IMG/VR virus record: IMGVR_UViG_3300032167_007519
Source of the DNA: a virus
Taxonomy: Duplodnaviria > Heunggongvirae > Uroviricota > Caudoviricetes
Direction: 5' to 3' (one strand)
DNA length: 35,580 nt
Notes under the pieces: model-generated
Database searches by the model: none
The model's input: only the letters and a program-made list of their open reading frames with translations
What the model was told of the DNA's origin: nothing
Part shown: positions 1 to 35,580 of the stretch, piece after piece
Layout of the letters: each line of letters begins with the position of its first letter
How positions within the stretch are numbered: position 1 is the first letter of the stretch
Made by a program: the position numbers and the translations under genes

Positions 1-37
1 CTACACCTGATTTTAAAATGCTCATTACATTTTTCAT
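1..37 (-). CDS. 5' end of a pilin-like protein (partial, runs off the left edge); paralog of 130..690
   Basis: ATG at 37 preceded by AAAGGAG RBS; reads MKNVMSILKSGV, identical to the N-terminus of 130..690. Too short for the ORF track. Confidence 0.8.
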   Translation of the reverse strand, partial: MKNVMSILKSGV

Positions 38-68
38 ATTAGACATTCTCCTTTAAAAATAGTTTTTG

Positions 69-101
69 CCTCTCTCACGGAGCTTTAAAGCTCCGGAGAG
101 G
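69..101. other. Stem-loop between tandem pilin-like genes
   Basis: CCTCTC-tca-CGGAGCTTT/AAAGCTCCG-GAGAGG; perfect 18-bp palindrome at 78-95; no U-tract on the coding (-) strand. Confidence 0.6.
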
Positions 102-129
102 TGATTTAGAAGGACTTTTGTTGAGAGAA

Positions 130-690
130 TTACTTCTGTGTAATAACAACAAAGGCTAAAGCTCCATTTGCTGTATAATGACAATTTACATTGTAGTAAG
201 AAGTAGGATTGATATATGCTTCAGAGGTCTTTACACGGTAGTCACCTTTTCCTGCTTTTGCTACTGAAGACATATCAGGGAAGTTCTCTCTTTCGGAAGA
301 TAATACATATACATTATTGATATCATCTAAGTCTGCAAGAGTAAAAGATGCGTTTGGACCAGACTGAGTATATTCCGATACTGTATTATAGGTAATATTT
401 CCGGAGGTATCAGTTTCTTTGTTGGTATATACTAATACATTTACATTAGCAGTGGAGTTTGTTAAACTTTCTACCATGGAAATTACTGCGCTACCCTGAA
501 TGTCTTCTCCATCATAGGAAGTCAGGTCAATAGCATTGATATTTACACCTTCTACTGCGTTTAATACGCCGTCAATGTGTTTTACTGTTACGTCCTTACC
601 ACGATTAAAATAGAATACGGTAAGAGTAATAATTACTGCCAGCAATAAGAATCCTACGCCGGACTTTAAAATGCTCATTACATTTTTCAT
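130..690 (-). CDS. Pilin/pseudopilin-like protein of the Tad-like locus
   Basis: Short basic leader ending KSG, then one hydrophobic helix (VGFLLLAVIITLTVFYF) and a soluble domain; AAAGGAG RBS; position after the TadB/C-like gene. Confidence 0.6.
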   Translation of the reverse strand: MKNVMSILKSGVGFLLLAVIITLTVFYFNRGKDVTVKHIDGVLNAVEGVNINAIDLTSYDGEDIQGSAVISMVESLTNSTANVNVLVYTNKETDTSGNITYNTVSEYTQSGPNASFTLADLDDINNVYVLSSERENFPDMSSVAKAGKGDYRVKTSEAYINPTSYYNVNCHYTANGALAFVVITQK

Positions 691-775
691 ATTGGTTAAG
701 CTCCTTTAGAAAAATTATTTTTTTAAGGCTTTGCCTTTTTTACATGAATAAGTTATGTTTGTTTGAGGACACTTT

Positions 776-1192
776 TTATGGTCCTTGTTTTGTGATGATG
801 ACCTCAGTTGGAACGTTGTTTTTATTATAAACAAGAGATACGAAGTACAAGCCATTTCCATAGATATAAGCATCGTGTCCTGCAGTTCGGAAATTATCTG
901 TGTCTGTAATTGGTTTTGGACCATTTCCATCTCCAGAATCAATCGATACTTTATCGAAAAAGGAAAAGTTCGTTTTTAAATAATTGATAACTTGACTTCC
1001 GTATATCGTACATTGGTCATATCTTGTGATAGGATATAACTCTATCGTTTGTTGCTCTCTTAATTCCTGTTCTTGTAGCTCTGTGGTGACATCACTGACT
1101 CGTCGAAAGGAAGTTATATATAGAATGATAATTGCCATTGTGAGCATAGCTCCCGCACCCATCAATAACATGCGTTTTAAATTGTCACTCAT
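776..1192 (-). CDS. Pilin/pseudopilin-like protein
   Basis: N-terminal hydrophobic helix (MLLMGAGAMLTMAIIILYI); C-terminus ends in a motif resembling that of 130..690 (EVIITKQ vs FVVITQK); AGAAAGGAG RBS. Confidence 0.55.
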   Translation of the reverse strand: MSDNLKRMLLMGAGAMLTMAIIILYITSFRRVSDVTTELQEQELREQQTIELYPITRYDQCTIYGSQVINYLKTNFSFFDKVSIDSGDGNGPKPITDTDNFRTAGHDAYIYGNGLYFVSLVYNKNNVPTEVIITKQGP

Positions 1193-1207
1193 TGCGTTCT
1201 CCTTTCT

Positions 1208-2890
1208 TTAAAACATTGTGTCCATAGAGCTTAATACGCCTAATACGTCTTCCATATCGACAAATGTATAATATACAAACGGAATAATAACGTATAATCC
1301 AAAGGCTAAAATTGCAGGCAGGGAAGAGGAAAATTCTAATAAGTTTCCTTGATTGTCTGCCTTAATATCTGACATAATGTGCCGTTCTTCAATTCCTAAT
1401 TGACGACTCATTTTGAGTTCTTGGAAAGATTGTTCAATACCTAAACGGTCAATGGAAATTAACATATCTACAATATTACTAAATGTTAAATCCCCTTCTC
1501 GTTCGGCAACAGCTTTTAAGCCAGAGAGTGCTTTTGTTTGGTCGTAAGATAGCATGTTTAAACATTCACCAATCGGTAAACGATAATAATTTGCAAGTCT
1601 TTCCATCTTAGATAATAAGTCTGCTAATGTAATCGTTTTACTGTGACGTTCCGAAATCATTAACAATTGGAAAGAGTCAACTTCATTTTCTCGGTCCTTT
1701 TTAAATTGATATTTTAAAAAGAGTACCTGAATTGGGAATGCTAACGCTACTAGCCCACATAAAGGAATTAGAAGTAATTGATTGGAATGAACCGTAGTGT
1801 GATTTTGAATTGCTCCAATCACTACTAAAAATAATCCGGCAAACATTCCAAGAATTGCATCTAATGTCATTTTGGTATAACAAACACTAGGAGGAGCATT
1901 ACAGGCAACTGCTTTTAATTGTTTTACAAACCACCCCTGATTTGTATCTTCAAACCATTGTAATGCGTCTTGTGCCTTGTAATACCATTCTTTTATGGTG
2001 ATGGTCTTTAAATGACGGTATTTAGCTCTGTTTAATGCCTGATATAAGATAAAGGCACTGGCAAGTGTTAATAACTCTACAAACAAACCATATTCCGTAT
2101 AAAAAAGAACCATATCTTCCATGAGTGATAGACCAAACTTTTTGATAACACCCATGGCTAATGCCGGAACCCAGAGTACAAAAGACAATCCTTGTAATCT
2201 GGCATTGTGTTTCTGGCGGTCAATTTTAGACCGAAGCATGTCTACTCGAAATGTCTCTAACGTTTCACAAAATGAGGATACTCCGTTAATATAGGCATCT
2301 CCATGCTCAAAACATTCGTAGCATTGCTGTAAAAACAGTTTTAAATATAAGTTTTTGTCTGCATCTGTAACATAATTGTAAATCTGTTCTTCAGCATTAT
2401 CAGCCGTAAGAATCTCTTCTAAAAATCTTGCTGTCGTCTGAATTTCTCTACTTAAAGAGGTAGCACCCATTTCTAATGCCGTTAAAATAGAACGCTCACT
2501 TTGATAGTAATGGGATACATTCAGGAAAAACGAAGATAATTCTGTGTTAAGCTGATTCGTAAGCTTATTCTGTCGATACAACAAAACTTCATTAAATATG
2601 TAGTAGGCTGCTGCTACACTTGCTACAACTACATAGGGAGTTACGCCAAAAAATACTAGGTTCATTAAAAAGAATATGAAAAAAGAACCTATACAGCCTA
2701 AAATGGCGGCAATTAAAGAGTTTAATGCCATCTGCTCTGCTTCTCTGTCTTCATATGGACAGATGCCTTGATATAATTGCTTTAATACTCTTAATTTTCC
2801 CTTGAAGAATGGAACTCTTGTTAATGGTAAAAATAAACGAATATATTGCTGGCTGGTAACTAATCTGGGATTACCTGCATTCTTACTCAT
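1208..2890 (-). CDS. Pilus assembly inner-membrane platform protein, probable TadB-TadC (two GspF-like domains) fusion
   Basis: 560 aa with several TM clusters and two soluble helical regions; ATGA overlap with the upstream CpaF ATPase (translational coupling). Confidence 0.65.
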   Translation of the reverse strand: MSKNAGNPRLVTSQQYIRLFLPLTRVPFFKGKLRVLKQLYQGICPYEDREAEQMALNSLIAAILGCIGSFFIFFLMNLVFFGVTPYVVVASVAAAYYIFNEVLLYRQNKLTNQLNTELSSFFLNVSHYYQSERSILTALEMGATSLSREIQTTARFLEEILTADNAEEQIYNYVTDADKNLYLKLFLQQCYECFEHGDAYINGVSSFCETLETFRVDMLRSKIDRQKHNARLQGLSFVLWVPALAMGVIKKFGLSLMEDMVLFYTEYGLFVELLTLASAFILYQALNRAKYRHLKTITIKEWYYKAQDALQWFEDTNQGWFVKQLKAVACNAPPSVCYTKMTLDAILGMFAGLFLVVIGAIQNHTTVHSNQLLLIPLCGLVALAFPIQVLFLKYQFKKDRENEVDSFQLLMISERHSKTITLADLLSKMERLANYYRLPIGECLNMLSYDQTKALSGLKAVAEREGDLTFSNIVDMLISIDRLGIEQSFQELKMSRQLGIEERHIMSDIKADNQGNLLEFSSSLPAILAFGLYVIIPFVYYTFVDMEDVLGVLSSMDTMF

Positions 2891-4671
2891 TCAAGAGCAC
2901 CCCCTTCAGGACAACTGGTAGATAGCTGCTGCCTTCCCGGAATATCATCATTCCATTCCTTTAAGGCGATGTAGTCTGCTATACTCATAAATCCTTTTGC
3001 CTTGTTCATAAGAGCAGGACTTAAGGAATTGAGTTTCTTGTATTTTCCGTTCGATAATCTACGGAAAATTGGATTGATTTTATATACAGAAGTTTTATTT
3101 AATTGCTTCTGAATATGGTCTAATCCTTCTTCAATATTAGTTGGTGCTAACATTTCACCAATCTCTGGAATAACTTCATCAATTCCAACAATTCTTGGAA
3201 CACCATCAATTCTTGCAAGTCGAATGTTTAAGTTGATGATTTGCGCCGCTTCTAATTCTGCTAATCGCTCGGAACTGAATCCATGAGCTAGTTTTGCATT
3301 TTTAAAGTCGGCAACCATTTCTTCGGTCTTATTGTGGTGAGAAGTCCAAAAAACTTGAGGTACTACTTTTGCGATGTTACATAAAATGTTTGCTGTCTCA
3401 AGAGAGTTTACTTCTCCTACAGAAAAGATATGTCCGGTAGTTTTTCTTACAAATGCAGAAACTTCTTCTTCTGTGGAATGGTCATCAATCTTATAACTCG
3501 AAGCGTTTCTTCCCGGTAAATAACTTCTAACGTTTAATTCAAAAGAATCTCGTTCAATTACTCGGATGTTCTTATCTGGTTCGGTTTCTCGGAGTAAAGT
3601 TCTAAGTAATGTAGTTTTACCTACTTCCATTCCTCCTGTAACACCAATGTTTGCTCCGGAACGGGCAAATAAACGAACAATAGGATTGATTTCACAATCT
3701 GGGTCAAAACCTTCAAGGTTAACGACAGATACTGTGCCAAATTTTCTGATTAAACCACCCCAAGAATCTTGAAATGGTGGTCTTGCCACTGTAATACGAC
3801 GTCCATCAATGGTATCTGTAATAATCTTTGGATTTGCTTCTGTTAAATCTCCTGCACTGGCATCTTTAATTAAGTTTCTAATAACTCTCTTTAATTCATG
3901 ATTATCAGTAAAGGATAAAAACTTTAAAGCAATGGTTCGTCCATTTACAACAACATGTACTTTGTCTTTTGCATGGTTTCCTAATTGCTCGGTTTTTCCA
4001 CGCATTAGAGAACGATAGTCATACGACTGATTTAATACACCTGCCATACCAATATGGATTTCTTCAATGGTATCTTGCTGGTAATTTAAGGTATCTATAA
4101 CTCCTAATCCATAGATAGAAGCAAATACCATTTGTGTTAAAATTCGAATCTTGTCTGAATAATCTAACTGTAAATCGTGTGAGTCATAATATTGTCTTAA
4201 TTCTTTTTCAGAAATGGATAATGCATTTGGAAAAGCATTGAAAAAAGCTTTGATACTTCCTAAATCTTCCCGTAAGACAACTTTTTTACCCTGCTGTAAT
4301 GGGTTTGTTCTCGCTTCTTTGAATTTGAATTGGTTTTCTAAAGTAATTGGATGATTTACTCGATATACTATTGCTTCAAACATTGTCCAAGGGGTTGCAA
4401 ATTCATCAAACAAAATATAGTTTTCTAAGTTTTTTTCCGTAATAACTTGTTCGATTTTGTCTCGAATAACTTCTTTTGTTAATTCTCTTGCACCAAGGTC
4501 TCCAGAACAACTCTTTCGAATGTTTAGGGCAATTGTCTGAATCTGCTCTTTTTTATCCAGTAACTCTTCTTCGGAAAATCCTAATCCGTTTAGATTCATA
4601 GATGTATAACGATTTACTTCGTCTAACACGTATCTCGTTAATTCACGAAAATTTGTGATTACATCATGCAT
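2887..4671 (-). CDS. cpaF: CpaF/TadA (VirB11-family) pilus assembly ATPase
   Basis: Walker A GGMEVGKTT, Asp box IERDSFEL, Walker B FSVGEV, His box TSHH; GRRITVARPPF motif typical of CpaF. Confidence 0.88.
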   Translation of the reverse strand: MHDVITNFRELTRYVLDEVNRYTSMNLNGLGFSEEELLDKKEQIQTIALNIRKSCSGDLGARELTKEVIRDKIEQVITEKNLENYILFDEFATPWTMFEAIVYRVNHPITLENQFKFKEARTNPLQQGKKVVLREDLGSIKAFFNAFPNALSISEKELRQYYDSHDLQLDYSDKIRILTQMVFASIYGLGVIDTLNYQQDTIEEIHIGMAGVLNQSYDYRSLMRGKTEQLGNHAKDKVHVVVNGRTIALKFLSFTDNHELKRVIRNLIKDASAGDLTEANPKIITDTIDGRRITVARPPFQDSWGGLIRKFGTVSVVNLEGFDPDCEINPIVRLFARSGANIGVTGGMEVGKTTLLRTLLRETEPDKNIRVIERDSFELNVRSYLPGRNASSYKIDDHSTEEEVSAFVRKTTGHIFSVGEVNSLETANILCNIAKVVPQVFWTSHHNKTEEMVADFKNAKLAHGFSSERLAELEAAQIINLNIRLARIDGVPRIVGIDEVIPEIGEMLAPTNIEEGLDHIQKQLNKTSVYKINPIFRRLSNGKYKKLNSLSPALMNKAKGFMSIADYIALKEWNDDIPGRQQLSTSCPEGGALE

Positions 4672-5422
4672 TGGTTACCTCCCGAAGTTTTCCAATCTCT
4701 TGGAAAAAATAAATGGTTTCATCTGTTTTTCCAAGTAACTTTGAAATAACAAGTTTTTCATTTGCCTTGAAAAAACGATTGGTTCTACTGTCTGTAATGG
4801 CATCTGCAAATTCTGTACAATACGGAATTGCATATAGCTTGTTCTTTGGATATCTCTGATTGATTGCTCGTAAATTTAATTTACGTTTTGGGTTGTAGTT
4901 TCCACATAATAACAACATGTTTTCTTCTACTAAACCCTCTGTTAATATCATACTGTTCTGAGAAATTACCATGACGTTGGTATCTGCAGCTTCTTTTACT
5001 GCTTGAGAAACGTCAGAATTTCCAAAGCCAATATCTACAAATACATAGTCGTAATATAATGGAAGCTTCTCTGTAATGATATATTTTAGAATTTCTTCTC
5101 GTTCATCATCCATTCGCTTTGCTGCAGATGGTAATAAGAAGAAGTCTTTATCTAAATGTATCATCGCTTTATCAAGGTCATTCTTTTCTAAGTCTCTTGC
5201 CTTGATGGTATAGCATAAATAGTCTAAGCCAATTCCATCATAGACTGGACGCTTTTCTTCTCCTGAAATGAAGAAATTCTCTAAGGCAGCAAGACTAGAC
5301 TGAGAATGGACTAATACAATACTTTTCTTTTCTTGCTTGATTGCATAGGCCATAGCTACCATAGAGGCAGTTGTTCCACATTGTCCGTGAACTGGGGACT
5401 GAAATGAATAAATTTTTCCCAT
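4664..5422 (-). CDS. ParA/MinD-like (TadZ/CpaE-like) protein with degenerate Walker A
   Basis: N-terminal SPVHGQCGTT P-loop, YDYVFVDIG Walker B region; sits directly upstream of cpaF with overlap. Confidence 0.7.
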   Translation of the reverse strand: MGKIYSFQSPVHGQCGTTASMVAMAYAIKQEKKSIVLVHSQSSLAALENFFISGEEKRPVYDGIGLDYLCYTIKARDLEKNDLDKAMIHLDKDFFLLPSAAKRMDDEREEILKYIITEKLPLYYDYVFVDIGFGNSDVSQAVKEAADTNVMVISQNSMILTEGLVEENMLLLCGNYNPKRKLNLRAINQRYPKNKLYAIPYCTEFADAITDSRTNRFFKANEKLVISKLLGKTDETIYFFQEIGKLREVTNA

Positions 5423-5425
5423 GGG

Positions 5426-6046
5426 TTATTCCTCCTCTACTGTAGTCTCGGGTTCTTCTGTTTCAACAGACTTCTTTGTAAAAACAGGTTTTGTCTTGAT
5501 ATGACGTAATTTCGTATGGGAGGTTCCATTACACCAGTTGAATAAAGATAATAAACAGTCTCTATATGGTTTGGAAAACTGGTCAATCGAAAACTTTGTA
5601 TTCATTCCGAAATGACAATCAATTAAATAATCTCTTTCGTCAGAAACAATTTCATAATGTGTTGCCTGTGGTAAATTTAATTCTGATAAAATGAGACGAT
5701 GACCATATTTCAATCCTGTAGGAACTAATTCTGTAAGGATTACAATGTCTGTTTCTGTCGGAAGTGGCAATTCTCTTAATTCAATAATGTCTCTGTAATA
5801 TGGTCGAAGCGCAATGATTCGATAATCACAAAGCGTGTCGTCATTTACGTAAAATTCATAATCAAACTCTTTTTCGTCGGAATTGAAATAAATTCCATTT
5901 CGTTCCTGATTGTTATCGGTATCGTCAAAAAGAAGTTTGCTATAAATTCCATTTGTATGGATATTTACACTACCTGCTTGCTTAAATAAAGTTGCTAAAC
6001 TTAAGACAAAGGTGTGTGGATACTTTGACGTAATTCCAATTTTCAT
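5426..6046 (-). CDS. Hypothetical protein of the Tad-like operon
   Basis: 206-aa ORF with AGGAG RBS, tightly packed between the SAF-domain gene and the TadZ-like gene. Confidence 0.75.
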   Translation of the reverse strand: MKIGITSKYPHTFVLSLATLFKQAGSVNIHTNGIYSKLLFDDTDNNQERNGIYFNSDEKEFDYEFYVNDDTLCDYRIIALRPYYRDIIELRELPLPTETDIVILTELVPTGLKYGHRLILSELNLPQATHYEIVSDERDYLIDCHFGMNTKFSIDQFSKPYRDCLLSLFNWCNGTSHTKLRHIKTKPVFTKKSVETEEPETTVEEE

Positions 6047-6060
6047 ATGGTTAAACTCCT

Positions 6061-6789
6061 TTACTGAACCTCTGCTTCAATCTGTGCTTCTAACTGTTTT
6101 CTGAGAACGCTATACTCTCTCCAATTGTCATAAATCAATGGTAAGTTGTCTTCTCTTGGAATATAAGTAATGACTGCAGGGTCCTGTGTTTCCGGGCTGG
6201 AATATACGGTTGCATAAATGGTTGCATCGTATAAGTTCTTGTCTACAATCGCTGAAGACAAACATAATCTTTCTTCTTCTGTTAAGGTAAGTAAAGAATT
6301 ATTCCCTTCAATACCTGCTAATTTTGTCTTGGAGATTACTACGTAATCATTTCCGTTTCTAAAACGAATACGAATGTCAACATAACTTCCTATAGAAGCA
6401 TTGCTTGGAAAATCAATTTGACTATACTGTCCGGTGTTTCCTAGTTCTTTGGATTGGTCATATACCATACTGGAACTTAAAATAGCTCCAGCAGAAATGT
6501 CTGCAATTGCAGTTTTTCCAATACAATTTCCTTTAAATAAACCAATATGACTGGATACATATCCCGTTGTTTTGGTAACCATATCTTCTGTAACGACAGT
6601 TCCTGCTGTAATTAAATTATTCGCAGTATAGACCTCTGTCTGATAACTATTTAGTTCAGCAGATAAATGTTCTGCCTGTTCTTTATACAAACCTTCGCAG
6701 TATATGTTAAAATACCAATAGTTTGCAATGTTAGAACCGACAAGCAAAAGGATAACTAAAAGTACTGGCAATTTGGATTTCTTTTTCAT
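6061..6789 (-). CDS. SAF-domain CpaB/RcpC-like Flp pilus assembly protein
   Basis: N-terminal TM anchor, SAF-like segment (ITAGTVVTEDMV...AIADISAGAILSSSMV), VDIRIRFRNGNDYVVISK. ATG 6789 preferred over the track's TTG 6813 because AAAGGGG lies between them. Confidence 0.7.
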   Translation of the reverse strand: MKKKSKLPVLLVILLLVGSNIANYWYFNIYCEGLYKEQAEHLSAELNSYQTEVYTANNLITAGTVVTEDMVTKTTGYVSSHIGLFKGNCIGKTAIADISAGAILSSSMVYDQSKELGNTGQYSQIDFPSNASIGSYVDIRIRFRNGNDYVVISKTKLAGIEGNNSLLTLTEEERLCLSSAIVDKNLYDATIYATVYSSPETQDPAVITYIPREDNLPLIYDNWREYSVLRKQLEAQIEAEVQ

Positions 6790-6847
6790 AAATCGCTTAT
6801 TAACCCCTTTCAATATTTTTATTGATTTTTATTTTTTTAAATCTAAA

Positions 6848-6877
6848 TATTAGTCACTTTTTGGTTTAATCTGTCGG
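6848..6877 (-). promoter_or_regulatory. Conserved upstream motif copy A (CCGA-CAGA-TTAAACCA-AAAAG-TGACTAATA)
   Basis: One of four intergenic copies; about 60 nt upstream of the first Tad-like gene. Confidence 0.65.
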
Positions 6878-6920
6878 ATTTAGCGTAATTGCCTTCTTTT
6901 ATATGCGGACTAATATAAAT

Positions 6921-6961
6921 AAAATCCAGAAAAATCCACCCCCTAAAATTGAGAGTGGATT
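6921..6961 (-). terminator. Intrinsic terminator after virD4
   Basis: - strand AATCCACTCTC-aatttta-GGGGGTGGATT stem (11 bp, two G-U pairs) followed by TTTCTGGATTTT. Confidence 0.8.
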
Positions 6962-6968
6962 CTTCTTT

Positions 6969-9266
6969 TTAGTTATATGGATAACTATCGTAATCATAAT
7001 CGTCGTCTTCTTCAAAACCTTGGAATCCATATTCGGAATCTTCTGGACTAAATAATTCGACAATCTTTTCTGCAGACAATGGAATGATTTCTGGCCATCC
7101 GGAATCCATTAGTACTTCTTTTACTAATTTTGCTGGCGGAATGGTATATTTGTCTCTGTTGAATGGTATCTTGGTCTCATCTGATGTATATTTATATAAT
7201 GGATGAGTGGTATATGGATGCTTATTGTCAATTAACGGATTTTCTCCGGAAACAATAATAATTTCTTGGGTGTTCGGCAAAGTCTTTACTTCGTCGGCAG
7301 TCATTAAGTCTCTCTGCTTTACTTCAATACCATAGTCTGTTCCAGATTTTAAATTGGTTTGACTTGCTTTTTCCTGAGCATGGGCAATTGTTGCTTTACC
7401 TAAAGATTCAGAAACATATTTTGCAGTTTCATTATCTGCTACCTTTAGAACAAGGTTTACCGGACAGTTACCAAATACAGAGCCCCAGTCTTTGTCATAC
7501 ATGGATTTAATCTGGTTGATATCCTGTAAAATAACGTCACAACTACCGTTATAACCAGCTATAGTCGATAATACGGTTAAAAAGTTTGGGATTTTTCCGA
7601 CGTTGAAAAATTCGTCAATGATAAAACGATTGTGGAATGGGAACATGGTTCCGTGCATGTTCTCTACTTTCATGTGTGCTAAGTCTTTGACAAACTCTTT
7701 TGCTAAGTGTTCATTTGGTCTTGCACTGATTTGTACTCCGTTGGCATCTAAAATATCTATGTAATAAGTAGATGGGTCATTAGCGTTAAAGGTGTTCTTA
7801 TCATAAGCATGTTTTTGATAACGAACAGAAGACATCGCTTTTAATTCGTCTTCAACACGCTGTTCAAACGCTTCTTTTGTTTCTTTTTTCTTCGGTCTCC
7901 AGAAACGTATAAATTCACCATTCTCTAAATGAGCATATTTACAGCCATTTAATTTATTTCCTCTCTTATACATAGAGGTAAATAACTGAGAATACATCAT
8001 ATTTAATAAGAAGTTGAAGGTCTTATCATTTGGATTCATAATAAGGAAAATAGCATCCTTCTGCTCACCAAAACTGTTTAAATCAATATTATTCGAAGAG
8101 GTTAAGTCTCTAATACGGTCAATGGTAAACATATTTAAACGAGTTGTGGTATTCGCTACAATGGTTGCTGCTGTTGGCTGTAATGGGTTTCCTTTAATCT
8201 GGTCCCATGCAATACAACAGTATGGCATTGTATTTGGATGTTTCTCTTTTACTCTACAGAACATTTCATCCAAATAACTTCCTTCCAATGTCGCATTCTG
8301 TGGAACTTTACCTTCACGCTCCATCGCAAGTGCTAATAACAAGTTTACAGAGGCAAAACATGGTTTATAAAGCTTTCCACCAGTTACATAAGCATCTTCA
8401 AACTCTCCGCCTTCTCCATATTTCCATAACAAATAAATACAGGCTCTGAGCAAGGCAAGTGTGGATAAATCCCAGAATGGAGACTCTCCTCCACCTCCAC
8501 CACCTTCTTCTCCACCAAGTTTGGTAGCGTCCATTAACTGTTGCGCTAATGTAGCTACTTCTTCTTCACTGGTGATATATTTGAATGGATTGTATGTATT
8601 ACAACGTACTTTGTCAAAAATATCAAATACTCGTACTTTATAACCAAAAGCTTGTAATACCGGACCGACAGCTTCTAATAATTCACCTTTCGGGTCTGTC
8701 ACTACATAGTTACAGTTCATTTGTAAAATATTGGGTTTTACAAAGAATCTGGATTTACCAGAACGGGTTGCACCAAGAATAACCATGTTTAACGCCGTCT
8801 GATGATAATAAATTTCAGTACTGATACGAATATTTTTGGATAAAATCATATCTTTGTAGTGGTCTGGCTCTTTTGGATTTTCAGATAAGGAATATCTTGC
8901 ATTAAATTCTCTTATCTTTCCCCATTGAGCAGTACCTGCTTCAGTTGTAATATCATCTGTAATTCTGGTATAGCCTCGGACTGCTAAATAGGCCATAACT
9001 ACAGCTAACAAAAAGACAATAGTTAAAGATAAACTTTGTGGAGGTGCAAAGACTGTTTCCGTTAGTGGATGAGAACTTAACCATGCACTGAACTTATTAA
9101 AAGAACTATGTCGGTTAAAATAAACACTTAAAATATTGGAAACAAAATAAGTTGCAATCGCTGATACTACCATAACAACAACGACACTTTGTAAATATGC
9201 CCGCTGTTTTTGCTTTATGGTAGTATTCATTTTAAATTCTTTTCTTTGAGGTTTCTTTTTTGCCAT
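6969..9266 (-). CDS. virD4: VirD4/TraG-family type IV coupling protein
   Basis: Two N-terminal TMs, GTAQWG motif, Walker A VILGATRSGKSRFFVKPN, VTDPKGEL, Walker B IIDEF, acidic tail. Confidence 0.93.
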   Translation of the reverse strand: MAKKKPQRKEFKMNTTIKQKQRAYLQSVVVVMVVSAIATYFVSNILSVYFNRHSSFNKFSAWLSSHPLTETVFAPPQSLSLTIVFLLAVVMAYLAVRGYTRITDDITTEAGTAQWGKIREFNARYSLSENPKEPDHYKDMILSKNIRISTEIYYHQTALNMVILGATRSGKSRFFVKPNILQMNCNYVVTDPKGELLEAVGPVLQAFGYKVRVFDIFDKVRCNTYNPFKYITSEEEVATLAQQLMDATKLGGEEGGGGGGESPFWDLSTLALLRACIYLLWKYGEGGEFEDAYVTGGKLYKPCFASVNLLLALAMEREGKVPQNATLEGSYLDEMFCRVKEKHPNTMPYCCIAWDQIKGNPLQPTAATIVANTTTRLNMFTIDRIRDLTSSNNIDLNSFGEQKDAIFLIMNPNDKTFNFLLNMMYSQLFTSMYKRGNKLNGCKYAHLENGEFIRFWRPKKKETKEAFEQRVEDELKAMSSVRYQKHAYDKNTFNANDPSTYYIDILDANGVQISARPNEHLAKEFVKDLAHMKVENMHGTMFPFHNRFIIDEFFNVGKIPNFLTVLSTIAGYNGSCDVILQDINQIKSMYDKDWGSVFGNCPVNLVLKVADNETAKYVSESLGKATIAHAQEKASQTNLKSGTDYGIEVKQRDLMTADEVKTLPNTQEIIIVSGENPLIDNKHPYTTHPLYKYTSDETKIPFNRDKYTIPPAKLVKEVLMDSGWPEIIPLSAEKIVELFSPEDSEYGFQGFEEDDDYDYDSYPYN

Positions 9267-9277
9267 AAGTTTCTCCT

Positions 9278-10756
9278 TTATGGGGTGAGTTTTGGTCCTG
9301 CGACAGGGTTACTAAGCATTGGTCCTGCTTTTGCAGCGGCTTTGGCAGCTTTTATAGCAGCATAAGTGGTTACTGTACCAAAGACTGCTTTAAAGTCTCT
9401 TCTAAATTTCTCTCTTTCTGTAGGTTCAGAATGCTTATAATATTCTTGGACTTCTTTGATATTTTCATTTGCTAAAATCTTATCTAAGACATCCATTTTG
9501 AACTCATATTGTTCTTGTTTAGAAAGATAACGATAATTTGGCGTAGACATAATTGCAATTTTAATTTCTTGGTTGGCGTACTGAACCAAATTATTATGAG
9601 CTTGTTTAACGTCTTTTAATACAGAAATATTATTACGAATAGTCGTAAGAGCAGCGATTTCTTCTGGAGAATTAGAATTTCTAATTTTGTTATTTAGAGC
9701 AGTTAGCATTTCTTTAAGAGATTGATTATCTGTTGCCAAATAGCCAGCTCGTTGTGAATAAGAAACCGGAGTAGAGCTATCTTTTAAGTCAGATAACACT
9801 TTGGCATCTTCTAACAGATTCTCAATACGTTCAGCCTCTAATTGCCCTTTTGTCTTTCTTTGATAAGCTTCAAATTCAGAAGGAGTTTTCTGTTCACAGT
9901 TATAAACTTGTCCTAACTCTTTCTTTAATAAATGCTCTAAAGCTTCTTCTCGGCCATTTGCAAAATATTCTCTCGTATCAATAGAAGTTACAACTTCGTC
10001 TAAAAGACCATTCTTTGTGTGAACTTCTAAAATACCATCATGAGCTTTGACATAATTGGCAGTATTATCATACTCGTTGACAAAATAAGTTTCTTGTCCA
10101 GTTTTTAAAGCTTCTTTTAAATTATCTGCATTCATAGTTTCATGAATATTATTGATATACTTAATACGACCTTCATAACTATTTTCTCTGCTGGATAACG
10201 CAACATCTAAGAAAATTGTTTCAATTGGACAGTCTACAGCAGTTTCGGAAAAGTAGATATGGTCATCTGCTTGACAACTTACAAAACCATCTTCATGGCT
10301 AAATGCCTTGTTTGCCAGAATTTCATGTGCCTGCGGAGAACTGAGAGGAATTGCAAAAACTTCATTGCCAAGTTTCTCTTGTGCTCGGAAAAATGATTCT
10401 GCTTGCTCAGTTCTTGTATATTTTGGACTGCTTTTTCTAATAGAGGCATCAATTTCTGCAAGTTTTGCTTCGTCTTCTACTCGAACAACAATCAATTGTT
10501 GATTATCTACGGTTTGAACTCCAATGTATGGGATATTTGAAGCTAATAAGGCTTTATGGTATTGTTCATGATAATCTCTATCTACTTGTAAGAATTTGAA
10601 ATCATTTCCATTGAAACCTTTTTTCTTCATTTCTTTCATGATGAGTTCCGGCATGTTTCCTTGTAAGGAGCCATGACTTCTTGTCATGGCCGCCTCGATT
10701 AAATGAAGTAATTCTTGGAGAACTTTCGCTTCTCTACTACCATCGGTATAATCCAT
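9278..10756 (-). CDS. Hypothetical conjugation protein (possibly PcfB-like N-terminal domain)
   Basis: 492-aa ORF with GGAGG RBS immediately upstream of virD4, the position usually held by PcfB/DUF3801; the family assignment is positional only. Confidence 0.5.
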   Translation of the reverse strand: MDYTDGSREAKVLQELLHLIEAAMTRSHGSLQGNMPELIMKEMKKKGFNGNDFKFLQVDRDYHEQYHKALLASNIPYIGVQTVDNQQLIVVRVEDEAKLAEIDASIRKSSPKYTRTEQAESFFRAQEKLGNEVFAIPLSSPQAHEILANKAFSHEDGFVSCQADDHIYFSETAVDCPIETIFLDVALSSRENSYEGRIKYINNIHETMNADNLKEALKTGQETYFVNEYDNTANYVKAHDGILEVHTKNGLLDEVVTSIDTREYFANGREEALEHLLKKELGQVYNCEQKTPSEFEAYQRKTKGQLEAERIENLLEDAKVLSDLKDSSTPVSYSQRAGYLATDNQSLKEMLTALNNKIRNSNSPEEIAALTTIRNNISVLKDVKQAHNNLVQYANQEIKIAIMSTPNYRYLSKQEQYEFKMDVLDKILANENIKEVQEYYKHSEPTEREKFRRDFKAVFGTVTTYAAIKAAKAAAKAGPMLSNPVAGPKLTP

Positions 10757-10772
10757 ATATTACCTCCTGTGG

Positions 10773-11477
10773 TTATTTGTGTTTTCTTGAACTGTCTTTT
10801 TCAGCTTCGGAAAATAAATCGTCTTGGAAAAATCCTTTTCCTGTATTTAAACTTTGTACTGCACTTGCTTGGAAGGATGGACTATCTACGACAACCGTAT
10901 TGATGTAATTACAATGTGGACAAATTGCATTTAAACATCTTTGTGTTGTTGTAATGCGTCCTTTTGCACATAAGTGGTCTCCTTTATCTACCGTAAATGG
11001 ATGTAGACTGGAAACACTTGCATAAGAAAATCCAATCGATGCAGTAGGGTCTTTTATTGCAATTCTTGCGACATAAAAGGTCTTTTTCTTTCCTTCGTTT
11101 ATTTTTAAGGAATGGACATCGCCCATTAAAATGCCGTGCGCAGAATGTGGAGCTTCTTCTGCTCCTAAATACGTTTCTGGCTCTTGTATGTGATAGGACT
11201 TTACCCAGAAATAAGTTAAGCCTAATTGCTTCTCAAATGAGGTTTCACAATCTTCACAAAAGATAGTTTCGATAAACTCTTCGCTATGTAAGGAACATTT
11301 GGTGGTGATTGGAAGAAAACTTCCGTCTTCTTTTGTTGGGAGATTTAAGGATTCAGAATCGTCTTTATATGGGAAATATAATAGTTCGTTGCCAATATAG
11401 TAAAATTCTCCTTGATTTTGACTACCTTTTGCATAGAATTCAGGGGTTCCTGAGATTTCAATTTCATTCAAATACAT
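10773..11477 (-). CDS. Putative ssDNA-binding (tandem OB-fold-like) protein with two CxxC motifs
   Basis: Starts MYLNEIEISG; second half HGILMGDV...FYVARIAI...GDHLCAKGRITT resembles SSB strands; CEDC and CPHC; acidic/aromatic DDLF near the C-terminus. Confidence 0.5.
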   Translation of the reverse strand: MYLNEIEISGTPEFYAKGSQNQGEFYYIGNELLYFPYKDDSESLNLPTKEDGSFLPITTKCSLHSEEFIETIFCEDCETSFEKQLGLTYFWVKSYHIQEPETYLGAEEAPHSAHGILMGDVHSLKINEGKKKTFYVARIAIKDPTASIGFSYASVSSLHPFTVDKGDHLCAKGRITTTQRCLNAICPHCNYINTVVVDSPSFQASAVQSLNTGKGFFQDDLFSEAEKDSSRKHK

Positions 11478-11586
11478 GGTTGAGTTTTCCTTTCGTAATA
11501 CCTCTTTAAGAGAATGTTACCTCCTTGTATCTATTCCCTTTAGAGAGGATTTATTTTTGTTGTTTATTGTTTCATATAGGAGAACA

Positions 11587-12033
11587 CTATAAAATAACTC
11601 CGTTTACAATATAGTGTTCCGTGCGGTCAGAATGGACTAATCGATATTTTCGATATTTCCCTTCTTTGTCAAAATGTTCGAAATCTTTTTGGTTTAAAAA
11701 AGCCATCGTATAGACTTTCCCATTGATTTTTCGATACATCCGTTTTGGTGGTTCACCGGGAATTAACTCAATTGGAACATATAATTTACCTGTATCAATT
11801 TTACTTAACCATTTCTGCTGTTTCGTATTTTGATATAGCTGTAAATATAGTCCGTTCGATTTTGTTGGTTTTTCTCCGGTTAATTGAATTGGCATTCCGT
11901 CTAAACAAGCTTTTTTAAAGCCTAATGTGGATAACTCCTCTGTGTTTATCGCTACATAGTCCTCAGAGGGTGGATTTGAAACTAACATGACGGTTTCGGT
12001 TGTTAGCATGGTTGGAAGATAATATGCAATCAC
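11587..12033 (-). CDS. Hypothetical protein
   Basis: GTG start after GGAAGGAG, overlapping the stop of the lipoprotein gene by 1 nt. Confidence 0.7.
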   Translation of the reverse strand: MIAYYLPTMLTTETVMLVSNPPSEDYVAINTEELSTLGFKKACLDGMPIQLTGEKPTKSNGLYLQLYQNTKQQKWLSKIDTGKLYVPIELIPGEPPKRMYRKINGKVYTMAFLNQKDFEHFDKEGKYRKYRLVHSDRTEHYIVNGVIL

Positions 12034-13736
12034 TATCTTTCCACTCCTTCCTGTGTTGTGGAATTTTGTGTCTCTTCAACAGGTATTTCTTCTGGTACAT
12101 CAGGCTCCTCAGACGTCCATGTTTCTTCTGGAGAAAATTCTGTTGTTTCATCAGAAGTTCCCGGCAGGGTTGGAATTTCTGTAGGAGCTGGTGTAACAGT
12201 TGGAACTTCAATTTGTGGCATTGCAGGAGTTATTTTTAATTCAAACTCTGCATTTAATGCTAATAATCCAGTTAAACCTTCCGTTGGTTCAAAGATAATT
12301 GCATTATTTCTATAAAATACAATATCAGTTCCGGTATAAATATATTGGGTAACTCCTTCGATAGGTGAGAACTCTTTGCCTTCTGGCAAATCTTTGTAAA
12401 AATGATTTAAGATTAAAGAACCGTCTACATTTTCTCGAATGGTTACAAAAGGTGCATCTGTTTGAGCTAATAAGTCTTTATGACTGTTTAAAATATTTCC
12501 ATACTGAACATCGTTCTCTCGATATACCCATGTCATGGAATTTACTTCTTCGGTAAATAATAAATACCATGGATGTGCAATACGACTTAAGTCTAATGTT
12601 GCAGTTTCATCAACTAAATCTTCATTTGGGAAAATCTTATTGTATTTTTCTACATTGGAATATACTCCGGATAATCCTTCTGGGAAGATATAGTCGTCAA
12701 AAGAGTCATTGATAGAATAATCAGCTTCTTTGATATATCTGAAAAAGTATCTAAAATTGTTTAAGTTAGTACTTACAGAATAGATACCATTTTCCATTTG
12801 TTTTGGAAAATCAATTTCAAATAAAGTGCTTTGACGTAATCTATAATAGTTCGTATGAAAATATTCGGTAGGACTATAAATATGAATATTAGCTTTCATA
12901 TTGGACGTATCATAATAGGTTCCTGAATAAAACTCTAAATGATAGGTTTCGTCCTGCTTTAATCCATATAAAATACCTCTGTCAATTTCATCTGCCCATA
13001 CTTCTTTATAACGGATAGTGTTTAAATCGGGTGCTTCCGGATTGAAGAAAGACAGATTGTATTCTTCTAAATCTCTGGTAGTGGTTAGTTCTAAACCGTC
13101 ATAATAAGAAAGAATATTGGTATTTTTATCATAGATTGCTGTTTTTGTGCCTTCTGTAGGTGTAGTTCCTAAGGTATATCCAGTCGGTAATAATTGCCCC
13201 ATTTCAGCAACTAAAATGTCATCGGCTTCCTGCTCGTTTAAGAATCCGGCATCTGTACAAATGCTTAACACATGTTCTTCTCCGGTACCAAGATAACATC
13301 TACCATTTTCCATACTTGAAATATCATAAATACCAATGGTGTAGCCTAAATCTTTTACTCTGGAAAAGAAAATATTATGTAACAGACTCTGATAGCTATG
13401 GAACACTAACTTATCATCTTGTCCTAAGAAAAGAGTAGGAATATCTTCGGTATTAGATAAGTAATAATAATTATTGTCTTCTAAGAAAGGACGTCCAAGT
13501 TTGTAATAAACTTTAGTTCCATCTTCGTTTGTATGTTCTACATAAAAGGTATTGTCTTCTAAATTACGAGCAGATGTTGTAGAAACATCATCCATCTGGA
13601 AATCGATGTGTTCATAATCTATTGGTGTTGGTGTTGGAGTTGGCACGGCGTCTTTCTTCCCTCCACAGCCTGCCAAAATAGACAGGCTGAGGATAAGACA
13701 ACTTCCAAACATTAGCTTGTTGAATAATGTTTTCAT
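12033..13736 (-). CDS. Lipoprotein of the transfer region
   Basis: Signal peptide with lipobox LAG-C (SILAGCGG), PTPTPTP linker, acidic Pro/Thr-rich C-terminal tail; AAAGGAG RBS. Confidence 0.8.
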   Translation of the reverse strand: MKTLFNKLMFGSCLILSLSILAGCGGKKDAVPTPTPTPIDYEHIDFQMDDVSTTSARNLEDNTFYVEHTNEDGTKVYYKLGRPFLEDNNYYYLSNTEDIPTLFLGQDDKLVFHSYQSLLHNIFFSRVKDLGYTIGIYDISSMENGRCYLGTGEEHVLSICTDAGFLNEQEADDILVAEMGQLLPTGYTLGTTPTEGTKTAIYDKNTNILSYYDGLELTTTRDLEEYNLSFFNPEAPDLNTIRYKEVWADEIDRGILYGLKQDETYHLEFYSGTYYDTSNMKANIHIYSPTEYFHTNYYRLRQSTLFEIDFPKQMENGIYSVSTNLNNFRYFFRYIKEADYSINDSFDDYIFPEGLSGVYSNVEKYNKIFPNEDLVDETATLDLSRIAHPWYLLFTEEVNSMTWVYRENDVQYGNILNSHKDLLAQTDAPFVTIRENVDGSLILNHFYKDLPEGKEFSPIEGVTQYIYTGTDIVFYRNNAIIFEPTEGLTGLLALNAEFELKITPAMPQIEVPTVTPAPTEIPTLPGTSDETTEFSPEETWTSEEPDVPEEIPVEETQNSTTQEGVER

Positions 13737-13753
13737 TTTGTTACTCCTTTGGT

Positions 13754-16700
13754 TTAGTTCACGACCACAGAACGGTCACATAAGTTTAATTCTTCTTCAC
13801 TTATCATCGTAATGCGTAATAAATGGTCATTAGAGAAATCTCCATAAGCAGGCGGAGAATATACTACACAATAATAATATTTTTCTCCGGCTCCCCAGTT
13901 ACCTATGTTTGTATCACTGGAATTAACCTCACAAATAACGTAAATATACGTATAGTTCTCATAATTGGTTTCCCATGTTGCGACATTTTCATATTTTTCG
14001 TGGGTAGCTAGGTGATTTTTTGCTAAAAGCATATTCTCACCAATGGTTAAATTGTCTCCATTTTTTCCTTGCATAGAACCATAATAAATATGATAAGCGG
14101 CATTATTAGTTATGCTTTGAAGAAAAATATTAAAGACATCTGTTGGAGAATAGGAACGACCACTTCCTAATCTGCCCGCAGTTTCTTCTATAGCGTCTAC
14201 AGCACTTATTAACCTTGTGCTATTTGTTTCTAAAACTTTTTCACTGATTGCTCCATTGTTGAAATATAAGCCCATCTCATCATGGAAGTAATCAATAGCA
14301 GCTTGATAACCATCATGATACGTTCCTACAGCATAGGTTAATTGTTTTGGGTCAATTGCCCATTCCCAAGCATAACTATCTGCATATGGTTGTTCCCGGT
14401 CATAAAAACCCCAACCATTTCTAAAGGTAGGTGTCTCTCCGTCCATAGTGAAAACATCCCAAATAAATGGAGATAAATAATCTGTAGCTAAGGCATTTCC
14501 CTCTAAATAGTGGGTTTGTACTTTATAATGGTCTAATAATTTGTCATATAAATCAAAGTCAATTCCATCTACTCTGGTTTTATACCGAAGTAAACCATCT
14601 AAATTATTTGGGTCGACTTGGCTAAGGTTTGTTGCTTCATTTAATCTATCAAGGGTAGTACCTGAGGTGATAAACGTAAAATTGGCAACTAAACTGTCAA
14701 CAAATTCTCTATTCGGTCCAGCAAGAGCACCAGTGAGTTGAGTCAATGGTTTGTAGGTAGCTCCTAAAGAATTTCGAAGCTTAAAATCATTTACAAGGGA
14801 TGTGTATAAACTAGCTCCACTATAAAAAATAGCTTTTGTACTATTATCTCCATAGTTCTTGTAAAGCTTTGCTTCATTTTTTCCGGTACCATAGTGTGTA
14901 TTTGCAATATATTCATTATAAAAATCTAAACGACTAAAATCATAAGTGGCATTTGGATGAGTAATACGATTCCACCAAGGGCCTAAACAGGTATCTACCC
15001 ATTCGTCAAAGTTTTGTTCTAAGGTACCAGTCCATTGCAATACATCTTCGCCATATGTTAAAGATTCTTTTGTAAAAATTAAATTATCTCTTTTTACAAT
15101 ATTTAAGACATCCATATAACATTTTACGGTTCTTTGTGGTGTAACATGGCTTGGACAATGGCCATTACAGGTAATTCGTACATGATAACATGGTGTTGTA
15201 ATCGAATCTTCTGTTTCTGTAACAGGGAAAGCCTTATGTGAGTGAAGTGGTTTTGTACATACTAATCTACTAGAATATCCAACAATTCTCCCGTTTCTGT
15301 ATCTAGGATAGCTTCTATAGCAACTGCTAGTATGCTGTGGATGATGAGCTAATGTACATTTTAATTTACTGGTAACTTCATATTCATAATCATCACAAAT
15401 GTTCTTTCTATCTCTTGGTTTAGAATCTAATGTAGGTTCATGTTTATAACTTCTACAACCACAATCTTCTACAAAATCTAAATGAGCTTCATAGTCTGGA
15501 ACGCCTTCTTCAATTTCTACCGTATGTGTTTTCCAATACATTACTTTTGCATAAGCACTGGCAGCTACATAAGAGCCATGGTCAATTTCTGCTCCAGTAC
15601 GATATTTAAAAGCTGCCATAATTGGAAGCACATTATTTCCATTTGGAATATCATGACTATTTTCATCGATAAAATAAACTTTGGCATCTTCAAGGTCTAA
15701 ATGGACATCCCATTTATGTGATTCATATTTTGCTTTGTCATAAATAGGGTCTCCAGTTTCCTCATCATGGTCGCAGTAGTAATTTACAATCTCATTTTTA
15801 ACAGAAAAAACATACATCTTATCTAATGTATTTAGATTGTTAATGGCATTTTGAGCGTATTCTGGCATTACAGAAGAGAAAATACCTGCAATAGCGATTA
15901 CTAATGGAATTATTGCAACAGCGATAACTCCAATGGCAATTGTTGCAACAGCAAATTTAAAATAAGCTATAGCTCCTGCTTTTAAGAGACTTGCTCCCAT
16001 TTTCATTGCCCATTGCTGGAACTTTGCTTTTAAACCAAAAAACTTACCTAGTGCTTTTCCAAGTTTACTATTGTTTAATTTGCCTAAAAGCTTTCCTTTT
16101 ATCGTATCGTCAAATTTTGTTCTTGGTTTTGTTGGAGGAGTCTGTGAACCCCACTTGGAACGGTCTGTACCATATTTTTTTGTCTGACGCTTTTCAAAAC
16201 GTTTTTGAGCTCGAAGCTCACGGACGTCCTGTTTTCCGTAATATCTCTCGGCAGCACTGCTAGACTTAGTTCTATCTTTAGCTTTCTTCATACTTTCTCG
16301 ATAAGCTTGAGTAGAAGCGTCTTTACTTTTTTCTAACCAACGATTATAAGAAATGTCATAGACTTTTTTACCTGCTTTTCCTCCCATACTAAGAAGATTG
16401 ATAGCAGGCGCCAAGTCTCCTGTCAAAAAAGATAATGCTCGGATAGCCGCATCTTGGCGGAACATTCCTGTGCTTTGCGTCAGCTCTCCATAATTTTCAA
16501 AGATTTTTGATAGTTCTTCTAATCCTTCTTCATCAAAAACTGCAGTAGGGTCGAGCATCTTTTCTTTTAGTGGTATATGTTGTTCTCTTGCAATACGGAT
16601 ATCGTCTCCGGCATAAAAAGAGGTCCGTTGTGTAGTATCTTTTGTCTCTATAGCTTTTGCTGAATCTGATAAATAATCTACTTCAATAGTTCCTGAATCG

Positions 16701-17671
16701 TCTGAAGAAGGAATATTGTCGGAATCGTCTTCAATATCTATATCTCTTGGATTTTGAGCACTGGTATCATTAGATGAATTTCGGCCTTGATTTTCTTCTT
16801 CTTCTTTTTCTTCTCGTTTATTTCGAGCAAGAGCTTCTCTGGAAGCTTCCATAGCTTTTTTAAAATCTGCCATGGTTGCGTTAGGATGCTCTTCCATGAA
16901 TTTTCTAACAGAAGCGTTATTTGCTTTTAATTCAGATAGATGCTTGCTACGAACTGTCTCAACCATTAACGATTTCGTTTCTGCAGAATAGGTATGACGG
17001 TCTTCAGCTAATAGTTGTGCCGCATTTAATGCTTCTTGACTACATTCTACTCTTCTTGGAACTTTGTTCTGAGATAAGTAATTTTGTAGCTGAGCTCGTA
17101 CAATAGCACTATTTGTTTCATCTAATTGAAGATGATATTGTGTATTTAAATCGCTAATTAAATTTTTTAAGCTTTGGTCAGAAGATAATGTTCCGTTTTG
17201 TTCTGCATCTAACCATGCTTGAATCTGAGACGCTTCTTCCGTGGACAATGTCTTTTCATAAATTACAAATCCTTGACGGAAAACATCTTCTTCTGTAAGT
17301 CCAGCACTTTTATAAGGACCAATTTCACTTTCTAAGAAGTTTCTGGTTTCTTGATAATATTCTTGGACTAAAATAGCTTGGTCAGCATCCGACATTCGGT
17401 CAAATACTTCTGTATTTGTGATGGTTTGATAGTCTGCAGAAAGAAGCGAAGCCATACTAATTTTTTGGTCTGCTTTTTGTATTACTTGCACTTCTTCTGC
17501 TTGTTTTACAGAACTATCATCAACATACTCTTTGGCAATCGCAGCGACTCGGTCTGAACCGTCTGTACTTTTCCATGTGCGGTTCATCTGTTGCAATTGC
17601 TGATACGTTTTTTGCATGTCTTGCTCATTATTTTGTTGGGATGAACTACGTGGATTTTCCTGTTCTGCCAT
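13754..17671 (-). CDS. Large membrane-anchored T4SS component in the position of the VirB1-like/CD1108-like gene
   Basis: Directly follows virB4; charged N-terminal half, one hydrophobic segment near aa 570-600, Cys/His-rich segment, C-terminal possible CAP/SCP-like domain. Confidence 0.6.
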   Translation of the reverse strand: MAEQENPRSSSQQNNEQDMQKTYQQLQQMNRTWKSTDGSDRVAAIAKEYVDDSSVKQAEEVQVIQKADQKISMASLLSADYQTITNTEVFDRMSDADQAILVQEYYQETRNFLESEIGPYKSAGLTEEDVFRQGFVIYEKTLSTEEASQIQAWLDAEQNGTLSSDQSLKNLISDLNTQYHLQLDETNSAIVRAQLQNYLSQNKVPRRVECSQEALNAAQLLAEDRHTYSAETKSLMVETVRSKHLSELKANNASVRKFMEEHPNATMADFKKAMEASREALARNKREEKEEEENQGRNSSNDTSAQNPRDIDIEDDSDNIPSSDDSGTIEVDYLSDSAKAIETKDTTQRTSFYAGDDIRIAREQHIPLKEKMLDPTAVFDEEGLEELSKIFENYGELTQSTGMFRQDAAIRALSFLTGDLAPAINLLSMGGKAGKKVYDISYNRWLEKSKDASTQAYRESMKKAKDRTKSSSAAERYYGKQDVRELRAQKRFEKRQTKKYGTDRSKWGSQTPPTKPRTKFDDTIKGKLLGKLNNSKLGKALGKFFGLKAKFQQWAMKMGASLLKAGAIAYFKFAVATIAIGVIAVAIIPLVIAIAGIFSSVMPEYAQNAINNLNTLDKMYVFSVKNEIVNYYCDHDEETGDPIYDKAKYESHKWDVHLDLEDAKVYFIDENSHDIPNGNNVLPIMAAFKYRTGAEIDHGSYVAASAYAKVMYWKTHTVEIEEGVPDYEAHLDFVEDCGCRSYKHEPTLDSKPRDRKNICDDYEYEVTSKLKCTLAHHPQHTSSCYRSYPRYRNGRIVGYSSRLVCTKPLHSHKAFPVTETEDSITTPCYHVRITCNGHCPSHVTPQRTVKCYMDVLNIVKRDNLIFTKESLTYGEDVLQWTGTLEQNFDEWVDTCLGPWWNRITHPNATYDFSRLDFYNEYIANTHYGTGKNEAKLYKNYGDNSTKAIFYSGASLYTSLVNDFKLRNSLGATYKPLTQLTGALAGPNREFVDSLVANFTFITSGTTLDRLNEATNLSQVDPNNLDGLLRYKTRVDGIDFDLYDKLLDHYKVQTHYLEGNALATDYLSPFIWDVFTMDGETPTFRNGWGFYDREQPYADSYAWEWAIDPKQLTYAVGTYHDGYQAAIDYFHDEMGLYFNNGAISEKVLETNSTRLISAVDAIEETAGRLGSGRSYSPTDVFNIFLQSITNNAAYHIYYGSMQGKNGDNLTIGENMLLAKNHLATHEKYENVATWETNYENYTYIYVICEVNSSDTNIGNWGAGEKYYYCVVYSPPAYGDFSNDHLLRITMISEEELNLCDRSVVVN

Positions 17672-17688
17672 AGAATACTCCTTCTATT

Positions 17689-20133
17689 TTATGTCGTAAC
17701 TTCTTTTATTTGTTCTTTTGCTCTGGTAGAGAAAATGTCGTACAATAAGTTGTCTTCTGGGAATTCGTTCGTGAATGGAATTACCGTTCCGTTGTTGACA
17801 ATTAGTCCACTACCCGGCTTTGGTCTCTTAATATAAGATAATTCAGAAGGCTGAAGCTTTAATAATTCAGCTAAAAGCATCTGTTCTCTTTCCGCTTGCT
17901 TTAAAATGATTAAGTTGCTGGACTGAGTAAGCAGTAAAGCTGCCTTTGGATTTACTAATAAGTCGGATACGTTCTGGGTAATTGCAGTTGGAATTCCACT
18001 CCATTTACGTAAACGTCTCCAGAACTGCTCAAAGTAAGAAGCTGATGTTGGATTTGCAAAGAAACGATGTGCTTCATCTGCATAAATGTAAGTTACCCAA
18101 CCTCTTCTACGATTGCTGATGGTTCTGTTCCAGAAGTCATCCAAACATACCTTTAATGTAAGGTCGGTCATCTTATCACTTAATCCACTGATGTCATAAC
18201 AAATGATACGATTATCAATATTTACATTGGTGGTATGAGCAAAAATAGAATAAATACCAGTTACATATGGTTGCATGATATTTGCTAATCTTTGTGCAGT
18301 TGGTTCCGGCTGTCTTAATAGTAAGTCGAATAATTTCTGTAAGGTTGGACATACACTTCTGTCAATCGTAACAGGTTGTCCATCTACCTTTGGTAAAGAT
18401 GCTAAATGCTGAATATATGGTTCGTACATTAAGTTTACACATCTCTGTACGATACTTAATTGCTCTGCATCTAAGATTGCTCCTTTACCAATCATGGTCT
18501 CTAATAAACCACATAGGAAGTCAATCTTCATGGCAATCGGGTCTAAAGTAGAGTCAAGAGATTTATCAATATCTAAATCACATGCATTGATATGTACATT
18601 GAGTGCATCTGACTTTTGACCTGTGTTACTCTGTGGAGAAATTTTAATTACTTCACCACCAAATTTTCGTACCATGTCACAATATTCGCCTTCCGGGTCT
18701 AAGATAAATACAGACGCTTTTGGCTTATTTAAGATAACTGCTGCCATTTCCTGTTTCGTGGTAAATGACTTACCAGAACCGGAACTTCCTAAGATAACAG
18801 AGTTATAATTGTCATTCTTCATCTTGTTGATAACTACTACATTCTGATTTACACTGTTGATTCCATAGTAGAAACCACCTTCTTGGAACGTATTGATTTC
18901 ATCAAATGGCTGGAATAAAGAGATTGCTTCTGTAGTAATGTATCTACTGGTATGAGTCATGACCTGTCCAATCGGAAGCGCTGTGATAAATCCTCTCTCC
19001 TGACACATGTTATATGCCTGTAAGGAACAAATATATTTATCTGCAGTATTTTTAATCTTATCTTCTTGAAGTTTGATTTGTTTCTTATCTTCTGCAAAAT
19101 GAATGATAGATAAGTCAAATTCAAACATCTTTTGGTCACGTTCCTGAATGTCCGTTACCCATGCCTCTAACTCATCTGACATTGCCGCAACTTTTCGGGA
19201 AACTTTGCCACCGTTTTTATCTCCACTGGATTCAATTTCTGTCTGTAATCCTACATTTAAATCTCTTAGGATTTTAGATGCTTCTTTTGCTGTTTTTGGT
19301 CGGATGTAATAAGTTACTACTCCTTCAAATGGCAATGTGGATAATTCTGTATAAAACTTTGTAGAAAGCTTATTTGGAAGGTTTGTAATATAAAGACTTT
19401 GTCCCATACCATCATTGATGTAAAAATCTCTGGCTTTGAAAGAAAGATAAGACGGAGCAATAACATCTTTGAAATTTAAACCTTGTCTTGCAAGCTTTTT
19501 AAAGTCAAGTCTTGTGGTTGTTCCTTCATGTTCGAAGTTATAATTCTTTTCTGACTGGTTCATAATCTTCTGAAGAAGCTCTAAACGTTCTTCGGAAGAT
19601 AACATAGTGAGTTGAGTCTCTAATGTGGTCATTAAGTTTCTTAAAACACCTTCCACATTACTAAGAATTGCCTCTGCTTTTGCCATATCATCTTCTTCTA
19701 CACAGACGGTGATATATTTCTTTGTCTGAACTTCAGAAGCTGTCATTTTACTGCGAATAACTTCATTGTAAGCTTCACGGAATTCATTTAAATTATCTGC
19801 AAATCCATGAGAAGCTACTTCTAAGAAACGCTTTTCTGCATCTGTCTTTAAAGTAACTGCAGAAAATTTTAATAAAGCTTCTGTTGGTAAAGCGGATAAC
19901 ATCTGCTCTACTGTCTTCATAATAGCTTCTTGTTCGTTATCCGGTTTAATAGTAAAAGCAACATCTTCAAAGGTATAAGTCTTAGACCATATATGACCTT
20001 CTTCTAAAAACAATCCATCTCGATAAATGGCTTCAATTGGAATAGTATCCTGTGTCGTCTTTTTTACGGACGATTGTTTCTTCTTTACATCCTTTTCTTG
20101 CTTGGATGGTTTCTTTTTTGTATTACGATTCAT
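17689..20133 (-). CDS. virB4: VirB4-family conjugation ATPase
   Basis: Walker A ILGSSGSGKSF, ILDPEGEY, Walker B IYADEAH, RRLRKWSGIPTAITQN, KPGSGLI. Confidence 0.95.
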   Translation of the reverse strand: MNRNTKKKPSKQEKDVKKKQSSVKKTTQDTIPIEAIYRDGLFLEEGHIWSKTYTFEDVAFTIKPDNEQEAIMKTVEQMLSALPTEALLKFSAVTLKTDAEKRFLEVASHGFADNLNEFREAYNEVIRSKMTASEVQTKKYITVCVEEDDMAKAEAILSNVEGVLRNLMTTLETQLTMLSSEERLELLQKIMNQSEKNYNFEHEGTTTRLDFKKLARQGLNFKDVIAPSYLSFKARDFYINDGMGQSLYITNLPNKLSTKFYTELSTLPFEGVVTYYIRPKTAKEASKILRDLNVGLQTEIESSGDKNGGKVSRKVAAMSDELEAWVTDIQERDQKMFEFDLSIIHFAEDKKQIKLQEDKIKNTADKYICSLQAYNMCQERGFITALPIGQVMTHTSRYITTEAISLFQPFDEINTFQEGGFYYGINSVNQNVVVINKMKNDNYNSVILGSSGSGKSFTTKQEMAAVILNKPKASVFILDPEGEYCDMVRKFGGEVIKISPQSNTGQKSDALNVHINACDLDIDKSLDSTLDPIAMKIDFLCGLLETMIGKGAILDAEQLSIVQRCVNLMYEPYIQHLASLPKVDGQPVTIDRSVCPTLQKLFDLLLRQPEPTAQRLANIMQPYVTGIYSIFAHTTNVNIDNRIICYDISGLSDKMTDLTLKVCLDDFWNRTISNRRRGWVTYIYADEAHRFFANPTSASYFEQFWRRLRKWSGIPTAITQNVSDLLVNPKAALLLTQSSNLIILKQAEREQMLLAELLKLQPSELSYIKRPKPGSGLIVNNGTVIPFTNEFPEDNLLYDIFSTRAKEQIKEVTT

Positions 20134-20170
20134 AGTATTTGAGTCTCCTGTTTATTCACCATATCTACAG

Positions 20171-20554
20171 TTATTTCTTTTTCTTGCAAACTGCTAATGG
20201 TTTATTTTTATTGTTTAACTTTAAAGGATTCTTTTTTCTGTTTAATCGTAAAGATGCTGGACTAATTCGATAACGTTTTGGTGGATTCATAAAGTTATCT
20301 TTCCACATCTCTGGCAAAATCTTTTCTAAAGGAAGTCCATAAATTGGTACAAACCCAATTGCAATTGGAATAATCGCCGGAATAGCACTGAGATAAATAC
20401 GTGCTTCTATTGATTGGTCTTTTAATAAAGAAATAGAAATACAAATCAATGCTCCTGCGACTACAACAGAAATTAACTGTCTGGACGTTAAGCCCCAGAA
20501 AAGTTTTGGCTTATAAGATTTTATATTTTTGGGTATATATCTACTTACCGCCAT
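20171..20554 (-). CDS. prgI: PrgI-family (VirB3-like) protein
   Basis: IPKNIKSYKPKLFWGLTSRQL N-terminus, two TMs, YGLPLEK, basic tail; directly upstream of virB4. Confidence 0.88.
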   Translation of the reverse strand: MAVSRYIPKNIKSYKPKLFWGLTSRQLISVVVAGALICISISLLKDQSIEARIYLSAIPAIIPIAIGFVPIYGLPLEKILPEMWKDNFMNPPKRYRISPASLRLNRKKNPLKLNNKNKPLAVCKKKK

Positions 20555-20582
20555 AACTTGTAAATTCCTTTCTTATAGGAGG

Positions 20583-21662
20583 TTAAACACCTACTATATC
20601 ATTACAAATTTGTCCTGATTTAAATAAAACAACAATGGCACCAAGACCTAGACCAGCTAATGGAATAATGTTGCCGAGAACAGTTGTTAGAGCTACAACA
20701 AGAGCATCATCACCTGACCCGGTAATTTCAATTAAGGCATTTCGTTCTTCCTCTATAAAAGTGTCTACGCCTTCAATGATGTTTCGGATTTGACTTTCAT
20801 AAACTTCTGGTGCGATATCCTCATAATGACCTTCTTCATAAGCCATTCCATCTCCAACAGTATCTGTATTTCCTCTGATATTTGTTTGGATGCAGGCAAT
20901 AGATGCCGCTGTATAAATTGTTGCAATCGCTGCAAACATTCCGCCTTGGAGAGATACTGCTAAAAATTTCTTTAAATAACGAACAGCACCTTGCTTAAAA
21001 CTGGAATCTGCAGAGATACCAATCGCAATTCCAACTCCGACTGCTCGAACAGCCGCTTCAATCATTCTGGAAAAATTGGCGATATAGGCACAAAGTCGTA
21101 TGATAAGACCTAATACGGCAGCTAATACCATAATGACAAAACTACCAATGAGTAATCCAAAAATGGCACCAAAACTCATATCTCCTGTAAGGGATACTTC
21201 AACGGCGGCTGCCATACTTCCGTCTCCAGTAACATTTTTTATTTGAGCGGCAAGTAAAAATCCAAAGCTCCATAAAGCCGCAATTAAGGTCCTTGCATTG
21301 ATGAGTAACGCCACGGTTCCGAAATATTGTAAAAATGGCTTGATAAAGGTCTCTAATGACATCTTTTCTTGCATGTAGGTATCAACCATGCCGATAATCA
21401 TAAAAATAAGAGCAAAACAAACACCAAAACTGCTTCCTACTTCAATTAACGGGTCTATGGCACCGTCAACTACTTTAAACTCGTTTCCAACTAATTCGAG
21501 CTTTGGCATAATGCCATAATCATCAGAAAAGGCGGTAGAAAAATCGGATAGCTTGAAATATAATTCAAAACATGAGTTTAATGCTTTTTGGGCGGCATCT
21601 CTTAACGCATCTGCAATGCCGTCTAAGACACCACCAAGAATAACTGGCTGGAAGAAACTCAT
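20583..21662 (-). CDS. VirB6-like polytopic membrane protein
   Basis: About 6-7 TMs; SRMIEAAVRAVGVGIAIG...YLKKFLAVSLQG matches the Firmicute VirB6-like signature region; upstream of prgI. Confidence 0.8.
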   Translation of the reverse strand: MSFFQPVILGGVLDGIADALRDAAQKALNSCFELYFKLSDFSTAFSDDYGIMPKLELVGNEFKVVDGAIDPLIEVGSSFGVCFALIFMIIGMVDTYMQEKMSLETFIKPFLQYFGTVALLINARTLIAALWSFGFLLAAQIKNVTGDGSMAAAVEVSLTGDMSFGAIFGLLIGSFVIMVLAAVLGLIIRLCAYIANFSRMIEAAVRAVGVGIAIGISADSSFKQGAVRYLKKFLAVSLQGGMFAAIATIYTAASIACIQTNIRGNTDTVGDGMAYEEGHYEDIAPEVYESQIRNIIEGVDTFIEEERNALIEITGSGDDALVVALTTVLGNIIPLAGLGLGAIVVLFKSGQICNDIVGV

Positions 21663-21705
21663 AATTACCTCCTACTTCTTTGTTTGTGATTACATAATGA
21701 GAAAT

Positions 21706-21727
21706 AGGGAGGAGTTTCCCCCTCCCC
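21706..21727 (-). terminator. GC-rich hairpin after the VirB2-like gene (weak terminator or mRNA stabiliser)
   Basis: GGGGAGGGG-GAAA-CTCCTCCCT; 9-bp stem with G-U pairs and GNRA loop on the - strand; only a weak U-tract (ATTTCTC). Confidence 0.6.
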
Positions 21728-21735
21728 TTATAGGC

Positions 21736-22179
21736 TTAGTCACCAATAGATTCGTTGTAAGTATCCCAGCTCTCACCCGGATACATCTGTTCAAATGCAA
21801 TTCTGCTAATGGTATTTCCAAGTAATGCACGGATTAAGATAAGACCTACACCAACAGCTAAAATAAGTAATGGACCTGTAATAGACTGTTCGTTAAATCT
21901 ATTGATAAATAACAGAATGATACCGACAATTACTAAAATAACACCTACTACTACGATGATAGGGAAGATGATATTTAATACAGCTTCGGTAGTCTTCCAT
22001 AATGCATAACCTGTTTCAGCTCCAGTAGAACCTGCAAATGCTGCTACACCAATACCGCTGGTAAGAAGAGATAACATATATACAAAGCTAATCATCTTCT
22101 TGTTTTTCATGACAACGTCGGATGCTTGGAGCATTACTGCGTTTAAACGCATAAATAACTGATTCATAAAATTTTTCAT
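21736..22179 (-). CDS. VirB2-like/Maff2-like small membrane protein (putative T4SS pilin)
   Basis: Long leader ending AAFA, then two hydrophobic helices separated by a short charged loop (NRFNEQS); first gene of the T4SS cluster. Confidence 0.65.
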   Translation of the reverse strand: MKNFMNQLFMRLNAVMLQASDVVMKNKKMISFVYMLSLLTSGIGVAAFAGSTGAETGYALWKTTEAVLNIIFPIIVVVGVILVIVGIILLFINRFNEQSITGPLLILAVGVGLILIRALLGNTISRIAFEQMYPGESWDTYNESIGD

Positions 22180-22384
22180 GGCTTTGAGTTTTCCTTTCTT
22201 TAATAAAAAAAAAATGATAGTTTGTTCCTGTAGAATAGGAAGAAATTCTCTATATCACTTTCTCGATTGATAAAAATTCATTATTCTTTTTTTATTTTTG
22301 GGGTGGATTTTGAAATATACGGAATGCTCTTTGGCTATTAGAGAAAAATACAACAGAATTTAAAAGGAAATTCTAATTGTGGAG

Positions 22385-22434
22385 AATAGAGAATGGAGAA
22401 CAAGAGAGGCTTTCTCTTGTCTCCAGCTCCTATT
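22385..22434. other. Long hairpin in the leader upstream of the T4SS cluster
   Basis: TGGAGA(A)CAAGAGA-ggctt-TCTCTTGTCTCCA with outer AATAG/CTATT pairing; second hairpin AGAATTT/AAATTCT at 22355-22374. Confidence 0.65.
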
Positions 22435-22489
22435 TGTCTACAGATTGCGCTTTTTGCGCTTTATTTTGTAAAAGGATATTAAATCCTGT

Positions 22490-23059
22490 TTACTCACCAA
22501 ATGGCTTGTATGGACCTAAATGGTCATCCATAAAATCTTCTAAGGTAGATTCGGCTTCTACAGCAGGGTCAGATAATGTCTGGCGAGCTTCGATTTCTTC
22601 AGTAATGTCTTTACCATGAGATACAACAGCGCATTTATCCTGACTATCTCTCTTACGATTCTGTGCTACAGTTACACTGACAGATTCTCTCTGTGCCGCA
22701 CTATGATATTCGTTTAGAGTTTCGTTGATAGCATCTCTGAATCCCTGAATACAGGTATCAAAATCTTTTGCGCCTTCTTCACCAAGTAATAATCTTGTCC
22801 AAATGATTAGCTCAGCTTCTTGTCTGAGTAACTCTCTTCTTCCGTCAATACCTCCACAATTTCGGAAGGATGGAAGCTTATCTGTGTAGTCCATTGCCTC
22901 TTTGATTTCAGGGGCAAAAAATTCGGAGACTTGCTGTAATAATACTTGCTGTTCATCAATACTGGAACAATATTCATTCCAATAACGAACTCTGTCTGCA
23001 AGAATGCGTAAATTCTCTTCGTTACGTTCTCCGGTTAATCCGCTACGTTTCATCGCCAT
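22490..23059 (-). CDS. Hypothetical helical protein upstream of the T4SS leader
   Basis: 189-aa ORF with GAAAGGAG RBS. Confidence 0.75.
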   Translation of the reverse strand: MAMKRSGLTGERNEENLRILADRVRYWNEYCSSIDEQQVLLQQVSEFFAPEIKEAMDYTDKLPSFRNCGGIDGRRELLRQEAELIIWTRLLLGEEGAKDFDTCIQGFRDAINETLNEYHSAAQRESVSVTVAQNRKRDSQDKCAVVSHGKDITEEIEARQTLSDPAVEAESTLEDFMDDHLGPYKPFGE

Positions 23060-23118
23060 TTCTTGGTACTCCTTTCTTGTTCTTACCTTTTGTCTTTGTT
23101 ATAACTTTAAACCCTTGT

Positions 23119-23907
23119 TTACCGACGAAAGTCTGTATTTGACTTTTTGGGATGCTCGGCAGCAATGGCATAAGCTTCTTTCGAAAGGTCTGCATATTCT
23201 GATACCGTAAGAAAATCGACATCTCGAATAATCACCATAGTGTTTCCGTCTCGAACACTAACCGTATGTATTAGGTTGGAATCTTCTCCATCCCAATAAA
23301 TTGGAAATTCATAAAGATAATTGTCATCTTTTACTGTAATCGAAATTTTAGCAGGCATTTCAACATCTATGTATTCTCCCGGATGTTCCATTACCTTCAC
23401 TGTCTTCATCCCAAAACGAATGTCGTTAATTACATCTGTTTTTGGATAATCTTCTTTGGAAAGGTAAGGTTCGTCTGTATAAATAGGTGTTGCAAATCCA
23501 AATAATGTTTCTGGTAAAGTAGTTAATAAAGCCTGACTTTCCGGACAACATTCCTGAATAACTTCTAAGAGCCCTTGAGATTGAATCTGCATACATGGAA
23601 TTTCTGCAGCGGTTCTCTTTCTCATTTCTGGAGCACATAATGCGAATATTTTAGAAGATAGCTCTGCTTGTGTTAAAGATTCTAATATTTGTAATAGACG
23701 TTCGGATATATAAGGTTTTGCAGCCTTTGAAAATAAACTGTCCGTCTCTCCTAAATACGGCTCACAATAGTACGACAAATCTGCAAAAAATTCCTGATAG
23801 GTTTTTCGATACCCTAAATCACAAAAGTCGCTATACAGTATCTTTAACAGGTCTTTTGTAAATACAGTATTTGTATAGTAAGGTTTTTTGAAAATAAAAT
23901 TATTCAT
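23119..23907 (-). CDS. Hypothetical protein
   Basis: 262-aa ORF; no RBS at normal spacing, so the start is uncertain (possibly leaderless). Confidence 0.65.
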   Translation of the reverse strand: MNNFIFKKPYYTNTVFTKDLLKILYSDFCDLGYRKTYQEFFADLSYYCEPYLGETDSLFSKAAKPYISERLLQILESLTQAELSSKIFALCAPEMRKRTAAEIPCMQIQSQGLLEVIQECCPESQALLTTLPETLFGFATPIYTDEPYLSKEDYPKTDVINDIRFGMKTVKVMEHPGEYIDVEMPAKISITVKDDNYLYEFPIYWDGEDSNLIHTVSVRDGNTMVIIRDVDFLTVSEYADLSKEAYAIAAEHPKKSNTDFRR

Positions 23908-23910
23908 ACT

Positions 23911-23940
23911 TATTAGCCAAAAAGTGGTTTAACTTATCGG
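23911..23940 (-). promoter_or_regulatory. Conserved upstream motif copy B (CCGA-TAAG-TTAAACCA-CTTTT-TGGCTAATA)
   Basis: Ends 3 nt before the ATG at 23907. Confidence 0.65.
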
Positions 23941-24027
23941 ACGACCTCCTTTCTATTTTCCATAATATTTCAAAAATAATTAAAAATCGCTGGTATGTTA
24001 TGGAAATTTATTTTTATAAAAAACAGG

Positions 24028-24057
24028 ACTAAACCTTAAACCAAAACTTAGCTAATG
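24028..24057 (+). promoter_or_regulatory. Conserved upstream motif copy D (ACTA-AACC-TTAAACCA-AAACT-TAGCTAATG)
   Basis: Divergent from copy B, about 50 nt upstream of the SNF2 start; CCGA box degenerate; TATGAT follows at 24058-24063. Confidence 0.55.
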
Positions 24058-24105
24058 TATGATAAGTATTTTCAAAAAAAAGCTAGAAAGGATGGTTTAG
24101 TTATT

Positions 24106-26184
24106 ATGACTATAGGACCAACATATCGAATTTTAGTGGAACCTTATATGACGAAAAAAGGAACTCCTAAATTCGATTTCATGACAAAAGTAAATCACGA
24201 CATTCCTATGCCAAATCGTGCAATGACTGGTACCGTATTACAACTGTCTAACGCTATGGTTAAAATGAAACTCACTTCTGCAGATGGAAAAGAATGGACT
24301 GGATGGGTATTAAAAAAAGCTATCTTAAAAGAAGTGAATTTAACAGAAAATATTGAAGAAACGATTGAGGTTTCTATTCGAAAAGGAAAAACTTTTGTCC
24401 CTTTCGGGAATCAATTAGCTATTCGTGAACGGATTGCTTTTTTGATGAAACAATTTGGTCATAAAGAGATTGATACCGATGGTGTTTATTTTAGTGATGT
24501 CGACTTTGAAGACATTTGTAAAGAATTAAAAGAATTACAAATTCCTTATATAGAAAATGCTAACCATTATTTTGATTATTATTTGGTTCCGGAAGAACAA
24601 ACACTTCCTGTTGATTTGCCAGATATTTCTTCTATGACGAAAAGCAATTTATATCCTTATCAGAAAGAAGGAGTCCTTTATGGATTACAACATAAACATT
24701 TTTTACTGGGAGATGAAATGGGCCTTGGTAAAACATTACAGGCTATCTTAATTGCTCTCGGTAAAAAACAACAATTCGGATTTAAACATTGTTTGATTGT
24801 TTGTGGTGTAAACTCAGTAAAATATAACTGGGTATCGGAAATAAGAAAACATACCGAAGAGTCCGGTGTCGTACTTGCAGATGGTAATGCAGAAAAACTG
24901 AAACAATTAAATTTATTAGGAAGAAGAATTGTTCCGGATACAGAACTTGCTACTCTCTCTGCTTCCGAACGCAAAAAAGCAATGAAAGCAAATGAAATAA
25001 ATCAAGCTCATTTCTTAGTAGTAAATATTGAGTCTTTCCGTAATGACGCTTTCTCTACTAAAATTAAAGAATTGTGTCAGTCTGGTATGATTGGCGGAAT
25101 TATCTTTGACGAACTACATAAGTGTATTAACGTAGAAAGTAAACAATCTGTAGGTATCTTAAAAGCAAAAGCTCATTTTAAAGTAGGACTTACCGGAACA
25201 CCTCTTATCAATAAACCAATTGACTCCTATTTTACTTTCTTTTGGCTGGAAAAAACAAATAAAAATTATTGGCAGTGGGTAAATATATTCCAAAGAAAAG
25301 TTGACCAGTATACGACGGAACTTAGAAATTCTACTTTATTACAAAAGAATTTTGAACGGATTATGCTTCGTCGCAAAAAAGCAGATGTATTAGACCTTCC
25401 GGATAAAATCTATACTGAAGAATTAGTGGAAATGAATGATAGTCAGAAACGTCTCTATGAATTATTATATGATGATTTATTAGAAGGTTGTCCATTAAAC
25501 CCAGTGGTAAAATTACTTCGCTTTCGACAAATTACCGGAATTCCGGATTATGTTGCTTCTGTTATGGGACAACCAGAACTTATTAACTCAAGCCGTTCCG
25601 CAAAGTTAGAACGTTTGGCTGAACATATTGAAGAAATTGTTAACTCTGGACAAAAAGTAGTTGTCTTCTCTAATTGGACCGAAGTTTTAGACAGATTACC
25701 TGACTATGGCATTACAAACGCTCTTCGAATTGACCGTTCGGTTTCGGTAAAACGACGTCATGAAATTGAAGAGCTTTGGCAGTCTGAACCAGAAGGAGGT
25801 CCGATAGAACATCCTGTCATCGTTGGAACGATTGAAGCTATGGGTACAGGTCTTAATTTAAATTCTGCTACAAATGTCATCTTTATTGATGAACCTTGGA
25901 CTAATGCAAAAAAAGAACAGGCTGTCGATAGATGTCATCGTGTTGGTACAAAAGATACAGTCAATGTAATTACTCTTATGTGTCATGGCACAAAAGATGA
26001 ACAGGTACATGATGTAGTCCTTGGTAAGAAAAATATGTCAGACCTTTTAGTTGATTGTGGCGGAATCGAAACATTAACTGATGAAGAAATAGAAGAACAA
26101 ATTCTGTTAGAAGAACTTCTTGCTATGCCGGAAGAAGAATTAGAAGTTGCCAACTTGTCAACAGATGTTTATCAACAACGGTAA
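24106..26184 (+). CDS. SNF2-family (SF2) helicase/translocase
   Basis: LYPYQKEG, LLGDEMGLGKT, DELH, LTGTPLIN, MLRRKK, KVVVFS, GTGLNL, QAVDRCHRVG. Start moved to ATG 24106, which follows AGAAAGGATGG. Confidence 0.92.
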   Translation: MTIGPTYRILVEPYMTKKGTPKFDFMTKVNHDIPMPNRAMTGTVLQLSNAMVKMKLTSADGKEWTGWVLKKAILKEVNLTENIEETIEVSIRKGKTFVPFGNQLAIRERIAFLMKQFGHKEIDTDGVYFSDVDFEDICKELKELQIPYIENANHYFDYYLVPEEQTLPVDLPDISSMTKSNLYPYQKEGVLYGLQHKHFLLGDEMGLGKTLQAILIALGKKQQFGFKHCLIVCGVNSVKYNWVSEIRKHTEESGVVLADGNAEKLKQLNLLGRRIVPDTELATLSASERKKAMKANEINQAHFLVVNIESFRNDAFSTKIKELCQSGMIGGIIFDELHKCINVESKQSVGILKAKAHFKVGLTGTPLINKPIDSYFTFFWLEKTNKNYWQWVNIFQRKVDQYTTELRNSTLLQKNFERIMLRRKKADVLDLPDKIYTEELVEMNDSQKRLYELLYDDLLEGCPLNPVVKLLRFRQITGIPDYVASVMGQPELINSSRSAKLERLAEHIEEIVNSGQKVVVFSNWTEVLDRLPDYGITNALRIDRSVSVKRRHEIEELWQSEPEGGPIEHPVIVGTIEAMGTGLNLNSATNVIFIDEPWTNAKKEQAVDRCHRVGTKDTVNVITLMCHGTKDEQVHDVVLGKKNMSDLLVDCGGIETLTDEEIEEQILLEELLAMPEEELEVANLSTDVYQQR

Positions 26185-26236
26185 GAAAATTGTTATAAGA
26201 TGTTTGAAGACTGTTGAAACTATTACTGCCACCTTT

Positions 26237-26268
26237 GGAAGACTTCACAAATGGTTGTGAACTTTTCC
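26237..26268 (+). terminator. Hairpin downstream of the SNF2 gene
   Basis: GGAA-gac-TTCACAA-atgg-TTGTGAA-ctt-TTCC; poor U-tract. Confidence 0.4.
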
Positions 26269-26291
26269 ATTGGTTGCAGATTTGCAAAAGG

Positions 26292-26320
26292 TTGGCGATT
26301 TTGGTATTAGTTGTTATAAT
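26292..26320 (+). promoter_or_regulatory. Sigma-A-type promoter
   Basis: TTGGCG-17 nt-TATAAT with extended -10 TGn. Confidence 0.75.
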
Positions 26321-26389
26321 ACCTAAAATTCTTTTTTTACTATTTCAATTTATTTTAAAATTCTGTATTTTCAAATGAGGAAAAAGACT

Positions 26390-26614
26390 ATGACAAACTA
26401 TCAACATCTATTTCATATTGGTCAAAAAGTATATTATAAGAATGATGATTTTGATGCGATTCAAGAATATATCCCTTGTGTCGTAAAAGAGATTTTTGAT
26501 GACCATATGATACTTACAGATTTAGAAACTGAGACTGATTTATTCATACAAGAGGGCTTTAATCTAGGTAATGTTTACCCAGAATATAATCTTTCTCCTA
26601 CGTTTTCTCGTTAA
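26390..26614 (+). CDS. Small hypothetical protein (74 aa)
   Basis: ATG 26390 follows GAGG; has its own promoter and terminator; beta-rich SH3-like pattern (FHIGQKVYY...CVVKEI). Confidence 0.7.
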   Translation: MTNYQHLFHIGQKVYYKNDDFDAIQEYIPCVVKEIFDDHMILTDLETETDLFIQEGFNLGNVYPEYNLSPTFSR

Positions 26615-26638
26615 ACTTATTATTGTATTCGTAATAAA

Positions 26639-26682
26639 AAAGGGATAGCGCCTTTTGTCTGGGCACTGTCCCTTTCTTTTTG
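26639..26682. terminator. Bidirectional intrinsic terminator between convergent genes
   Basis: AAAGGGATAGCGCC/GGCACTGTCCCTTT stem, A-run before and T-run after. Confidence 0.75.
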
Positions 26683-26746
26683 TTTCATCTTCTCTTATTT
26701 TATTGGCATCGTTGGCAATGGAATTCTGAAGACTTCTCTTATTTTC

Positions 26747-26762
26747 TTGCCAACGTTGACAA
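26747..26762. repeat. Palindrome TTGCCAACGTTGACAA (15/16 to consensus)
   Basis: Near copy of the perfect palindrome at 34069-34084; further copy at 26702-26719. Confidence 0.6.
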
Positions 26763-26773
26763 GGAAAATACAA

Positions 26774-26998
26774 TTATCGAGATAAATATGGTTGAGTAGG
26801 AAGTTCTTCCGACTTTCCATAATATCTTAAAAACGCTTTTTGTTTATTCGCTTCAGATTCGTTCTTTTGAAACGCTAATGCCTGTTGACGAAGCTCTTCT
26901 CTTTTCTCTGGAGACTCCATAACTTCATTAAAGTGCTCCATCATCATATTATGGTCTGTCAACGTAACCACCAACCAGAGCGAATCTTTTTGTTCCAT
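26774..26998 (-). CDS. Small hypothetical protein
   Basis: Last gene of the - strand operon; 40-nt overlap with the upstream ORF, so the real start may be the later MMM. Confidence 0.5.
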   Translation of the reverse strand: MEQKDSLWLVVTLTDHNMMMEHFNEVMESPEKREELRQQALAFQKNESEANKQKAFLRYYGKSEELPTQPYLSR

Positions 26999-27405
26999 TC
27001 TTCTGCTTCGACCTTAAAAGATTCAAAGTTTTCTGCTTCTTTTTCAGGAGTGATAGAACCATCGTTATCATAACTATCTACAAAATCATAAGGGGTTAGC
27101 AATCTAAGCTCTCCACCAAGTTCAATTCGCAGGTCATTCATAATAATCGGGTCTCCAGTTACTTTACACATTTCATCTAAGAAATCCATGTTGGATTCTA
27201 AATCTGGAAGATTTAAAGAACGAATATAATTCGCCATATTTTTAATTGTTTCCGGATATTTTGCTCCCATATTAGAACCAGAGCTTGCCATAGTCATAGA
27301 AATATGATGTCTAATATCTTCTGGAGTATACATTTCATATAACTTGCTGTTACCATGGCGGTTTTTTACTTCTTCTACTCCAAAAGCTTCATATAACTTA
27401 CTCAT
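26959..27405 (-). CDS. Hypothetical protein
   Basis: 148-aa ORF with ATGA overlap to the HD gene. Confidence 0.7.
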   Translation of the reverse strand: MSKLYEAFGVEEVKNRHGNSKLYEMYTPEDIRHHISMTMASSGSNMGAKYPETIKNMANYIRSLNLPDLESNMDFLDEMCKVTGDPIIMNDLRIELGGELRLLTPYDFVDSYDNDGSITPEKEAENFESFKVEAEEWNKKIRSGWWLR

Positions 27406-28007
27406 AGAGTGTCCTCACTTTCTGTGTGTGTTGGGTTTTCACTTTCATTATAATGAATTGCTTTATGTTTTGCAATAGCATTGATGAAATCTGGAGAGAT
27501 TCCAATCGAAAACATTTCAGCAATTGCAATATTTGGTGGTTGAGCTACTCGATATGGACGGTCACTGGTAATAGCATCGTAAATATCACAAGCTCTTAAT
27601 TGTTGAACATACTCAATAGGACAAGATGGTTCGTGATGGAAATTGACACAATTGATAATTGTTTCATTATATCCAGATAAAATCTCTACTCCTAATAAGG
27701 TATGTATGTTTACAATTTGTTTTTCAATATCAGTTAATGACCTTGGACATAATGTCAGGTCAAATGGAGTGGAAGATTTTCCAATATCATGTAATAAACT
27801 ACCTCGAAGAACATCATCCGGAGCTGCAAATACTTCTTCCATTAACGTGGCTACTCGTAAAGAATGAAGATATGCTTCCGGCTCTTTTAATCGAAGTAAA
27901 TTTAAAAGGACATGAATATCTTTTTCTCCATAAAGTTGTAATACTCGTTTTGATAAGTAAAAGGTTTGGTCGGGGGATGAGGGAATGAATTGAGTTTCTT
28001 GGTCCAT
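27402..28007 (-). CDS. HD-GYP-family phosphohydrolase lacking the GYP loop
   Basis: YLHSLRVA, LLHDIGK, HTLLG, HHE, DIYDAITSDRPY; start moved to ATG 28007 after GAGAGGA. Confidence 0.85.
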   Translation of the reverse strand: MDQETQFIPSSPDQTFYLSKRVLQLYGEKDIHVLLNLLRLKEPEAYLHSLRVATLMEEVFAAPDDVLRGSLLHDIGKSSTPFDLTLCPRSLTDIEKQIVNIHTLLGVEILSGYNETIINCVNFHHEPSCPIEYVQQLRACDIYDAITSDRPYRVAQPPNIAIAEMFSIGISPDFINAIAKHKAIHYNESENPTHTESEDTL

Positions 28008-28047
28008 ACAAACAATTCCTCTCTCTCTACTGCTTACAAAAGATTTG

Positions 28048-28365
28048 TTATCGTGCAACACTATAACTCTTTTGCATTTGTAATTGATTCCGTAAAGTAC
28101 TAATAATTCTTGCTACACATTGATTGTCTATAACAAACGGATGTGGAGCTTTTCCATTACGGATTGCTGTAGAAATTTCTCCTTCATTCGAAACCGTTAC
28201 TAAAATAACACTGTCTGTTTCAAAATTTTGTGACTGTATTAAATGGTCTCTCAGGCCTTGGGATAAGTCTTTTGTCGGGTAAGAACAAACAGCCATAGCG
28301 CCTTCTTCTGGGAGTTCTTCTATATAGAGGAAAGTAATTTTGTCTGTATCTAATACTTCTCTCAT
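28048..28365 (-). CDS. Hypothetical protein
   Basis: 105-aa ORF with GAGG RBS. Confidence 0.7.
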   Translation of the reverse strand: MREVLDTDKITFLYIEELPEEGAMAVCSYPTKDLSQGLRDHLIQSQNFETDSVILVTVSNEGEISTAIRNGKAPHPFVIDNQCVARIISTLRNQLQMQKSYSVAR

Positions 28366-28405
28366 GGAAATATCCTCGTGTTTGTAAATACCAGTTCTTT
28401 GTAGA

Positions 28406-28627
28406 TTAAGCTCTACTTTGATTTTGAGATTTCAATTCTTCGTTTAATTTTGCTTCCCAACGATTGAAAGCTTCATGGTTCTCATTTAATCTTTTTTCTA
28501 AAGATTCATAATATGCAGAAGCCTCTTCGTGTAGCTGACGTTCCTTTACTAGGAGTTCCTGAAGCTCTGAAATAAATTCTGAAGTAAGCTTTAGGGTTAG
28601 ATTGTCGTCTGCAATTTCAAAAATCAT
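28406..28627 (-). CDS. Small coiled-coil hypothetical protein
   Basis: 73 aa, heptad-like charged helix, AGGAG RBS. Confidence 0.7.
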   Translation of the reverse strand: MIFEIADDNLTLKLTSEFISELQELLVKERQLHEEASAYYESLEKRLNENHEAFNRWEAKLNEELKSQNQSRA

Positions 28628-28670
28628 GGAATTCTCCTGTGGTTTGTAAATGCTATTTTAAGAAGAAAAA

Positions 28671-29510
28671 CTAAAAATCAATAGATAATGAATCAACTGA
28701 TAAGTTCCCTTCTATTTTACTATTTCTACTGCTTAGTGTCAAGTGATTACACTTTAATGACCCGTGAATAATACCGTTTAAAATAACGTCTTCTGCTTCT
28801 ACTTTGCCAAAGATTTCTCCTGTTAAAGAAAAACATCCTTTTGAGGTTACTTCTCCATAAACAGTTGCTGAAATTTCTCCACCTTTTGGTAAATGAATGT
28901 CACCCTTTATAACTCCTTCATTTTTCATAGATGGATTCGATAATGGTATTGATGGAGAAGGTTGCTCTTGGACTGGTTCTTCTTTTTTAAGAGCTTCTTC
29001 TGGGACAATTTCTGGTTCCCAAATAGATTCTTCCTCTTCTTTTAGCATAGATGCAGTGTTTTCCTCTTCTTTTAATTTTGCAATCTCTTCATCATCATAG
29101 CCCGGAACTAATGGGTAACGATGTTTTTTTGTTTGCACTAATTGAGGTCGTTCTTCTACGGTTGTTTTCTTTGTTCCCGAAGTCTTAGATAGTGGTGCGA
29201 GGGAGGCTTCTTTTGAAATCTCCTGATGAATTGCACGAGGTCTGACAGGAACAACACGATTTACAACAACCACTGGCAACATATCTTCGCCATCATAGGC
29301 AATGTTGTCATCTCCTACAAAAACTTCTGTAGAAAATTCTACAATAGGTTCTTGTTCTTGCTCTTTTTCAATTTCTGGTTCAGAAACTGTAGTCTCAGGA
29401 ACAGATTCGCTTTTTACAGTAGGAAGGTCGTCTCCTAAAGAAGCTAACATTTCTTGTTCCTTTGCAGCTTCTTCCATCATTGCTTTTCCAATGTCAGAAA
29501 ATATACTCAT
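28671..29510 (-). CDS. Bactofilin (polymer-forming cytoskeletal, CcmA/DUF583) domain protein with long acidic N-terminal tail
   Basis: C-terminal beta-helix repeats VIKGDIHL...VYGEVTS...LTGEIFGKVEAEDVILNGIIHGSLKCNHLTL...KIEGNLSV. Confidence 0.8.
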   Translation of the reverse strand: MSIFSDIGKAMMEEAAKEQEMLASLGDDLPTVKSESVPETTVSEPEIEKEQEQEPIVEFSTEVFVGDDNIAYDGEDMLPVVVVNRVVPVRPRAIHQEISKEASLAPLSKTSGTKKTTVEERPQLVQTKKHRYPLVPGYDDEEIAKLKEEENTASMLKEEEESIWEPEIVPEEALKKEEPVQEQPSPSIPLSNPSMKNEGVIKGDIHLPKGGEISATVYGEVTSKGCFSLTGEIFGKVEAEDVILNGIIHGSLKCNHLTLSSRNSKIEGNLSVDSLSIDF

Positions 29511-29511
29511 A

Positions 29512-30660
29512 CTAGAATTCTATGCTCCATTCTCCATTATTTAATCTGGTGTGTAATTCTTGATAATCATCTTCTACAACTAACATTGCATCGTGAGAAG
29601 AATTATATTCATCTAACCAGTCTCCAGACTTTAAGTGTAACATACCGAAAAAGGCATTTTCAGTAAAGGAAATCCAAAGAGTTGCATCATTTGTTAATTC
29701 CAATTCCGGAACAGCTTCTGTACCAACAATCGGATAAACCTTTGAAATAGAAAGTAAATCACCTTGTTCGATAGAAGTGCCTGTTGTCATAATCGTTGCG
29801 TTGAATACACCATTATCAAACTGACCTTTAATTAACAAGTTATATTTACTAACATTGGCAGTTAATAACGGCGCTTCTAAACTGGACATAGAAGTATAAT
29901 ACTGCATACTTCCATAGTCAGAACGATATTCCGCATTTACCATCACGGGAACAATACCATCTTGAATTACCTGCAGTGGGGAAACAGTAATCTTAATTTT
30001 ATCCGTATTGTCTCCTCTGAGAAGCTCAACGTCCTGTGTCTGGTACATAACCTTATTTGCCGGAATTACCCAACTACGGTCAGTTACCTTGACAGCAATT
30101 GGTTCTTTTGGGTTTTCCATTACAGGTTCTGGTTCTGGAGTTGTAGATACAGGGGTTGGAGGAGTGATAGGCTCTACTGATTCGACTGGATTGATTGGCT
30201 CAACTACTGGCTCTAATACAGGCTCAAAGACTGGGACAGAAGAACTTTCGGATTCTGTAACATCTGAAGTCTCTTTAAAAGAATCCTCCATATTTTCTAC
30301 AGAAGAAGCGGCTTCTTCAACATAAGTTCTTGTTCCTTCTGTAAAGAATGGCTCTACAGATTCTAATTCTTCTTCTGGAATTTCTTTCGGAGTCCATTCT
30401 GGAGTAACAGCTTCCTGCTCATGGACAATAGGTTCGGTAGTAATATCTTTTGGACTTGTCTCTGGGGGATTCGATGTCGCAGGTAAGTCTACGATAGTTA
30501 CTCCAAGTTTTGCATTCATTTCTCGAAGAACCATCGCCTGAGCCGTGCCTAAGACTCCTCGATACTTTGTTACAAACTCTGCAGGAAGACTGAGAACTAG
30601 TTCGTCTAAATGTTTAGAACAATTGCAAGCATCCTGCAGTAAGATTAGTAATGAATTCAT
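29512..30660 (-). CDS. Hypothetical protein with acidic Pro/Glu-rich disordered linker
   Basis: Helical N-terminus, PEPEPV/PVVEP-rich centre, beta-rich C-terminal domain; AAGGAGG RBS. Confidence 0.75.
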   Translation of the reverse strand: MNSLLILLQDACNCSKHLDELVLSLPAEFVTKYRGVLGTAQAMVLREMNAKLGVTIVDLPATSNPPETSPKDITTEPIVHEQEAVTPEWTPKEIPEEELESVEPFFTEGTRTYVEEAASSVENMEDSFKETSDVTESESSSVPVFEPVLEPVVEPINPVESVEPITPPTPVSTTPEPEPVMENPKEPIAVKVTDRSWVIPANKVMYQTQDVELLRGDNTDKIKITVSPLQVIQDGIVPVMVNAEYRSDYGSMQYYTSMSSLEAPLLTANVSKYNLLIKGQFDNGVFNATIMTTGTSIEQGDLLSISKVYPIVGTEAVPELELTNDATLWISFTENAFFGMLHLKSGDWLDEYNSSHDAMLVVEDDYQELHTRLNNGEWSIEF

Positions 30661-30685
30661 TACTGTGCCTCCTTGTTGTCATAAT

Positions 30686-31267
30686 TTATTCTAAGGTTTC
30701 CTTAGATTCGCTGAAAACAGTGTCGTTATCTGCTATCCTTGGTAACACATAGTCATATTCTTTTGTGGGACCGGAAAAGCGAAATACCCATTCCTCTTCG
30801 TTATATCCTTGGTCTTCACATAAAACTCTATCTGTCATATCTATACACTTTTTCCCATCTGTGGTAGTATATAAATAATATTCATGATTGAGTTCTAATT
30901 TACGTTCTCTTAATTTACGTTTTGCGGTAGAAGTAGGCTTTCTTGTTTGTTTTACTCGAAAGGCTATCTGTGTTTCTACAATTTCCATAGGAATATAGGT
31001 ATATGTATTTAAAAAATATAAGAGAAATACTATTGTGAAAATTGTAGCTAAGACATACATCTGTGCCGATTTAAATAATGGAGAAAAGGCTACCCACCAA
31101 GAGGCTATCATATATAATGCGGCACTAATAAGAGTACCTAAGTTTCCTTTTTTCTCTAAATCTCTAAAATATAGATAATCGGTTTCTTTACAGAGCTTGT
31201 CATAAGCCTGTTGCCATTCTTCTGTTTTTTTAAACGTCATATATCGGAGAAATCGAAATAAAAACAT
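30686..31267 (-). CDS. Membrane protein (two TM helices)
   Basis: LISAALYMIASWWVAF and YVLATIFTIVFLLYFL; AAAGGAG RBS. Confidence 0.75.
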   Translation of the reverse strand: MFLFRFLRYMTFKKTEEWQQAYDKLCKETDYLYFRDLEKKGNLGTLISAALYMIASWWVAFSPLFKSAQMYVLATIFTIVFLLYFLNTYTYIPMEIVETQIAFRVKQTRKPTSTAKRKLRERKLELNHEYYLYTTTDGKKCIDMTDRVLCEDQGYNEEEWVFRFSGPTKEYDYVLPRIADNDTVFSESKETLE

Positions 31268-31282
31268 ATAGATAAAACTCCT

Positions 31283-31858
31283 TTATAACATAGATTCAAA
31301 TAAATCAAAAATATCGTCATCGTCATCATCAGCATCGTCATTCGTATCCGCTGTATAATTTTCTGTATAAGTTGGTTCTATTGGAGGTGGAACAATAGGT
31401 TCCGGCTTTTGTACTGGAACAGAAGATTCTTTGACGGAGGAAGATTTTGTGGTACTTGCTGATGGGGTAATGTAAGTCGGAGCAGTATTTTCTTGATAAA
31501 TGGATGCTTCTGTTTGGTAAATAACGTGCCCATACATGTAGCGTAAAATTCCTTTACAATACATAGCAAACATTCCATCCGGAATTGTATTGATAAAATC
31601 AGTTACTAACTGTATCATTTCTTGACGTTTTTTACTTCTAGTTTTTCTTACCATTTGCTCTTGAAAAGAGATAAAGATATTTAGACGCTTATCCTGTTCC
31701 ATAATAGTAACTGGATGGAGTGGAATATTTACTTTTTCTCCTTTTGCATAGGCGTATAGGGCTGCCATCACTAAGACAGCAACCCTTTCGTCCTGTTGAA
31801 GGAAAAAACTAATTAAATCTGCATCTGCTTTTCTGGATAAATAAAACTGCTTCGTCAT
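31283..31858 (-). CDS. ParR/Alp7R-like partition adaptor
   Basis: Immediately downstream of parM; RHH-like N-terminus (KQFYLS-helix-helix), low-complexity linker, acidic C-terminal tail DDADDDDDDIFDLFESML. Confidence 0.6.
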   Translation of the reverse strand: MTKQFYLSRKADADLISFFLQQDERVAVLVMAALYAYAKGEKVNIPLHPVTIMEQDKRLNIFISFQEQMVRKTRSKKRQEMIQLVTDFINTIPDGMFAMYCKGILRYMYGHVIYQTEASIYQENTAPTYITPSASTTKSSSVKESSVPVQKPEPIVPPPIEPTYTENYTADTNDDADDDDDDIFDLFESML

Positions 31859-31864
31859 TTTGGA

Positions 31865-33043
31865 TTACTTTTCCCCTTTTTCTCTACTAAGCTTATTGTA
31901 AGCTCTCATGTAATAGCCAAGAACATTGGAAAATGCAAATGGTAATGTCTCATCATTTTCATTACCTGCGATAACTTCTACACCCATGTCTTTGAAAATT
32001 GCTCGAATGTCTTCCATACGAGATTCTCCGGTGCCACCAGTAACAATTAACATGTCAACATCTACAAAATCATCATAGAGTCTCATAAGACGGTCAATTG
32101 CTTTCTGATTTAGTTTCTTATTGTACTTATCTAAGATAACTCCGATTGGAATTTCTACCGGGCGTTTCTGCTGACGGTCAAAAGCTTTAATCACGCCATC
32201 TTCTAAGTATCTCTGCAACTCAAATGCCTGAATTGGTGCCGGAAGCTGTGGATTTACTTCATCTAAAACGTGGTCAAATACAGATTTCATCGCTGTATCG
32301 GAAAACGTTTTATGAATTCCTTTTGCACGGCTTCGGATTTCAAAATCATCTTCTGTACCAAAACCGACATCATGAATTACTACATTCTTCTTTAATAAAT
32401 CTTTACGATTTGGAAGAATTTCACCTTTGGAATTGTGCATAACTCCAAATAAAGTACCCTGTGGCTGTTCAATGACAAATACATCTGCAGGAGTAAAAGT
32501 GTATCTCTTTGGTTCATTGTTTCCTACCTGTAATGTAATGTCATATTTTTTCTTTAAGGTTTTAATTAGCCATTCTGTGTCTCTAGCAGCATACTCACAT
32601 GGTAAACCTGTCTGAATGTAAACATCTGTTTTGTCATAATTGTCCGGTAAACCAAGAGCAATGCCTACAGCAGCTAATACCTGATAGGTTTCTGTCTGGA
32701 ACCAATAACGGTCATACAAAACTTCATCATTCATCTGCTTAATATCAGCAACTTTCATCTGCCGATAAGCAAGGTCACCTACTAAATACATGTTGCCAGT
32801 AATATGGTCGGTTAAAATGATGTCAGTATCCTTTAACTTATCTAAGTTCTGGAACTCTCGTACCTGCTTAATAATGGATGGGATACAATAAGCTTTGTCT
32901 CCGCCAAGACCTTTGACAGAACTGTAGCCACCGTCAAACCCAATAATGGTTTTCGCCTTGTGCTGGTTATTTCCTAAAATCTTAGGAAGTTTCTTTTCCA
33001 TAATAAAAGCTCGTGTCTTATACTCGTTCGCTACTCCCTGCAT
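31865..33043 (-). CDS. parM: ParM/StbA-family actin-like partition ATPase
   Basis: Phosphate-1 IGFDGGYSSVK, connect EQPQG, phosphate-2 IHDVGFGTED, adenosine IVTGGTG, C-terminal SNVLGYY. Confidence 0.9.
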   Translation of the reverse strand: MQGVANEYKTRAFIMEKKLPKILGNNQHKAKTIIGFDGGYSSVKGLGGDKAYCIPSIIKQVREFQNLDKLKDTDIILTDHITGNMYLVGDLAYRQMKVADIKQMNDEVLYDRYWFQTETYQVLAAVGIALGLPDNYDKTDVYIQTGLPCEYAARDTEWLIKTLKKKYDITLQVGNNEPKRYTFTPADVFVIEQPQGTLFGVMHNSKGEILPNRKDLLKKNVVIHDVGFGTEDDFEIRSRAKGIHKTFSDTAMKSVFDHVLDEVNPQLPAPIQAFELQRYLEDGVIKAFDRQQKRPVEIPIGVILDKYNKKLNQKAIDRLMRLYDDFVDVDMLIVTGGTGESRMEDIRAIFKDMGVEVIAGNENDETLPFAFSNVLGYYMRAYNKLSREKGEK

Positions 33044-33543
33044 AGTGCATACTCTCCTTTTGTTGTTGTTTTTAAATTTTTATATCCTTTATAGCAGCCA
33101 TATTTGCCACTAATAAAGTTCGTATAAATGCTATCAAGTCCTAAACTCCAAACCTCACTGGAACCAACAAATTCACAAAAAGCATGACATTCAATTACTC
33201 CATTTTGGTCTGTAACAAACCAAATATCATACCAATCGGTTGCAGCATAAATAAATGCGGGTTCGACAGTAAAAACAAAACGTTGACCGTCAGATAGCTG
33301 AGCGATTGTCGTGAGTGGGGAACGAAGATTCTCTTTTGTTGTGTCTAGAGCAGGAACGACAGAATCTGTTCGATATAAAACAGAATCGTCATCATCATCC
33401 GGTAGTAACCAAAGTTTTTCTATTTCTTCCGCTACACGGTTTTTTAATTCCGGAGAGGAAAAAATAAAAATATTGTTTTTGGTTAATTTATGTAAGGAAA
33501 AATTATGATATTCCGGATGCTGAATTATTAGGTCTGTAATCAT
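33031..33543 (-). CDS. Hypothetical protein
   Basis: 170-aa ORF with GGAG RBS, overlapping the parM start. Confidence 0.7.
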   Translation of the reverse strand: MITDLIIQHPEYHNFSLHKLTKNNIFIFSSPELKNRVAEEIEKLWLLPDDDDDSVLYRTDSVVPALDTTKENLRSPLTTIAQLSDGQRFVFTVEPAFIYAATDWYDIWFVTDQNGVIECHAFCEFVGSSEVWSLGLDSIYTNFISGKYGCYKGYKNLKTTTKGEYALCRE

Positions 33544-33564
33544 TATTTTATCTCCAATAATTAT

Positions 33565-33921
33565 TTATTTTCGGAGACCAAGTGCAGTTAATGGGTCCTC
33601 TACATGATATGTTCTTGTATGTGCAGTGACTGGTTCAAAAATCACTTCAAAATCACCAGAAAATCTGATTTTAATGCAATTATTATCTGTATATTCAGCA
33701 GAGATTGCTGTCTTTAATGTAATTTCTTCCGGGAGGTCTCCATCCCTGAATTTTCTAAACCGCATGGTCTGTCCATAAGTAAGATTTCGTGGGTCGTTTG
33801 TAGCATCACATTCTGCAATACTTCCTACACAACGTTCGTATAATCTACTTCCAAAACGATATTTTTCTCCTGCTAATGGGAAGGTTGTGTGAAGAATATT
33901 CTTAATCAAATAATTAGCCAT
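33565..33921 (-). CDS. Hypothetical protein, first gene of the parM operon
   Basis: 118-aa ORF with AGAAAGGA RBS. Confidence 0.7.
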   Translation of the reverse strand: MANYLIKNILHTTFPLAGEKYRFGSRLYERCVGSIAECDATNDPRNLTYGQTMRFRKFRDGDLPEEITLKTAISAEYTDNNCIKIRFSGDFEVIFEPVTAHTRTYHVEDPLTALGLRK

Positions 33922-34031
33922 AAGTCTCAGGTCCTTTCTGTCTCAAAACTGGGTCAATTGCTACGTATGAGGTATAAACAATTGAAGTTGTTAAAATGAT
34001 AAAAATAAATATAGTTTTCGGTATCCTCACT

Positions 34032-34061
34032 TATTAGCTATCATTTGGTTTAAGTTTTCGG
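34032..34061 (-). promoter_or_regulatory. Conserved upstream motif copy C (CCGA-AAAC-TTAAACCA-AATGA-TAGCTAATA)
   Basis: About 110 nt upstream of the ATG at 33921. Confidence 0.65.
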
Positions 34062-34066
34062 CAAAA

Positions 34067-34086
34067 TATTGCCAACGTTGGCAATA
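34067..34086. repeat. Perfect 20-bp palindrome TATTGCCAACGTTGGCAATA
   Basis: Exact inverted repeat with no spacer, 5 bp from motif copy C. Confidence 0.8.
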
Positions 34087-34099
34087 ATATTTTGAAAAT

Positions 34100-34150
34100 A
34101 CTAAAAAAAATGAAAATGAATAGCCTCCTGAGGTGTTACAAGAGGCTATT
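34100..34150 (-). terminator. Intrinsic terminator after the surface protein gene
   Basis: AATAGCCTCTTG-taacacct-CAGGAGGCTATT followed by CATTTTCATTTTTTTT. Confidence 0.75.
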
Positions 34151-34167
34151 TTAAGTTTCAATGGGGT

Positions 34168-35580
34168 TTATTTGGATTCCTTTTTCTTTCGTGTAAGAAC
34201 AATAATAATAAAAAGAATGAAAAGAAAACTTCCGCCAATAACATAAATATAGGTTGGGATTGTTTTTGGTTCTTCCTCTTCTATAATTTCTGGAATTGGT
34301 GTTGGGGATAGAGAAGGAGGTACTTCGGTAGGGACAGGAGTTACTGTAGGAAGTAGCTCAATGATTTCAGACTCTTCTTTTCCTTGAGGAAGTGGTTCCG
34401 GTTCTTCATATTCATGCTTGTAGGAATGGTCTTCTGGGTTTGTACCTTCTTCCCATTCAATACTCTCATCTTCGTTAATTACCCAAGAACCAACGATTTC
34501 TTCACCATCTACAGTCGTTGGCAATGGATATCTCATTCCAATTACTGGCCACCAAAATGGGAGATTGTCCGGAATAACTGTACGGTCATAAATAGGAATT
34601 ATAATGTTGTCTGTACTAATATCTTCATGAATGGAAAAATCACCAATGTTATTTCCAAATTCATCATGTTGAATTACAGATGGGTCTTGAACATCATAAT
34701 AAATATTCCAACCCCATTCTCTTAATGAAATCGCCGGGTCTTCTAAAACAACTAATTTCGCATAGTCTGTAGTAGGGTCTTGTTGAAAAGCAGTACTTAA
34801 TAAATTCGTAGAAAGTAAGGAATCTTCTCTTAAGGCTTGTAAAAAAAGATTATCTGTAATCTCTAAATAATCTTCTATATCAAAACCAAGAGGTCTTAAC
34901 AATCGATGGTAATCGTCAAAATGTCCCGGGATATCTCCATATTCTGTCATCCAAAGAATGGAACGTCGTAAATCGACTCTTTTTGTTTTTTCATAACGTT
35001 GCAGAATCGTTTTTTGCATAATGGTATCAAATAAAGATTCTAAGCTATAAAAATACTTTTCAAAATCATCAATAGTTCCAAAAAAACAAAAGAACTGTGG
35101 GTATCCTTGCATATGTTGCTTTTTATAAATAGTAATATCTCCGTTGACAGGGATGTCTTCTAAAGCTTTACATTCCAGTGTATTTACACTATAATCAATG
35201 TCAGCAACAAGGCTTTTAGGCTCCATATCCGGCAAAGCAAATCCTGTTAAAGAAGCAATAGCTCCTGTAGAAAGAGATAACCAATAGGTATTCTCTGGAA
35301 CATCTTTTAATATATGCTTTGTTAGACACCATTCTTCATCAAAATAAATTTCTTCACCAATCCCAACATGAGTGCCAATCATATTTTGTTCGGAACAAAG
35401 ATAAATATCCGTATCTCCTACAAAATTAGCTGGTTTAATAGACCAAATGGTAATATAATCTACAGTAGGAACAGTCTCTTCTGGAGTTGATGTTTGTGAA
35501 GTTTCGTCTGCATATGTAGTGATTGGCATTGTATTGCACAATAAACATAAGAGGCATAACAATAATGATATTTTTTTCAT
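34168..35580 (-). CDS. Secreted, C-terminally membrane-anchored surface protein
   Basis: Signal peptide (MKKISLLLCLLCLL...TYA-DE), Pro/Glu/Thr-rich stalk (PTVTPVPTEVPPSLSPTP), C-terminal TM plus RKKK; no LPXTG. Confidence 0.8.
   Translation of the reverse strand: MKKISLLLCLLCLLCNTMPITTYADETSQTSTPEETVPTVDYITIWSIKPANFVGDTDIYLCSEQNMIGTHVGIGEEIYFDEEWCLTKHILKDVPENTYWLSLSTGAIASLTGFALPDMEPKSLVADIDYSVNTLECKALEDIPVNGDITIYKKQHMQGYPQFFCFFGTIDDFEKYFYSLESLFDTIMQKTILQRYEKTKRVDLRRSILWMTEYGDIPGHFDDYHRLLRPLGFDIEDYLEITDNLFLQALREDSLLSTNLLSTAFQQDPTTDYAKLVVLEDPAISLREWGWNIYYDVQDPSVIQHDEFGNNIGDFSIHEDISTDNIIIPIYDRTVIPDNLPFWWPVIGMRYPLPTTVDGEEIVGSWVINEDESIEWEEGTNPEDHSYKHEYEEPEPLPQGKEESEIIELLPTVTPVPTEVPPSLSPTPIPEIIEEEEPKTIPTYIYVIGGSFLFILFIIIVLTRKKKESK

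What the first reader, a model, noticed from the sequence alone, without database searches (positions are those of the whole stretch)
130..22179. Gram-positive T4SS physically coupled to a Tad-like pilus operon
A Tad-like locus (SAF protein, TadZ-like, CpaF, fused TadB/C-like, pilins) begins about 180 bp downstream of virD4, on the same strand. Well-studied Firmicute conjugation systems (pCF10, pIP501, pCW3, pLS20, ICEBs1, Tn916) rely on adhesins or wall hydrolases rather than a dedicated type IV pilus. T4SS plus type IV pilus pairing is established for Gram-negative IncI1 plasmids (R64 thin pilus, liquid mating). This may be a monoderm gut-anaerobe counterpart that uses a retractile pilus to capture recipients. 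I cannot tell how widespread or previously reported it is.
Basis: partly seen in the sequence, partly recalled or inferred. Interest (0 to 1): 0.75.

Follow-up and report, generated by a model that had tools for sequence, protein, structure and literature searches.

The report
Tad-like pilus operon beside plasmid T4SS
A large plasmid-like element from gut or rumen Clostridia carries a complete but very divergent Tad-type pilus operon directly after its conjugation (type IV secretion) genes, yet the pilus operon is a self-contained unit that in most bacteria occurs without any conjugation genes, so a role as a dedicated mating pilus is possible but not shown.

Summary
On the minus strand, a Gram-positive T4SS (PrgI, CD1110-type VirB4, CD1115-type VirD4) is followed after 155 bp by a Tad-like module. 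The module has a SAF protein, two ParA/MinD-like proteins, a CpaF-like ATPase, a fused two-domain platform protein and pilin-like genes. It runs past the window start.

- The gap holds a 16-bp-stem terminator and the element's own promoter motif, so these are two transcription units.
- VirD4 sits just upstream in 5 of 6 element relatives (52-71% ATPase identity).
- The wider module family is mostly chromosomal: 0 of 80 species-genome loci have VirB4 or VirD4 within 10 kb.
- Of the 60 plasmids with the most similar VirD4, only one also carries the ATPase (1,223 plasmids match in all).

Precedents exist:
- pXO2/pAW63 tra regions hold a TadA-like ATPase (published as "VirB11") beside TadB/C-like genes.
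- C. botulinum pCLJ has a Tad-like locus.
- Cutibacterium acnes plasmids have conjugation genes upstream of a tad locus.
- This scan has already noted T4SS-plus-Tad clusters on other DNA (RF39 gut Bacilli).

What looks new is the module subtype: its platform is invisible to Pfam, its pilins lack the Flp motif, and no peptidase gene lies in the module. Verdict: a new variant of a known kind, of moderate interest.

The parts
23911..23932 (-). Element-type promoter-like motif (TTAAACCA-N-CTAATA) at the head of the 262-aa / 189-aa / T4SS operon
   Evidence: 3 copies in the window against 0.00 expected by chance; its position is seen
21736..22179 (-). Small polytopic membrane protein, first gene of the T4SS block (function not assigned)
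   Evidence: 3-4 hydrophobic segments; no Pfam family
20583..21662 (-). Polytopic membrane protein, VirB6-like candidate by position only
   Evidence: many hydrophobic segments; no family hit
20171..20554 (-). PrgI-family protein (VirB3-like)
   Evidence: PF12666, 54.2 bits
17689..20133 (-). VirB4-like conjugation ATPase, CD1110 family
   Evidence: NF045971, 653.9 bits (cut-off 325)
9278..17671 (-). Five T4SS-operon genes without any family hit (1305, 567, 148, 234 and 492 aa), conserved in order in relative L005
   Evidence: (25-58% identity in L005)
6969..9266 (-). VirD4-like coupling protein, CD1115 family
   Evidence: NF045973, 350.8 bits (cut-off 250); T4SS-DNA_transf at 1e-58
6928..6966 (-). 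Intrinsic-terminator-like hairpin (16 pairs followed by a T run) directly after the virD4 stop codon
   Evidence: an equivalent hairpin lies in L005
6848..6869 (-). Element-type promoter-like motif in front of the Tad-like operon
   Evidence: a variant is conserved in L005
6061..6813 (-). Membrane-anchored SAF-domain protein (CpaB/RcpC-like by position and domain)
   Evidence: SAF in 14 of 26 family members; the pCLJ counterpart hits RcpC weakly
5426..6046 (-). Degenerate ParA/MinD-like protein without a P-loop
   Evidence: hhalign probability 78% to the TadZ-like family
4664..5422 (-). ParA/MinD-fold protein, TadZ/CpaE-like, with an atypical Walker A
   Evidence: family profile against ParA, CooC and MinD structures, 5e-4
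2887..4671 (-). TadA/CpaF-like secretion ATPase with an N-terminal extension of about 230 aa
   Evidence: CpaF is the only PDB match; Walker A GKTT, Walker B GE and the His-box H invariant in 24 relatives
1208..2890 (-). Fused two-domain platform protein (TadB+TadC-like, FlaJ-like)
   Evidence: (pLDDT 91)
776..1192 (-). Pilin-like protein (138 aa): short N-terminus, then a hydrophobic helix
130..690 (-). Pilin-like protein (186 aa), major-pilin candidate: N-terminal 45-residue helix plus a small alpha/beta head
   Evidence: no structural match to known pilins
1..37 (-). Start of a 182-aa paralog of the 186-aa pilin-like gene. The operon continues outside the window with genes of 47, 112, 123 and 214 aa

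Best explanation
The region consists of two neighbouring backbone operons of a conjugative, ParM-partitioned megaplasmid-like element of gut or rumen Lachnospiraceae-type Clostridia.

Operon 1 is a Gram-positive T4SS of the CD1110/CD1115 (Tn1549/CTn4-like) type and ends with virD4.

Operon 2 starts after a terminator and the element's own promoter motif. It is an autonomous, strongly divergent Tad-like type IV filament machine.

Inferred mechanism, by homology with Tad and archaeal pili:
- The hexameric CpaF-like ATPase docks on the fused FlaJ-like platform.
- It extracts pilin-like subunits from the membrane by their N-terminal hydrophobic helices and polymerises them.
- The two ParA-like proteins position or scaffold the motor.
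- The membrane-anchored SAF protein forms a collar through the wall.
- Leader cleavage, if it happens, needs a peptidase encoded elsewhere.

The product is most likely an adhesive surface filament. On this element it probably helps the host cells attach or aggregate. That could assist mating in liquid gut contents, but the filament is not an integral part of the T4SS.

Shown: the gene identities, the two-unit layout, and the distribution of the family. Inferred: filament formation, adhesion, and any contribution to transfer.
For: Module identity:
- ATPase: CpaF is the only PDB sequence match, and the catalytic motifs are invariant across 24 relatives.
- Platform: AF2 model at pLDDT 91. Foldseek hits MJ1286, FlaJ and pXO2-22. 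AFDB cluster rows 3-21 are almost all GspF/TadB-domain proteins at probability 0.98-1.00, and both halves of the protein match. PilC, EpsF and TcpE domains score Z 6.3-7.5. The family profile hits the split TadB/C-like pair of pCLJ.
- Accessory proteins: SAF and ParA fold.
- Pilin-like genes: six conserved small genes share N-termini. Relatives show K-(A/G) followed by L, as in the pCLJ pilins (KKGG then LS). The model shows a 45-residue helix plus a head.

Autonomy:
- Terminator and promoter motif lie in the gap.
- The family is large: 814 representative platform proteins and at least 174 species genomes.
- The SAF-ATPase-platform core is conserved, yet no VirB4 or VirD4 lies within 10 kb in 80 of 80 loci.
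- Chromosomal sites are conserved beside enolase and cation-ATPase genes.
- The window's ATPase nests inside a Lachnospiraceae clade.

Adhesion context: giant LRR_5, Flg_new, SLH or DUF5704 surface proteins follow the module in most relatives.

RNA-library presence: contigs from a bovine gut metatranscriptome library lie on the pilin-like, platform, ATPase and SAF genes of a close relative. This is weak evidence, because RNA libraries can hold DNA.
Against: - No filament, processing or adhesion has been observed.
- No prepilin peptidase gene lies in the window or in any module locus.
- The pilin-like proteins lack the Flp G/XXXXEY motif and Glu5.
- Their head domain has no structural match.
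- The VirD4 adjacency persists to 52% ATPase identity in this element family. Family members sit on T4SS-bearing megaplasmids in 5 of 5 tested. Both facts fit a conjugation-linked role at least as well.
- This element lacks the giant adhesin genes that follow the module elsewhere.
Confidence: 0.6

Rival explanations
1. Dedicated mating pilus. The Tad-like filament is a conjugation accessory of this element, a monoderm counterpart of the IncI1/R64 thin pilus. It captures recipients in liquid, and the tandem variable pilin paralogs set recipient range.
For: - VirD4 lies directly upstream on the same strand in the window and in 5 of 6 relatives at 52-71% ATPase identity.
- The T4SS and Tad-like operons carry the same promoter motif.
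- Family members occur on megaplasmids that also encode VirB4 (5 of 5). In C. argentinense pRSJ17_1 the module lies 14 kb downstream of VirB4 on the same strand.
- Independent Tad-like modules occur in the pXO2/pAW63 tra regions and on conjugative pCLJ.
- Two pilin paralogs have identical ends and a divergent centre.
Against: - The module is a separate transcription unit.
- 0 of 80 species-genome loci have T4SS genes within 10 kb.
- The distance to VirB4 is 60-110 kb in three Bacilli plasmids.
- One relative has NrdD genes, not VirD4, upstream.
- 1,223 plasmids carry this VirD4 family, but only 1 of the 60 best also has the ATPase.
- Synteny within one plasmid family may only reflect a conserved backbone.
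- The same promoter motif also heads the parM operon.
Confidence: 0.25
2. A pseudopilus-type export or display machine, working like a T2SS, for large surface proteins rather than a long pilus. The small proteins form a short piston, and the usual substrates are the giant proteins encoded downstream in most relatives.
For: - Giant secreted proteins (LRR_5, Flg_new, SLH or DUF5704; 1,000-3,000 aa) follow the module in chromosomal and plasmid relatives.
- There are many minor-pilin-like genes and no clear Flp-type major pilin.
Against: - Monoderms have no outer membrane to cross.
- This element has no giant protein gene after the module.
- The tandem, diversifying 186- and 182-aa genes look like a major subunit exposed to selection.
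Confidence: 0.1
3. The ATPase is a VirB11-type component of the T4SS, and its neighbours are T4SS accessory proteins.
For: - The Pfam T2SSE family also covers VirB11.
- The pAW63 homologue was published as VirB11 (PMC1196294).
Against: - The only PDB matches are CpaF, and the best NCBIfam rows are TadA and PilB types.
- It is always paired with a GspF/TadB-fold platform, a SAF protein and pilin-like genes.
- The set occurs mostly without any T4SS.
Confidence: 0.03

Closest known systems
Tad (type IVc) pilus systems, e.g. Caulobacter CpaB-CpaE-CpaF-CpaG-CpaH and monoderm Tad loci (Bifidobacterium breve; C. botulinum pCLJ locus)
   Same: - Gene order: SAF/CpaB-like, ParA-like TadZ/CpaE, CpaF/TadA ATPase, platform, then several pilin-like genes.
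- The ATPase motifs are present.
- The platform fold matches.
- The pCLJ ATPase and its split platform pair are detectable homologues.
   Different: - The platform is one fused 560-aa protein that Pfam T2SSF does not recognise.
- The ATPase has a long N-terminal extension and barely passes the T2SSE cut-off (25.1 against 24.9 bits).
- There is a second, P-loop-less ParA-like gene.
- The pilins lack the Flp G/XXXXEY motif.
- No TadV peptidase gene lies in the module.
Archaeal type IV pili and archaellum platform proteins (FlaJ, MJ1286)
   Same: The platform has a fused two-domain architecture. The best reviewed-protein fold matches are MJ1286 (probability 1.0) and M. voltae FlaJ (0.92). The pilin N-termini lack Glu5, as in archaeal pilins.
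   Different: The hosts are bacterial. SAF and ParA-like partners are present. No FlaH, FlaF, FlaG or FlaX-type genes are present.
tra region of pAW63 / pXO2 / pBT9727 (Bacillus cereus group), with the 'VirB11' ATPase
   Same: A secretion ATPase of the T2SSE family, next to TadB/C-like membrane proteins and tiny hydrophobic proteins, sits on a Gram-positive conjugative plasmid together with VirB4 and VirD4.
   Different: - There the trio is embedded inside the tra operon, directly upstream of the VirB2-like and VirB6-like genes, and has no SAF or TadZ-like genes.
- The relation is distant: 18.6 bits for the single sequence and 31.6 bits for the profile.
- Here the module is a full, separately transcribed Tad-like operon.
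Cutibacterium acnes linear plasmids (p15.1.R1, p09-9) with conjugation genes upstream of a tad locus (PMC5696575)
   Same: A Gram-positive plasmid carries VirB4-, TcpC- and FtsK-like transfer genes directly upstream of a tad locus. A pilin was detected on the cell surface.
   Different: That case is a canonical Flp-type tad locus in an actinobacterial host, with a different transfer gene set.
IncI1 plasmid R64 thin pilus (type IVb, pil operon with the PilV shufflon)
   Same: The concept is the same: a type IV filament encoded beside a conjugative T4SS and used for liquid mating. R64 has variable adhesin tips; this element has tandem variable pilin paralogs.
   Different: It belongs to a different filament family (T4bP with a secretin, in diderms). 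The function is proven there and untested here. No shufflon was seen here.

Membership tests
Tad / type IVc filament system | TadA/CpaF-family hexameric secretion ATPase with Walker A, Asp box, Walker B and His box | tested here: met
   CpaF is the only PDB sequence match, at 3e-7. T2SSE scores 25.1 bits. TIGR03819 (TadA type) is the best NCBIfam row, but far below its cut-off. GKTT, FEL, GE and H are invariant in 24 relatives.
Tad / type IVc filament system | Polytopic platform protein(s) with the T2SSF (GspF/TadB/TadC) fold, two domains per machine | tested here: met
   The feature is met by fold. AF2 pLDDT is 91. AFDB clusters give GspF/TadB-domain proteins at probability 0.98-1.00 for both halves. 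FlaJ and MJ1286 match. PilC 2whn scores Z 7.5, rmsd 3.1, with 101 of 103 residues aligned, and EpsF scores Z 7.4. By sequence, Pfam T2SSF is hit by only 1 of 54 family members.
Tad / type IVc filament system | TadZ/CpaE: ParA/MinD-fold protein with an atypical Walker A | tested here: inconclusive
   The ParA/MinD fold is supported. The family profile hits ParA, CooC and MinD structures at 5e-4, and the single sequence hits MinD at 6e-4. No specific TadZ match was obtained. The N-terminal motif is G-x-x-G-T-T.
Tad / type IVc filament system | CpaB/RcpC: membrane-anchored SAF domain plus an RcpC domain | tested here: inconclusive
   The SAF domain is present (26.9 bits; 14 of 26 relatives), as is an N-terminal hydrophobic segment. 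PF16976 RcpC was not detected in this family. It is weakly hit by the pCLJ counterpart.
Tad / type IVc filament system | Flp-type pilin with the G/XXXXEY processing motif | tested here: not met
   None of the small proteins has this motif or a Glu at +5. Relatives instead show K-(A/G) followed by L, as in the pCLJ pilins.
Tad / type IVc filament system | Dedicated prepilin peptidase (TadV, Peptidase_A24) | tested here: not met
   No A24 hit was found among the window's ORFs. tblastn with the pCLJ peptidase gave no hit in the window or in the 92 loci held at that point, apart from pCLJ itself. The rest of the roughly 165-kb element and the host genome could not be searched.
Gram-positive conjugative T4SS (CD1110/CD1115 type, MPF_FA-like) | VirB4-family ATPase | tested here: met
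   NF045971, 653.9 bits against a cut-off of 325.
Gram-positive conjugative T4SS (CD1110/CD1115 type, MPF_FA-like) | VirD4-type coupling protein | tested here: met
   NF045973, 350.8 bits against a cut-off of 250. The Pfam T4SS-DNA_transf match is at 1e-58.
Gram-positive conjugative T4SS (CD1110/CD1115 type, MPF_FA-like) | Relaxase and cell-wall hydrolase | tested here: inconclusive
   No relaxase or hydrolase family was detected in any window ORF scanned. The 1305-aa protein has no family hit. The rest of the element was not available.
VirB11 ATPase of T4SS | An ATPase closest to VirB11 that occurs as part of T4SS loci | tested here: not met
   The PDB matches are CpaF only. The gene is always paired with a platform and pilin-like genes, and T4SS genes are absent within 10 kb in 80 of 80 loci.
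R64-type conjugative thin pilus (T4bP) | A requirement for liquid mating, and PilV-type adhesin variation | not testable with these tools
   This needs mating assays. Only the analogy of variable tandem pilin paralogs was seen.

The most novel reading that the evidence does not exclude
This element family has recruited a chromosomal Lachnospiraceae Tad-like filament as a true conjugative mating pilus. That would be a monoderm, anaerobe counterpart of the R64 thin pilus. The tandem pilin paralogs, with identical assembly helices and divergent exposed centres, would set recipient specificity. If so, large Firmicute megaplasmids that software now calls 'non-mobilizable' would spread in liquid gut contents by pilus-assisted conjugation.
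Probability: 0.2. Interest if true: 0.75.

Novelty: new variant of a known kind. Interest (0 to 1): 0.45.

Why it matters
- **An unrecognised Tad-like subtype.** The work defines a large and apparently unnamed subtype of Tad-like machines in gut and soil Firmicutes. It has 814 representative platform proteins and occurs in at least 174 species genomes. Standard domain models miss it.
- **Effect on annotation.** Such loci are annotated as rows of hypothetical proteins, and the megaplasmids that carry them are scored as non-mobilizable.
- **Relevance to conjugation.** If the filament aids mating, it would bear on how very large plasmids move between anaerobes in liquid habitats. These include relatives of the module on toxin-bearing clostridial plasmids, mentioned here only descriptively.
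- **Limit on the reasoning.** Gene adjacency inside one plasmid family is weak evidence of functional coupling.

Tried and rejected
Searches and folds that gave nothing usable:
- Megablast of 22 kb against PLSDB: no match.
- The ATPase against the phage collection: no match.
- VirD4 patterns in IMG/VR: no relative. The ATPase family there gave only 3 distant loci, which were not followed.
- Platform protein against Pfam and PDB by sequence (single sequence, 10-row profile and 54-row profile): nothing meaningful.
- Foldseek of the whole platform model against PDB: nothing.
- BLASTP between the two halves of the platform protein: no significant similarity.
- Pilin model against PDB (Foldseek and VIA): only generic long-helix alignments, archaellins among them at the same Z of about 5.3 as unrelated coiled coils.
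- Complex prediction on four copies of the 186-aa protein: no verdict, score 0.00.
- Single-sequence PDB searches for the SAF protein, the TadZ-like protein and the 206-aa protein: nothing.
- The SAF family profile hit only FlgA.
- The whole genome of the window was not available, so a peptidase, a relaxase and the rest of the element could not be searched.

RNA library: the contigs left virD4 uncovered between 6862 and 9003. Missing cover in contigs proves nothing, so I draw no conclusion about differential expression from it.

Readings rejected:
- VirB11: see the rival explanations.
- Phage-encoded structure: T4SS and ParM are present and no phage record matched.
- Archaellum-like motility: no FlaH, FlaF or FlaG-type genes.
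- Competence pilus: no ComEA or ComEC genes nearby.

Full report
**1. What is in the window**

All genes of the finding lie on the minus strand.

The upstream block is a Gram-positive T4SS:
- a small polytopic protein (21736-22179);
- a polytopic VirB6-like candidate (20583-21662);
- PrgI (20171-20554; PF12666);
- VirB4 (17689-20133; NF045971, CD1110 family, 653.9 bits against a cut-off of 325);
- five conserved genes without any family hit (9278-17671);
- VirD4 (6969-9266; NF045973, CD1115 family, 350.8 bits).

The block after virD4 reads as follows:
- a membrane-anchored SAF protein (6061-6813);
- a P-loop-less ParA-like protein (5426-6046);
- a ParA/MinD-fold TadZ-like protein (4664-5422);
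- a 594-aa secretion ATPase (2887-4671);
- a 560-aa polytopic protein (1208-2890);
- small proteins of 138 and 186 aa, each with a short N-terminus followed by a hydrophobic helix.

A near-identical metagenomic contig (L012) shows that the operon continues beyond the window start. It carries a 182-aa paralog and then genes of 47, 112, 123 and 214 aa. A RuvC-like gene and an HTH gene follow.

**2. Is it really Tad-like?**

*ATPase.* It passes Pfam T2SSE only marginally (25.1 bits). Its only sequence matches among solved structures are the three CpaF entries, at 3e-7. Walker A (GKTT), the Asp-box FEL, Walker B (GE) and the His-box histidine are invariant across 24 relatives that go down to 23% identity.

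*Platform.* The 560-aa protein has no sequence match to Pfam or PDB, even as a 54-row profile. Its family is large, with 814 representatives at 50% clustering. An AlphaFold2 model built on that alignment is confident (pLDDT 91).
- In Swiss-Prot AFDB the model matches MJ1286 (probability 1.0), the archaellum platform FlaJ (0.92) and B. anthracis pXO2-22 (1.0).
- In the AFDB clusters, rows 3-21 are almost all GspF-domain or TadB proteins at probability 0.98-1.00. Separate single-domain proteins match residues 33-290 and residues 270-554.
- Among solved chains, the PilC N-domain (Z 7.5, rmsd 3.1, 101 of 103 residues), EpsF (Z 7.4), the PilC model 3jc8 (Z 7.1) and TcpE (Z 6.3) all appear. These Z values are middling for helical proteins, and I count them only as agreeing with the Foldseek result.
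- The language-model search points the same way.

The closest architecture is the archaeal fused FlaJ type.

*TadZ-like proteins.* The TadZ-like family profile hits ParA, CooC and MinD structures at 5e-4. The 206-aa family is a degenerate relative of it.

*SAF protein.* The SAF domain is found in 14 of 26 family members, but the RcpC domain is not detected.

*Pilin-like proteins.*
- Their order is conserved across relatives: about 140 aa, about 150-186 aa (sometimes duplicated), about 45-60 aa, about 110-160 aa, about 123-440 aa and about 215-340 aa.
- In the larger clade, several paralogs per locus begin with the same short leader. It ends in K-A or K-G and is followed by L and a hydrophobic stretch.
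- This resembles the pilin-like proteins of the pCLJ Tad-like locus, which have KKGG followed by LS. That plasmid does encode an A24 peptidase.
- The Flp motif and Glu5 are absent.
- The model of the 186-aa protein has a 45-residue N-terminal helix and a small alpha/beta head (pLDDT 67.5). Its head matches nothing solved.
- No peptidase gene lies in the window or in any module locus.

I conclude that this is a Tad-like type IV filament machine of a divergent subtype. Two defining Tad features, the Flp motif and a cognate peptidase, are not met locally.

**3. Is it coupled to the T4SS?**

*Transcription.* The 155-bp gap after virD4 holds a 16-pair hairpin followed by a T run (6966-6928). It also holds a motif, TTAAACCA-N-CTAATA, at 6848-6869. 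That motif recurs at the head of the T4SS-containing operon (23911-23932) and of the parM operon (34032-34053). Three copies are found against 0.00 expected by chance. A 66%-identical relative keeps both a terminator hairpin and a motif variant in its gap. The two modules are therefore adjacent transcription units that use the element's common promoter type. This fits earlier notes of this scan on an element-wide promoter.

*Close relatives.* VirD4 lies directly upstream, with a gap of 113-191 bp, in relatives at 66%, 69%, 70% and 52% ATPase identity and in the near-identical contig L012. One 52% relative has anaerobic ribonucleotide reductase genes there instead.

*Wider family.*
- At least 174 species-representative genomes encode the ATPase family.
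- In the best 80 loci the SAF-ATPase-platform core is conserved.
- None of those 80 has a detectable VirB4 or VirD4 within 10 kb. The same search did detect the 23%-identical VirD4 of pCLJ, so it was sensitive enough.
- Several loci are plainly chromosomal, such as the complete Anaerocolumna and Anaeromicropila chromosomes.
- In uncultured Lachnospiraceae the module occupies a conserved site next to argininosuccinate lyase, enolase and a cation ATPase.

*ATPase tree.* The window and its element relatives form a small subclade nested within the Lachnospiraceae clade. This suggests exchange between these elements and Lachnospiraceae chromosomes. The direction is not resolved, because the tree is rooted only on the long pCLJ branch.

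*Plasmids.*
- 48 PLSDB records, all of 100 kb or more, carry a homologue. They come from Clostridium, Paenibacillus, Lysinibacillus, Butyrivibrio and others, and all are typed non-mobilizable.
- All five plasmids tested encode a VirB4-like gene.
- That gene lies 14 kb (C. argentinense pRSJ17_1) or 26 kb (Butyrivibrio pCY186) from the module ATPase. In pBsph, pSP10-266k and pPPM1a the distance is 60-110 kb.
- Conversely, the VirD4 family is found on 1,223 plasmids. Of the 60 best matches, only the Cohnella herbarum plasmid is also on the ATPase list.

The T4SS family clearly works without the module, and the module clearly exists without a T4SS. The adjacency here is a stable trait of one element family. 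Synteny within a plasmid backbone is not independent evidence of function.

**4. Context that bears on function**

In most relatives the module is followed by very large secreted proteins carrying LRR_5, Flg_new, SLH or DUF5704 domains. On plasmids it is accompanied by GGDEF or HD-GYP genes. The window itself has an HD-domain gene at 27402-28061. This points to a surface-adhesion system that may be under cyclic-di-GMP control.

The element studied here lacks the giant genes. It has instead two tandem major-pilin candidates that are identical over the first 91 residues and similar at the C-terminus, with a divergent centre.

The stretch is present in at least six animal faecal metagenomes. A bovine gut metatranscriptome library holds contigs at 90-97% identity that lie on the pilin-like, platform, ATPase and SAF genes. 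This is weak evidence of expression, because RNA libraries can contain DNA.

**5. Comparison with what is known**

- The pAW63 paper reported "VirB11, VirB4 and VirD4" homologues (PMC1196294).
- In pXO2 that ATPase (T2SSE, 90.7 bits) is followed by proteins of 277 and 249 aa. The 249-aa protein corresponds in length and position to Swiss-Prot pXO2-22, which the fold search matched to the platform's second half. Tiny hydrophobic proteins come next, directly upstream of VirB2-like, VirB6-like and VirB4 genes.
- pCLJ is experimentally conjugative (PMC2884020). It has a CpaB-like gene, an ATPase, a split platform pair, pilin-like genes and an A24 peptidase, with a CD1115-type VirD4 13 kb away.
- C. 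acnes plasmids carry VirB4-, TcpC- and FtsK-like genes directly upstream of a tad locus whose pilin was detected on cells (PMC5696575).
- The T4SS classification papers and the type IV filament survey do not discuss such pairings.
- This scan has noted T4SS-plus-Tad clusters before on other DNA, in RF39 gut Bacilli and a high-GC Bacillota lineage. I used those notes as leads and checked only the pXO2 comparison myself.

The pairing is therefore not new in kind. The module subtype and its embedding in this element family appear to be undescribed.

**6. Verdict**

- Best reading (0.6): an autonomous, divergent Tad-like filament operon that sits next to the T4SS operon in a megaplasmid backbone. 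It probably serves adhesion or aggregation, with at most an auxiliary role in mating.
- The dedicated mating-pilus reading remains open (0.25).
- Novelty: a new variant of a known kind.
- Interest: 0.45.

Noticed in passing
window 1-690 and L012:7585-8786: Two tandem pilin-like paralogs (186 and 182 aa) are identical over the first 91 residues and similar at the C-terminus (YINP motif). They differ completely in the central segment of about 60 residues. This pattern suggests diversifying selection or gene conversion on an exposed region.
   Followed up: partly
window 27402-28061; L002, L003, L011: An HD-domain (HD-GYP-like) gene lies in the window. GGDEF or HD-GYP genes accompany the Tad-like module on C. 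argentinense, Paenibacillus and metagenomic relatives. This hints at cyclic-di-GMP control of the module.
   Followed up: no
PLSDB records (e.g. L001, L002, L009-L011): All 48 megaplasmids that carry the module are typed 'non-mobilizable' by MOB-suite. Yet all five tested encode VirB4-like genes. Several also have a TraM-recognition-domain coupling protein and 'replication-relaxation' genes near ParM, so their mobility may be under-called.
   Followed up: partly
L004, L007, L009-L011, L014, L030-L032: In most chromosomal and plasmid relatives the module is followed by giant secreted proteins of 1,000-3,000 aa with LRR_5, Flg_new, SLH or DUF5704 domains. The element studied here lacks them.
   Followed up: partly
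window 13754-17671: A 1305-aa protein in the middle of the T4SS operon has no Pfam or NCBIfam hit. It sits where Gram-positive T4SSs usually encode a large cell-wall hydrolase, and it has two central hydrophobic segments.
   Followed up: no
L014:1755-3566: The Lachnospiraceae contig closest to the window's subclade carries a second, different T2SSE-family ATPase (603 aa) about 6 kb upstream of the module, beside a canonical ParA gene.
   Followed up: no
window 23911-23932, 34032-34053, 6848-6869: The same oriented promoter-like motif heads the T4SS-containing operon, the parM/bactofilin operon and the Tad-like operon. This implies one regulator or sigma factor for the backbone functions of the element.
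   Followed up: partly
L012:10367-10876: A 169-aa RuvC-like protein (by its N-terminal motif only) and an HTH regulator directly follow the last pilin-like gene. The same pair follows the module in relatives L005 and L097.
   Followed up: no

Follow-up and report, generated by a model that had tools for sequence, protein, structure and literature searches.

The window, that is, the whole 35,580-nucleotide stretch of DNA analyzed here, carries a motif of the form CCGA-N4-TTAAACCA-N5-TRRCTAAT upstream of several operons, raising the question of what kind of signal this is and what protein reads it. An earlier note on this DNA had proposed a regulon of four units, in which one element-encoded activator or alternative sigma factor switches on transfer, pilus, partition and helicase genes together. 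We favor, at a probability of about 0.7, the reading that the motif serves a conjugative element as its private promoter, used with an element-encoded initiation factor.

Four copies of a directional motif

With up to three mismatches allowed, the 29-base motif matched four sites in the whole window, where shuffled sequence gave a mean of 0.02 matches per shuffle and none of 100 shuffles reached four. A position weight matrix (PWM) derived from 18 copies of the motif gave only four hits in the window above the threshold of 8 bits, scoring 51, 33, 32.5, and 32, and no weaker copies. The word TTAAACC occurs 13 times in the window, and as the earlier note had observed, the CTAAT box follows at the proper spacing only in the motif copies (4/13). 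Pattern match and PWM agree on four identically spaced copies, all intergenic and co-oriented with the next gene; the coordinates given previously start one base too low and are otherwise correct. The consensus of the TRRCTAAT-type box is TAGCTAAT. All 18 copies point toward the downstream gene, making the motif strictly directional.

The genes behind the four copies are those named in the earlier note. Copy A (6849..6877, minus strand; predicted start site 6844) would be the promoter of a Tad-like operon containing a SAF/CpaB-like gene, which comes first, and a T2SSE-type ATPase gene. Copy B (23912..23940, minus strand; predicted start 23907) precedes an operon that begins with a 262-aa gene and a 189-aa sigma-like gene and leads to PrgI and VirB4 of the type IV secretion system (T4SS); the predicted start is the A of the ATG of the 262-aa gene. 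Copy C (24028..24056, plus strand; predicted start 24061), in which the CCGA box is degenerate with two mismatches, precedes the SNF2 helicase gene. The SNF2 open reading frame as listed begins at 24055, inside the box of copy C, and the true start is likely the ATG at 24106, which has AGAAAGGA before it and yields a protein of 692 aa, compared with 691 aa in the relative L017. Copy D (34033..34061, minus strand; predicted start 34028), the closest of the copies to the consensus, precedes an operon of 118-aa, 170-aa, ParM-like, bactofilin, and HD genes, and in a three-element alignment of this region the motif is the sole long conserved block. Since the intrinsic terminator of the VirD4 gene (6966-6928) lies immediately upstream of copy A and another terminator (34150-34119) directly upstream of copy D, transcription must restart at both. 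A perfect 20-bp palindrome, TATTGCCAACGTTGGCAATA (34067..34086, no strand), abuts copy D at about -40 to -58 and is possibly an operon-specific operator; it is not found at the same place in the relatives L017 or L019.

Distribution across the element and its relatives

Six further copies lie on this element a short way beyond the window (five in L008 and one in L021), heading tRNA genes, small-RNA genes, and the relaxase operon, a range that a four-unit regulon for transfer, pilus, partition, and helicase functions does not accommodate. One of them ends 25 nt ahead of the 5' end of a tRNA-Leu gene, which indicates that the motif acts on transcription and not on translation. The element is a large conjugative element of gut bacteria, at least 165 kb in size, with genes for a T4SS, a relaxase, a Tad-like pilus, ParM-like partition, tRNAs, and tmRNA, and occurs in cattle-gut and faecal metagenomes. 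The motif is almost certainly its private promoter, placed ahead of the majority of its operons and RNA genes. The analysis covered about 75 kb of the element, as DNA or as gene tables, so that a conventional sigma factor or polymerase gene could sit elsewhere on it. Bovine gut metatranscriptome contigs (a 90-95% relative) match parts of 21690-23306 and scattered pieces, and reach no motif copy.

Three syntenic relatives (L017, L019, and L075), whose proteins are 30-75% identical to those of the element, retain the core TTAAAC-N7-TRRCTAAT at orthologous sites, while the flanks have diverged. Absence of the motif from homologous elements had been named in advance as grounds for rejecting it, and this conservation, together with the copies before tRNA genes, bears out the idea of an element-specific transcription signal. 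Two switches are lineage-specific: CCGA is replaced by CACA in relatives, and position -19 changes from C to A. In each of the four elements, exactly 4 nt (AAGT, AGTT, GGGT, and CAGT) separate the box from the ATG that opens the T4SS operon, the N-termini of the 262-aa gene products align from Met1, and no Shine-Dalgarno sequence precedes this ATG. Because the ATG stands 4 nt behind the box without a Shine-Dalgarno, we infer a leaderless mRNA and a transcription start 5 nt after the TRRCTAAT box, its exact position being an estimate from this geometry. The data establish a genuine motif that is directional, conserved, and spread over the element, at a fixed spacing from a conserved leaderless ATG.

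These features make it highly improbable that the motif is something other than a promoter, such as a signal for RNA processing or translation or a site used by partition, nucleoid, or replication proteins. The TAGCTA in the box is a 6-bp palindrome faintly resembling ParB/KorB-type sites, but copies A and B and several relatives no longer have it. The motif comes after terminators and stands before mRNAs and genes for tRNAs and small RNAs alike, it contains no Shine-Dalgarno and keeps its fixed 4 nt to an ATG that lacks one, and it matches no Rfam family.

Outside these elements, searches with the exact motif gave four single hits among 185,579 species genomes and three among JGI metagenome contigs, both at chance level, and no genome with multiple copies. 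We considered these 3 + 4 contigs as possible relatives and discarded them as chance hits, since they show no protein similarity to the window. Viral contigs contained no exact match, and the relaxed core AACTTAAAC-N7-TRRCTAAT gave 49 single hits in them, again at chance level. A megablast search of 6.5 kb against plasmid and phage collections found no match. The contigs L023 and L024, which encode distant SNF2 homologues (33-36% identity), proved to be unrelated phages without the motif.

A reader encoded by the host, whether an alternative sigma factor of a Bacillota host or an unusual housekeeping specificity to which the element's promoters have adapted, would account for the use of the motif by nearly all units including tRNAs, as expected of a housekeeping signal. 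We regard it as improbable: the genome and JGI metagenome searches turned up no multi-copy genome, and the difference between CCGA and CACA in closely syntenic elements fits private, co-evolving readers better. The window also contains a canonical extended -10 sigma-A promoter at 26292-26320, which counts against a host-encoded reader. A 74-aa open reading frame behind this sigma-A-like promoter (26390-26614) was tried as the reader and rejected, as it is not conserved in the relatives.

Promoter layout

Relative to the predicted start, the motif consists of boxes at -36..-30 (TTACCGA, of which CCGA spans -33..-30; CACA-type in relatives), -25..-20 (TTAAAC, invariant), and -12..-5 (TRRCTAAT), and in most of the 18 copies the base at -1 is T and that at +1 is a purine. 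Sigma-A promoters have TTGACA-like and TATAAT-like hexamers 16-18 bp apart, the second base of the -10 hexamer being A and the sixth T. The corresponding bases here are T-12 R-11 R-10 C-9 T-8 A-7, without T at -7, which places the motif outside the sigma-A class. Consensus scans placed no sigma-70-like site on the four motif copies, and the window as a whole shows no excess of such sites (53 found, 55.6 expected). Sigma-54 promoters have GG and GC 10 bp apart on the coding strand (TGGCA-N6/7-TTGC), and neither dinucleotide occurs where it should in any of the 18 copies. The scans and the 18-copy alignment uphold the earlier statement that the motif matches neither consensus. Its likeness to the -24/-12 layout is one of box positions only. 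Parses as sigma-B (GTTTAA, opposite strand), sigma-D (CCGATAA), T7/T3-like, archaeal BRE/TATA-like, and ECF (AAC-N16-C) promoters each failed to fit all copies. There is a loose ECF-like resemblance in the spacing AAC(-28..-26)-N16-CTAA.

Operators of dimeric regulators (KorB/LexA/Rex type) have a conserved dyad and function independently of orientation. The imperfect dyad formerly seen as the core of the motif does not hold up as a general feature: its half-sites match at 5/7 positions in copy B alone (TGGCTAA) and at 4/7 in the consensus, it is not conserved, and 18 of 18 copies are co-oriented with the gene. AcaCD of IncA/C plasmids and SetCD of the SXT/R391 ICEs are FlhDC-like activators whose boxes sit ahead of sigma-70 promoters, and only at transfer genes. 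The earlier note had drawn an analogy to these systems, and the two would indeed have in common a single element-encoded factor whose shared motif puts a range of transfer-related operons under its control. The analogy is weak, however, because the AcaCD and SetCD boxes lie upstream of ordinary sigma-70 promoters, whereas the motif here extends from about -36 to -5, including the -10-like box, and would be the core promoter itself, driving tRNA and small-RNA genes as well.

The same evidence bears on the possibility that a host sigma-A promoter, or a weak -10-only one, is overlaid by the site of an element-encoded activator or repressor, which we consider unlikely, if less so than a host-encoded reader. 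Plasmid-wide operator or activator regulons are well known (AcaCD/SetCD, KorA/KorB logic), in most copies the T and R at -12 and -11 agree with the TA that begins TATAAT, and a gene for an Xre-type HTH protein sits about 3 kb to the left of the window. Also in keeping with this account, a 34-bp motif on the plasmid pMP7017 overlaps the -10 and was read by its authors as a transcription-factor site (PMC10832533). Yet the essential T at -7 is missing, several copies (TGG, TGA) have no A at -11, there is no TTGACA-like hexamer 16-18 nt upstream, and the sigma-70 scan is empty at all copies. The motif is asymmetric and co-oriented with its genes, unlike the operators of dimeric regulators, and its conservation runs unbroken from about -36 to -5 with no separate upstream box.

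A candidate reader with a predicted sigma region 2-like fold

The best candidate for the initiation factor of the private promoter is the 189-aa protein (22490..23059, minus strand), which has a predicted sigma region 2-like helical domain at residues about 9-126 and whose gene is the second behind copy B in all four elements with context (4/4). The first sigma-like lead came from the ESM Atlas. In the AF2 model (mean pLDDT 67.5), most of the N-terminal domain reaches a pLDDT of 78-89, and VIA-align places this model closest to S. aureus SigB (Z 9.5, rmsd 2.6 Å over 91 residues). About 30 of the top 33 chains, with Z from 9.5 to 5.7, are sigma domain 2 from many groups, and the T4 late-complex chain PDB 7d7d_F is hit 4. 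As an internal control, the model of the 262-aa neighbor gives heterogeneous hits with Z of at most 5.5. Foldseek against PDB and Swiss-Prot listed sigma-E region 2, ShbA, sigma-H, SigD, and sigma-28, in weak agreement, and hhalign against 18 ECF sigmas aligned the protein in the register of regions 2.2-2.4 (P 0.0028, probability 11%).

Sequence searches with the 189-aa protein found no Pfam hit even at E<=1, Sigma70_r2 included, nothing in PHROGs, and no sigma in PDB sequence and profile searches. Because the Z scores are moderate for a helical bundle, the predicted match to sigma region 2 holds at the fold level only. Helical bundles can reach Z values in this range by chance. The model of residues 127-189 is of low confidence (pLDDT 42-61) and shows short helices and strands, a part that the fold searches barely cover, and we found no region-4-like domain or other DNA-binding partner for the candidate. 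The protein family has only seven members among 1.84 billion representatives, and the homologues P0130, P0131, and P0128 lie on 1-2 kb contigs without promoter context. Among the other products, the small open reading frames of the window gave no regulator or sigma hit (Pfam E<=1, PHROGs), and the 170-aa protein of the copy D operon had no usable ESM Atlas lead. What is new here is the predicted sigma region 2-like fold of the second operon-B gene, which every sequence search missed.

The 262-aa protein P0001 (23119..23907, minus strand), which would be read from the leaderless mRNA, has syntenic orthologues in L017, L019, and L075 with 31-32% identity. It has no homologues by word search and no ESM Atlas lead, and its structure model is poor, with heterogeneous fold hits and no fold assigned. 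It is a possible partner of the sigma-like protein.

The mechanism we propose starts from host sigma-A being unable to read the -36..-30 / -25..-20 / -12..-5 layout. An element-encoded initiation factor would probably redirect the host core RNA polymerase to the motif, the most plausible factor being the 189-aa protein, without a recognizable region 4. With its gene behind copy B, this protein would activate its own operon, giving positive feedback on itself and the T4SS operon, and a second protein, possibly the co-transcribed 262-aa product, may recognize the upstream boxes. A factor whose gene depends on the promoter it activates must first be made by some other route, and no priming promoter for the 189-aa gene turned up. 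The earlier proposal of an element-encoded activator or sigma factor stays plausible, now with a candidate, but not as one switch for four units only.

Comparison with known systems

T4 gp55, of about 185 aa, has only a sigma region 2-like domain and targets the core polymerase of the host to an 8-bp box, TATAAATA, that resembles a -10 element; accessory proteins stand in for region 4, and late transcription needs gp33 and the sliding clamp. The candidate 189-aa factor is similar in its predicted region 2-like domain, the 8-bp -10-like box that it would read, and its lack of a recognizable region 4. The two proteins have no detectable sequence similarity, and T4 late promoters lack conserved upstream boxes, whereas the motif here has two more, at -25..-20 and -33..-30, and belongs to a conjugative element.

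Among plasmid-borne systems, SigN (ZpdN) of the B. subtilis plasmid pBS32 is plasmid-encoded and autoactivating, with a plasmid-restricted regulon (PMC6751061), and conjugative transposons of C. difficile carry eight sigma genes (PMC7438776). SigN resembles the system proposed here in that a large Bacillota plasmid has its own divergent sigma and a private promoter that is off the chromosome, one copy being autoactivating, although here the sigma is a candidate. It differs in being a recognizable, weakly ECF-like member of the sigma-70 family, in using boxes of normal spacing (-35 TTTACGTTT and -10 GATATAA), in controlling part of the plasmid, and in being primed by LexA-repressed sigma-A promoters (PMC6751061). 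The present element has another promoter sequence and layout that covers nearly all units, a candidate that is only region 2-like, and no priming promoter that we could find.

The conjugative megaplasmid pMP7017 of Bifidobacterium breve has about 19 copies of its plasmid-private motif at promoters, carries tRNAs and tmRNA, and has a motif absent from chromosomes (PMC10832533). The logic is the same as here, a plasmid-private motif at promoters across a conjugative element with tRNAs and tmRNA. Its motif, AWAYATGY-TATACT-GAATATGTCCACATAAAAWA, overlaps a canonical -10, and a comparison of consensus sequences finds no boxes shared with ours. The pMP7017 motif extends downstream of the -10 (TATACT), covers ~24% of coding capacity, and belongs to an actinobacterial host (PMC10832533), whereas the motif here has no sigma-70 -10, is conserved upstream of the start, and covers more transcription units.

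A bolder extension, possible but to our minds doubtful, is that conjugative megaplasmids of gut Bacillota carry a hitherto unrecognized, gp55-like class of sigma factor that consists of region 2 only, is invisible to sequence profiles, and may work with the leaderless-encoded 262-aa partner. Such a factor would bring host RNA polymerase to a promoter in three parts (-33/-22/-9). Almost all of the element, with its tRNAs, tmRNA, and T4SS, would run on a private transcription code, and from lineage to lineage the upstream box would co-evolve with the factor.

Whatever its reader, the motif can serve as a precise marker of transcription units and leaderless genes in such elements and for correcting start codons, as for SNF2, and the four lineage variants, with CCGA or CACA, constitute a natural specificity-swap experiment. 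If the private-promoter reading holds, nearly every gene of the element is shielded from host sigma-A, and one private factor would switch the genes for conjugation, the pilus, partition, the helicase, tRNAs, and tmRNA in concert, a single control point over the transfer of a widespread cattle-gut mobile element. It would add to the few plasmid-borne sigma systems, such as SigN of pBS32, and its layout and sequence-invisible sigma-like protein would widen the notion of a bacterial initiation factor.

Four copies of the motif in the window and further copies in its flanks

Searching the whole window with the pattern CCGA-N4-TTAAACCA-N5-TRRCTAAT, allowing up to three mismatches, gave four matches where dinucleotide-preserving shuffles lead one to expect 0.02: copy A at 6849-6877 (-), copy B at 23912-23940 (-), copy C at 24028-24056 (+), with a degenerate CCGA box, and copy D at 34033-34061 (-). 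We read this motif as an element-wide, non-canonical promoter, with a probability of about 85%. As the earlier note had described, all four copies are intergenic and oriented toward the next gene, and the other TTAAACC occurrences lack the second box: of 13 such words in the window, only the four at these sites have it at the motif spacing. A weight matrix derived from 18 copies (10 from this element and 8 from relatives) exceeds 8 bits at the same four sites only (scores 51, 33, 32.5 and 32), making the motif family sharply bimodal, with no weak members in the window. The imperfect dyad proposed for the core is present in copy B but in no other copy, and the motif is directional in all of them. 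Logan DNA contigs from several faecal metagenomes break or misjoin at motif copies (24031-24043 and 34022-34066); the element probably assembles in fragments because this promoter is repeated.

The gene content previously given for the window agrees with the protein annotation. It comprises a Tad-like block with a SAF/CpaB-like gene first and a T2SSE-type ATPase (copy A), a VirD4-type coupling protein (6969-9266), a Gram-positive type IV secretion system (T4SS) with PrgI (20171-20554) and a VirB4-like protein (17689-20133) (copy B), an SNF2 helicase gene (copy C), and an operon for an actin-like ParM-type protein, a bactofilin and an HD protein (copy D). The first ATG of the SNF2 reading frame (24055) lies inside copy C, upstream of the predicted transcription start. 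The true start is likely the ATG at 24106, preceded by AGAAAGGA, from which the protein has 692 residues, versus 691 in the orthologue on L017, a contig of a syntenic relative. Directly upstream of copy D is a perfect 20-bp palindrome, TATTGCCAACGTTGGCAATA (34067-34086), which is not present at the equivalent spot in L017 or L019, a second such contig, and could be an operon-specific operator or partition site.

Identical proteins on further metagenome contigs from this element gave access to its flanks. In the left flank (L004, L008), five more copies lie within 14 kb, one ending 25 nt upstream of a tRNA-Leu and others standing before a tRNA and small-RNA island, and in the right flank (L021) a copy heads an operon for a 182-aa protein, a DHH protein and a Mob_Pre relaxase. 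The ten copies in this element give the consensus a...t.CCGA.AacTTAAACCAAAt..TAGCTAATA..Tg. Because flank copies precede the tRNA and small-RNA island and the relaxase operon, the motif is, on sequence grounds, a general promoter-like signal of the element and not a transfer regulon; the earlier note was right that the motif is real, and its reading is supported in part, but confinement to a four-unit transfer regulon does not hold. To the right of the window, gene tables list a block of 470-, 153-, 115- and 437-aa proteins, the Mob_Pre relaxase and the DHH protein, followed by a UvrD-like helicase of 1000 aa and a 1018-aa protein without a Pfam match.

Predicted transcription start and comparison with canonical promoters

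Exactly 4 nt separate the TRRCTAAT box of copy B from the ATG of the first gene behind it, whose product is the 262-aa P0001. No Shine-Dalgarno sequence precedes this ATG, nor its counterparts in L017, L019 and a third relative, L075. The spacers between box and ATG in the four elements are AAGT, AGTT, GGGT and CAGT, and the orthologues align from Met1 (MN.F.F) with only 31-32% identity. A fixed distance combined with variable spacers and such diverged proteins argues for a leaderless mRNA, whose first base would be the A of the ATG, at the fifth position past the box. Numbered from this putative start, the motif consists of TTACCGA (-36 to -30), a semi-conserved AAC (-28 to -26), TTAAAC (-25 to -20) and TRRCTAAT (-12 to -5), with T at -1 and a purine at +1 in most of the 18 copies. 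Copies A and D each have a terminator directly upstream, so transcription has to start anew there. The RNA consulted was one run of assembled contigs, none of which extends to a motif copy.

In line with the absence of a sigma-A or sigma-54 match noted before, sigma-70 scans found no site at any of the four copies, and the motif has no GG/GC pair of the sigma-54 type. Its -10-like box lacks the T at -7, the region shows no enrichment of sigma-70-like sites, with 53 where 55.6 are expected, and no Rfam family matches the motif. The only convincing canonical promoter seen is an extended -10 sigma-A promoter at 26292-26320 (+) (TTGGCG-17-TATAAT, with TG preceding the -10 hexamer), so promoters of the canonical type do occur in this DNA. 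Behind it, in the interval from SNF2 to the end of the convergent operon, is an acidic 74-aa reading frame (26390-26614) that is not conserved in relatives.

Conservation in relatives

Homologues of the SNF2 protein (51-57% identity) led to L017 and L019, which are syntenic with the window over T4SS, SNF2, HD, bactofilin and ParM at protein identities of 30-75%; L075 was found through a 189-aa protein discussed below. The motif had been staked on its conservation in homologous elements, and the orthologous sites B, C and D keep the core (A)AC-TTAAAC-N7-TRRCTAAT within diverged intergenic DNA. The upstream box is CCGA in this element versus CACA or ACAA in all relatives, and position -19 is C in 10/10 copies here versus A in 8/8 copies of relatives, a pattern expected if the promoter and the factor recognising it co-evolve. 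Scanned for the exact pattern, viral, metagenome and species-genome collections yielded single matches only, at chance level, so the signal is private to this small lineage. In L075 (region 560-790) a motif copy (TTAAAC-N7-CATCTAAT) still faces the gene divergent from operon B, which here is a 177-aa reading frame and not SNF2, so the pair of promoters has been retained with a different cargo.

A candidate factor recognising the motif

Neither Pfam nor PHROGs identified a sigma factor or polymerase among the window proteins, nor did precomputed Pfam annotation among the flanking genes. The ESM Atlas placed the 189-aa product of the second gene behind copy B (22490-23059) near sigma-70 region-2 clusters. 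HMMER, run in full against 1.84 billion representatives, recovered only seven members of its family, and sequence-level searches gave no sigma match. Eight sequences went into the AlphaFold2 model, in which residues 14-125 form an N-terminal domain of five helices, most of it at pLDDT 78-89; the last 60 residues are modelled poorly, with no region 4 visible. An exhaustive VIA-align comparison of this model with 48,161 PDB representatives returned sigma domain 2 in about 30 of the 33 top chains, with Z values that are moderate given the helical bundle. The matches include Staphylococcus aureus SigB (Z 9.5, rmsd 2.6 A, 91 residues), pro-sigma-K, SigI6, a chain of the T4 late-transcription complex, SigW, AlgU, ShbA, sigma-E region 2, sigma-A domain 2 and the AR9 holoenzyme. 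As a control, the P0001 model gave a heterogeneous match list with Z of at most 5.5. Foldseek against the PDB and Swiss-Prot models also listed sigma factors, with weak E-values, and hhalign against 18 ECF sigmas from one genome gave a probability of 11% (P 0.0028), setting RRELLRQEAELIIW on region 2.2 and DFDTCIQGFRDAI on regions 2.3/2.4.

The model thus has the region-2 fold of the sigma-70 family, but we do not file the protein as a member, since the likeness is at fold level, a region-2 sequence signature and a region 4 are uncertain, and core binding is putative. Its gene stands second behind copy B, after the leaderless gene, in 4/4 elements with context. Because of this position and the sigma-like fold, we propose, at roughly even odds, that it is a region-2-only initiation factor that would read TRRCTAAT and feed back on its own operon. 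As a guess, the fast-evolving P0001 might read TTAAAC and the lineage-specific upstream box. Eight separate stretches of a 2271-aa protein, P0129, match the 189-aa protein over its residues 110-170, so the C-terminal part of the candidate may be a small repeatable module. A 310-nt gap (22180-22489; 30-47 nt in relatives) containing a hairpin with a 12-bp stem separates the sigma-like gene from a 147-aa four-TM gene, and an RNA-library contig from a 90-95% relative spans 21690-22479.

In architecture the candidate is closest to T4 gp55, a small factor that has region 2 only and recognises an 8-bp box, although T4 late promoters have no upstream boxes and the motif here does. The closest working precedent for a private promoter with its own factor is SigN of pBS32, a sigma that is encoded on the plasmid, activates its own gene and reads a promoter restricted to the plasmid; unlike the candidate, SigN can be recognised as a sigma, its promoter has the usual -35/-10 arrangement, and sigma-A promoters prime it (PMC6751061). 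The megaplasmid pMP7017 follows the same logic of a private promoter motif, but that motif includes a canonical -10, and its sequence is not related to the one here (PMC10832533). Conjugative transposons of C. difficile carry eight sigma genes, of specificity not known (PMC7438776), and element-borne sigmas are thus common in Bacillota. For this large conjugative element, what is new is a motif conserved in relatives with lineage-specific switches, a probable start-site anchor provided by a conserved, apparently leaderless gene, and a candidate reader whose predicted structure is sigma-like.
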